Part shown: positions 1 through 64,000 of the stretch, piece after piece
How positions within the stretch are numbered: position 1 is the first letter of the stretch
How the letters are laid out: each line of letters begins with the position of its first letter
Source: Chiloscyllium plagiosum
Lineage: Eukaryota
Length of the DNA stretch: 64,000 bases
Assembly: GCF_004010195.1 (NCBI RefSeq)
Contig: NC_057722.1
Span: 65,789,932-65,853,931 of the forward strand
Direction: 5' to 3'
Notes under the pieces: generated by a model
Databases searched by the model: none
What the model saw: only the letters and a program-made list of their open reading frames with translations
What the model was told of the DNA's origin: nothing
Position numbers and translations under genes: made by a program

Positions 1-3000
1 TGGGCACAAAAGGTGATACTTTGAATAGTTATATATTATTTTTGTTTTAATTAATTGAAATTAAAGTCATCTTAATCTTATCTGTGAAAATACAAATGTA
101 TGCGTTTTAACCATGTTTACTTTAATTACTTATTTTTCTGACTTTGTTATCTTATAGCATTTCTTTGCATAGTAATAACTGAAATTTGCTTGTGAAATTC
201 TACCTTCTTCAGAATTGGAGTTGAAATATTACCTCTGTTTTCTCTCAAGAAATGCTGGCCCTTCTGGATTTCTCCAGCAATTTCAGTTTTGTTTCTGATT
301 TCCAGCCTCCTCAGTTCTTTGTTTTATCTTTGCATAATATATTTGCTTTTGATTATGTTATTCACAAGCTTTCAACACAATTAAATGTTTGCACATTTAA
401 TACTTTATTCACCAATAATTGCATATCAAATTACACAGATATAATGTCACCGCAAAATATTGAAAACGTTTTTCAGGGCATTAAAGTGCTATAGCCCTTC
501 GATCCTCCAAGACCTCCGTGCTTCATCAATTCTGTCTCCTGTGCATGACCAAATTTTTGCACTTCTATTTTGGAATACTGATTGGCTAAAGCTGAAACTC
601 TGAATGTCCTGCACCAAACCTTGCTGCTTCTTGCTCTCTCTCTCTCTCTCTCTTTCATTATCTTTGATTATCACACTGCGACACATCCATTTATTAGACC
701 AAGTTGTTCAATACCTATCCTATTTTTGAGGTTTCATCCCAATTCACTCATAGGATGTGGGTATTGCAGGCTGGGCCAGCATGTATTGCCTATCCATAGT
801 TGTTCTGGGGTAACTAGAACATTGTAGTAAGCTGCCTTCTTGAATCACTGCAGTGGGTAGATTTACAATGCCATAAGGGAGAGTGATCCAGGATTTGACC
901 TAGTGACTCTGAAGGAATGGAGATATATTTCCAAGTCAGAATAGTGAGTGGCATATATGGGAACATGCATATGATAATGTTCCCATGTAGTTCCCGCCCT
1001 TGTCTTTCTAGATGATAGTGATCATGGGTTTGTGAGGCCCTGTCTAAGGAATTATATGTGGCTCAGTGAGAGATTTTTGATTGGTTATTCCTCCCTGAAG
1101 CTTCTTAGTGTATTTTACTATGTTAAAGGTGCTGCATGTTTTGTTGTTAGTGTTGTGAATCCACTCCCAGTTTTATGAAGTTGGAAATTAAAATTGGGCA
1201 GCCGGTGGACGGGATAACATTACCTCCAATTTACATCCTTTTGCCTTGATGGTCAATGGATCAAATCTCTGGAACTCCATTTTTCACAGCTCAGAAATTA
1301 CTTCACTATACTAACTGCATATATTCAAACGGAAGGCCCACTATCATCTCATGAGTGAAGAGTGAATGATTCCTAAATTTGACTGTTGGAAGCAGGCAAC
1401 TAAAAATTATATTGACATTTACATGACCAAATCATCCGTCAGAATACAAACAAGCCATGAATTGAAATAAGAAATTGATGACAACATTTAAGACTAAACA
1501 ACCTGTTTGATTTGTATCAAATCATCTTTCACATTCACATTCTTCGTCATCAATATATAACAATGTGTACATTCTACCATGCTCCTTTAAATGCACCTAC
1601 TGAATCCATGACTTTTACCACCTGGAAAAATAAAGCACATTCATTCAGGAGTCAAGGATTGAGGAGGAATGTAAGCACACTAATAATCAGTAGCATTCAG
1701 ATATTCCAGAACACTAGCATAATTATAAGTTCATTTAGAATGATTGGGCATTTCCTTATGAACACACACCTACAAGACCCCTTCCAAGGCAGGCACCAAA
1801 GACTTACGATGTCTATCACTATTACTGGGTCAAAATATTGGAACTTTTTTGTTCATAGGACCTACCTCCAATGGAGCACAGTAATTCAAGAAAGCAGCTG
1901 GCCACCATCTTCTCAAGGGGAATTAGGGTTGCAAGTTAATGCTGGTATATCCAGTGACACCTACAACTCATGAACAAATAAACATTTTAACTGAAACTGC
2001 AACAGTGCCTAAGACATAACTTATCACATCTTGGTTTTATGAATGTACAGTCTCCCCATAGTATGTGTGATGCAAATTTAAATGTAAAGGCAATGACCTC
2101 CTCACTGCTTTTTCATCCAACTCCATCCTGTCCCCCATATTATGGGGGAAGCTGTGATGATGGGCTAGGTAAGGCACCAGGAAGCCCATCAGTCATTAGA
2201 CCAGTTGCAATACTTAAGTTGACAATTAAGTTGCCAGTAGGGTGCTCATTCCACCTCTTCTGCAATTTTTGTGTGAACAGGAAACAGTGGAAGCAAAGTG
2301 ACCAGCCTCGTAGATTTAACAACGTAACATGGCTGTCAGCCAGGAAGGGGGATGCCTCCCTTGTGGGGTGGTTGCCTATGTTTATGAGAGGCAGCCTTCC
2401 AAGATAGTACCTCACAACTGTTTGCTCCTTTCTCAGCATTTTGAATCAGACACCTCTACCCCATTGCTACCTTGCTGGTGTCTCCCACGTATGCCTGCTG
2501 AAATTTCCTGGAGTTACCTGTAATCTGATATTCAACTTGACCTCTTCTTCTAGCTTGCAAGTACTCTCAATAGTGGGTGCTTCTATCTTCTAGCACTGCT
2601 AGGATTACAGAGCTGCCTGTCAACTGGATTGGCTGGTAGTTCTCTAATGAGAGACATGTTGGCAAAGCTTTTCATCTTGACTCATCAAGATGAAAGCAAG
2701 AAAGCCAAATTTTGAAGTATTACAACAATTGATACTACAGGAGAAAAGGTTTGTTAAATTAACCCCTGTTTGGCTGAGGCGTTGTCATTAAGAACTATAG
2801 GCTTCCCAAGTTCCTAGCTAATGCTTTGCCCCATGGATAGGTCTTTGGAGCAATTCAGGCGTTAATATTTTGGGGACAAGAACAACAGCCATTTCTGTTG
2901 AAGCTATAACTGTAATTGGATAGATGAGTGTGCAACTAAGCAATGGAGCAGAGATTGGATTTGTTAGTTTCTCTTTATCTAAGCTATTTCTGTATGATTA

Positions 3001-3119
3001 AAGAAGGATTGTGTTACTGAATGATGTAACATAGATGGAAGAGCCAAGGAAAATAATGCAGGACAATGCATTAGTGATTAAGAATATCATTGGTGCTTTG
3101 GTCTGAGCCATTTTTATTA

Positions 3120-3750
3120 TTCACCTATGGATTGTTGGCATTGCTGTTGAGCTAGCATTATGCTCCATTCCTAAATGTTTTTGAGAATGTGGTAGTATTC
3201 TGCCTTCTTGAACCAAGGCGTGGTGTGGGTATGCCCACAATGCCATTAGGGAGCAAGTTCCAAGAATTTGACAGAGTGACATTGAAGGAACAGCGATCTA
3301 TATCTAAGTAAGAATAGTGAGTGACTTGGACAAGAACTTGCAGGTGATAATTCTCACATCTCTGCTGCCCTGTCCATCTAGATGGTAGTGGTTATGCAAT
3401 TGGAAGGTGCTGTTTCTGGTGCCTTGGTGAATTTCAGCAGTGTGCATTGTAATTAGTACAGACTGCTGCTACTGAGTGTCAGTGATGGATCAAGTGAATA
3501 TTTGTGGATACGGTATCAATCAAGTGGGCTGCTTTCTCATAAATTGTGTCAAGCTTCTTGAGTATTGTTGGAACGGCAATCATCCAGGCAAGTGGGAAGT
3601 GTTCCATCACACTCCGTTATTGTGTCTTGTGGACAGACGTTAAGGAGTTACTCGCTGCAAGATTTCCAGTCTTTGAATGCCTCTTTAGCCACAGTACTTA
3701 TATAAATACCAATTAATGGTAACCACCCAAAATGTTGATAGTGAGGATTC
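3120..3750 (-). mobile_element. Ancient CR1/L2-group LINE 3' fragment (related at 750-1050 - and 32880-34240 +)
   Basis: Shared blocks such as GCCTTCTTGAA and GAAGGAA..G.GAT.TAT.TC.AAGT.AGAATAGTGAGTG in several copies. Confidence 0.65.
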
Positions 3751-4473
3751 ATTTCTATACTGTGGTAAATGAAAAAAACCTATTGGACCTTTTCACCCAG
3801 CAGATTAATGGGAAAATATGCAAGGATTTTTGAGACAACATCTTTAAGGATTGTGGATAGGAAAGGAATATTGGGGATTGAGTGATAGTTTTTAATGATA
3901 GTGCAGAATCAGGTTTGAATTAGAAAAATTCAATGATTGAACTCTGGAAAGAGAAAAAGGTAGTTCCTGAAAAGCAGGAACTAATTACAATATGAACAAT
4001 AGTGAGACACTATTATTGGTTTGGTATTGTTGGATTAAGAAACATATTGACCAAACCTCTCAAGCAAGGCCAGTGTTTGGCATGACACTAGCCAGTGAGA
4101 GTAAGTGTATGATCATCATGGAACAATAGGATCTGACTAAAATGTGATTGGCCATTTCCTGGTGACACAAATGATCTGGCTATTCCACCTGATTATTTAC
4201 ACTCCATTCCAAGCACTTTCCTGGTTGACTAACTACTTCCCATTTGGCTCCAATATCTGGTAATAGAGACAAGTAGTTACAGAAGGAGGCTGCTTTTTCT
4301 TTGAGATAATTGCTTTCAAATAGATCATGACTGATCTATGCCATAACTTCATGCCTGTTTTTTCCTCCTCTCCCTGAATATCTTTGATAAATTAAACTTC
4401 AAGGTTTGTGCGAAGATTTGTAGCTCGGGTGCTTGTTGTTGTGGTTCTGTTCGCCAAGCTGGGAATTTGTGTT

Positions 4474-4513
4474 GCAGACATTTCATCCCCTGTCTAGGTG
4501 ACATCCTCAGTGC
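4474..4513 (-). ncRNA. Minimal type-I hammerhead ribozyme motif
   Basis: Minus strand GCA-CTGAGGA-T-(GTCACCT agac AGGGGAT)-GAAA-TG-TC^-TGC. Confidence 0.7.
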
Positions 4514-4893
4514 TTGGGAGCCTCCTGTGAAGCGCTTCTGTGATCTTTCTTCCGGCATTTATAGTGGTTTGAATCTGCCGCTTCCGGTTGTCAGTTCCAG
4601 CTATCCGCTGCAGTGGCCGGTATATTGAGTCCAGGTCGATGTGCTTGTTGATTGAATCAGTTGATGAGTGCCATGCCTCTAGGAATTCCATGGCTGTTCT
4701 CTGTTTGGCTTGTCCTATAATAGTAGTGTTGTCCCAGTTAAACTCATGTTGCTTGTCATCTGAGTGTGTGGCTTCTAAGGATAACTGGTCGTGTCGACTG
4801 GGACTGAGTGGGACTTGGACCGGAAGCGGCAGATTCAAACCACTACAAATGCCGGAGGAAAGATCACAGAAGCGCTTCACAGGAGGCTCCCAA

Positions 4894-4933
4894 GCACTGA
4901 GGATGTCACCTAGACAGGGAACGAAATGTCTGC
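4894..4933 (+). ncRNA. Minimal type-I hammerhead ribozyme motif
   Basis: GCA-CTGAGGA-T-(GTCACCT agac AGGGAAC)-GAAA-TG-TC^-TGC; stem I GCA/TGC. Confidence 0.7.
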
Positions 4934-6194
4934 AACACAAACTCCCAGCTCAGCGAACAGAACCACAATAAATTAAACTATCAATCTTAGACAAAAATTT
5001 GCAAATGACAATTGTTGACTTTACAAAACCGTCCCAAACATTTTTACACTTAATTATGTGGAAGTGTTTCTTCATCTCACTTCTGAAAGACCTGATCGTG
5101 ATTCTTCTAGTGTTTGACTCCTCAACTTGCAAAATAGTTTATCTTCATTGACCCAATCAGTACTATCAGCTAATCAACCTTAACTTTGCAAATTCCAGCA
5201 AATACAACCCTCATTCATGAAATCTCTGCTGACACCTTAAACCTTGCAGTCCAGGTATCATTTTATGTTACACTACTACTCAGGCTAGTTCACCCTTCTT
5301 AATGATAGTATCTGAAACTGAGCATCATATTCTCACAGGTGTTCTAAATGAGTTTCTGTAAAGCTGTAGCATGGTTTCTTACCTCATTTATTGAATTCCT
5401 CTAGTCCATTAGGTTTCCTGATTGTTTTCTGTATTGATAATGACATTTAACTGGCCTGAACCCCCAAGTCTATTAGACCACTGTTGCTGTTATTATTTTA
5501 TCATTTAAAACTTAGCAACAACATATGTAAGAACTCTGGAATGGAAAGGGAGATTAGAGATTGACTGATAGTTTGTAATGACAGTGACTCATTCACATAA
5601 TCTATTCATATCTATCTTTCTCCTTCTCCCTTGTTCACAAGAACATGCACACAGTCGTTATTCAAATTTATAGTTACTTATGTCTGCCATCAGAGCATAC
5701 AGCATTATTGAATTATAAGGCCCATTCTCATTGCTGTTTCAAAGAATATGAGGTGATTTTATGAAAATATTTAAAGTTCTGAAGGATTTTGATATATTAG
5801 ACATTCAGAATGTTTACTTCAAGTATCTAGAACTGTGGGACACAGTTTTCAAAATTTTCTATTTAAGATGGGGAAAAGGAGACATTTGTTCTCTCAAGAG
5901 AAAGTGCGAGGGTCTGAGATGTTGATGATTGTGAAGGCTGAATTAGGCAACTGTTTGATTTACAAGAGAGTCAACGATTATTGGGAAAGAAATTGGATGT
6001 AACGCCGCAATCAAATCATCCATGGTCTTAGTGAATGGCAGACCAGGCTTGGGGGAGAAGGGCAAATGGTTCCACTCTTGCTCTGTATAATGGAAGACGA
6101 ATCCAGAATAAACATTCGCAGTCAGAATTGGAGAGGAGAGAAAGTGTTAGAAAAGTCAATTTAGAAATAAACTTTTTCTAGTTGATAATCTTAG

Positions 6195-6490
6195 AAGTCC
6201 TACAGTGTGGAAACAGCCCCTTCAGCCCAATATGTCCACATTGATCCTCCGAAGAATATCCCACCCAGACCCATTACCCTACATTTCCCCTGACTAATGC
6301 ACTGAACACTGTACATCCCTGAACACTGTAGGCAATTTAGCATGGCCAATTCACCGAACCTGCACATCTTTGGACTGTAGGAGGAAACCAGAGCAAACTC
6401 CACATAGACAGTCACCCAGGGCTGGAATCAAATCCATGGCCCTGGTGCTGTGAGGCAGCAGTGCTAATCACTGAGCTAACATGTTGCCCT
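6195..6490 (-). mobile_element. HE1-type SINE
   Basis: Reverse complement matches the copy at 39235. Confidence 0.85.
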
Positions 6491-7459
6491 AATCTTAATG
6501 TTACAGAACTTTAAGTTCTTTAAATTTCAACAGCAATTTATCAATGCCGCATTTCATAAAAATAGAGGTAATATGAGATCTGTTTATGTTGTATAATGTC
6601 ATAACAAATCAAATAAAAATGCTTCATTATATCCATTACTTCAGTTTCCTGCATGAAGAATGAACCAAAAATATTGCCATAATTTGAATGTCCTCCTCAT
6701 ACACTTGCTGAACCCCACAAGCATTTGTCCACAAATGTTGATAGTTTGCAACCATTAGCACACTTCCAGAAAGCCTCTTGCAAATTTGAACATCCCAGTG
6801 ACTTCTTCCAAATATTAGCATCCCCCCGGGGAACCTCTGCACATTCTGATAAATTTCCAAGGAGCTTAAACAAATCTTGGCTCATTCTAATGTTTAATGA
6901 TGAAAAGAGAATCAGTTTGTCAAGGGAAACGATTTTGCTGCTGCCAGTTTATTTTATTTCAATGTACACCAAAAACAACCAGTTGTGCAGCCAACAAATA
7001 CAAATGTTGAATAAATTTTATAAACTTTTTTACAGACTAGATTCCAGCCGGACTATGAATACGTTTAGGGATTTGGCTCTTCTCTTTCTGGAAAAGCAAG
7101 CAAGTTATTAAAATAACAAAAAAAGAATAATTAGACAGCAATTAGCCATATGTTCTGACATTATAGAGCAAATGTATGATTAATTGCAAGAATTGTACTC
7201 AAAAGAAGTAAGAAGAAATTTCACAACGTAGAATTAAATAAAGGGTGAAATGGTGTCTTTTGAAACTGGCTTAATGAACCTTTTTTTTGTGCATTGCCTA
7301 GTCATGTGACTGAACCACATCTCTATACTATTTTGAAATTGCTGGCATGAGATTGCACGCTAGAGCTAAACTAACTGCTGACACTGGAGTAAGAATACAT
7401 CTGATTACTAGTTTTAGAAAATCAATGGACAGATTCTTAGAGATTGGAGCAGATTGTCC

Positions 7460-8350
7460 TGGGTGGGAGAGTGAACAATGAGGAGGATGCAGAGATGCTT
7501 CAGTGCAATTTGGACAAATTTAGCATTTGTGAAAATGCATGGCAGATGAAGTATAATATGGATAAGTGTGAGATTATCCATTTGGTAGCAAAAACAAAAT
7601 GAATTATTTGAATGGCAATAGATTGGGAAAAGGAGAGCTGCAATAGGACCTGGGTATCCTTATACACCAATTGGTGAGGGCAAGCATGCAGGTGCAACAG
7701 GAGGTGAAGAAGACAATTGGCGCATCGACCTTCATAAAGAGAGGATTTGAGTACAGGAGCAAGGATGTCTCATTGCAATTGTACAGTGTCTTGCTGACAC
7801 CGCACATGACTTATTGTGTACAATCTCAATCTCTGCATCTGAAAAAAAGATGTTCTAGCTTTGGAAGAAGTGCAATAAAGATTTACCAGACTGATTCCTG
7901 GGTTGGTAAGACTGTTGTATGAAGATGCAGTGGATCGGTTTATTCACTGGAGTTTAGAAAAATAGGACAATCTCATGGAAACCTATTAAATTCTAACAGG
8001 ACTATATCAGGTAAATGGAGAAACAATGTTTCTGATGACCATCAAGTCTTGAAGCAGAGGTCACAGACTAAAGATGTGGACTAGACCATATAGAACTGTG
8101 ATGAGGAAAACTTTGTTCACCCGAAGAGTGGTGAGCCTGTGGAATTCTCTGCTACAGAAAGCAGTTGAGGCCAAAACATTGAATGTTTTCAAGAAGGAGT
8201 TAGATATGGCTCTTCAAGTTAATGGGATCAAAGGTATGGGGAGAAAGTAGGATCAGGGAACTGAGTTGGGTGATCAGCCATGATGATATTGAATAGCACA
8301 GCAGGCTCAAAAGAGGCCAGCCCCTAAACTTTCTTTCTATGTTGCCATGT
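7460..8350 (+). mobile_element. CR1 LINE 3' fragment
   Basis: LQCNLDK, RGFEYRSKDV.LQLY..L..PH, RVVSLWNSL remnants. Confidence 0.85.
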
Positions 8351-9328
8351 CTGTATGTCCTCTTCCTGGAGTTGACAATAACAGATCATAACCCAAATTG
8401 GTTTGCAAGCTGCAATTTTGGGATTGTGAGTCCTGAGGATCCGTGACTGAGGTGAACAGTTATGAGATGAGAAAATAAAAATAATAGATCTTAATTGCTT
8501 TCAAAACAAAACATCACAACCATCGTAACTCTGTCTTCCAGGTTCCCCCAACCCTTTACAGCACTGCCACAATCCCCTCCCCTGCTGTTATAGATCTGAC
8601 TTCCATGACCCTTGTGCTTATAAAGTTCTTACTGAGGATCACAATGATTTTCCATCCTTGAAATGTAGTTCTAAATGGCATAAGTTATACATATAGTTGT
8701 AGAGTCACAGAGCCATTCAACGTAAGAACAGGCCCTTTGGACCATCTTGTTCTTAGGGCTAATAGGATCAAAAGTTATGGGGAGAAAGCAGCAACAAGGT
8801 TGGATAATCAGTCATGATTATGTTGAATGACAGTGCCTTTAGTTGATTATATTAACTAATAATTGAAACAAGAAAACAAAAATCAGGTTGGCTTCTTTAA
8901 GAGTCTGCATACCTTCTCTGTACAAACTGTGTCCAAGTGAATCAATTGCTGTTAATGCAGGAGAGATTTGTCAACTACATTTTATACTTTGGTAAGGAAA
9001 CCAGCAGGAGGCACTTTCAGCAGTGGGTTGATAATAGTATTACACTTGGCAGGCAGATGAATTCTTGCCACATTGCATTGCTGCCTTGCGGTGAATGGTC
9101 ATTTTGAACTGACCACAACTTGTGCAGCTCCAAACACTCATAAAATGCAATGATGACATATTATTGTTCCCCAAGTATAAGGTTGCTCCAGGTATTACAA
9201 GTTTAAAGAAAATCTATTCTTTGGAAATACATTTGTCATGACTTGTTATCCAGTACACATCCCATCCACCTACACAGCATGAAACATAGTGGGAAACATG
9301 TGACTTACACTCAGTGAAAACTCTGACC

Positions 9329-10245
9329 TTAAGTTGATTTCTTGGGACATGTTTTAGCCATAAGATATTTCTTCGTGTTTCTTTCTGGTTTTAACAGGAT
9401 TATGTAACATTTTGGAGCAAAAATGCAGATAAGCAGACCAAAGCTTGATGCCAAAATAGCAAAGATTTCAATAGTGACAGCGTATTTTCCAGGAGAACTG
9501 ATGTAGGCTGGGACAAAAGCCAACCAAACTGCACAGAAAATCAGCATGCTAAAGGTGATGAATTTAGCCTCGTTGAAGTTATCCGGCAGCTTTCGAGCTA
9601 AGAATGCAAGGACAAAGCTCATGCAGGATAAAAGGCCGATGTAACCCAGCACACAGCAAAATGCCATCACTGAGCCTAAATCACACTCAAAAATAATCTT
9701 CTTATTGTAATATTTAGTCTGCTTTACTGGAAATGGTGAAGACACAAGGAGCCAAGCAACACAGATTACAACTTGGACAACTGTGCAGGCCAGGACGCTG
9801 AGGAGTTGCTGCAGAGTCCCAAACCATTTCATCATGTTATTGTTGGGAAGAGTGGCTCGAAAAGCCATCAATACAACCAGGGTTTTGGCCAGTACACATG
9901 AAATGCAGAGAACGAAACTGACCCCAAACAGTGTGTGCCTCAGCATGCAGGACCAGACTGATGGTTGGCCAATAAAAGTCAGCGAGCACAGGAAACAGAA
10001 CATCAATGAGATGAGGAGAAGGAAACTGAGTTCAGAGTTGTTGGCTCGAACAATTGGCGTTTTCCTGTAATACCAAAGGACCCCTGCAACAGACATTGTG
10101 CTGGCTGTTCCAAGCAAGGACACAGTTGTCAATGTGATTCCCATTGCTTCATCAAATGCGAGGAATTCAATTTCTTTAGGGATGCATTGATTTTTTTGTA
10201 GGTTGGACCAGTCTTCCAATGCACAAGGAACACAGTTCAGTGAAT
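9329..10245 (-). CDS. V2R/OlfC gene A, exon 6 (7TM domain to stop); spliced CDS 2610 nt, 869 aa
   Basis: Acceptor TCTCAG|; [62 protein letters not shown]; stop at 9329-9331. Confidence 0.97.
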
Positions 10246-11458
10246 CTGAGATAATATGAATGACATATAAGCAATTTGCAAACCACAGCAACATTAGTTA
10301 CATAGGTTTATACTTTACTACACTTTCCTTTTCACATGTTTCTCAGGTCAAAAGAATAATTTGAGTCTATTTTAAGAGTGTTGTTAGCTTTGACAAATGG
10401 TATGAAAATACTGCTGGGGAATAAAATTTGTTTCCTTTTCAAACACTCAGTTCCAGCATTGACAGGTACAACACATAATAAAATTCCCTTTGTCCTGACC
10501 CTATGCCAGTTATGCACAGCCCACAATAGCACATTAAAACATCTTTTCAGTGTTTGAGACACCTCTGAGTGAAATTGCTTTTTTGTGTGTGAATCAACAT
10601 TAAAGGAGGGGAGTTTGCAAGATAGCAGACCCACATCCACAAGGAACCAGATTGAAGATGTTTCGCCTACTCAGACAAACACCTTTCTCAACTTGACTCA
10701 AACTCTGGACTTTAACAGCCTTTCTGCTACGTAGGATATAATGCTATTTAAGATTGAATTGGATCAGTATTGGAAGAATAAAAATATCAAAGGATATTGA
10801 GAAAATGATGCACGACGTGACTAGAACTGGTAGTTTCACTTGAAGCTGTCATGGTACTGTTTGGTATGTACAAGCCTGAGTTATGGCTATAGGTGAGCTG
10901 ACAAACTAAATGTAACTTGAACTCAAAAGACTTCCACCTATGTAAACTGATGTGAGTGGTTGAGTTGTGATCTTGACCATGATTGCTTACTAGATGATGT
11001 TTTCTTTGTGCATATTTCATGAGGCTAACAGCAATATCCTTATTGTTGCCCTCGCTGTAATAAACTAACTCAACAGTGTCAAAATCCAGGCATTTTCAGT
11101 CTATACAGATCAGTGCCATACGGCATGATGCATTTATCTATGATCTTATCATTAGAAGAAGGAATCATGTTGAACAGTGGATAGTAGATCTCTTGCACCT
11201 GTGTTGATTCTTTGAAACAAGTATCTAATTAATTCCTTTCTCTCCATGCAACTTTTTCTTCTATTTCATCCATGTACCTTACTCCACTATGAAAATTGCT
11301 GTTGAATTACTTCCACCTGCCTTGTGGGCAGTGCATTCCAGATGATATCAACGCATTACAAATCACACATTTTCTGCATCTCTGCTCACATCCAATGAAT
11401 TGAAGCAGAGAATTATTTGAAGCCTAATCATGGTAACAAACAACCATGTGATGTGTAC

Positions 11459-11582
11459 CTATTTCAGTGCTAATCTCCCCATCAGCACATGGTAGGCAGT
11501 CAAAGCAGCAGATCTGTTCCCCATTTCGAATTGCTTTCCTTGATCCAGCAGGGCAACTTTTACTGCACAATGACTCTGGGGC
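11459..11582 (-). CDS. V2R/OlfC gene A, exon 5 (cysteine-rich domain; not in the ORF track)
   Basis: Acceptor TTTCAG|; APESLCSKSCPAGSRKAIRNGEQICCFDCLPCADGEISTEI; donor G|GTACAC; 124 nt, phase 1. Confidence 0.93.
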
Positions 11583-12474
11583 CTGAAATATTAATGAGAC
11601 AGAATGTGCATAATTTCATAAAATAAAATAAAATTACTGCTGGTTGTATAATATTACTGACATTGTAACACAGGAGCAATTTTCTCCATATTTCTGCTAT
11701 CTGGAAAAAGTCTTACTGGCAGTAGAGATCAGAAGAATTGCTCTTATTTGAGTCATGACTGATTGGAGGCTTTTTTCAATGGATGCGACTATGAAATTGC
11801 TCAAAATGTTTTTAAAATTGCATGGTGGCATTTAACTTCAATGCTGCAATCACTGTAAAACCAGTGTAATCAGGCAACATAATCAAATTTAATTGGTTAA
11901 TAATGTCATCATTTGATCAGAAAATATCTCTTAAGAGTGGCAACTGGTACAGTTTTATTATACAACTGAAATTAATTCTTATCATCTAAAATTAATATTC
12001 TTAATTGTAATTAATCTGATTTAAAATAACTGTATTTTAACTAAAATAACTAAATTATTTCTAAAATATGAGATTGAACCATTTAGTTTCATTGGTATAC
12101 ACTAGTCAGTTTAATAAAAACCCGTTAGAATGAAAAAGGTGCATTGGCATTGTCACTGGACTAACAATTCAGGGACCAATGTTCAAATCCCACCTCAATT
12201 TGAAAATGTGGAATTATAAACCAAGTCTCAAGAACAATGAAGATGAGACTACCTTGAATTGTTCACTAATGGCTTTTAAGAAGAACACAAATCAGCTATC
12301 CTCACTCAGTCTAGCTTAGATGTAATTCCAGACCCAGAGAAATTTGGTTGATGTTGAATTAGACTGGTAAGTGCAGGAGTTGAAAGACAATTAGGAAAGG
12401 CATTTTGATTACAAAAGATCTTCAGTGTTGTAATTTGTTTTGCATTGATTCTTTCTAGAGATTATATGAAACCA

Positions 12475-12935
12475 AAAGTAGGAGGTGCAGAAGTAGACAA
12501 TTCAGCCAGTTGAATCTGCTCTGCTATTCAATGGGATCATGGCTTCACTTATAATCCTCAATTCAACTTCCTTGCTTTTTCCCTATGAACTTTGATTCCC
12601 TTACTGTTTAAATGTTTGTCTATATCTGCCTCATATATACTTAAAGATCCATTCTTTACATCCCTCAGTGGTAAAGAAATCCACAGATTCACTACGCTCT
12701 GAAAGAAGCAATTCTTACTCGTCTCTGTCTTAAATGTGTAACTTCTTCCTCTGAGCTTATGCCCTCTGTCTGAGACTGTCCCACAAGGGGAACATCCTTT
12801 CTGTATATGCTGTGTCAAATTCTATAAAAAATAGGATACACAAAGACAAATCTGGTAAGGTCATCTCTTGTTCTTCTAGGTTTCGATTAGGAGATTAATC
12901 TACATAACCTCTTCTCGTAAGGCAGTCCCTCATTA
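12475..12935 (-). mobile_element. CR1 LINE 3' fragment
   Basis: RGHKLR...FFQSVVNLWISLP. Confidence 0.75.
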
Positions 12936-13190
12936 TAAACATTAGAGATGATCAAATTTAGTTGGATTTATATCTCATTGAGAAATTGACTAACCTGTTC
13001 TTAGAATCAGTTTATTTGAATTGTCTTAAGGTTTCTCAAAGTTAAAGTTTAGAGGTAATAAAATGATTGTGGTGGATTTGCTGATCTTTAAAAGTATGCT
13101 TAGGATTTTTGATGTGACAAACATCACAAGTCTATTCTGTTCACTGGTTCTGGAATAACAAGCCTTGAAAGTGAACAAGTAATGACTTAC

Positions 13191-13329
13191 AGTCGAAAAC
13201 TGTGGTGCTGGAAGAGCATAGCACATCAACAGCATCTGAGGAGCAAGAGAGTTGATCTGCTGTGCTTTTCCAGCGCCACACTTTTCGAATCTGACTCTCC
13301 AGCATTTGCAGTACTCACTTACTCCTAAA
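13191..13329. mobile_element. Short fold-back Penelope-type insertion at the gene A exon-4 donor
   Basis: Inverted arms GTGGTGCTGGAAGAGCATAGCA / TGCTGTGCTTTTCCAGCGCCAC; 11-bp direct repeat TAATGACTTAC at 13180-13190 and 13330-13340. Confidence 0.75.
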
Positions 13330-13340
13330 TAATGACTTAC

Positions 13341-13568
13341 TTCAATTTTCCCACCAGTCCAGATGATCATTTTTTCATTTAGGACAAGGTCATGGCCTGA
13401 ATCTGAAGTTGCATCAAAATGTCCCACGTGCACAAATTTGATCGAGCCGTTTTCATTCTTCTGCCAGTTGACAATATCATATGTTGCAACACTGTCACCA
13501 TTATCATCAAAATAGACCTCTTCTCCCAATTTACTGGTGTATTTTACTTCTTTCAAGTAATGTAAGAG
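13341..13568 (-). CDS. V2R/OlfC gene A, exon 4
   Basis: Acceptor CACTAAG|; LLHYLKEVKYTSKLGEEVYFDDNGDSVATYDIVNWQ...IIWTGGKIE; donor GAA|GTAAGT; 228 nt, same length as gene B exon 4. Confidence 0.93.
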
Positions 13569-15415
13569 CTTAGTGAAAAATTAGAGTTTAAAATCGTCAA
13601 CATCATTATGGAGTTGCACAACAAAATCATAAACTATCTGTCTTACTCTGAATTGTTTCAAAATTCTGCCTTTCCTTCATTTGCATCTTCATTGATGTAA
13701 TAATGCAGAGACCATGAGGTCCTAGTGAAGCTGTGCAAAATGAGGGAAAGCAGATCAACAGACCTTTTCACACGATGGATGGAACTTAATTTATCCGATT
13801 GGAGTCTCACCCTCCATCATTGCAACAATCAAGCAATTGAGTATTTTTCTGAACAGCTTGACATTTAAGCATTGAGGTGAGTGGAAATCCTATCCTCTGG
13901 AGCATCAACGGTAGAATCCTTGATTGAGGTACATGTGGGCAGGGGAATGTTGCAGGGCTGATGTCACCAACAAAATAGGAAGGTCCATTGAAAGCAATGG
14001 TGAGATGTGTCTCTCATGATCAACAGTGAGTACCTGTGAATAAGGGACTCATTGGTAGGCTGCTGACAAACCTGACAAGCTTTTCTGCGTAGACTCCCTT
14101 CAAGTCCCTTTATTTGCCTTTGGTTGAATACCTACTTACTAGTGTCAATTGGCCTCTGGATGGGAAGAATATTGTCTACAATATCCCCCCACCCCCAACC
14201 CGCTCATCTTACATTTGATCAGAGGAGGTAGAATGGTGGTGGATACCCATCTTGCACCTTCCACCCAATTGAATGGATCCCTTCCCAGCTCTGAATTCAA
14301 TTGTTGGGAAGTGGGGGAAGGGAACATTAATTTCAACCCATTCTTTCTTTTACGTTGACATCAACATTTTTCTTTTGCATTTTTATTATCGAAACAAGAA
14401 CCACCTTTGTTTTTGGTAACAGGAAACACACCAGATTGACTATGTCATTTATCAATGCATCTCAGTCCCAATGTTTGATGTTATACTGACTAAGCATAAA
14501 GCTTGTTGCGATAGCTTGAGTTGTGAAAGGCTTTATATAAATGTGAGTTTTATTTTCTTATTGTTAAATCTGATTTATTAACTTCATAAATATTCTTAAA
14601 TGGAAACAATTATTTTCAAACCTCAGTTTAATGTAAACAATGCATATCATTTGTTTTGGCATGCTGCATTTATGGTATTTTCTGACTAAAATGTATAAGT
14701 CACTGGATTTAATTCATTTTGTAACACCTGTAGTTTACCATATTCTTATTACTATGATTAAACTATTTCAAATCCTGTTTTCTTCCTCTACTCTCGTTGC
14801 ATGTAAAATTCACTTTTGCAACTTTTACTAAATCTCAATCAGTTTCAGGACTTAAATAATAAAAATCCTTGTATCTTCTTTTTGTCCTAAAAAGCCTGTA
14901 AAAGCACAAACAATTAAACTGCCCTCAATGTGTGGGAATCAAGCAAAATCCATCAGGGAATATTTGGGACTAGGTTACAGCACTAACTTAAGAAATTCCT
15001 GGTTGCCTGATCCCTACCCCCATCCCACCCTGCAACATGCCCCAGATCTTTTACATGGAAATCAAGGGAGAGGTGGTTGAATTTTGAACAGTGAAAACAC
15101 CAAGTTGTCCTCCCTGGGATAGCATGGCACTCTACTTCAAGTCCATTGGTGAAGATCCACACAGAATAAAAGATGATGTTTGATGCTCTACGCTGATGAG
15201 GCATCCTTCTGATAACTCTGCAATCTCTTGTAGGAGGATACCAATGTCCATGAACCCATCATTACCACATGAATCTATTTCTGCTGATTTCTGACCCTAC
15301 ATCATATCTTCTCTTTTGCTCCATCTTTTATAACCTGTACTGAAGAAATCTATGAAACTGCAGCATCATTGAAATTCATACATTTCAAATTAATTTACAA
15401 TGCCTTAATATTTAC

Positions 15416-16252
15416 CTGCCAAGATTTCAAGTTGAAGATACTAGCACAAGTTTGATTGCCAAATGGGCCATTCCCATTTTCACATGAATGTAAATTGTGA
15501 AGGGAATGAGCTATTGCATATACTGCTTTGTATACATTGTATGAAATTCTTAACTCTGATACTTCAGAATATATATTGTGAATATTGTTCAACTTTTCTG
15601 ATCCTGTGCATTTTTTCCAAGATACCTTTGATGCTGGTTGCACTTTGTATTCGATGGTTGTCTGAAAAGAACAATTGAAGATTGTTTCCCATAATTCTCT
15701 CACAAAGGGGTTCTTCAGAGATTTGGAAGGATGGGCTTGAAGAAGGAAATTCTTCAGGCCTTGAATTTCAGCTTTGTGAATTGCTAACCCTATTGTCCCA
15801 CTCAAAGTCAGGATGTTTTCTTTTGTTGCTATCAACGCAGATGTAACCCAGGCCTCACTGGCTATCCATTGTCGACCAGTGAGATTTTGCCTTACAATCT
15901 CTCTGATTAAAGGGTATGCATCTCCCTCAAGAGCAAACATGACAATGACCCTTGCAGTAGATGTCTTGATGGTCTCTGTTATTTGAAGTATCCTTTGCCT
16001 GGAGTACACCTTTGGAATTACTTCTGTAAAAGCAATGCAAATGCCAAGTTTTCTGACTGCGTCACTGAATGCTTGAATTCCATTATGGCCATAGTCATCA
16101 TCACCTGCGATCGAACCAATCCAAGTCCAGCCAAACCGCTTCACCAGTTGAGCAACACCTTGAGCTTGGTGGGCATCACTTGGCATTGTTCTGAAAAAAG
16201 CTGGGAACTCATTTCTGTTACTGAGACAAGTGCAAGATGAGAAGTAGCTGAC
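15416..16252 (-). CDS. V2R/OlfC gene A, exon 3
   Basis: Acceptor CCACAG|; VSYFSSCTCLSNRNEFPAFFRTMPSD...FGWTWIG...DDDYG...WIASEAW...SYNVYKAVYAIAHSLH...WQ; donor CAG|GTAAAT; 837 nt open. Confidence 0.96.
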
Positions 16253-16947
16253 CTGTGGAGAAAATAATTAAAAGTATGTAAAGTTTAATTTAAAGAAAAG
16301 TGCAAAATAAGAATAGAGCTAGCAGAATGAATGAGATGTAGAAATCGCGTTAGAACGATACAAACCTTTGGAAGGCATTGAAGAAAAAATTCTACCTGGA
16401 GAGTAATGGTTGATGTAAAAAGCATGGATGCTTTTAACAGATACTATAATGAGTTAAGAACCTGAGGGAGAAAGCAGTAGTGGATACATTGACGGATTGT
16501 AGTGAAAATAGTTGGAGGTGGCTCATGTTGGGCCTAATGGCCTGTTGCTGTGTAGTATATTCTATGTTATTTCATTTATGTCACACTATATTTACATAGG
16601 AAAGGGGCACTTGCAACAAAAATCAAAATTCCAAATGGAATTTACAAAGTGAAATGAAAACATCATTTTGGAGGGTGATGATGTGCCCAGCGTCAGTTGT
16701 GCCCATGAAGCACAGAAGTACGGCCTTCTCCACATTACGAATATTAAACAACTACCTTATGCCAACATTAAGAATCTCACTGGATGATTTCAACTATTTG
16801 AATCCCATATGAAGCCATTATAGTTGTCTACTGATTGCTCCTTGACTAGTTGGTTAACAACAGTTTTTCCTTGGTCCTGTGTTTGGATAGCTGTTTACTG
16901 CCAGACAAGTCATTCTCTGAATGGTTGTCAATCACCTCCAACTTGTG

Positions 16948-17210
16948 GCTGGCATGGTGGCTCAGTGGTTAGCACTGCTGCCTGACAGCATCAAGGTCAT
17001 AGGTACAATTCCATTCTTGGGTCACTGTCTGCTTTGGTTTCTTCTGGGTGCTTCAGGCTTCTGCCACAGCCCAGAGATATGCAGATTAGATGGATTGACC
17101 ATGCTAAATTGTCTATGGATGTGTAGGTTAGGTGGATTAGCTATGAGAAATACAGGAATTGGGTGAAATTGGGCTGAATGACCTGCTTCCACACTGTAGG
17201 GATTCTACGA
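16948..17210 (+). mobile_element. HE1-type SINE
   Basis: GGCATGGTGGCTCAGTGGTTAGCACTGCTGCC head and matching tail. Confidence 0.8.
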
Positions 17211-17492
17211 ATTCTTCTGACAAAGTTCAGGTCAAGGCATGCATGCAGGTTCAAGTGAAGCTGACTTGTGATCAACATACATATTTTCAACTCTCTACTT
17301 GTCATTACATTGTAGTCTAACTTGTAGTATTTCTCTGCTTCTGACAGTTATTCCACATCCTTTGTCAGCCATGTTATCTAATCTAATAGATAATAGCATG
17401 ATCTTTTTCAAACATAAAATCAACAGGATTTAAACTGATGTAGATAGGTTCTGCTTCTTCTGGCTCCTCTGGGTCAGCCAGTTCCTCTAGAT

Positions 17493-17709
17493 CTGAAAAT
17501 GTGTTGCTGGAAAAGCGCAGCAGGTCAGGCAGCATCCAGGGAACAGGAGAATCGACGTTTCGGGCATAAGCCCTTCTTCAGGAATTAAGAAGGGCTTATA
17601 CCCGAAACGTCGATTCTCCTGTTCCCTGGATGCTGCCTGACCTGCTGCGCTTTTCCAGCAACACATTTTCAGCTCTGATCTCAAGCATCTGCAGACCTCA
17701 CTTTCTCCT
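17493..17709. mobile_element. Young fold-back Penelope-type insertion (gene A intron 2)
   Basis: Near-perfect inverted arms of about 87 bp; 14-bp TSD CAGTTCCTCTAGAT at 17479-17492 and 17710-17723; nearly identical to the element at 48455. Confidence 0.85.
17550..17585 (-). ncRNA. Minimal hammerhead ribozyme motif, sense to the gene A pre-mRNA
   Basis: ATTC-CTGAAGA-A-(GGGC ttat GCCC)-GAAA-CG-TC^-GATT; core intact, stem I weak. Confidence 0.6.
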
Positions 17710-18924
17710 CAGTTCCTCTAGATACCTTGGTGTCTTCACCAATTAAGTTATCAGGTCAAATGCAGATATCTTTTCTGCTTGTGAGACATTGTTGTTCCTG
17801 CAGCACTGACATTGGGTTTTAGCAGGAGTTGTTTGTTTTCTCGGTGTAGATCTGTTGAATGCCTCTCTGGAATGATAAAGCAAATAATATTTTTGCCCTC
17901 TTGAGGTAATGTTTGTTTTCCCCTCTCAAGATCTCTCTCAGGGCTGTAAGTCATTTTTGTTTCTCTTTTTAGCAGGCTTTGAAAAACTTTGTCTAAAGTT
18001 AAATTTTCCGTGGACTGTAAAAAATCTGACACAATTTCATCAAAAGTCCAACAATATTTCTATATCACGTGAATCCTGTTTTCAAAGTTCCAAACCATAG
18101 TTTTTGTTAATATGTAGGGGTGCCATTCATTAAATTGTCTACAATATTCTCCTGGAAGCTGAATTCATTTTGTTAATTTTGCTCATTTGAGAATTATATT
18201 TGTTCTTAAATTGAAATAACTATCAAAAGCTTTAAGATATCTTCAAACCTGTTTGAAAACTCTTTAGTATTTTACCTAATAAAGTATTCTGCATGGATAT
18301 AAAAGTGGACTTAACTAACTTAAATCTCAGTGTTCAAATCTGAGGCAATGCTATATCTTAAAAACTGTCATGCACATGAAATCCAATCTTATGCACTCCA
18401 TGGCCCATCTCTGACTTTGAATCTGTTATGAAGAATGATCCATATTTTGCTCATCTTGCTAATTATTTTTTACCGTGCAGCTTTAAATCTGTACTGTTTC
18501 AGCATTGCTTTAAACTTGCTCTTTCATATGTTTGTCTTCTGATATTCACCAACGCTTTTTCAATTGAATCACTGTTGACTTACTAAACTCTGTCCTATGG
18601 CCTTCGTAAGTCTTCCTAATAAAATTGTGGCTTAATTATTGAGTCCTGGCCCCTTAAAATAATTTTTATTTTCAAATTTCCCTTCTTCTATTAAACATTC
18701 TAGATTTATTTCTTAAAGCTTGTTAATTTTCAGTTAATTCTGAAGCCTTTCTGATTCTATAGCCCGGGTCTAAATTTCTTTTCTGGCCCTTTCACTATTT
18801 CTTTCTTCAAAGACATGTAAAAGAAATTCTCTTTCAATAAAGAATGTTATTTGTGGGAGTTTGCTGAGAAGAACACTGCTTTCAGAGTTAGCATCAATGA
18901 CTAGTCATTAAAAGTTATTGTACT

Positions 18925-18943
18925 CTAACCCTAACCCTAACCC
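18925..18943 (+). repeat. Short telomere-type repeat (TAACCC)3
   Basis: CTAACCCTAACCCTAACCC. Confidence 0.7.
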
Positions 18944-19043
18944 GAAAATGCTTTCGATGTCCGAAAGACAGAAAAGCTCATTCTTTTACATTTTCCTTTT
19001 ATGAATTGTGGACTGAGGTTAATATTCATAATCATGATCTCAC

Positions 19044-19335
19044 CATTGGAATATTGAAGGACATCATTGTTCTTGCTACCACCAAAGATTGTGTTGACCC
19101 TGCATCGCCAACTATCACAGGGATCGAAGAAGAACCCACACAGTTGTATTTGAAGACATCTTCATGTGGACCACTGGCTAATGTTAATGCTGCTCTTAAT
19201 GAATGAGAAGGTGTAGTACAGGTATCATAAATGTTATAACCTAATGTTATATTTGGCAGGAGCACTGGATCCTTGTTTATTTCTTGTAATGCAAAAATCA
19301 TGGTCTGCATCCAGCGAAAAGACCTGGAATTGAAA
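19044..19335 (-). CDS. V2R/OlfC gene A, exon 2
   Basis: Acceptor TTCTCAG|; FRWMQTMIFALQEINKDPVLLPNITLGYNIYDTC...GDAGSTQS; donor ATG|GTGAGA; 292 nt restores frame. Confidence 0.95.
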
Positions 19336-19439
19336 CTGAGAAATATATGTTCATTTATTAATTACTGTTTTACAATTTCAAAGCTGAGAAAATTTTGCAT
19401 ATTATATTATAGCAAATGTAAATGACATACCATCATCAA

Positions 19440-20190
19440 CGGAGGGGAAAAAATAATAAAGAAGCACATTATCTATTTGGTGAAATATTGCAATGCTCTG
19501 AGAAGCAAAAAGACCTTGGAGTCCCATTGCGTGAAACACACAAGTTAGTAGGCAGGTATAGCAAGTAATAAATAACGCTAATAGGATGCTATCATTTTAT
19601 TACAAGGGTAATTGAATGCAAATGTAGAATGTTATGCTTTAGTTACATACAGGACACTGGTGAGACCACATCTGGAGTCGCTACAGTTTTGGTCACCTTA
19701 TTTAAGAAAGGACCTAATTGCATTTGCAGCAGTTCAGAGATGTTTATTCAACTATCTCTGTGTACTGTGTATTGACAAAAGGCTGGGCAGGATAGGCTTA
19801 TATCTGCTGGAGTTTAGAAGAGAAAAAAGTGACTTTAGGAACATGGGGTAAATGTGGAGATGATGTTTCCTCTCATGGGATAATCTCAAACTAAAGGAGC
19901 TACTGTTCAAAAATCAGAGGCTGTCCATTTAAAGAGTGTTGAGGTGTCTTTTTATCCTCTCAGAGGGATGTGAATCTTTGGAACTCTCTTCCTGACATGG
20001 TGGAAGCAGAGTCTTTGAATATTTTTCAGACATTCTTTCTAAGGATTTTTCTTAAGCAAGGGGCTGAGTATTTATCAGAAGTAGATGGAAATGTAGATTT
20101 GAGGTAACAATTAGATTAGCCTAGATTTTATTCAATGGTGGAGCAGTTTTGAGGGACTGAATGGCATACATCTACTCCTTTTTTATATTT
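19440..20190 (+). mobile_element. CR1 LINE 3' fragment
   Basis: YRTLVRPHLE...QFWSPYLRKD; GLYLLEFRR. Confidence 0.8.
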
Positions 20191-21194
20191 ATATGTTGAC
20201 AGGAAATGAAAATATTTAACTACCACTTTCCAGACAATGAATGATATTAATGACTACTAAAATTATTAATAATTTCCAGTTTTGTTGTATTAATGGTGTT
20301 AGAATGACTTAGTTAATAATACTCTCATCTCTAAATCAGAAGCTTATGAGCAGGATTTTACCAGCCACTATGGTTCACACCTTCACTGGCTAAAACATCT
20401 GGGAAACTCTGCACATAATCCCAATGGCTTCTCTGCAGAATTTAACATTGGGAGCTGCTTTGTGAAGAGACTTGCACCCCTTTCACGGAAGCAAGTCTTA
20501 TCATAGAAGTATGTCAGTCAATCAGATGGCCGGCAGTTCTGTACACCCAGCAGTACTAGCCACGTGGTGGGGCCACGGAGAGTTGCACCACTCTCAGGAA
20601 CTCAGGTCAGTTGGAGTTGAGAAACTTGGCAAAATAGTGAGGGAGGGTTGGGGGCTTGTTTCAACAAGCTACAAGAATGATTAGTAGGGGGATTGACATT
20701 GGCCGGGATGGGGCCATAGGAAATCTCCACCATTAACGACCCCACACCAGCTGGTGTTGGGTTTCCTACATGGTATTGGCCTCAAAACATTCCCCTTTAC
20801 CCGCCCAAGGCCCTGTATAACATATTGATTGATGCTGATTGAGATTCTTAAATGTTGGGCAAGCCACCTGATACATACTTCGCTGCATTAAACTTCAGAT
20901 GAGCAGACAGGAAGGGCATCCATTGGATTTATATGCCACACTTCACCTTTTAACACTCCAGCAGGGAAGATAACCTCTTCTACTCACCAGTTATTTATGC
21001 CGTTATCTCCCTGCACTGTGCATCATTTTTCTTGTGTTATTTTATCAGTCTTGCCCTATCTTGCCCTATCTGTCCTTTCCTTGTTCCCAATTTCACTGCT
21101 ACTGAAATTGCTTAAAAGTTATTCATCTCTAAAAGGTTCCAGTTTTGATGAAATGTTTCCAACTAGATGTGTCAGCTCTGTTTCATAGAAATGT

Positions 21195-22676
21195 AGTAAA
21201 CAGAAGTAGGAGTAGGTCATTCAGCCCTTTGAACCTGCTCTGGGCAATCAGTATGATTATGGCTGCTCAGTGCCCTGTTCCTGGATTAGCCCCATACCTT
21301 TTGATCCCTTTAGCTCGAAGAACTATATCTAATTTATTTTTGGAAACATTCAATGTTGTAGCCCTTAATGCTCTTTGTGCCTGAGAATTTCACAGCTCTT
21401 TACTCTCTGAGTAAGAAATTTCTCCTCATTTCAATCCTAAATGGCCTATCCGTTATCCTTATACTTTGACTATGAGGAACTTTTGAGGACTCTGTGACTA
21501 TACTTGATGGAATTTAGAAGGATGAGATTGATCTAATTGAAACTTACAGAGTACTGAGTGGCCTGGACAGAATGGATGTTGGGAAGAAGTTTCCAGTGCA
21601 AGGAGAAACTAGGACCCGAGGGCACAGCCTTAGAGTAAAGGGAAGATCTTTTAGAATGGAGATTAGGAGAAACTTCTTCAGCCAGGGAGTGGGTGAATCT
21701 TTGTAATTCATTGTCATAGAAGGCTGTGGAAGCCAGATCATTGAGTATATTTAAAACTGAGATAGCTAGGTTCTTGCTTGTCAAGGGGATCAAGGGTTAC
21801 AGAGAGAAAGCGAGAGAATGGGATTGAAAAACTTATCAGCCATGATTGAATGGCGGAGTAGACTCAATGAGCTGAATGGGCTAATTTCTGCTCCTATGTC
21901 TTATGGTCTTCTGTTCTTATGGACCCCTGATTCTATGCTCCTCAGTCATCAGAAACATGCTTTCAGCATTTACGCTGTCTAGTCCTGACAGAATTTTATA
22001 GGTTTCTATGAGATCCCTCTCACTTTTCTAAACTCCAGTAAATATAGTCGAAAACAATCTAGTGTCTTTTGATATATCCTGCCATCCCCAGGATCAGTTT
22101 GGTAAACCTTTGTTGCACTCCCTTCATAGCCAAAACATCCTTCCTTAGAGAAGGAGACCAAAACTGCCCTATACAATTATAGTAAGACATCCATTCACTC
22201 AAATCTTCTTGCTGTGAAAACCATGTACTATTTGCTGTCTTCACCACTTGCATACTTATTTTCAGCAATTGGTGTATGAGGATACTTAGGTCTTATTGTA
22301 TCTCTCTTTTCTCAATCTATCAGATATAATCTGCCTTAATCTGCCTTAATATAATAAAACAAAGAACTATGGATACTGGAAATTTGAAACAAAAATAGAA
22401 GTTTCTAAAGAAACTTAGCAGGTCTGGCAGTATCGGTGGAGAGACAGCAAAGTTAATATTTCGGTTTCAGAGACCTTTTTTCAGAAGCTAATGGTCTGCC
22501 TTTCCTACTTTTGCTACCAAAGTGGATAATCTCATGTGTCTACATTGTATTTCACTGCATACATTTGCCCACACACTCACCTTGTCCAAATCACACTGAA
22601 GCATATTTGCATCCTCCTCACAGTTCACCCTCCCACTCAACTTTGTATCATCTGCAAACTTGTTGAGTGTTCCCAA
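21195..22676 (-). mobile_element. CR1 LINE 3' fragment with a nested plus-strand CR1 end (about 21500-21910)
   Basis: NKFADDTKLSG, QFWSPSLRKD on the minus strand; opposite-strand insert with its own TCTTATG tail. Confidence 0.85.
22350..22488 (-). mobile_element. Penelope-type terminal fragment with decayed hammerhead, nested in a CR1
   Basis: Same terminus as the other copies (AGCAGGTCTGGCAG); minus strand TT-CTGAAAA-A-(AGGTC..AACC)-GAAA-TA-TT-AAC. Confidence 0.6.
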
Positions 22677-23274
22677 TGACTTCTGGTGTTATTTCTTTGA
22701 ATGTGAGTCCTGTGACAGTTGTCTCTAAGTAAAGATTGAACTGTTACACCTGAATGTACGCCTGACCATGTAATTAACTTTTAAGCACTGACTATACATC
22801 AAACCTATACAGCTGAAGTAAAGCTTTTAAATTCTTTAATTCATAATGCTAATAATTGAGATATAATCTGTCATCTGAATATATTTCTCCGTAGATAGCT
22901 TTGCATAACTTAAGTTGGCTTTATATCTGCACTAATCAGCTCCATTTTTTCATATGTCCTTGGAGACAATAAGATGAAAGTAAAATCTTGCTGATTAAGT
23001 GCTTATCTATCTCCTGAGGCAGCTATGCAGTGACTTTGTCAGCACTGTTCAAAGAGTTCTATATTTCATCTGACTTCAGTTGAGCCATTATTTGTAGATG
23101 CTGTTGAATGTTTTGCTTAACAAACTCATCAATACACAAGTAAGTTGCAATTTTAACATAGTAATAAAAACTTAATGATACAGATGTAATATTTGTAAAA
23201 CAGGTTGGGATAATTTTCCTTTTAGATATGCATAGACAACTGGCCTTTACTCCTCAAATTCCATTAATGTTACA

Positions 23275-23490
23275 CCACCATAGTCTTATCAGACCATAGG
23301 GTGCTCTCTCATTAGAGAGAGAAGTGATTGGTGGTGATTTAACCTAAGGGCCACCAGATCTCAGGCAAGGAAAGAGGTAGAGAAGGAGAGTTCTTCATGG
23401 TAACCTCAAACCAGTGATGGGAAGCAAATCTACACCTTTGGTGTCACACTGCTCTATAAGACAACCATCCAGCCAACTGAGCTAAATCAA
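23275..23490 (-). mobile_element. tRNA-derived SINE, family not named
   Basis: Minus-strand head TTAGCTCAGTTGG (A-box-like) with a decayed B box. Confidence 0.55.
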
Positions 23491-23929
23491 TTCCCAATGC
23501 TGCTTACATGATCAGAACATTCTACCCTGTAACATGAATATTTTGCAAAACAATTTATGGATGGTGAAATTTGACTTGTAGCAAATGCTGCATGTGGTAC
23601 AGTCATATTTGGCTGGCTGCCATACAAGTAACACTTCTGAAGTGACACTGTTATAAAGCCAAGGGAAGTTTGAAGAAATGGAATGGAAAAAGTATTTAAA
23701 TATTAATCTCATAAGTTCCGCATGCATTCATTTTATCTTAAGAAACTCAAATGAAATTACCTTCCAGTCAATCTATTCCACAATAAAATTATGAATGAGG
23801 AAGGATTTTAACGAGCTAATCATTGGCCAAATTTACTAGCTAAATGTTACTGCATTAACTCACTACTCTTGCTTCGGTGTCTATCCTTTCTCAACTTTAC
23901 CTGATCCAGCTTCAACATCCTCCTTCCTT

Positions 23930-25110
23930 GGGTTCACTGTTCCTGTTTCTGGAGAAAAGTCCACTGACTCGCATAAACATCTTAACTACACTTTCTTATA
24001 CTCTGTAGTCTGAAGGGACTCCACTCTTTTCTGCCAGTTTCCCTTTCTCCATCATGCTACCTTCTACAGTGGTGCGTCTGGCATCATGTATTCTTGTTTC
24101 TCAATTGAGAAAACTGCCTCTTCCCACTTTAGTTGACAAGGCCCTTGATCCAGTCCAACCCATTGCCTGCACTTTTGTCCTTACAATTACCCCTCCCTTC
24201 CAAAACCAGAACTGGGGTCTGCCTGGTCCTCACATTCTTCTCCAAATTCAAAGGATCATCCTCTGCCTTTTCTGCCATAGCTAGCACGATGTCACCACTA
24301 AAAAGATCTTCATCTTTCGATCCCCGACAACATTCTGTAGGGAGTATCCTGTCTGCAACATTCTGTCCATTCTTCATCATTTCTATATAATGCAAGAAGT
24401 TACCCTCTTACCTCCTCCCTCATCATTAACCAGGCACAGAATAATCCTTCCAGGTGAATAGTGATTTTTTTTATGTCTTTCAATTTCAAAGATATGTATT
24501 CACTGTCTCAATACAGTTGGGGAGATCAAATGATAGGTTGTGTGACCACTTTGCAGAGCATGTCTATTCAGTCCACAAGTCCAAACTCAAGTTTCTAGTT
24601 GTTTCACATTTCAATAAATCATCTCAATTTTATGCTGACATTTTTGTCTTCAGTCTGCTGCAGTGTGCGAGTGAAGCCCAATGCAAGCTAGAGGAATAGC
24701 ATATAATTTTCCAATTAGGTATTTTATGCCCTTGTGGACACAACATGGAGTTCAACATCCTCAGGCAATGAACTTGATCTTCCAGTTTGAATTTCTTTAA
24801 CAAGTACCAGTCTGTACCTTGTTCTCACATTTTCTCTTTTGCAGAGCTACTCTGGACAACTGCTCTTCTTTTTATTACCATTGTTGCCAATCTAATTCTC
24901 TTTTGTTCAATGACAGGTTTAGTATTTAAACTTCTCATCTTCGAAACAATCCACCATACCCCACTTTTTGGTTTTGTTCAATCTTTTTTCCAACAACATA
25001 AAACCCATCATGTTTCTACCTCTCTTCAGTTCAGACTCAAAACATTAAATCTGTTTTTGCCTCCACAGATGCCACAAGACTGGCTGAGTTTTCCCAGAAT
25101 GTTCTGTTAT
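23930..25110 (+). mobile_element. Old degraded Penelope-like element (RT end, GIY-YIG region, terminal repeat)
   Basis: Decayed coding-like segments such as LGRSNDRLCDHFAEHVYSV and CASEAQCKLEE, followed by the terminus CCACAGATGCCACAAGACTGGCTGAGTTTTCCCAG. Confidence 0.65.
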
Positions 25111-25713
25111 AATTCCTGGGCAACTCCAGTGAACATTTTCCATAAATGTATAATTTGATCTATGAGGCTACAAAGTAGGAAATTTTCCTTTACCTGGTGT
25201 TTAACATTATGATAGTGATAATGCCTAATGTTCCAAGAATCTTATGATTACACATAACTAGATGAAGTATAGGACAATATTGGTAAGTTATTATGATTGT
25301 ATATTATTAAGCATTTTAGCTATATTATCATTGAGTCAAAGAAACTTTATGCTCATAGCCTTTAATTTTCTACTTCCTCACAAAACTACTTGTCCTCACC
25401 ACATTCCCATACTATCACATGCACATATTTTCTCCTTTGATGTGGCAACTGGCCTAGATTTAATAATCATATGTAATAAGATTTCATACCCTAACAATCC
25501 AGTTGACAGAATAAAAACATTCTAACTTCATGTTCTTATAGATATATAAATGCTTGGTTGCATTTGTAAAATTGAAATGTTATCTTACAGCTTGTGTTGA
25601 TTTAGAAAATATCAATAATTTTTGAAAATATTTTCAATGATTATTAACATTTAGCAATCATCTGAGGTGATTTCCAGTTTAAAAACAAAAGGCATCATCA
25701 GATTCTGACTTAC

Positions 25714-25925
25714 CCTTTACAGACTGGTGGAGCTGGTTCTACCTTGAATGACAGGTTCGGTTGGATTGTTTGAAAATGAATAGGAAACAAGCCAGTCAGA
25801 ACAACATCTCCGTTCATAGAAATCCCAGAAAGATCAAACATTCCTTGATGTCTGCATGTTGGTTCAACTATTCCAGCTGTTGCTGTTGTGAAAAGGAGCA
25901 AGCTCAAAGCCAATAGAAAACACAT
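25714..25925 (-). CDS. V2R/OlfC receptor gene A, exon 1 (signal peptide and start of Venus flytrap domain)
   Basis: ATG at 25925; MCFLLALSLLL signal peptide; GDVVLTGLFPIH class C GPCR motif; donor GG|GTAAGT; 212 nt, phase 2. Confidence 0.93.
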
Positions 25926-25970
25926 TTCTGTATTTCCACAGCATTAACTGTGACTCTGTTTCTTTGCATC

Positions 25971-25980
25971 CCCATTTATA
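25971..25980 (-). promoter_or_regulatory. Putative TATA box of gene A
   Basis: TATAAATGGG about 45 nt upstream of the ATG; the same 10-mer precedes gene C. Confidence 0.55.
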
Positions 25981-26956
25981 CACTCACTAGATTAGTTAGT
26001 GCCAAGTGAATTGATGGTTGATTAAATATTGCCAGCAAATGCTACTGCAGAGCTCAACAGTACCCAAGCCACTAAATCTTCCATACCTCATGGGAATAGA
26101 TATTACCTGAAGAATTCACATTATTATGGTTTATATATCCATGGATAAGGGCAATGAAAACTTGTCTTTGTCTGAGTCATATCTTGTAAACTAAGAGGTA
26201 AGAGCCTCTGCCTTCTCCCCAGAAGGCTGAGTAGGCTTACACAATGCGCAACTGAATCATAAAGTCAGGGACCCACAATTGCCTCTGCATTGAATTCATT
26301 AACATTAACCAACACTGTAGCTGCCCAGGAAGGTGCACATTTTCATTATGATCCACTCCTCTTTTAAAAACACTGCAAAGCATTTCAGGCAAAATGAATT
26401 GACTTTCTTTTTCACCACAGTGACTTATTATTTAGGCTAAGTTGTCATTTTGCTGCCATAAGTTTCCTTGATAGCTCACTGGACTCAAAAAGTTAATTTT
26501 GAATCCTTTTCAAAGGGGAGGTTCTTAAAAATAAGGAAGTCCAGAGATAATCTTAGAAAATTTGCAATGTTCTAAGATTTTTGTCCACTTGCAGTTTCGT
26601 ATTATTTTAGACTGTGAGAATGCTGTCTCATTATATATCTGATCTATGCGTTTCTGATTGCATTTGTGTAAATTTAAAATGATAGCATAGTTTTTTTCTT
26701 GAGCATTTTACCTCATCAGCACTTCACAGGACCACTGCAATTACAGCAAAGAAAGACAAACATAACAACATCATGCAAATGCCATCATCTCAAGGTCTGT
26801 CCAGATCAGAAAGCAATCTCACTGCTCTATGCCATCGATCCATCATCATTACTATCTCAAAATCTGGGAATTCCTAACCGAACTCCAACGCCACGTGATG
26901 GTTCAAAGAAATAATCACACCACTAACTTACAGTGCAACTAGTGGTAAACAATCAA

Positions 26957-27154
26957 GGAGCAAATTACTGCAGATGCTGAAGTCTGTACTGAAAACAATC
27001 AATGCTGGAGATTGCAGTGGGTCAGGCAGCATCCATGGAGAGAAGGCAAGCTAACGTTTTGAGTCTAGATGACTTTTCATCAGCTATGAAGAGTCATCTA
27101 GAATTGAAACATTTGCTTGCTCTCTCTCCACGGATGCTGTCTGACCTGTTATGA
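26957..27154. mobile_element. Fold-back Penelope-type insertion, third family
   Basis: Inverted arms meeting near 27085; 11-bp TSD TAAACAATCAA at 26946-26956 and 27155-27165; decayed hammerheads with stem II GAGTC atcta GACTC. Confidence 0.8.
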
Positions 27155-27794
27155 TAAACAATCAATGCTGCTTTGCAATTCATTGAGAACACAAATTTTA
27201 GCAAAGCTGTAATTATTTCACTACAGTCAGCATGGAACTGGTGAAGACCCTGTTCTGTTCTGTACTGGTCTATATCCTGGAAATTAGGACAATTGATCCT
27301 AACTGTATGCCAGCGTATGACAGATATTCCTCCAGGCAGATACATCTCATTAAAGTACCTCTGCGAGAAAATGGTTAAAATTTTGAACAGATTGTACAGA
27401 CTAAGCTTGTTCTCCCTCAAATATGTAAGATTAATTGACCAATTTAAGCTGAAAAGATTTAGCAAATAAATAGAAATAAACTTTTTTGTTGGTAAGTGTC
27501 CATAACATGGGGGAATATCCTTAGAGATAGATCAATCAGGAGTGTTTTCAGGTGGAATCTGTTCACATATTATTGGAAATCTGGAACCATATCCTCTTAA
27601 AGCTATTGAGGTTGTGGCACATCAATTTAAAATTTCAAAACTGAAATTGAGTTTTGAGAGGTAAATGTAGTAGAGGTTGTTAAGATCCAAGCTGATAGCA
27701 ATACTAGACAACTCAGATCCCAGAATTAAACTTGGCTTTAAATATCTTATATATTTATTGTTTGGAATTGGTCAATATGGTGATTAGTCCAAAA

Positions 27795-28085
27795 CTCTAC
27801 AATGTGAAAAAAGGCTATTCAGCTCATTGTGTCTGCACGAACCCTCTGAAGAGTATTCTATCTAGACCCAGCCCCCCATAGCTAACCCATCTGGTCAACT
27901 CATCCCTAGACTCTACAGGGCAATTTAACATGGCCAATTCACCTCGCATGCACATCTTTTGGCTGTGGGAGGAAACTCACATAGACACGGGAAGAATGCG
28001 CAAACTCCACAAAGACAGTCACCCAAGGTTGGATTTGAACCTGTACTCCTGGTGCTGTGAGGCTAACCGCTGAGCCACTATATCA
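27795..28085 (-). mobile_element. HE1-type SINE
   Basis: Reverse complement matches the other copies. Confidence 0.8.
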
Positions 28086-28920
28086 CCTACAGACAGCAGT
28101 TACTGACTTACTGCAGTTTTAGCTCTTAGCAGACCTGCATGATGAATTCGCATTCAATTCACGTAACAGCCCATTGTTAAATCTCTTATCAGTTCCTGTT
28201 ATCTTCAACTTTATCCAACATTTCCTCCTTTTTGATCATATCTACTGGGTTTGCCCATAAATCTAACAGCCGAAAATATCCCAATTGGAACGACTTGAAG
28301 AAATTTCAAAGCTTTTCTGGCTGGCAAAATTCACACGCCAGAAGCTAATTTTACTGATGAGATTCATACCCATGAACTGAATGGAAAAACTTCATTTTTT
28401 TATCATTAATTCATAGCATGTGGGTGTCACTGGTTGAGCAGATTTAGCAGATCAATTGAAGGTAGATGTAAAAGCAGGATCCTGTAAGGATGAGATTCTT
28501 CAAGTGAATGTACACTTAAAATTAGGAGATAGGAAACCTGAAATTAGGTTATCACAGCTGAAATTAACTACGATTGAGTTAGAGATGATAAAACCATACT
28601 TAGAGAGGAAAAGAGAAATGAAAATAGTTGAATTAGAAGATCATGAAAATAGAACTGTGGAGATTAATGGAATGAGAGGATAATGAAAAACCAGAAAATA
28701 TCAGAAAGAGAGCAGGAAATAAAACAATCAATAACACAAAGAGAGAAAGAAAGTTAAAAAGAAATGCAATTATGAAAACTTGAACTCTAAATGGATAAAG
28801 GAATTGAAGAACATGAGTTAGAAAGAGAAAAGCTTGGAACAAAGAGGAAAGAAGGAGGTGGGAGCTCCTGCAAAGATTCTAATTCAGTTGAGGGACAAGA
28901 AAGAAAACGAAAACATTTGT

Positions 28921-29124
28921 TAAAAATCACACAACACCAGGTTATAGTCCAACAGGTTTAATTGTAAGCACTAGCTTTCAGAGCTTTCAGACATAACCAC
29001 CTGATGAAGGAGCAGCACTCTGAAAGCTAGTACTTCCAATTAAACCTGTTGGACTATAACCTAGTGTTGTATTATTTTTAACTTTGTACACCCCAGTCCA
29101 ACACCGGCATCTCCAAATCATAAG
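28921..29124. mobile_element. Fold-back Penelope-type insertion, fourth family
   Basis: Arms GTTATAGTCCAACAGGTTTAATTG / CAATTAAACCTGTTGGACTATAAC; TSD ACATTTGT at 28913-28920 and 29125-29132; hammerhead motif at 28998-29032. Confidence 0.8.
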
Positions 29125-29283
29125 ACATTTGTGGAATTTTCAAGGGAGAAAGGAATGCTGTGGGATCAGCAGTTTAGCTCATGTACACTAGAGGAAAGTT
29201 TTGATAATGGAAGGAAAATTGTAATCATGGAAAAATTCTGAAATAGCGAAGTTAAAACTTATTTAGATGAATGTCAAGTATTC

Positions 29284-29783
29284 NNNNNNNNNNNNNNNNN
29301 NNNNNNNNNNNNNNNNNNNNNNNNNNNNNNNNNNNNNNNNNNNNNNNNNNNNNNNNNNNNNNNNNNNNNNNNNNNNNNNNNNNNNNNNNNNNNNNNNNNN
29401 NNNNNNNNNNNNNNNNNNNNNNNNNNNNNNNNNNNNNNNNNNNNNNNNNNNNNNNNNNNNNNNNNNNNNNNNNNNNNNNNNNNNNNNNNNNNNNNNNNNN
29501 NNNNNNNNNNNNNNNNNNNNNNNNNNNNNNNNNNNNNNNNNNNNNNNNNNNNNNNNNNNNNNNNNNNNNNNNNNNNNNNNNNNNNNNNNNNNNNNNNNNN
29601 NNNNNNNNNNNNNNNNNNNNNNNNNNNNNNNNNNNNNNNNNNNNNNNNNNNNNNNNNNNNNNNNNNNNNNNNNNNNNNNNNNNNNNNNNNNNNNNNNNNN
29701 NNNNNNNNNNNNNNNNNNNNNNNNNNNNNNNNNNNNNNNNNNNNNNNNNNNNNNNNNNNNNNNNNNNNNNNNNNNNNNNNNNN
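29284..29783. other. Assembly gap (500 N)
   Basis: Run of N between genes A and B. Confidence 1.
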
Positions 29784-30710
29784 TTATATTTACTGGTTCC
29801 CCTTCAACTATCTTGTTTGTTACATCCTCAATTTATCATAATAAATTTATCAGATATAATTTTCCTTTCATAAAGACATTCTGACTCTTCTTGATTTATT
29901 ATGTATTTCTAAAAACTCTGCATGTCATCCCTGTCATAGAATATAAAATTTTCCCAATGATGGGTGTTACGCTAATTGGCTATAGTTACTCATTTTTGTC
30001 TCCCTTCCTTTTCAATAAAGTTGTTACATGGCAGGTTTCCAATCCTCTGGGATCTGTCCTGAATGTAAGGCTTTTTGGACAATTTTTATTTCCATATCTA
30101 CTTAAAATCTGAGGAAGCAATTGATTTAAAGTCAAGTTAATGCTTCACAAACAAAATTTGTTGATTTATCATATCTTCTGTTTTCAGTTGAGTGGATTCC
30201 TGTGATGTAGATCTAAAAATATAAATGTTGGTATTGTGTCTACTGAGAGATTACAATGTTGCTGTGAAATTGCATTATGCTCAGAAAAGGAGAATTGGAT
30301 GTTCCAAGACACTTTGTAACAAATTACTTTCAAATTGCAGACATTGTTGTAATGTAGGTATTACAACAGCCAATTTGCGCACAGCAAGGTCCCATGAATA
30401 TCAGTGCAGTAATGACTTGGTAAATTATTTTAGTGACGTTAGTTGAAGGATAATTATTGTTCAGGACACTGTTGTTATTGTAAGGTCACTGGTCAGATGG
30501 TGTTGATAAAGTGGGAGGCTAAATAAGCTCTCAGATATTTATATTGTTTTTTTATTTTCTCTTGGATATTTCCTAAGGACTCTACTGTATGTTACAGCCA
30601 TTAGAATATACAAAATGACAAATGCTAATTTTAGCATTGCAGTAAATAAAAGTTGGGCCACTTATAAATTTTGCTTTTAGATAGACTACAGATAATTATT
30701 TTTCTCATAT

Positions 30711-31621
30711 TCAAAACTTGTTAGAGGACGACCGGCCCATTATATTTCTTTTGGTGTTCAGTTCTGGCCTCAATAGAATGATATAAACCTTTGGAGCAAA
30801 TATACAGACCAACAAACTAAAACTGGAAGACAATATTGCAAATATTTCAACAGCTACTATGTACTTTCCGGAATTGATGTAAACTGGGATGAAAGTTATC
30901 CAAACTGCACAGAAGATCAGCATGCTGAAAGTGATAAACTTTGCTTCATTGAAGTTATCTGGCAACGTACGTGCTAGGAATGCAAGAACAAAGCACATAA
31001 CAGAGAGTAAGCCAATGTAGCCCAACATGCAATAAAAGGCTGTTGCTGACCCCACATCACATTCTAATATAATGGTCACACTTTGATATTCAATATTCTT
31101 TGCTGGAAATGGGGGTGATAATATCAACCACAGAATACATATCACAACTTGAATTGATGGCAGAAGAAACACAGCAAGACTTCGTTGTAGTGGACTAAAC
31201 CATTTCATAACATCATTATTTGGATGTGTTGCAGTGAATGCCATTAATACTGTGATTGTTTTTCCAAGGATGCAAGAGATGCAAAGGGCAAATATGATTG
31301 CGAATGCTGTATGTCGGAACATGCAGGACCAGACTGTTGGTTGACCCATGAAGAGAAGGGAGCAGAGGAAGCAGAATACCAATGCAAATAAAAGAAGAAA
31401 GCTTAACTCAGAATTGTTAGCTTTGACAATAGGTGTATCCTTATAATAGTAGAAAACAGCCATAACAACCATTGATATGCAAGCACCAAATAAGGACAAT
31501 GTTGTTAAAATGATCCCCATGGTGTCTCCAAATGACAAAAACTCAATTTCCTTTGGGATGCATTTGTCTCTATTTAGGTTTGGCCAGTAATCGGACTGAC
31601 ATGCCAAGCAGTCCACGGAAT
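30711..31621 (-). CDS. V2R/OlfC gene B, exon 6 (7TM domain to stop); spliced CDS 2598 nt, 865 aa
   Basis: Acceptor CTGCAG|; [57 protein letters not shown]; stop at 30711-30713. Confidence 0.97.
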
Positions 31622-34561
31622 CTGCAGAAGACAACACAGGACATGTTTTTCAGTACATTTCAAGATTGACTACTTTCTATTTATCTATCTGGACCAAAAC
31701 AAGATGTAGAAAAGATGTTTCCCAATTTGGGGCAATCTACAATGAAGGTAGATTCATTGTACCTTCAGGATAAGGGGTATGCTTTAAACCAGAACTAAGG
31801 AGAAACTGCTTCTCGCAACATGTTGTGAATCTGTTGAATGTATGACCCCAGAATGAGGTAGATACTGGTACATTAAATAAATACAAAGAGGAGAAAGATT
31901 TTTTATTAGTAATAAAAGGATTGTGGAGAGCAGATAGGAAAGTGGATTTTGGGCAGAAATGAGACAAGCCATGGTTGTATCAAATGACAGAGCAGGCTCA
32001 AGGGGTGATTTGCCCAGTCTGGCTACTTGGCTTTATGTTCTAAAAAATAAGGCGACACGTCCGGTTCAAAAATCCTGATTTCCTGTCATGATTTATGATA
32101 ATCAGGTGAAACAGCCCCAAAATTAGGTTATGTAGAGCAGATCCAGGAAAGGTAACGATAGAAAGAATACAGAGGTGGACAAAGGGGCAGCAGGATGTTG
32201 AGGAAAATTGTTAAAGAGTCAATTCTGGTGGTTTGCGACATCATCCCAGCTATAATGGAAAATTTAAAACTTCCGAGCCCTCATCCCCAGAACTCCTCAT
32301 TTCCACAGGCTCCCTATGCTGTATCCATGTTACCTGATGCCCTTTTACTGAAACACCAAACCCCTCAAGACCCTTGTGTGACTTGTACACCAGCCACCCT
32401 CATGCCTTTCATGCCCCCATACTAAGTTATGACACTTCCTTGTACATTTATCCACTAAACACTGGGTGGAATCAATGTATTTGATGGTGACATTAGAATG
32501 GCAAAACATCTTTAAATAGAACTGTCATTCATTGATAACCTTTCATTTTCTAAATAAGAAAGCTCGTTACTACAGGCCAACAGAAGTGTAAATCATCTAG
32601 ACCCTCTAAAGCTTTGGTTTTAGAAATTGCAAACATCTGATGTTATAAACATTATGCACTTAACAAAGAAATCAAAAATCCAGAGCTAACAATCAGGCAA
32701 AGTCTTCGCTCAAGATTAGTTGTTTCAATAATCTAATGGCAATCTGGGCACCTGGCCAAGCCTCATTGTGCACAATCAACTATGAATTTCTTGTGTTCAT
32801 ACATATTATTGCACATTGCAATTTGGGAGTAATGGGAAAAAAAAATCAAGCAGTGTGTAAAAGGCTAACCAACAGTGCTATCAAGTGTGACTTGCAAAGA
32901 ACAATTTACTCACTGACCCTCAGTTTGGGCGACTTGGTTCCTGACCTCATTTAAGCCTTTATCCAAACATGGAAAAAAGAGTTGTATTCCAAATGTGAGG
33001 CAGCATTCGACTACCTTTAACATCAAAGAGCCCCAGCAAAACTGGAATCAATGGGAATCATTTCACTGGCTTCTGCCATATCCAGGAAGATAATTGTGTC
33101 TACATTTTAGATTTTTAGACTTTAGATTTCATTGTCATGTATACTCAATTACAGAAGTACAAAAGTACAGTGAAAAGTGTATAATGTCGACACATATGGC
33201 ATCATCTTAGGTACCAAGGTATCTAGGTACAAAAAAAGCTTAGGTGCAAAGTAGTAAGAGAAACGAGAGTTGAAAAGTTAATCATTATTTCATTAAATAA
33301 TAGAAAAATAAAGAAATAGTAACAGTTTATATTAAAGCTTTTTTCATATTTTAAACTAGGTAAACAAATGAATAAGCTAAATGAATTAGCTCCAGAACAT
33401 TACTACAAGAGTTCCTATGACCTAGGCCCAAAAGTTTTCAGGTACTTCATCAATTATATTCCCTTGGTCAGAAGGCCAGATGTGGCAATGTTTGCTAATG
33501 ATTGTGCAATGTTCAGATCCATTCACAGCTCCTCAAATAAGCAGTATGTGTTTCTATGTTGCAAGACCTGGTAAACTTCCAGGTTGGGCTAGTAAGTGAC
33601 AGGCAATATTTATACTAGACCAATGCCATAGCTATCTCTAATAAAGAACCATCAACCCTTGAAATTCAAACTGTCAAACTGAACTGGACCAGTCATAGAA
33701 ATACTGTGGCAACAATGGCAGGTCATAGGCTAGGAATTCTGTGGTGAGTAACTCATTTCTTGTGCCCTCAATATTTTATCTGCCATCTTAAAAACACAAC
33801 TGAGGAGGATGATGGAATAATTCCCAACTGTCTGAATGAGTGCAGCTCCAAGAACACTCAGGAAACTTGACCTCATGCAGGACAAAGCAACCACTTGATT
33901 GTCACCCATCAATTTCCCTTCACTACCAATGTACTGTGGTCTGCAGTATGTACCAGCTACAAGATGCATTGCAACAACACCATCAAAGCTCCTCCAGTAG
34001 GAATTTTTAAACTCATGACCTTTGCTATCCAGTAGGACAGGGCAGCAGATGCATGTGCATATCACCACCTGCCACATACCGTACTGTTAGAGGTTCAAAA
34101 TCCTGCAAGCCCCTTCCTAACAGCAATGTGGATGTCTCTACAGTTGTCTAAGGAGGAAGCTCACCAACACTTTCTTTGGGATAATTAGAACTTGGTACTA
34201 AATGCTGGCCTAGCCAGTGATGCCCACAACCATGAGCATTTTTTTTTGAAATGACAGATTTTGGTCATTTGTGCTGTATTTTCCCAAATCCAATTTCTCA
34301 CTTACAGTTTTTATAAAAAGAAGAATGAATATTATACTCACATGACCTTCAACATATTGTAATGCTGCCATAAAGCACTCTTTAAAATCACAACTAACTG
34401 ATCTGAATAGCCATCATGAGAAAAATTAATCTCTTAATAGCTTGTCCTCAATTTCATAGTTAGCCAGATAGATAAATAAAGATGAGATAAATAGACACAA
34501 ATGTGTAAATAGATGAATTATATGTAAAAACAGGGAGATGAAGGCAAATAGATATACATAC

Positions 34562-34685
34562 CAGTTTCATTGCTAATTTCACCTTCAGCACAGGGTATAC
34601 AATCAAAGCAACAAATTGGCTGTCCAGGTCTGACTCCTTTTCTTGTTCCAGGTAAACAAGTTTCACTGCACTGTGACTTGATGAC
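34562..34685 (-). CDS. V2R/OlfC gene B, exon 5 (cysteine-rich domain)
   Basis: Acceptor TATCCAG|; [41 protein letters not shown]; donor G|GTATGT; 124 nt. Confidence 0.95.
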
Positions 34686-34884
34686 CTGGATAGGAAAAGA
34701 GCAATAACTTTCTATTTCATTACTCGTGTGCATTATTCAGGAGGTCATAATTTATGAATTGCATTTGTTTAACCTCCTGAGAAAATAATGAGATTTGATC
34801 TAAAACCTGTTATGTGAACAAAATTAAACTGATAATGGATGCATTAATACAGAATGCATTGACTGTTGTATTTTTCCAATTAGA

Positions 34885-37495
34885 ACGTAGAACATAGAAA
34901 AGTACAGCACAGAACAGGCCCTTTGGCCCACAATGTTGTGCCTAGCATTAATCCTAATGTAAAATAAAATAACTTAACCTACACACCCCTCAATTCACTG
35001 CTATCATGTGCATGTCCAGCCGTCACTTAAATGTCCCGAATGACGCTGCTTCCACCATCACCGCTGGCAACGCATTCCATGCATTCACAACTCTCTGTGT
35101 AAAGAACCTTCCTCTGACGTCCCCTCTATGCCTTCCTTCTAATATCTTAAAACTATGACCCCTCATGCTAATCAATCCTGCCCTAGGGAAAGGTCTCTGG
35201 CTATTAACTCTATCCATGCCTCTCATTACCTCGTATACCTCAATCAGATCACCTCTCTTCCTCCTTCTCTCCAAAGAGAAAAGTCCGAGCTTAGTCAACC
35301 TCTCTTGATAAGGCAAGCCCTCCAGTCCAGGCAGCATCCTGGTATACCTTCTTTGCACCCTCTCCAAAGCCTCTGTATCTTTCCTATAGTAGGGCAACCA
35401 GAACTGGACACAATATTCGAAGTGTGGTCTCACCAAGGACTTGTAGAGCTGTAGCAAAACCTCGCGGCTCTTAAACTCGATCCCCCTGTTAATGAAAGCC
35501 AAAACACCATATGCTTTCTTAACAACTCTATCCACTTGGGTGGCAACTTTGAGGGATCTATGTGCTTGAACACCTAGATCTCTCTGTTCCTCCACACTGC
35601 CAAGAATCCTGTCTTTAACCCTATATTTAGCATTCAAGTTCAACCTTCCAAAATGCACGACTTTGCTTTTTTCCAGGTTGAACCCCATCTGCCATTTCTC
35701 AGCCCAGCTCTGCATCCTGTCTATGTCGTGCTTCAGCCTGCAATAACCACCAATACAATCAATGGCACCTCCAACCTTTGTGTCATCTGCAAATTTACTA
35801 ACTTACCCCTCAATCTCATTATCCAAGTCATTCATAAAAAAAACTACAAAGAGCAGAGGCCCAAGAACAGAGCCCTGCAGGACACCACTCGACACTGACC
35901 TCCAGGCGGAATACTTTCCATCTACAACCACTCTCTGCCTTCTGTAAGCCAACCAGTTCTGAAGCAAGAACACCAAATCTTGTATCCCATACTTCCTGAC
36001 TTTATGAATGAGCCTACCATGGGGAACCTTACCAAATGCCTTGCTGAAGTCCATGTACACCACATCCACTGTTCGACCTTTGTCGACCTGTCTTGTCACC
36101 TCCTCAAAGAACTCAATAAGATTAGTTAGGCATGACCTGCCCCTCACGCAGCCATGCTGACTGTCTTTAATCATGCTACGCTTTTCCAAATAGTCATAAA
36201 TCCTATCTCTCTGAATTCTTACCAAAACCTTGCTAACCACAGACATAAGACTGACTGGTCTGTAGTTGCCAGGAATTCTTAAAAAGAGAAACAACATTCA
36301 CCTCCTTCCAATCCTCCTGTACGATTCCCGTGAAGAGTGAGGAAGGAAAGATCTTCTTCAGTGGCGTAGCAACTCCTTTCTCACTTCCCAGAGCAGCCTA
36401 GGATAAATCTGGTCTAGCCCTGGGGACTTATCAATCTTTACGTTTGCCAAAATTTCGAGCACATCAACTTTATCAATCTTGATCTGATCAAGCCTGTATC
36501 CCTACTTCTCAAACTTCGCATTCACAGTAAGGTGCCTTTCCTTAGTGAAAACCGAAGCAAAAAACTCATTTAGGGCTTCCCCTATCTGCTTAGACTCCAC
36601 GCACAAGTTCCCTACGCTATCCCTGATTTGCCCTACCTTCTCCCTGATCATTCTCTTATTCTTCACATATGAGTAAAATGCTTTTGGGTTCTCTCTAATC
36701 CTTCCTGCCAAGCCTTTCTCGTGCCCCCTCCTGACTCTCCTCAGTCCATTTCTGAGCTCCTTTCTAGCAAGCCTGTAATCCTCTAAAGCTGTGATAGATC
36801 TTTGGCTCCTCCACCTCACATAAGCTGCCTTCTTCCTTTTGACGAGAAGCTCCTCTGTTTTCGTCATCCAAGGTTCCTTAATTTTACCTGTTCTTACCTG
36901 TCTCAGAGGAACAAATTTGTGCATCACTCGCAACAACTGCTCCTTAAACAGTCTCCACATGTCTGCTGTGCCATTTCTGTGGAACAATTGCTCCCAATGA
37001 TACCTCGTTGCCAAACACCAAATCCAAAATGGTCTCTCCCCTCGTTGGTCTGTCTACATACTAAGTAAGGAACCCCTCCTGAACACACCTGACAAAAAAG
37101 GCTCCATCCAAACCATCTGCACTAAGGAGGTTCCAGTCAATATTGGGAAAGTGGAAATCACCCATAACAACAGCCCTGCTACATCTGCATTTGTCCAAAA
37201 TCTGCCAGCTTTTGAGAACTTCAATCTCTCTACTACTATTAGGGGGTCTGTAGAAAGCCCCCAGTGAGGTGACTGATCCCTTGCTGTTCCTAACTTCCAC
37301 CTATACTGATTCAATAGACAAACCTTCCTCAACAATCTTTGTTTCTGTAGCTGTGATGCACTCTCTGATCAACAATGCTACACCTCCACCTCTTTTTCCA
37401 CCCTCCCTGTTCTTTTTAAATGTTCTAAACCCTGGAACATCTAATAACCATTCCTCCCCCTGTGAAACCCACATCTCTGTTATGGCCACAAGTGT
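34885..37495 (-). mobile_element. CR1-clade LINE ORF2 (APE endonuclease and RT), 5'-truncated and internally deleted, in gene B intron 4
   Basis: AITEMW, GGGVALL, YRPP, MGDFHFP, NYRPVSL, VYMDFSKAF, QGSVLGPLLF, FADD, LVRPHFEYCVQFW; short-repeat 3' tail near 34885; frameshifts. Confidence 0.95.
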
Positions 37496-38068
37496 TTAAC
37501 ATTTAAATAGAATCACAATATCAGAAATACCAGAAACTGATTAATCAAAATCTCTTTTGATTACTCTATTTGCATGAATCCTTTATTCGGATTCATCTTA
37601 TTTCAATTTCTCACTGTGAGTAGAGTTGACTGCATGTGATAATTGAAACGATGGTTCATGAGTTGGCAGGCTACCTATCATTATCATTCTTAGTTCCATC
37701 AAAATAGAGAGACAAGTAAAATGGGCTGTCAACTCACTTCTGCTTGTTTTACAATATAGGGCATTGTCAAGATCTTACATAATACCACTCTGTACATCTT
37801 CCAAATCTTTCTCTTTTGCCTTTTTATCTCCTTGAATTTTTGTGTCTTCTTTCTGATAGACACCTCTCAATCTGATAAGAATATACAATCACCTACTCCC
37901 ACTCTCCATGCCCATCTTTGCTCGTTTGTTTCATGATGTTAATCACAATGATGGAAGAGGATGTAGAATTTTCTGAGATGATCTGTATATCTTTGATGAT
38001 GTTTTGGCCACTGAAACTTTCAGCTGCACGAAATAAGGTATGAACATTAATTTTCCTTCATTCCTTAC

Positions 38069-38296
38069 CATTTTCTGTCCTCCATTCCAGATTATAGCAT
38101 TCTCCTGTATCACCAGTTGGTTCTCAGTCTCAGCAGATGCATCGTACTGGCCAACTTTAACGTACTTAATGTTCCCATTTGAGTCGACCTGCCAATTCAA
38201 GAGATCATAGACTGCAAGAGGATCACCATTGGCATTGAATCTCACTTCATCTCCAAGCGTAGTTGTAAAGTTAACCTCCTTTAAGTAACGCAGGAC
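38069..38296 (-). CDS. V2R/OlfC gene B, exon 4
   Basis: Acceptor ACACAAAG|; VLRYLKEVNFTTTLGDEVRFNANGDPLAVYDLLNWQ...IIWNGGQKM; donor ATG|GTAAGG; 228 nt. Confidence 0.93.
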
Positions 38297-38429
38297 CTTT
38301 GTGTAGAAATCAGAGAATATGCTTCCTGTTATACTTATAGCCAGTATTTAAAGTCAACATGAAACTCCAGTAAGGCTGCCACTGACTCATACATCTGAAA
38401 TAGTCATAGGTGTCATTTATTTATTGACA

Positions 38430-38770
38430 TAAGTCCATGGAGTAAAGCCCCCCTTCAGAACTTGACCACACGACTTCATCTGATATTCCAGTATTGAGTA
38501 TTGTACTGAGGGAGTGCAGCACTCTTTTTGGTGCCATCTTTTAAATGAGGAAGTAAACCAAGGAGTCTTCTGACCTTTCAAATGGAAATAATTGATCATA
38601 TTGTACAATTGGATAAGTACAGTGAGTTGGCTGGGTACCATGACAATATTTATTCCTCAATCCATGTCAAAAACAGGTGATCAAATCATTTATACTATTA
38701 CACTTTGTGGGAGATTGCTGTGCATGTTGGCTGCCAAATTGTCTATATAAATAGCTATGCTTCAATAGTA
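38430..38770 (+). mobile_element. Ancient Deu-domain SINE (further fragment at 30305-30475 -)
   Basis: GTACTGAGGGAGTGCAGCAC...CAATATTTATTCCTCAA...TTGTGGGAGATTGCTGTGC...TTGGCTGCC resembles the DeuSINE core; identified from memory of the consensus. Confidence 0.65.
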
Positions 38771-39234
38771 CATTGTTGGCATGAACTGTCTACAGTAAAA
38801 ATGCAGGTTCTTTTTTTGAAATACAACACAATTCCAAAGGCCAGTCCCATTTTTCATTCTGAAATGCATGAAAGCCAAGTGCTAAAATTATTTATCTGGG
38901 TTGAGGGATAATATCCTCAGACTTTTTAAAATTCGTTTTGGTAATGTTCAAAATTTTCATATACATTTTGTTTTTGAATGGAATTTTGCCTCCAATTTAT
39001 ATGCTGCCAGTTACTTGCCTTCATGTTCCACTGATATTGGTTTCAATCCAAACGTTAAGTATCGTAACAGAAAATCCTAAATTAGAAAATTTTAAATGTT
39101 TTAAATGTATCTATTTTATTTAAAGCACCACATTTGAAAATGGATACAAAATACTTATTTCATACTATGAAAAGGAAAATCAAATGTTTCCTGCTAAATT
39201 CAGGAAAAATAGTGGAAAACTCATGGTATCTGGA

Positions 39235-39557
39235 GTGGCACAATGGCTCAGTGGTTAGCACTGCTACCTCATGGCACCAGGGATCCGGGTTCGATTCCAG
39301 CCTTGAGTGACTGTCTGTGTAGAATTTGCACATTCTCCACATGTCTGCGTGGGTCTCTTCTGGGTGCTCTGGTTTCCTCCCACAGTCCAAAGATGTGCAG
39401 GCCAGGTGAATTGGCCAAGCTAAATTGCCCATAGTGTTAGGTGCATTAATCAGAGGGGAAATGAGTCTGGGTGGATTACCCTTTGGAGAGTCGGTATGGA
39501 CTTGTTGGGCTGAAGGGCCTGTTTCCACACTGTAGAGAATCTAATCTAATCTAATCT
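39235..39557 (+). mobile_element. HE1-type tRNA-derived SINE
   Basis: A box TGGCTCAGTGG, B box GGTTCGATTCC, V-domain body, LINE-derived 3' end and (ATCTA)n tail. Confidence 0.88.
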
Positions 39558-39699
39558 GGCTTCCATAATAAAGAAATCTTTCCATTTCTGTACCGCTTAT
39601 CACATGACCAGAACATTTCAAAACTGTAATGAGATTTGTAATGTAAGAAATAAAACAGTCAAATTGAGCGCAGTGAGCTTCCTTAGATAGTAATCAGAG

Positions 39700-40255
39700 C
39701 CAGTTTTGGAATACTGTGTGCAATTCTGGACCCCTCCTATCAGAAGGATATTGTGAAGCTTGAAAGAGTTCAGAAAAGATTTATAAGGATGTTGCCAGCG
39801 TTGGAGGATTTGAGCCAAAAGGAGAGGCTGAATAGGCTGGGGCTGTTTTCCCTGGAGCATCAGAGGCTGAGGGGTGACGTTATAGAGGTTTATAAAATCA
39901 TGAGGGGTATAAATAGGGTAAATAAGCAAAGTCTTTTCCCTGGAGTAGGGGGAGTCCAGAACTAGAAGGCATAGGTTTCAGGTGAGAGGGGAAAATTTAA
40001 AAGAGACATAAGAGGCAACATTTTCACATAGAGGGTGGTGTGTGTAAAGAATGAGCTGCCAGAGGAAGTGATGGAGGCTGGCATAATTATAGAATTTAAA
40101 AGGCATCTGGATGCATATATGAATAGGAAGTATTTAGAGGGATATGGGCCAAGTGCTCCCAAATGGGACTAGGTTAGGTTAGGTTATCTGGTTAGCATGC
40201 ATGTGTTGGACCAAAGGGTCTGTTTCCATGCTGTACATCTCTAGGACTGTATGAC
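39700..40255 (+). mobile_element. CR1 LINE 3' fragment inserted in an old Deu-type SINE
   Basis: LEYCVQFW, KLERVQKRFIRML, GLFSLEHQRLRGD. Confidence 0.9.
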
Positions 40256-40774
40256 TCAATTTGTTTTAGATATCTGTCATAGGTTATACATGTTCCATAC
40301 TCGAAGAATTAAGAGTGTCACAGGATCTTTCATGTTCACATGAGAGGTCAGATATATCTTGGCTTAATGAATCATCAGAAGGACAATATATATACTTATA
40401 TTATTTAGAATCAAGCAAGCTTCACTCCCCTTAGAGAAAAATACATTTTTTTTTGTTCTTATTCATTCAAATAGTAGATTGTCAGATTTACTGCAAACTA
40501 CACGATGGCAGATCAATTCAAAAAAGTGAATGCATGGATTTGACTGAGACCTGGTGTGAAAACAATTTATCTTCACAATTTATATTTGTTTCTATCGCAA
40601 CAACCTTATTTGAATTGCATTTAGTTGCGATGATCACGATTACACATGCTATTGCCTATTGTGTGGGATTATCTGACAAGTCATTCTTATCAAGTGCATT
40701 GAGTGTAAATTTATTGTCATGTGATTTGAATACTAAATGCTTTAAGATGCAATTTTTATTGATAGACCACTTAC

Positions 40775-41608
40775 CTGCCAAGGTTTAAGGTTTGAAATGT
40801 CTGGACATGCTTTATTGATAAATGGCCCTTGGCCCTTTTTGCACAGCATTATGTTATGGATAGAATGGGCCACAGCATAAACAGCTCTATATGCATTGTA
40901 GGAAACTCTCAATTGTGATTCATCAGTGAATATGGTACGGACGTCTTTTAAGTTTTCTTGGCCAGTGCACTCTTGTTTTGAAGGCCCCATCCTTGTTTCT
41001 CCTGTGTTGTTGTATGGTGTCCACGTACAATGAAACACAGCTTCCCAAAACTGCTTAATATATACATTGCCTGGGTACTTGGATGGATGGAGCCTGACCA
41101 GGAACTGTTTAATACCGGGAATATCAGCCCTACGAATTGCCCAACCCAACGTCCCACCCAAAGTTTCAGAATTGCCTGCTGTAGAGAGCAGTGCTGCAGT
41201 GCTCCAGCCTTCACTAGCCAACCATTGCAATCCAGTGACATTCTGCCGCACAAGTTCCTCCATCAAGAAGCTCAGATCTATCTCAGGAGCAAAGGCGAGA
41301 ATAACTTTGACGTTCGACGATTTAATGAGCTTGACTTGGTGCAGGATTTTCTCCTTGTCATACACTTTGGGGAGAAAGTCAGAGAAAGCAACACAGACTC
41401 CAACTTTTGTGACTTGTTCCACAAAGGTCGAAATTCCCAAGTGTCCATAATCATCATTGGATCCAAACACTGCCAACCAAGTCCAACCAAAATGTTTCAC
41501 AAGCTGCACAAATGCTGTGACTTGGAAATAATCACTGGGTACAGTTCGGAAAAAGGTTGGGAATTGCTTTTTATTGCTCAAACACGTGCACGAAGAAAAG
41601 TAACTAAC
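40775..41608 (-). CDS. V2R/OlfC gene B, exon 3
   Basis: Acceptor TTGACAG|; VSYFSSCTCLSNKKQFPTFFRTVPSD...NDDYG...WLASEGW...PWQ; donor CAG|GTAAGT; 834 nt open. Confidence 0.96.
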
Positions 41609-42427
41609 CTGTCAAAATATCAAAAAGAGACATTTTAATACAGTACTTTTGTTGTGATTAGGAAGTCTGTCTTTTAAAATGTCTATTCAAGAAGTTGAGG
41701 GATAGATTTTCAATTTACTGCCACAGCTCAAAATTGCATTAAAGATTTGCCACCTCATCCACGCCAGTTTCCACTGGTTTCAGGAGAAAGGAAAATCAAG
41801 TGGGTTTCTGTAATGGGTGCCTGATGCACAATATCAGTTTTATACTCAGGTTGGAAGACGAAATCTCATTATATTATTCCTTGCAGATTAGTTCGCATAC
41901 ACATTCTTAACGTTTGTGAACTTTAAATTTGGCCAAATTTGCAAATCAAGACAATGTTCTCATTTAACAGTCCACTCCTTAGTTTATTGAAGACCACAAT
42001 CAATGCTAAGTAATGAAGATATGAATATTAAAAGAATGCTTTCAGATATTGGCCAGTATGATTGATTACAGTAATTTGTAGACTGTCATCTATGTAAATT
42101 GTACAGTTTTAGCAGTTGTTTCAGGAATTAAGAAATGTATGCTAGTACAAGGACATAATTTACTTTTATTGTTTCAAAATGGAAGTGGGAAGATCTCAGG
42201 TTAGCTACAAAGTAAAGCTTTGACCTAACAATACCTCTATGGCAATTCAAACGAGTCTGATCTGTTTTGTTTCCAGTTGCTGAAAATGAGTGAAATTAGC
42301 AATCGTTGCTAATTTGGACTGTAGGCTGAAACCATGAACTGGAACTAAGAATTGTTAAAAGCAATTTCACATAGAACTCTTAAGAGGGAAGCCATTCATC
42401 CAATTTCTCTGTATGCAGCTTGAATAC

Positions 42428-42560
42428 AGATCAGAGTTTAGATCAGAGTGGTGCTGGAAAATCACAGCAGGTCAGGCAGCATCCGAGGAGCAGGAAAATC
42501 GACGTTTCGGGCAAAAGCCCTTTATCAGGAATATAGGCAGGAAGCCTCCAGGGTGGAGGG
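42428..42560 (-). mobile_element. Penelope-type terminal fragment in gene B intron 2, with no long inverted arm
   Basis: Related to the 17493 and 48455 copies; hammerhead motif at 42497-42532 (minus) with variant core CTGATAA. Confidence 0.75.
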
Positions 42561-42809
42561 ATAAAATCAGATTATTTCAATGCTATTTCATATTGTCCCT
42601 GAACCCATTGCACATAAAGGGCCAAATGTATTTCACAAATATTTTCATCTCTTGGTTTTAAGTATTCATTATTGTGCAGATACCAAAGAACAATGTAGAA
42701 TGCAGAATTGATCTAATTAAATCTTTCTACATTCAATTTCACAGATTTGATGAATGGTTTTCTTTTTTCATGTTCTCTTCCACCACTTGTGAAAATACAG
42801 CTCCAAATT

Positions 42810-43050
42810 AGAAAGAGACCTAAGGGGCAACTTTTTCACGCAGAGGGTGGTACGTGTATGGAATGAGCTGCCATAGGATGTGGTGGAGGCTGGTACAATT
42901 ACAACATTTAAGAGGCATTTGGATGAGTATATGAATAGGAAGGGTTTGGAGGGATATGGGCCGGGTGCTGGCAGGTGGGAATCGATTGGGTCGGCATGGA
43001 TGGTTTGGACCGAAGAGTCTGTTTCCATGCTGTACATCTCTATGACTCTA
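42810..43050 (+). mobile_element. CR1 LINE extreme 3' end (same family at 45108-45238 + and 57648-57925 -)
   Basis: FFTQRVVRVWNELP...GLEGYGP; CTATGACT tail. Confidence 0.85.
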
Positions 43051-43541
43051 TCTATAATATCTCAGCTTGTGACACTTTGATGCGTTCTTTTGAAATGGTG
43101 TATGTGCTGGCTATGAGACTGAATTCCATCCCTCCCAATATCAGATCATGCATCCTGCTAACAAGGCCCATGCTCCATGTCTGAGCAATATTTATTTTTA
43201 TAATCTCATGCTGGAATGATAATTGCAAAACCTTTAGCATTGCTCAAGTGCAGCTTGATTAACATAACTCAAACTAGTGATCAAACTGGATGTTTCTTTG
43301 TTAGTATGGCTCAGAGTGACTTATGGATGTGAAAACAGAAGTCCACGCAAACTTTTATGCCTACTTGACATTAAATTTATCTCCTCCTCAGCTCTATTTA
43401 ACGGTCTTTGCTCCATATTCTTTGAAAGTTCCGATCAACAAAAAAGTACTTGCCTCAACCTTGAAGTACCATTGCTATCCTTGATCTCCATGCTACTGAG
43501 AAAGTTTATAACAGCTTCATGTTAAATATTTTGCAACTTAC

Positions 43542-43833
43542 CATTGGTATTCCAAATATCCCCACTGTTCGGGCGATTGCTATGGATTGTGTTGAGCCAG
43601 CATCAGCAATAAGTGCATGCACTGAAGAACCTCCACGGCATTTCAAAAGTGTAACATTTTCATCTTGACCATTAAGGATTGTCAGGGCTGCTCTAAGAGC
43701 CAACACTGGAGTGGCACAGGAATCGTAAATCTTATACCCCAGAGTGATATTGGGAAGTAGTAATGGGTCATTATTAATTTCTTCAATAGCAAAAATCATC
43801 AACTGAGCCCAGCGAAATGCTCTCAGGTTAAAA
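43542..43833 (-). CDS. V2R/OlfC gene B, exon 2
   Basis: Acceptor CCCACAG|; FRWAQLMIFAIEEINNDPLLLPNITLGYKIYDSC...ADAGSTQS; donor ATG|GTAAGT; 292 nt. Confidence 0.95.
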
Positions 43834-44303
43834 CTGTGGGAAACACAAATGTATGAATCTGAAAAATGCACATAAACAAATGTATTTATGTAGCAGAGTC
43901 TTTCATGTACTATGTATATCAGCAAGACACATACATTTATACAATCACAATTTCCACTCATAAAAAAAACATAACCTATTGGATTGACTACATGTTATCT
44001 GGAGAAAAAACATAAATGTTGCAACTTATTATTTTACTGGTTCATATGTGAATTTCAGTCTATCTGAAATAAATTTAGAATTAGTTTAGAGAAAAATGAA
44101 ATCTACACTCATTGTAAATTATCCACATTGGTAATAGCATCTTCTTCCAACCAGCCTCTCCCACACTCTTAGAATCTCTGACCCCTGTCTTTTTTGTGAA
44201 GCTCTTCCTTTCTCTGTTTTCAGTCAGTTTGGACTATACCATGGCATTTCCTCTCACAGTCCCTTTGAGTTCTCAATAACATATTGAGGAAGACTTCACT
44301 CAC

Positions 44304-44512
44304 TCTATACATGTTGGAGTTTCTGGTAGAATTTGGTAGGAAGTCTTTGGAAGCTCTCCTCGGTAATGAATGGGGAAAACTCCACCAATGATGATGTCTC
44401 CATCTTGTGAAAGCTCTGGCAAGTTAAACCTTCCTTGAAGTGTGCAACTTTGATTGCCTTTGCCGAACATAGAGGCCATTAAAACAAGCAACAGCAAACA
44501 CAACAAATACAT
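44304..44512 (-). CDS. V2R/OlfC receptor gene B, exon 1
   Basis: MYLLCLLLLVL signal peptide; DGDIIIGGVFPIH; donor GA|GTGAGT; 209 nt, phase 2. Confidence 0.93.
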
Positions 44513-44774
44513 TGCAGTTATTGCTGGTGGAGTCCGCTGCTGGTATTTGGCATCAGAGCAAGTTTCTCTTCTTATATTGAATTATTATTGACAAATGAGA
44601 AAGCACGGAAAAACGTAATTAAAGTTAGAGGAATCCCATGTGAACTTCAAGTTTAGCAACCCCTGCAGCCGAATCTGATTACTGTGTTGCTCGGCTCGTT
44701 TAATTTTGCTCAAATAACATTGAGTGTTGGAAAACAATTTCAGGGAACTGTTATGATAAGTAATAATATAAGAC

Positions 44775-45073
44775 TAGATTACTTACAGTGTGGAAACAGT
44801 CCCTTCGGCCCAAAAAGTTCACACCGACCCTTTGAAGGGCAACCCACCCACCTACATTTACCCCTTCACTTAACATTACAGGCAATTTAGCATAGCCAAC
44901 TCACCTAACCTGCACATTTTTTGTGCTGTGGGAGGAAACCGGAGCACCTGGTGGAAACCCACACACAGAGAATGTGTAAACTCCACACATACAGTTGCCT
45001 GAGGCGGGAATTGAACCCAGGTTTCTGGTGCTGTGAGGCAGCAGTGCTAACCACTGTGCCACCATGCTGCCCA
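44775..45073 (-). mobile_element. HE1-type SINE about 260 bp upstream of the gene B start codon
   Basis: A and B boxes on the minus strand; well-preserved body. Confidence 0.85.
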
Positions 45074-45716
45074 CAATAAGGATTGTTCTTCCAATATATC
45101 TAACCTAATAGGAAGGGTTTGGAGGGATGTGGGCCGGATGCTGTCAGGTGGGACTAGATTGGGTTGGGGTATCTAGTTGGCATGGACGGGTTGGACCAAA
45201 AAGTCTATTTCCATGTTGTACATCTCTATGACTCTATGGTAGACATAGAAACACAAATTACTTTGGTAAATAACTCATGCATTTGACATAATTTGCGAAG
45301 TAGGTTTACTTTTTTTGATGATGTCATGTCCTGTTTTCTTCTTTGATGGTAAGTATTAATATGAAGAACCAGGAAGCAGAAATTCAATTTACCTTATTGG
45401 TTGCTAGACAGAAGAGTATTTTCGAGTAGGAAATAATCTGAATCTTCTGAACCAGTTGCTCCCGAAGGTCTGGATCTTTCCTCCTTAATACATAGCTGAA
45501 CACAATGGCAACACCATCACAATATTGATGAATCGTTGTGACCACTAAATAGTGGATAGGTTTTAGGGTGTCTGGAGATGGATTACCTACCTCAGAAATG
45601 TTCTGAACTGTTCTTGTAGCTACAATATTTACATGAGTAGTCCAGTTACGTTTCTGGCCAGTCATCATGATCTTGATGGAAAGTGTGTGTTGGGAGTCAA
45701 CTCCACCTTTTTCAAG

Positions 45717-45835
45717 GGTCTAGATTAGATTGATGCTGGAAAAGCACAGCAGGTCAGGCAGCATCCGCTGAGCAGGAAAATCGACGTTTCAGGCAAAAGC
45801 CCTTCATCCGGTTTCCAGCATCTGCAGTCTTCACT
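45717..45835. mobile_element. Short Penelope-type insertion with short inversion
   Basis: 15-bp TSD TCCACCTTTTTCAAG at 45702-45716 and 45836-45850; decayed hammerhead on the minus strand. Confidence 0.8.
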
Positions 45836-45859
45836 TCCACCTTTTTCAAGCCATTTTAT

Positions 45860-47720
45860 TTTTCTTTTTTTTTGTCATCTTTTGTTGCTTTTCAAAATAT
45901 TCCCAATCATTTGGCTTATCACTAATTTTTGCCACATGGCTATTTTATCTTTTAATTTAATGTTATTGTTAACTTCCGTGGTTCCAAACTGGCATATACT
46001 TTTGTTGAAGGCATGAATGATTTTCTTAAATGTCTGTCAGTGTTCATCAACCCCTTTCCCAGTCCAATCTAGTCAAAATTGCACTCATTACTTTGTAATT
46101 TCCCTTATTTAATTTTAGCACAGTTGTTTCCAACCTAATTTACTTACTCTCAATCTCAGTGTTAAATTCTACCATTTCATGGTTGCTATTTCCTAGGGGA
46201 GATGTTTTACTCTCAGATCTTACATTATACATTACCAGATGCAAAATAGTTTGATCCCTATTTGTATCCATAACATATTGTTCTAGAAAACTGTTCCAAA
46301 TACACTCCATAAATTCTTCTTCATGCCTACTTATGCTAATTCAATTTTCCAAACTATGTGGAAATGGAATTCTTCCTTGACTAATGTACTGTCTTTCATA
46401 CATATCCTAATTATCTATTGATTTATTTTCTGACTGACAGTATAACTGCTGTTAGGGGACCTATAGACTACTCCTGCTAGTGTCGTCTTTTCCTTTTATT
46501 TGATTTATACATATGGATTCTGCATCTAACAAACCAAGATTATTTTTTGTTATTGTGTTATTTAATCTTGTACTAACAAAACTACCCATCACCCTTCTTG
46601 CCTGTCCTTTCAAATATTCACAAATGCTTAAATACTTAGCTCCCAGCTACAGATTGTTTTGTAGCAATGTCTTTGCAATGGATATATGATTATATCCATT
46701 AACAACTATTTGTGCTATTATTCCAGAATGCTTTGTGATTTAAATGAAGTGGCATTAATTTTGATTTTTTAACATTTTTTTCAACCTGTGACCATACTGG
46801 TTCCTAGTTTTTTGTTTGCTAGTTCTGTTCCTTCCTGTCCAACTTTGTATAATTTCCGAAATAGCTGCCTTGCAATGCAACCACATCATGTATGCATCTC
46901 CTCTCCAGAATCCTTTCCTCCCCTTTCTAATTATTAAACACCCCACTGCAACCCTCATTATCTGATTTGCCAGGACACCAGTCCCAGCATGTTTCAAGTA
47001 AAGCTTATTCCATCCCAGTACTGTTACAAATGCTCTATGAACAGAAACCCATTCCTCCCACACCAATATTTCTGTACTGCGTTCTCAGAAGTGGGTTTAC
47101 CTCATTATTTTTGCCAATGGCTCAGTTAGCAAACCTGAGATAATTACTTTGGACATTCTGCCTTTTAACTTAATTTTTGACTGTTCAAATTCTTTCAGCA
47201 GAACCGCCTTTCTAGCCTTGTCAATGCTGTTGATACCAATGTGGATGATGGAAACTGAGACTCTCCCTTCCCACCCCACGCTCCTCTCCAGCTCTGAAGT
47301 GATGTCCTCAATAATGGTGCAAGGGAGGCACACAATCTTCATGACTTACACTCACAGTTACAGAGAACAGTATCTATGCCCTTAATTATACTGTCACCTG
47401 CCACTACTACATTCCTATTTCCTCCCCCAACTTTCCTCTCCCTGCATCACAATCCCATTGTCAGTTCACTCATTCTCTCTGCAGTTCCTGCTCTCATCCA
47501 CAGAGCTTGCAAGAACCTCATAACTGTTGGATAATTGCAGTGGCAGAAGCTCCTTGGATACTACTCCATGGGTTGCTACACCTGCCTCATCTGCAGTTAG
47601 ATTCTCTTGCCCCTGATCATATTTTCTAATCAGAGGTGTGTGAATATTTTAAGCTGCAATTATGTACAGTAATGGTGCTCACTCCAGATGGTGTCCAATA
47701 GCTTCCACATACTGCAGCAG
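45860..47720 (-). mobile_element. Old CR1-clade LINE 5' portion (esterase ORF1 and endonuclease)
   Basis: VCLPCTIIEDITSELERSVGWEG...IIHIGINSID...KVIISGLL esterase remnant and decayed endonuclease motifs. Confidence 0.75.
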
Positions 47721-48454
47721 CAATACCTCACCAATATTATCAAAACTACTGAATTTCATTTAACTCATTAACTCATTATTGTAGTATTGTTGGTTCTTGA
47801 AGAATTAATTGCTCTTTTCACTTATATGAATTTTATACTTAACAAAATATTATTTTAAATAAAATAGAGAAAAAAGGACTAAATGCAAACTAAAGACATT
47901 GCTTTGACTTTAAAAGTTAGAAATACCACACCTATTCACCAACTGGCACTTGCATCATATTGTGGTTCATTATGCCTTGAATATCAGCTTAAATATTGAT
48001 GCTAAAGACCCTGGATTTGGGTTTTTACCTGTAATTTGTTCATTCTGAAGCAATTGCACACCTACTGAGCAACAGATTTTAGTGTTTGATACTCAGGACA
48101 GCAGTCCTAAGGAAGAGCTCTTCAATGTTTCTGGCACATGGCAGGAGGTGGCAGCCATGTTGCAGGACATTATGTCCAAATGTAGTTTCAGTGATGTTGT
48201 ATCCTTCTGCCATTGGTTCTAAGCAATTGTGCTCAAGAAAATGGATTCCATTTGCCATGTGGGCATAAAACCATTATTGTTATTTAGACTGATTGAAATA
48301 GAAATAGAATAGAAATAGGCAAATATGTTTTTCCAATGCTTCTCAATGTATCTGCAGCCTTTGACAAAGTTTATCACAGATCATTCACCTCCAATGTCTC
48401 CCTACTATCACCCATCTGGTTAGGACCACTTTCACTTGGCTCCATCTTTATATG

Positions 48455-48677
48455 GGGAGAAAGTGAGGTCTGCAGATGCTGGAGATCAGAGCTGAAAATG
48501 TGTTGCTGGAAAAGCGCAGCAGGTCAGGCAGCATCCAGGGAACAGGAGAATCGACGTTTCGGGCATAAGCCCTTCTTCAGGAAAGGTTCCTGAAGAAGGG
48601 CTTATGCCCGAAACGTCGATTCTCCTGTTCCCTGAATGCTGCCTGACCTGCTGCGCTTTTCCAGCAACACATTTTCA
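48455..48677. mobile_element. Young fold-back Penelope-type insertion
   Basis: 95-bp inverted arms (48489-48583 and 48587-48681, one mismatch, 3-nt loop); 16-bp direct repeat GCTCCATCTTTATATG at 48439-48454 and 48678-48693. Confidence 0.88.
48587..48621 (+). ncRNA. Minimal hammerhead ribozyme motif (mirror copy at 48549-48583, minus)
   Basis: TTC-CTGAAGA-A-(GGGC ttat GCCC)-GAAA-CG-TC^-GATT. Confidence 0.6.
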
Positions 48678-48849
48678 GCTCCATCTTTATATGTCTAGCC
48701 ACAGCCAGAGAATCACTTGGGTTGCTTTCACTTTCTGTTCCTGCAACTTTACAGTTGGTGTTACCCCAAGATTTGATGATTTGGCCCCTGCTAGGTCCTA
48801 TTTTGATGTTGCGCCTCAGTGACACAACCCAAAACCCATTTTTCTGTTT

Positions 48850-51004
48850 CTCAGCAGCAGCAGCAACAACTCGAAGGACGGAAGTTTGGACCAGGGGCCT
48901 GTCGGAGCAGTGAGTCACTGATTTGAGCTTTTACATTTGACATTAGAGAGGAGAGTTTTCTGGAAAAGGAAGGACTTTTTTTATTTCTGTCCAGCTACAT
49001 AAGTGAGTGTTTTCTAAACCCGAGGCCTTACCTTTGTAGGGCCACCCATCCAACCACCTCCTCTAACTTTAAACACCAGGGACACATCAAGTAAGCTTCT
49101 CTTCTTTTGTACTTTCTGATAAGGGGTCTAGCTGGAATGGCAGTGCAGGGCGAGGAATGTTCCTCCTGCATGATGTTTGATGTGAGGGACAACATTAGTG
49201 TCCCATCCAAGTACATCTGCAGAAGTGCACCCAACTCTCACTCCTCCAAGACCGTGTTAGGGAACTGGATGAACTTCGGATCATTCGGGAAGCAGAGACT
49301 GTGATAGATACAGGGAAGCAGTTACTCCTAGGCACGAAGAAAGATGGGTAACTGTTCGAAGGGGGAGAAAAACAATAAGTGGAGGGATCCCCTGTGGTTG
49401 TTCCCCTGAAAAACATGTATACCGTTTTGGATACTGTTTGGGAGGATGACTTACCAAGGATATGCAGTGGGGTCCAGGTCTCTGGCACAGAGTCTGTCCC
49501 TGTTGCACAGAAGGGAAGGAGGGAAAGGAGGAGAGTGTTAGTCATTGGGGACTCAATAGTTAGAGGGTTAGATAGAAGGTTTGTTGAGAACGATCGAGAC
49601 TCACGGTTGATGTGTTGCCTCCCAGGTGCCAGGGTCCGTGATGTCTCGGATCATGTATTTGGGGTTGTGAAGAGAAAGGGTGACCAGCCCCAAGTTGTGG
49701 TCCATGTAGGTACCAACGGCATAGGAAAAAAGAGGGATAGGGATGTAAGCCAAGATTTCAGGGAGCTAGGGTGGAAGCTGAGAGCGATAACAAACAGAGT
49801 TGTTATCTCTGGTTTGTTACCCATGCCACATGATAGCGACGCAAGGAATAGGGAGAGTTATCAGCTGAACACATGGCTGCAGGGATGGTGTAGGAGGGAG
49901 GGTTTCAGGTACTTGGATGATTGGGGATCATTCTGGGAAATTTGGGACCTCTACAAAAACGACAGTTTTCACTTGAACCGGAGGGGTATTAATATCCTGA
50001 GTGGGAAATGTGCTGGAGCTTTTCAGGTAGGTTTGAACTAGCTCAGCAGGGGCATGGGAAGTTGAGGTGTAGTTCCAGTGCACAGGCGGATGAGAGTAGG
50101 GAGGACATGGACAGAATTTCACAGTCACAGGAATGTGCTGGCAGACAGCAAGCTGGTTTGAAGTGCGTTTACTTCAACGCCAGAAGTATCCGAATAAGGT
50201 AGGTGAGCTTGCAGCATAGATAGGTACCTGGAACTTTGATGTTGTGGCCATTTCGGAGACATGGACTGGAGGCCATACTGGATCTGGTGCTTGGTAATGA
50301 ACCAAGCCAAGTTTTTGATTTAGTGGTAGGTGTGCACTTTGGAGAGAGTGACCATAATTCAGTTACATTTAGTTTAGCGATGGAAAGGAATAGGTACATG
50401 CCACAGGGCAAGAGTTATTGATGGGGCAAGGGCAATTATAATGCGATTAGGCAAAACTTAGGATGCAAAGAATGCGATTGCAAAATGCATGGGATGGGGA
50501 TAATCGAAATGTGGAGCTGCTTTAAGGAACAGATATTGTGTGTCCTTGATAGGAATGTCCCTGTCAGGCAGGGAGGAAATGATAAGGTAAGAGAACAGTG
50601 GTTTATTACAGAAATTGCATCTCTTATCAAGCGGAAGAAGGATGAGACAAGATGGTTCAAGATGAGGTGATGAAGAGTTACAGATTAGCGAGGAAGAATT
50701 TAAAGATAGAGTTAAGAAGAGCAAAGAGAGGACATGAGTAGTCTGTAGCAGGTAGATTAAAGGAGAACCCTAAAGCTTTCTATAGGTATGTGAGGAATAA
50801 AAGGATGAGTCATGTAGAAATAAGGCCAATCAAAGACAGAAGTGGGAAGCTGAGTGTGGACCCTGTGGAGATCGGAGAGGTGCTAAATGAATATTTCTCA
50901 TCAGTTTTCACTCAGGAAAAGGAGAATATTGTAGAGGAGAAGAATGAGATACAAGATATTAGACTAGAAAGGATCGAGGTTAGTTATGAACAGTTGTTAT
51001 CAAT
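48850..51004 (+). mobile_element. CR1-clade LINE 5' part: ORF1 (Cys finger and SGNH/GDSL esterase) and start of ORF2, with most of the endonuclease deleted
   Basis: CSSC..C motif; LVIGDSIVRG, VVVHVGTN, DSFHLN; CVYFNARSIR; GEVLNEYFSSVFT; stops and frameshifts. Confidence 0.92.
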
Positions 51005-51453
51005 TAGACAATAGACAATAGACAATAGGTGCTGGAGTAGGCCATTCAGCCCTTCGAGCCTGCACTGCCATTCAATATAATCATGGCTGATCATTCCTAA
51101 TCAGTATCCTGTTCCTGCCTTATCTCCATAACCCTTGATTCCACTATCTTTGAGAGCTCTATCCAACTCCTTCTTAAATGAATCCAGAGAGTGGGCCTCC
51201 ACTGCCCTCTGGGGCAGATCATTCCACACAGCCACCACTCTCTGGATGAAGAAGTTTCTCCTCATCTCTGTCCTAAATGGTCTACCCCGTATTTTTAAAC
51301 TGTGTCCTCTGGTTCGGCACTCACCCATCAGTGGAAATATGTTTCCTACTGCCAGAGTGTCCAATCCTTTCATAATCTTATACGTCTCAATCAGATCCCC
51401 TCTCAATCTTCGAAACTCAAGGGTATAAAAGCCCAGTCGCTTCAGTCTTTCAG
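51005..51453 (-). mobile_element. CR1 3' fragment nested in the large LINE
   Basis: ERLKRLGFYTLEFRRLRGDLIETYKI; (AGACAAT)3 tail at about 51006-51026. Confidence 0.9.
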
Positions 51454-51984
51454 TGACAGGAGGAAATGACACCATGCGAAAACTCTGGCAGAGAGAGAGA
51501 GAGAGAACTCAAGCATTTTACTGTAGATGGGAGAGATGTATGGCAAGTTCAAAACCCCAACAATGACTGAAAACTAAACTAAAACCCTGGCTCTGTGGAA
51601 GCCTAACTCCACCCATTCATGCTGATTCTATTGTTCCAACTTTTAAAAAAAAGGTCTCAGAAACTGTTTGGTTTATTGGCTTGCTAGAGATTGCTCAGTA
51701 CCTTTGTCTCAATCTCTTTTCATAAAAAACACCAGGCCAGAATAAACCTCTTAAAGCAATCGTCAACAAGTTCTATGTGGTTGATACATCTAAACCTCTT
51801 CCAGAGGTCCCCAGCATCTCAGATGTCATCAGTCAATTCAATTCATTCTGCATGATATGAAGAAATGTTTTGAGGCATTGGATATTGTAAAGGCTATGTA
51901 CCCTGACAACATTATGGTAACAATAATGAAAACCTTTGGTGCAGAATTTATCACACCTCGAGCCATTTAAAAAAAAATCACAGA

Positions 51985-52272
51985 ATGAGGGCCATTGCTG
52001 GCTAGGCTGGCATTTATTGCCTAGAGGACAGTTAAGAGTCAAACATATTGTTGTGGGTCTGGAATCACATGTAGTCCAGACAAGAATGGCAGTTTCCCTC
52101 CCTAAACAACATTGGTGAACAGATGGGTTTTTCCTGATGGCTTTGTCATCATTAGACTCTTAATTCCAATTTTTATTGAATTCAAATTTCACCACCTGCC
52201 ATGGTGAGATTTGAACCCAGTTGAACATTACCTGAGTCTCTGGATTAACAGATAATACCATGAGGCCACTGC
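51985..52272 (-). mobile_element. Old tRNA-derived SINE (related copy at about 12140-12400 +)
   Basis: Minus-strand GGTTCAAATCTC B box; shared body motifs between the two copies. Confidence 0.55.
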
Positions 52273-52274
52273 CT

Positions 52275-53185
52275 TCCCTAAAGTTGCTCCAGTACATCTG
52301 TAACATTGCCGTCCATCCAACAATGTGGAAAATTGTTATGTGTGTCCTGTAAACACAAAGCAAGACAAATCCAATCCAGCCAATTACCACTCTATCAGTC
52401 TACTCTCGATCATCAATAAAGAGATGGAATGTATCATTAGTACTGCTACCTAGCAATAATGTGCCCACTGACACTCTTATTTGGGTTTCACCAATCAGTT
52501 CCTGATCTCATTACAGTCTTGGTTCAAACATGGAAAAAACAGCTTAATTTCATCAGCACTGCATTTGACCAAATGCAGCAAAAAGGAGCCATAGCAAAAC
52601 TGGAGTCAATAGGAATTAGAGAGAAAACTTAAAATTGGTTGGATACAAAGGAAGATGACCATGGTTGGTGAAGGTTTGGCATCTCATGTCCAATACATCA
52701 CTGTAGGGGTTCCTTAGTATTATGTCCTAGGACCAACCATCTTTAGCTGCATCATCAATCACGTTGCCTCCATCATCATATTAATATTAGGGATGTTGAC
52801 GGATGATTACACAATATTTGCCACCATTCACACTGTCCATGTTCAAATACAGTTAGACCTGTATTTGACAGTATCAAATTTTGCCTGGTAAGTAGCAAGA
52901 ACATTTGTGCCAAGCAATGACAAAGAAAAAGAGAATCCAATCACTGCATTTGATGGTATTCCCAATTACTGAGTCCCCACCTCTCAACATCCTGGCCATT
53001 ACTATTGACCAGTAACTGAACGGGATGAGTTTGAGAAATACAGTAGCTATACAGCTGGAAATCCTGACCCAAGTAAGTCATCATTTGACTTCCTAGAACC
53101 TGTCCACTTATAAGGCACAAATCAGGTTTTTGGTGAAACACTCACAACTTGGTTGGATAAATGCAGCTCCAACAATACTCAAGAA
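52275..53185 (+). mobile_element. Ancient degraded CR1/L2-group RT fragment
   Basis: Remnants of KQDKSNPANYHSISLLS and VP..VLGPTIF with many stops; related remnants at 32880-34240. Confidence 0.65.
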
Positions 53186-53187
53186 TC

Positions 53188-53487
53188 AGTTTTCCCACTT
53201 ATCTTAGCTATGTTATACTTTTTCTCTTTTAACTTTATATGTTTCTTTACTTCCCTCGTCAGCCACGGCCGCCCATGCCTCCTCCTGGGATCTTTCTTCC
53301 TTTTAGGAATGAACTGATCCTGCAACTTCTGCATTATACACAGAAATATCTGCCATTGTTCCTCCACGGTCATCCCTGCTAAGGTATTGCACCATTGAAC
53401 TTTGGCCAGCTCCTCCCTCATAGCTCCATAGTTCCCTTTATTCAACAGAAGTACTGTCACTTCTGACTGTACCCTCTCCCTCTCAAA
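53188..53487 (-). mobile_element. CR1 ORF2 fragment (post-endonuclease region) nested in the large LINE
   Basis: Open frame LNKGNYGAMREELAKVQW...PWLTREVKKHIKLKEKKYN. Confidence 0.88.
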
Positions 53488-55035
53488 TTCTAGAAGGAAT
53501 GAAAGTAGGCAAGTCCCCTGGGCCAGATGGGATTTATCCAAGGATTCTCTGGGAAGCTAGAGTGGAGATGACGGAGGCTTTGGCTTTGATCTTTGAGTCA
53601 TCATCATCTACAGGTTTAATACCAGGGGACTGGAGGATTGCAAATGTTATGCCCTTGATCAAGAAGGGCAGTAGAGATGACTCAGGTAATTATAGACCAG
53701 TGAGCCTTACTTCTGTTGTAGGAAAAGTTTTGGAAAGGAGTATAAGAGTTAGGATTATAATAATCTAACAAACAACAATTTGATTTCAGATAGTCAACAA
53801 TGGTTCTGTCAAGGGCAGATCGTGTCTCACAAACCTCATTGAGTTTTTAAGAAGGTGACCAAGCATGTAGATGAGGATAGGGCAGTTGACGTGGTGTACA
53901 TGGACTTCATTAAAACCTTTGATAAAGTTCCACATGATAGGCTGATGGAGAAAATGCAGAGGCATGGGATTGAGGGTGATTTAGCAGTTTAGATTAGAAA
54001 CTGGCTTTCTGAAAGAAAGCAGCGAGTGGTGGTTGATGGAAAATATCCAGCCTCGATCTGGTTACTAGTGGTGTGCCAGAAGGGTCTATTTTGGGACCAC
54101 TGCTGTTTGTCATTTGTTTAAGTGACTTAGACGCAGGCATAAGTGAATGGCTTAGTAAGTTTGCAGATGACACCAAAGTCAGTGGAGTAGTAGACAGTGT
54201 GGAAGAATGTTACAGGTTGCAGGGGGACTTGGATAAACTGCAGGATTTGGCTGAGAGGTGGCAAATGGAGTTCAATGCAGCTAAATGTGATGTGATTCAC
54301 TTTGGGAAGAATAACAGGAAGGCAGAACATTGGGTCAATGGAAAGATTCTTGGTAGTGTGGATGTGCAGAGGGATCTTGGAGTCCACATACACAGATCCC
54401 TGAAAGTTGCCACCCAGGTTGATAGTGCTGTTAAGAAGGCGTATGTTGTGTTAGATTTCATTGGTAGAGAGATTGAGTTCTGGAACCATAATGTCATGCT
54501 GCAACAATACACAATGCGAGTGTGGCCGCACTTGGAATATTGTGTGCATTTCTGGTCGCCCCATTACAGGAAGGATGTGGAAGCATTGGAAAGGTGCAGA
54601 GGAGATTTACCAGGATGTTGCCTGGTCTGGAGGGAAGGTCTTATGAGGAAAGGCTGAGAGACTTGGGTCTGTTCTCATTGGAAAGAAGAAGGCTAAGAAG
54701 GGATTTGATAGAGACATACAAGATGATCAGAGGAATAGAGAGGGGAGACAATGAAAGTCTTTTTCCAAGGATGAGGACGTCAGCTTATACGAGGGGGCAT
54801 AACTACAAATTGAGAGGTGATAGATTTAAGACAGATGTCAGAGGCAGGTTCTTTACTCAGAGAGTGGTAAAGGTGTGGAATGCCCTGCCTGCCAATGTAG
54901 TTAACTCAGCCACATTAGGGAGATTTAAACAATCCTTGGATAAGCACATGGATGATGGTGGGATAATGGAGGGGGATGAGCTTAGATTAGTTCACAGGTT
55001 GGCACAACATTGAGGGCTGAAGTGCCTGCTCTGTG
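53488..55035 (+). mobile_element. Continuation of the same CR1 LINE (RT to 3' tail)
   Basis: MKVGKSPGPDGIYPRIL follows directly from EQLLSI at about 51000; NYRPVSL, PEGSILGPLLF, KFADD; tail GTTCTATGTTCT. Confidence 0.92.
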
Positions 55036-57309
55036 CTGTACTGTTCTATGTTCTAAAAGCATAGCTTTTGTTTTTACATATACTCTTAGCACCCAATCTT
55101 CTTCACCATCATCATTCTTATCTTCTTCAGTTCAGCTAAATTATCAGACTGTTTATCAAACATTTAATGCTGGATAAACAGAAATGTCTTCCAATTAATA
55201 TTGAGAAGTATGAAGTGACTGGTTTTGTTCTCTCATTGTTCTGGTAGTTTCCTCCATGCACCTTCCTCCTTCTCAACCTTATTTTCCAACTGTCATACAT
55301 TTCATACGATGTCACTATCAAATTAATGGGATGCCTGCATTTGTGCATTAAGTACCAAATATCCTTTCTGCAGAAACTTAGGCCGACTCTAAAAAACATA
55401 AGGAATATTTTAATTATGAAATTTATGTTCCATCAATGTTGCTCAACCTTACCAGCTAAGGATGGCATAAATTAAACCTATAGGATCTCGTTCTTGCAGG
55501 TCGTATATACTTGCTTGAAAATTCTCAATTTGAAATTTAGTCTTTTACTTCTTCTTCTTATTTTTCCTTTCTACTTTGCTCTCTCTCTTTCTGAATCCAA
55601 TTTTCCCTTCCTTAATTATTTCTCTTTCTCTACCCGATTTAACCCAAATTCACTCAATTTCTTTCTCCTCAGTTCTTCTTATTCTTTTTCAATGCTTAAA
55701 TCTCATTTGGTGAGGTGGTATACCTTTGGCCCTTTTACTCCTTGATTCCTCGATTACAAAACTAAATAATTTCAAATTGCAGAGGTAGAGAAAATTCTAC
55801 TTAACAAGACATTATACAAAATAGCCTGTTTCATTACATTCTGGGCTTGGATGCAATCATGTAGGTCATGCTTACTATATGTGTTCCTATCCTTAACATC
55901 GACCACTGGGATTCACCAAATAAAGGTGTAGCTGTGTGAATATAGATCAGAACCCACCAATGCAAAAACACTTCTGGATCTTATTGGCTCATGCCATGTG
56001 GAAGATGAAACCAGGTAAAAACAGGTGGTTAACCAATAACAGAGACCTGCTCAAAGTAAGAACAAGAGACGGAATAAACAGAATGCTCAGTCTGTTTAGT
56101 CAACAGTTCCATTATTAGTTTACCATGCAACTACCAGCAGAGTAGAAGGCTTATTTCTCTTTCAACAGTCCAACTTATGTTACTCTTATTCCGGTATATT
56201 TTTTTCTGATGGACAGAAAATTGAATATGTCACACACAAAAAAACAAACAAACAGGAATTCTGAACTGAATGCACTGATTTGACAGGAAAATAGGCGTTA
56301 CAATCAAAACAAAGAATAACTTGATTCAGCAGGCATGCAAGTGATAGACTTTATGATTGTATAATGCATAAAAGTATGCATTAATTTTATTCAATTAAGA
56401 AGACACTAATCCAGGAGTGATTGATTTTTAGAAATACTTTGAGATAGTTCAACAATAAGTGATCATTCATATATACAAGCAGATTTCTCTGCTTTCATAA
56501 ATTATGCCACAATCAAGAAACTGCTGTTGACAAATTCAAAATGTAAATCCAAAATGGAAATTAAAAATCCTGTTGTCAAGTTAAGTGAGTTAATGAACCA
56601 AGTTCACTTAATGTGACATAGAAGAATTGAACTATGTTCCACCCAGTCAAGTGCACTTGCTCTTAATGCATACACCCTGCTATTTCACTTAAGTTTAATT
56701 TTAATGTAATCTCATCTCCTTCGTGCTACCAAACAGTTGAGTGAGTGTATCCGTGGCAATAACAAAGCCTCAGGTGTCACTGCTGGTAATGTACAAGCGT
56801 TAAATAAAGTGTGATTATTGCACAGTCATTTAGCATCTGAGTCACTATGAAAACAAAAGGGAATTCTGAAAACTGGTTTACATTTTGCAATTGTCAAGAT
56901 CTTTCCACTTTATAAAGCATTTGATTTAAATTAATGAAATGTTACCAAATATTCACAGGATTTATCAGCAATCTATCACAGATCTATTTGCATTTCCCAA
57001 TGTATAAAACATAAATCACCAAGAAGGTAAAGACAATGCATTATTAATAAACACAATTTTTTTTAAATTTTCTAATGGTAGGACATTAGAAATACCAGAT
57101 CCTGAGCCTTTTATACTGATGCTTTCCTCCTTCCATAATTCTCAGCATGAATTTCATTCTAACATGTAATGCATTTTTTAAATAACTTACTATTAACTGA
57201 TTTAAAAGTATGAATCTTTTATTTTCAAATTACCAGTTTATTTAAAATAAATTTGTAGACCTATAAAAATAATAGAAAAAATTTGTAAATACATATGATA
57301 TAGGTTTAT

Positions 57310-58440
57310 AATGATGTATGCCAAAATGTTTTTTAAAAACTGCTGATATAAAAATATCAATCAGTATTTTAAATATGCTACTTATGTGAGTAAAAATAAA
57401 AGCATGACACATAAAATCTACGTACAGTTAAGCATTGGTAAACAGGTTGAATTAGATTGAATCGTGTATTAACTATTAAAATAGTTGAAATCAGACCACT
57501 TTCAATCAGGCTGCCGTCACGGGATTTCGCATAGAGCACCCCGTCCGTAATTTAAAGAAAAACCTTGGTCTAAAATAATTAGGCAACAATTTTAGTAGGC
57601 CTGTATAAATGGCATTTTATCAAAGAAAAGTCAATTCCTTGTCTATTAGTCATAGAGTCAATGAAATGTATAGTATGGAAACAGACCCTTCAGTCCAACT
57701 CATCCATGCTGACCAGATCTCCCAATCCAATCAAGTCCCATTTTCCAGCACTTGGCCCATATCCCTCTAAATTCTTCCTATTCATATACCCATTCAGATG
57801 CCTTTTAAATGTTGAAATTGTACCAGCCTCCACCACTTCCTCTGGCAGTTCATTTCATACATGCACCACCCTCTGCATAAAAAAGTTGCCTCTTAGGTCC
57901 CTTTATTCTCTTTCCCCTCTCACCCTATTACAGATTTAAAATTAAGAGCTTAGTATCAGGCAGTCTGACTTTGATGATATGCGAGGAAGGAAGCCCATAT
58001 GTTTGAAGATCTGTCAGTGGTAATGTTAATAAGAATACAGGATGCTGCTTGACTGAATCACCCTCCATGCTGGTTAGGTATTGGGAGAATCACCTGCTGT
58101 CGCCTTACATAACAGACTACTGTGTGACCATCTACATGTTGTGTCTGCTGTAGCAGGTCAAAGTATGGGTATTCAACAGGACACAAACATGATGAGATCT
58201 CATATGGACAGTGAAGAACTTGTCCATCCTAATTTCTGCACCTATATAATACCTACATTAATATACAAAGGTGTATACCAAAACTTGTTTAAAACTGCTT
58301 ATATAAAAAGTATTCTAAATATGTTAGTTATATGAGTTAAAATAAAAGAAAATGTAAAATATATATACAGGTTAGCATTGGTAAATAGATCGAACTTGAT
58401 TGAGTAGTGTATTAACTAGTTAAAACCAGACCACTTTCAT
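57310..58440 (+). repeat. Diverged local direct duplication of about 180-200 bp (57310-57505 and 58270-58440)
   Basis: Collinear blocks AAAACTGCT.ATATAAAAA, AGTATT.TAAATATG, AGCATTGGTAAA, GTGTATTAACTA, CAGACCACTTTCA. Confidence 0.8.
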
Positions 58441-58899
58441 AAATGCAGTTAAAGTGAAATCTTTGTACAAAATGAGGAGACAATAATTAAAACCAGTGTG
58501 ACCAACTACAGGATACTTAACTCAGGGACACATTGGCATGATGAAACTGTACCAGTGAGCGGGGAGGGGGGGTTCCTGGTAATTGGTCTGGATGCTGGCA
58601 AAACTGTAAGAGTGAGGTCATTGCTGACAAGTTTGTAATGACTGAGGGAACATACTTTAACAAGAGACAAAATGTGAATGCATACTGCATCTGTGTAGGG
58701 TTTAAGGTCTAAAATAGAGAACAAACTGTCTCCTGCCAGCAATCAATCCAGGACATGGGACAAGCATCATAAATGTGAAACCATCCAGTAAACTCATGAC
58801 ATTAGTCCTTGATCTGTTTGTTTTTAGTAGCTTGAATATGTAGTGTCAGCCTGTCCTATTACAGTGTTTATAATGTAATAGATTCACAGATTTACCACG

Positions 58900-59100
58900 A
58901 TAAAAGCAGAAAATGCTGCAAGTATTCAGTAGGTCATGTAGCATCCCTGGAAATAGGTGCAGAGTTGACATTTTTGGTTTATCTTTCATCAGACTGAGAA
59001 AAATAGAAAATCCAAGAGGTTTTAAGCTAATGAAAGGAGGAGGAAAACTGGGGGAGGGGGCTAGGTGTGGATAGAAATAAAACAAAAGAGCAAGTATGTG
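58900..59100 (-). mobile_element. Old Penelope-type terminal fragment
   Basis: AAAAGCAGAAAATGCTG..TCAGTAGGTC..GCATC terminus; minus-strand CTGATGA..AAAATGTC remnant. Confidence 0.5.
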
Positions 59101-60359
59101 ATAAGGTCTAACGCAGAACTGATTAAATGTCAAAATCATTTGTCATCCAGTACTGAAGGGACTGATAATGGGACAAATTAAAAATCAAAATTAATATGTC
59201 CATACAAGTTGCGTGTGGCAGTTTGATGAACAGCAACAATCTCAAAAGAAACAAAATAGAGAAGTCACAGAATGCTCTGATTACAACATTGCCTCTGAAT
59301 GTGGTCTTGTTAAGCACCATTGTGAGGGTTATGATGAATGTATTGTCCTTGGAACTTGAAAGAGGAAGCAAGTATGTTTACCATTTTAGTACAATTTCCG
59401 GTCATATCGAACATTTTGTGGACATTTTCTGTTGCCTCTTTTGCAAGCCCGCTCCCTTTTCTAGATAGTCTTCTTGTTCTCAGCAAATCACTTCAAGAAC
59501 TTTTAATTGTCAACTTCACCAACCAAATTTCTACTCAGCTACTTACACCCTTTAATATCACCTTGTGGTCATCTCTGGTCAAAGCAGAGAAACTTATTCT
59601 CTGTGGCTTCATTGACAACTGAGTCTGACAAATCACCAGGCATCAGTTCTGTAGTGATAATTGTCTCCACAACTACAAGCATTTGCATAGGTGACCAGAA
59701 TTGGACAAGATATTCAAAGGTGGACAAGGTCAATGCAACTGGAGGATATGGTATCTGAAATTGGAAATGGGAAAGGGAAGAACACCCTGGGCAATTGCAC
59801 TGTAAGCTCATAACATAGCCTGTTTAGTATTCAGTCCTACTCACTTCAGTAGTACAGAATGCTGGGTGTACCTTATGCCGGCAAAAGCAGTTCCGGAGTT
59901 TACTGTCACAGTCCATGTCCAATTTCAAAATCAATGCATTTAAAAAAAAAATGTGTACCGCACCAGTTTAGAATTTATCATTCAATAATTAATTTGTTTT
60001 TGTTGTTTGGTACTCTGCAGCCCATGCTAAATCAGCTTTCTATTCTCATTGAAATATTTTATTTCACCTCATGTCTTTGATTCCATCTTGTTTTAGATGA
60101 AACAAAAATGCATGTTATAATGCTTGTTAGTGCTTTAAGTACCACACGGGTTGATTAATAAGCTTGTACTTAAAACTGCCTCAGGCACCATATAATGATT
60201 CATTTGTCTTTCCATTAACTGTAGATCGACAATAGCACTGTTTAATTGCTCATTATATCAAAAATATTTTGTTTAATTGCTTTTATTACAAATTTAAAAC
60301 ACAAGTCTATAGCTTAACAAATATATAAACCTGAAACAAACCTGTAAAATACTCAGTAT

Positions 60360-60840
60360 AGGAGCAAATCACAGCAGATGCTGGATCTGTATTGAAATAA
60401 GAAGTGCTAGAAATCATAGTAAGGCAAGGACCATCCGTGGAGAGGGAACAAACTAATGTTTCAAGTCGAGATGATTCTTTATCAGAGCTGAGATGAAGTG
60501 TGGAGGGAGTAGTATTTTTACAATAGATGGGGAGTGGGGAGTGAAAGGGTACTAATTGTGCAGTTTAAGTGAATGAGTATATGAGAATGGCAGGACAATG
60601 ATGTGGCCAACGTTCAAGTGGAAAGAACAGATAGTCCCTCACTCCCCCATCTGCATTTCATAGGGACCATTCCCTCTGGGGCATTCTAGTCCATTCCTCA
60701 ATGACCACCAATACCACCTGTCCGCCCCACAGCACCTTCCCATGTGACCATAGAAAGTGCAACACCTGCCCCTTCACCTCCGTCCTGCTCACCATCCAAG
60801 GGCCTAAACAGACTTTTCAGGTTAAATTCCATACCTCCTC
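60360..60840. mobile_element. Penelope-like (Neptune-type) fragment with inverted terminal arm
   Basis: Minus arm of the same family as 26957 with a decayed hammerhead near 60452-60488; plus-strand peptide FPCDHRKCNTCPFTS...IQGPKQTFQV, the Cys linker preceding GIY-YIG in Neptune PLEs. Confidence 0.75.
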
Positions 60841-61039
60841 CCATCTGGTATCAAAGCGAACTGAACCTTTGACGCTCCTGTTTATATCTGTCAGCCAGGG
60901 ATCCCTGATTGGACCAGATTAACAGCCCCAATCAGGGACCTCTTATTCTGTGAGGTCACCTGGTTGACCCCATTACAATAAGGAACAAAGAACCAGCAGA
61001 GGAATTGAATAAGTATTTTACATCAGGATTATCTTCAGG

Positions 61040-61692
61040 CTAACATGCAAGGTCAGTTGACAGTTTGGAAGGCAAATGCAATGTTAGCATTCATTTCAAG
61101 AGGACAAGAATAGCAGAACAGAGGTATACTGCTGAGGCTGGTCTGATTTATTTGTAATGTTGTAGGCAGTTTTGGACTCTGTATCTAAAGAAGGATATGC
61201 TGGCATTGGAGGGCGTCCCAGGGAGGTTTACAAGAATGATTCAGGGGACAAAAAGCTTGTCATAGGCAGAGTGGTTGTGGACTCTGAGTATCTACTCAAT
61301 GAAGTTGGGGGATCTCATTGAAACTTACAGAATATTGAGAGATTTGGAGTGAGTGGATATGGAGAAGATGTTTCCACTAGTCGGAGAGACTCGGACTCAA
61401 AGACACAGCCTCAGCATGAAGAGACAACCTTTTAGAACTGAGATGAGGAGGAATTTCTTCAGCCAGAGGGTGGTGAATCTGTGGACTCATTGTCACAGAA
61501 AGCTGTAAAGGCAAAACCATTGAGTCTATTTAAAACAGAGATGGATAGGTTTGTGGTTAATAAAAGTTCAAAGGTTATGGGGAGAAGGCAGGAGAATAGA
61601 GTGGAGAAACATATCAACCATGATCAAATAGTGGAGCTGACTCAGTGAACTGAATGGCCTAATTCTGCTCCCATATTTTATTGTCTTATAGT
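61040..61692 (+). mobile_element. CR1 LINE 3' fragment
   Basis: FFSQRVVNLW and GDLIETYRIL remnants; TCTTAT tail. Confidence 0.8.
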
Positions 61693-62446
61693 CTATGGAT
61701 AACATGTATTTCAGATTTGGATAGACATCTGACTGCAGGGCATTAAGGGCCACTTCCACAAAAAAGAGAAACTCCAATAGGGAAATTCACCCACCTAAGT
61801 GTGTATTCCTGATTACCTTTAACACATCATTGATGGTAGCATTTTGATACAATCTCTGGAAATTCCTCTTTAGAGTTTCCTTTCTCTCCTTACCTGTTAT
61901 CATTTATGATCCTCCTTCGAAACTATCTCTTTGGCCAGGTTTTTGGTCACCTGTTCTAATGTTGCCTTACATACTTTGATGCCAATTTTGTTTTAATAGT
62001 GCTTATTTGAAGTGGATTGGGATGTTCATAGTGCTATTTAAATGCAAGTTCCATTTGTTGTAGTGCTTATTGTTAGCTCATAGGCAGGCATCACATCAAT
62101 TTCTAATTGATAGAATAAATTGGTAGAAAATCATGTAAGTACATGCAAGTTATGCCATTGTGTGCTGCTGGTGGGCGAGACTGCATCATGAGATTTAGAA
62201 AACTTTGTGCTATCCATGCATCTGAAGTTGAATTGCACCACCTTCATTCTGAAGTGGGTCTATAACTTCAATCTAATTATATTTACATAAACTTTTTAAA
62301 TACTTTTATGAGAGATGGACAACTCTGACAAGATCAACATTTATTGTTCATCGCTAATTGCCCTTGAAGGTTAGAGTTAGGGTTAACAAAACTGGATAAA
62401 AGTCTAAAATTGGGTAATTGGATGGAAAATAATTCTGCTTTGGAAA

Positions 62447-62665
62447 GTTAAAAATCACCAAGTTATAGTCCAACAGGTTTAATTGGAAGCACGCTTACTT
62501 TTGGAGTGCCACTCCTTCATCAGGTGGTTGTGGTCCACAACACCTGATGAAGGAGCAGCCCTCCGAAAGCTAGTGCGCTTCCAATTAAACCTGTTGGACT
62601 ATAACCTGGTGCTGTGTGATTTTTAACTTTGTACATCGGCCAACACCGGCATCTCCAAATCATGA
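62447..62665. mobile_element. Fold-back Penelope-type insertion about 670 bp upstream of gene C
   Basis: Same family as 28921; 12-bp TSD CTGCTTTGGAAA at 62435-62446 and 62666-62677. Confidence 0.85.
62541..62575 (+). ncRNA. Minimal type-I hammerhead ribozyme motif, fully intact
   Basis: CAC-CTGATGA-A-(GGAG cagcc CTCC)-GAAA-GC-TA^-GTG; stem I CAC/GTG, palindromic stem III AGCT. Confidence 0.78.
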
Positions 62666-63282
62666 CTGCTTTGGAAATACAGCTATGCACATTTTGTTTT
62701 CAAAATTTATGCTGTTATTTTATGATAACATTTATATATCAAGGTAACCCAACTAATTGAATGATAAACAATGGAACATGACTTTTATTTATTTTGGTCA
62801 GTGATAGGTGGATGATCTCCAGATAGGAGTATCTCTGCAATTTATTGATACAAAGTGCCATGAACATAAATTAAATATATGCCAAGGACAACTGCTGTAG
62901 GTTCAGTTAAATTTTATTAACTTTGCATTATTGTGTCTCATCATATTCTTTTGAATTTACTTCCCTTCAACGTTATTTCAAAACAGAAGTTATTGATCTT
63001 AACATTTCCAGTAGTGTTACGCAACTCCACTAATGGACAAGAGATTACTCCAGGGAAATCCTGTCCAGAAAGAAAAAATAAAATAGGCATTCTAGTTTTT
63101 CCGCATATATAATTTAATTTCTGTCCATCATTATAGATGACACTTCAGCTTGAGATTAAGTAGCCTTTAATTGCACTATCTATATGGGATGAATATTCTC
63201 AAGAGTGATGAGGGTTATATTTCCTTTACCTGGCCATGGGGAAATGTCATGGTTTCATTGCATTTAGTGTGAACTGTTTTTC

Positions 63283-63294
63283 TATATAAATGGG
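63283..63294 (+). promoter_or_regulatory. Putative TATA box of gene C
   Basis: TATATAAATGGG about 40 nt upstream of the ATG. Confidence 0.6.
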
Positions 63295-63330
63295 AAGGGT
63301 CCTATTGTTTTATAGTCAAATGAAGACAAG

Positions 63331-63542
63331 ATGACAGTGCCTTTGCTTCCAGCCTTGTTTTCTTTACTGCTCCCAACTCCTGTAGTAGCAGAGCCCAGCT
63401 GCAAGCCTAGAGCAATGCTTAATGTCTCGACCATCTTTGAGGATGGGGATGTGATCCTGGCTGGTTTGTTTCCAATCCATTACCGAATAATTCAACCAGA
63501 TTCATCCTTTCAAGTGAAGGCAGTAACACCACAGTGTGAGGG
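63331..63542 (+). CDS. V2R/OlfC receptor gene C, exon 1 (gene continues beyond the window)
   Basis: Signal peptide; EPSC...DGDVILAGLFPIH...PQCEG; donor GG|GTAGGT; 212 nt, same length and phase as gene A exon 1. Confidence 0.9.
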
Positions 63543-64000
63543 GTAGGTCTGCGCTTGACTGAACCACCTGTGAACGGAAATATTTCCAGGATTGGACAAT
63601 TAGCATCATCCCAGGTTCCTTTCCGCTGCTCACAAAATTCTGAGTAATTTTTGTATTTCGTATTTTGTAAAAAAAATTGATTAGAGAAGCATTTTGAACT
63701 GATGATCTGATAAGTTTAGGTTTACGTTTGCTATCAATTTATTCTGATCTGAAGTAAATAAACAAAAAGATCATAGTTCCATTGATATGGCTCTAAATCA
63801 CTTAATAGCTTCAGAATGTCTCATTGAAGCTGTTTGACAGGAGCGCTGAGCTGTGTAAAACATGCATGGGATTACATCCGTATCAAGTTGATAGTGAAAA
63901 GGTGATGGAGCTTGTTAACTGTTTCTCGACAAATAAGGTTAACTGGAGTTTTTCTCTTCTCATAACTTATAATGCCACTCACAACTTATAATATTCAGGC

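Follow-up and report, generated by a model that had tools for sequence, protein, structure and literature searches.

The window, a 64,000-nt stretch of Chiloscyllium plagiosum contig NC_057722.1, was found by homology search to contain 15 copies of repeats from four hammerhead-bearing families (A to D), plus five older remnants; the preliminary description, which put the number of copies at about a dozen, was therefore too low. A strict descriptor (CTGANGA, stem II of at least 3 bp, GAAA, a short palindromic stem III, TH, and stem I of at least 2 bp) matches five intact minimal type I hammerheads, where 100 dinucleotide shuffles gave 0.02 on average and never more than one; the motif itself is thus real. 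Their core C3 positions are 17581 (minus), 29001 (plus), 48580 (minus), 48590 (plus), and 62544 (plus); the match at 29001 passes solely by way of a G-U pair. Some 15 further copies are decayed or cut off. The features, where pLTR stands for a terminal repeat of a Penelope-like element (PLE), RT for reverse transcriptase, and EN for endonuclease, are as follows.

215-331, plus strand: old A/D-lineage remnant.
4387-4979: family C (Poseidon-like) head-to-head insertion, 12-bp target duplication (4387-4398, 4968-4979), with a tail on the minus arm and none on the plus arm.
4474-4513, minus strand: family C minimal hammerhead, decayed, with CpG changes in stems II and III.
4497-4808, minus strand: C-terminal part of a family C GIY-YIG endonuclease (86% to L207, RT-EN frame), which runs into the hammerhead with its final codons and stop.
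4894-4933, plus strand: family C minimal hammerhead, decayed, stem III ACGT changed to ATGT; the element's start codon likely lies at its stem II base.
13180-13340: old family A-type head-to-head pair, hammerheads lost, 11-bp target duplication.
17479-17723: family A pair, 14-bp target duplication; minus arm with intact hammerhead (C3 17581), plus arm tailed and truncated within the core.
22352-22486, minus strand: old A/D-lineage remnant, decayed hammerhead.
25026-25118, plus strand: old A/D-lineage remnant, with a same-strand GIY-YIG fragment upstream (24511-24756).
26946-27165: family D pair, both hammerheads decayed, 11-bp target duplication.
28913-29132: family B pair, 8-bp target duplication; plus arm with near-intact hammerhead (C3 29001), minus arm beginning inside stem II.
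42436-42565, minus strand: solo pLTR end of family A2; it has a TATA-like box, and its hammerhead core carries a G8 to A change.
45702-45850: family A2 pair, 15-bp target duplication; minus arm with decayed hammerhead, plus arm tail only.
48439-48693: young family A pair, 16-bp target duplication; both hammerheads intact and placed back to back (C3 48580, minus, and 48590, plus), arms of 95 bp, 99% complementary.
58912-58995, minus strand: old A/D-lineage remnant, decayed hammerhead.
60359-60498, minus strand: old family D pLTR end, hammerhead decayed.
60644-60850, plus strand: Neptune-type RT-endonuclease linker remnant, 49% over 72 aa to L248, inverted relative to the adjoining family D copy.
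62435-62677: family B pair, 12-bp target duplication; intact hammerhead at 62541-62575 (plus), decayed one on the minus arm (C3 62523).

The recurrent architecture and the minimal-hammerhead anatomy proposed at the outset both hold, and all the stems then named are where they were placed. The core CUGANGA ... GAAA ... UH is present, with a common variant at none of ten non-CpG core sites in A or B. There is an extra base between positions 9 and 10.1 (A in families A, B, and D; U in C), the closing pair 10.1-11.1 is G-C in every family, and loop 3 is absent, with 15.1-16.1 palindromic (ACGU in A, C, and D; AGCU in B). The palindrome is a property of each family, but the two window copies of C (4510, minus; 4897, plus) have lost it, ACGT having become ATGT; intact C motifs are present at other genomic loci (L202, L088). 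Similarly, the D hammerhead is visible when D copies are compared, but none is intact in the window. Around the fixed core, stems I and II are kept by compensatory change, as had been claimed: pair 10.2-11.2 is G-C in A and B, U-A in C, and A-U or G-U in D; pair 10.4-11.4 is C-G, G-C, A-U, or U-A; and pair 2.1-1.1 is C-G, A-U, or U-A. This covariation is between source families, not among genomic copies, and it was read by eye across only three lineages, from an alignment that misregisters stem II and contains a stray row. In A1, stem I has two pairs, followed by a U-U mismatch at the third. Monomer folds of the five motifs gave z scores of +0.5 to -1.8, with stems I and II recovered in part, and the lowest-energy form for two co-folded copies is other than a hammerhead dimer; neither outcome is evidence for or against the fold. 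An Rfam scan of the window, the one check made of the idea that the motifs are mostly unannotated, returned no hammerhead family up to E 5 and only sub-threshold microRNA hairpins, the latter because the arms of the copies are inverted.

At least four dissimilar families had been proposed. B and C are indeed separate, but the copies at 17550 and 48587 (A), 42436 and 45718 (A2), and 27050 and 60460 (D) share 3' flank sequence, leaving three separate lineages: A/A2/D, B, and C. Every family lies downstream of an RT/GIY-YIG gene or remnant, and all are therefore pLTRs of PLEs, as first supposed. By their sequences, three of the four families would be assigned a Neptune-type linker and one (C) is Poseidon-like: the CX2-5CxxC linker of the Neptune clade is found in the A and B frames and in the remnant at 60644-60850, and is absent in C. 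RT plus endonuclease precede the motif at L248 (A) and L216 (B). The single frame of L248 matches RVT_1 at 2.5e-7 and GIY-YIG at 3.2e-4, the latter below the Pfam cut-off; RVT_1 is matched at 8.3e-7 at L207 and weakly at L216. The GIY-YIG domain in families B and C was recognised from its motifs, and for D only endonuclease fragments were found, which precede D copies at L109 and L111. In family C, the reading frame likely begins at the stem II base, 28 nt before the cut site, and there is a TATA box at -53. Direct pLTRs from a partial tandem are found at L202 and L205 (both C), L202 being a complete pLTR-ORF-pLTR unit whose two hammerheads are separated by 2.5 kb; among the loci examined there were no whole direct-pLTR units for A, B, or D. 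The motifs are thus of a known kind, minimal hammerheads in PLE terminal repeats having already been described (Cervera and de la Pena 2014).

The very large population anticipated from the window is borne out. A single exact motif occurs 46,297 times genome-wide, intact motifs of all kinds are estimated at 1.2-1.7 x 10^5 per genome, and related copies at 6-9 x 10^5; the genome likely holds more than 100,000 intact Penelope hammerheads. In a random sample of 120 stretches of 10 kb, all on large contigs, 57 of 293 copies are intact by descriptor; 778,096 sampled bases gave 38 descriptor matches, compared with none in each of five shuffles. The core is better conserved than its flank, as the preliminary description asked, in family A (differences 16/490 in the core vs. 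396/2842 in the flank; counting rare differences, 16/490 vs. 219/2842) but not in family B (13/240 vs. 65/1008, p = 0.66). The comparison covers these two families; C was left out, its flank window having entered the tail-less end.

Many of the sampled copies are head-to-head pairs (66 of 148 in family A, 40 of 68 in family B), mostly with 90-135 nt per arm. Target duplications around the pairs are 8-19 bp long, mostly 10-16 bp, with duplications of at least 8 bp in 46 of 70 pair rows vs. 2 of 70 controls. The 3' ends are bimodal, at about +92 and +126 from the core in A and +87 and +123 in B, and exactly one arm is tailed in 62 of the 70 rows and both in none (13.7 expected, P = 2e-7); about six of these rows reuse a copy. 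An inverted, 5'-truncated pLTR, a 30-40-bp tail on one end, and a target duplication are all present, a combination described as typical of endonuclease-bearing PLEs (PMC3846280, PMC8557442). The palindrome centre varies from copy to copy, small palindromes and fillers being common there, and either arm may be long and hold the endonuclease. Seventeen copies are 100% alike over 95 nt. Paired arms fold into a hairpin of -203 kcal/mol (z -26.9), and a tandem repeat search of the window found no head-to-tail arrays of the retrozyme type.

Nearly all sampled copies extend upstream of the cut site (137 of 148 in A, 60 of 68 in B; 197 of 216 together). Among short copies, 44 of 113 in A begin within 3 nt of -4, vs. 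11 in the preceding 20 nt, and 20 of 56 in B begin within 3 nt of -8, vs. 1 in the preceding 20 nt; 7 of 25 family D copies begin at -4. In public reads and contigs, the top 5' loose end falls at the same place. Family C, in which seven of nine sampled copies are long, has no 5' pile-up. A TATA-like box lies 30-33 nt upstream of the boundary in A, A2, A3, B, and D, so placed that short copies start about 31 nt past it, often preceded by an extra G. For family A, the genome-wide count at this position is 830 G vs. 524 A/T (background ratio 0.40), and by eye the target or partner could supply the G in 6 of 20 cases. The extra G is found at 25 of 38 boundary ends vs. 57 of 197 other ends. The control for it is weak: once partner-templated cases are removed, the figures are 8 of 17 vs. 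19 of 100 (p = 0.017), and an exact-walk version, from which the "Aalt", B, and D rows were left out because subfamily differences gave false ends, yielded 8 of 13 vs. 23 of 56 (p = 0.15). The family B genome count (531 vs. 109) is confounded, since in 14 of 20 cases inspected by eye the G might have come from the partner arm; by hand count, partner-incompatible contexts make up 11 of 100 (of the 531) vs. 35 of 100 (of the 109), or about 58 to 38. Two solo copies beside a target duplication, L305 and L307, have the same start with an untemplated G. Seven A copies begin at +28 to +30, the cut site, where about 1.9 are expected (p = 0.004), and some templates may thus be cut. Subfamily differences at +28 to +30 might also produce such an excess.

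RNA data are from run X19, a single-cell poly(A) library of a kind unsuited to 5' or cleaved ends; its reads show no common start or end point of RNA molecules, nor could such a library be expected to show one. In 2% of the run there are some 1,700-1,800 motif-bearing reads per family. Of 1,797 family B reads, 552 have poly(A) at +57 and +60, a position that precedes the two starts of reverse transcription, and there is no step in the reads where they pass the cut site of this family.

Taken together, we think it quite probable that the motifs are minimal type I hammerheads in truncated PLE terminal repeats of at least three lineages, and that most copies are inactive by-products, likely reverse-transcribed from uncut RNA. 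As the great majority extend past the cut site on its upstream side, and the two arms of a pair form one long hairpin, most copies are likely dead insertions rather than active ribozymes. The TATA spacing of the starts, the extra G, and the position of the family B poly(A) site upstream of the RT starts suggest run-off copying at a capped RNA 5' end, by analogy to retroviral strong-stop DNA. The element protein would cut both target strands some 12-16 bp apart and extend each 3' end, one per start site, with some 35 nt between the two sites on the RNA; the cDNAs would both reach the capped 5' end, located at the start of hammerhead stem I, and would then be joined head to head. Selection in active source elements probably kept the motif, with neutral decay in the copies, and in the source elements cleavage may need the protein's help or come late. 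Precedents are found in the anole Poseidon element PAc, for which the published work describes RT starting at two internal sites, both strands being cut and extended, a substrate that is mainly uncut RNA, and protein-assisted cleavage (PMC11167929). Against the run-off model, Drosophila virilis Penelope has an internal, TATA-less promoter (PMC2377424); the missing pile-up and the -53 TATA box of family C also count against it.

More tentatively, and with the balance somewhat against it, the Penelope pLTR could work like a retroviral U3-R-U5 repeat. The TATA box and start site would stand directly before the hammerhead. The hammerhead itself would lie within an R-like segment, bounded by cap and poly(A) site, with the two target-primed RT starts in a U5-like segment that only the RNA 5' end carries, such that the first product of copying would be a cDNA of strong-stop type that stops at the cap. 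Long copies would come from a further jump to the R segment at the RNA 3' end, and where that jump failed, a short hammerhead doublet would remain, as is seen in hundreds of thousands of cases; the role of the ribozyme would be in the jump or in the turnover of transcripts, and not in generating the template end. Literature on shark PLE hammerheads, cap, start site, poly(A), and strong-stop products, covered with few subscription papers, included nothing describing these points in sharks.

The copies could instead be a large working population of dimer-type ribozymes cutting host or element transcripts, as the preliminary description implied. The number of intact motifs, their presence in poly(A) RNA, the better-kept family A core (rare differences included), and the seven starts near the cut site would fit, but this is improbable: fewer than a fifth of sampled copies are intact, the family B core and flank differ equally, about half of the copies are head to head with the motif locked in a hairpin and no tandem partner, A1 stem I is short, and poly(A) reads cross the B cut site. 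Published accounts also report that cleavage by minimal PLE hammerheads is poor even in dimeric form (PMC4209133), that eight of nine Xenopus dimers failed to cleave (bioRxiv 2026.07.22.740005), and that the anole motif requires protein (PMC11167929). It is likewise unlikely that the 5' pile-up is an ordinary RT stop at a folded hammerhead, or that the origin of the pairs is self-priming by fold-back on an antisense template, as proposed for head-to-head junctions (Arkhipova et al. 2013; PMC3846280). The boundary does coincide with the 5' strand of stem I, and palindromes and fillers are common at the centres, but its shift from -4 in A and D to -8 in B tracks TATA spacing rather than the stem, solo L305 and L307 share the start with an untemplated G, and fold-back copying would yield arms ending alike, where two different fixed sites are observed. 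Very unlikely are mobile non-autonomous units (MITE- or retrozyme-like), which the high number, near-constant size (about 200-240 bp), target duplications enclosing whole pairs, and 17 identical copies might suggest, but which should not have variable centres, arms unequal by a PLE tail, or a long endonuclease-bearing arm on either side, nor lack head-to-tail arrays and, in short copies, a TATA-like box, without which they could hardly launch their own RNA. A MITE proper, with equal terminal inverted repeats and a fixed interior, was rejected on the unequal arms, variable centre, and RT-endonuclease parent.

As ribozyme discovery these findings are ordinary, and their value is as a data set. 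The numbers of intact motifs (10^5) and of related copies (6-9 x 10^5) give the power to read the PLE cycle from insertion ends, which can tell which RNA end was copied, whether it was cut, and how the two RT starts pair with target strands; that cycle and the role of the hammerhead are stated to be open in the literature (PMC8557442, PMC11167929). Host introns and 3' ends also receive many long hairpins from the paired copies, and a used poly(A) site comes from family B.

Like published PLE minimal hammerheads, those here have a type I core, an extra base before stem II, G10.1-C11.1, a palindromic 15.2-16.2 without loop 3, a location in pLTRs, and many families per genome, mostly as single or opposite-strand copies. 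No cartilaginous fish is named in the portion consulted; the counts here exceed the roughly 4,000 for coelacanth and 9,000 for Xenopus, which were obtained with another descriptor, and family A stems are shorter (stem II 4 bp, stem I 2-4 bp). PAc (Frangieh et al. 2024, PMC11167929) shares two RT starts defining the tail, extension of both strands, and an uncut RNA template, and its frame starts 26 nt before the cut, vs. 28 nt in family C; its proposed template is a multi-copy mRNA, whereas genomic ends here point to a capped RNA 5' end, and to a family B poly(A) site lying before the two RT starts. With Neptune and Nematis endonuclease-bearing PLEs (PMC3846280, PMC8557442), the A and B elements share the C-X4-C-X2-C linker before GIY-YIG and the head-to-head inverted pLTR with its one-ended 30-40-bp tail, and TATA and initiator-like motifs have been noted in a rotifer pLTR. 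Target duplications are longer here than in the rotifer examples (8-10 bp), and, unlike in those reports, copies are mostly 90-135 nt per arm and the one-tail rule is counted. Finally, animal non-LTR retrozymes, reported from one cartilaginous fish (bioRxiv 10.64898/2026.07.22.740005), are likewise pLTR-derived, non-coding, and equipped with a type I hammerhead, but form head-to-tail tandem arrays, whereas the copies described here are solo or head to head.

The 64-kb window carries clustered genes for class C GPCRs of the vomeronasal type 2 / calcium-sensing type, recognised by matches to 7tm_3 and ANF_receptor, with its Penelope-like element (PLE) copies between the exons. The LINE-like fragments resemble CR1/L2-type frames, and we take the many repeats elsewhere to be tRNA-derived and SINE-like.

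Features of the window
9332-10297 (-), class C GPCR exon
13029-13580 (-), class C GPCR exon
15398-16267 (-), class C GPCR exon
30714-31649 (-), class C GPCR exon
37946-38347 (-), class C GPCR exon
40745-41611 (-), class C GPCR exon
43509-43994 (-), class C GPCR exon
35026-37053 (-), LINE-like frame fragment
49379-50038 (+), LINE-like frame fragment
51104-51508 (-), LINE-like frame fragment
54037-55010 (+), LINE-like frame fragment
17550 and 48587, hammerhead family A; older relative A2 at 42436 and 45718
29001 and 62541, hammerhead family B
4474 and 4894, hammerhead family C
27050 and 60460, hammerhead family D

Hammerhead motifs lie wherever the preliminary description placed them, and with the anatomy it gave. 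A strict descriptor matches five times in the window (shuffle mean 0.02) and 38 times in 778,096 sampled bases (none in five shuffles); homology searching of the window found 15 family copies plus five older remnants, while an Rfam search of it matched no hammerhead model. The same description counted at least four dissimilar families: the motif does recur, but A, A2 and D have 3' flank sequence in common, leaving three separate lineages.

The very large number of ribozyme motifs that had been expected is found. The 3.56-Gb assembly has 46,297 matches to an exact 28-letter pattern that covers two A subfamilies (reversed control, 0), and the strict descriptor matches 57 times in 120 evenly chosen 10-kb stretches. 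Plain scaling gives 1.7 x 10^5 intact motifs genome-wide (bootstrap 1.2-2.2 x 10^5), and scaling by the exact-pattern count 1.2 x 10^5, the exact A pattern being over-represented in the sample relative to the whole assembly. The sample holds 293 homologous copies, a number that scales to 6-9 x 10^5 copies genome-wide; only 57 of the 293 are intact. Long PLE copies often abut gaps in this assembly and are thus undercounted; the window has a 500-base gap at 29284-29783.

Comparison between families, by eye and across three lineages, shows an invariant core and stem pairs that switch type, as first proposed. A core better kept than its flank is seen in family A, where common variants occur at 0 of 10 core, 13 of 58 flank and 3 of 5 loop sites, but not in family B, where differences in core (13/240) and flank (65/1008) are alike. 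CpG sites decay fastest, among them those of the stem III palindrome in families A, C and D. This is the pattern expected if source elements are under selection and their copies decay neutrally.

At 4497-4808 (-) the window codes for the C-terminal portion of a GIY-YIG endonuclease, whose last codons overlap a family C hammerhead. Upstream of the motif at an A and a B locus elsewhere in the genome (L248 and L216) are RT, a C-X4-C-X2-C linker and endonuclease, and D copies have endonuclease fragments there; PMC8557442 describes an RT-endonuclease linker of this kind as a mark of Neptune or Nematis types. The three lineage proteins are only 27-29% alike, and a Pfam GIY-YIG match, below the Pfam cut-off, was found for family A only. 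Old Neptune-type endonuclease and linker remnants lie at 24511-24756 (+) and 60644-60850 (+) of the window. At other loci, a second Poseidon-like subfamily has a fully paired 6-bp stem II (L132:6946-6987, L284, L293, L191); in two family A copies (L246:879-2443, L252:1042-2244), short tandem arrays lacking a hammerhead have grown out of the 3' untranslated or endonuclease end; and family B copies run straight into same-orientation A or D copies (L007:1400-1640, L110:1360-1623), probably by nested insertion into PLE terminal repeats (pLTRs) or by template switching between families.

Among usable copies (148 of 207 A, 68 of 71 B), 66 A and 40 B have a head-to-head partner. The 3' ends of copies cluster at two positions some 35 nt from each other, arms reaching the farther being "tailed". 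Of 70 pair rows, about six of which reuse a copy, 59 join a tailed to a tail-less arm, three a tailed to a decayed arm, and eight have no tail; none has two tails (13.7 expected). Target duplications of at least 8 bp flank 46 of the 70, against 2 controls. Inverted pLTRs, a tail on one side and a duplication are the PLE signature given in PMC3846280 and PMC8557442, the tail being, in the account of PMC11167929, the stretch between two RT start sites. A transcript across the pair at 48455-48681 is predicted to form a single hairpin (-203 kcal/mol), which excludes the hammerhead fold in that paired transcript; ribozyme activity of the genomic copies is judged unlikely.

The 5' ends bear on the identity of the RNA template. 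Most copies extend upstream of the cut site at +28/+29 from the core (137/148 A, 60/68 B), and among short copies the 5' limit is sharp, lying at -4 in A and D and at -8 or -9 in B. Of the 5' loose ends on locus L017 in public data, the most frequent is at this limit (91 reads of X19, a single-cell poly(A) RNA library; 67 contigs of set X15). A TATA-like box starts 30-33 nt before the limit in A, its relatives A2 and A3, B and D, unlike family C, where none was found at that distance. The D. virilis element's promoter is TATA-less and internal (PMC2377424), so reading the box as a promoter may not be general. In A copies starting at the limit, the base in front is G in 830 and A/T in 524 genome-wide (background ratio 0.40); the first 20 inspected include no long copies, and by eye neither partner nor target explains the G in 14. 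RT can copy the RNA cap as one extra base. Position controls are mixed: extra G at the limit versus other positions is 25/38 versus 57/197 overall, 8/17 versus 19/100 with partner-templated cases removed, and 8/13 versus 23/56 (p 0.15) by another method; in family B, the partner arm confounds the count. A copies beginning at +28 to +30 are in slight excess (7 versus 1.9 expected), so some templates, a minority, may have been cut.

In poly(A) RNA, a tail begins at +57 or +60 in 552 of 1,797 family B reads, 12-15 nt 3' of ATTAAA, ahead of a GU-rich stretch and upstream of both RT starts (+87, +123); read depth has no step at the cut site. The family B pLTR thus has a poly(A) signal in use, with +57/+60 from the core at L048:1564-1567. 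Dispersed B copies could terminate host transcripts.

To connect the motif, parent genes, copy ends, duplications and poly(A) sites observed here, we infer that a protein dimer would cut both target strands, staggered, that one cDNA would be primed at each of two start sites near the RNA 5' end, and that both would extend to the cap and then be joined. Long copies would come from tandem RNA made by read-through, the proposal of Frangieh et al. (PMC11167929), or from a jump to the RNA 3' repeat.

A literature search, with most subscription papers and all repeat databases outside its scope, found no paper on these points for sharks. The elements are a new member set of an already known type. A complete unit at locus L202, in which a frame starts at the stem II base of one hammerhead and another hammerhead lies 2.5 kb further along, is arranged like the anole Poseidon element presented in PMC11167929. 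Hammerhead counts elsewhere, obtained with another descriptor, are about 4,000 in coelacanth and 9,000 in Xenopus, as given by Cervera and de la Pena (PMC4209133).
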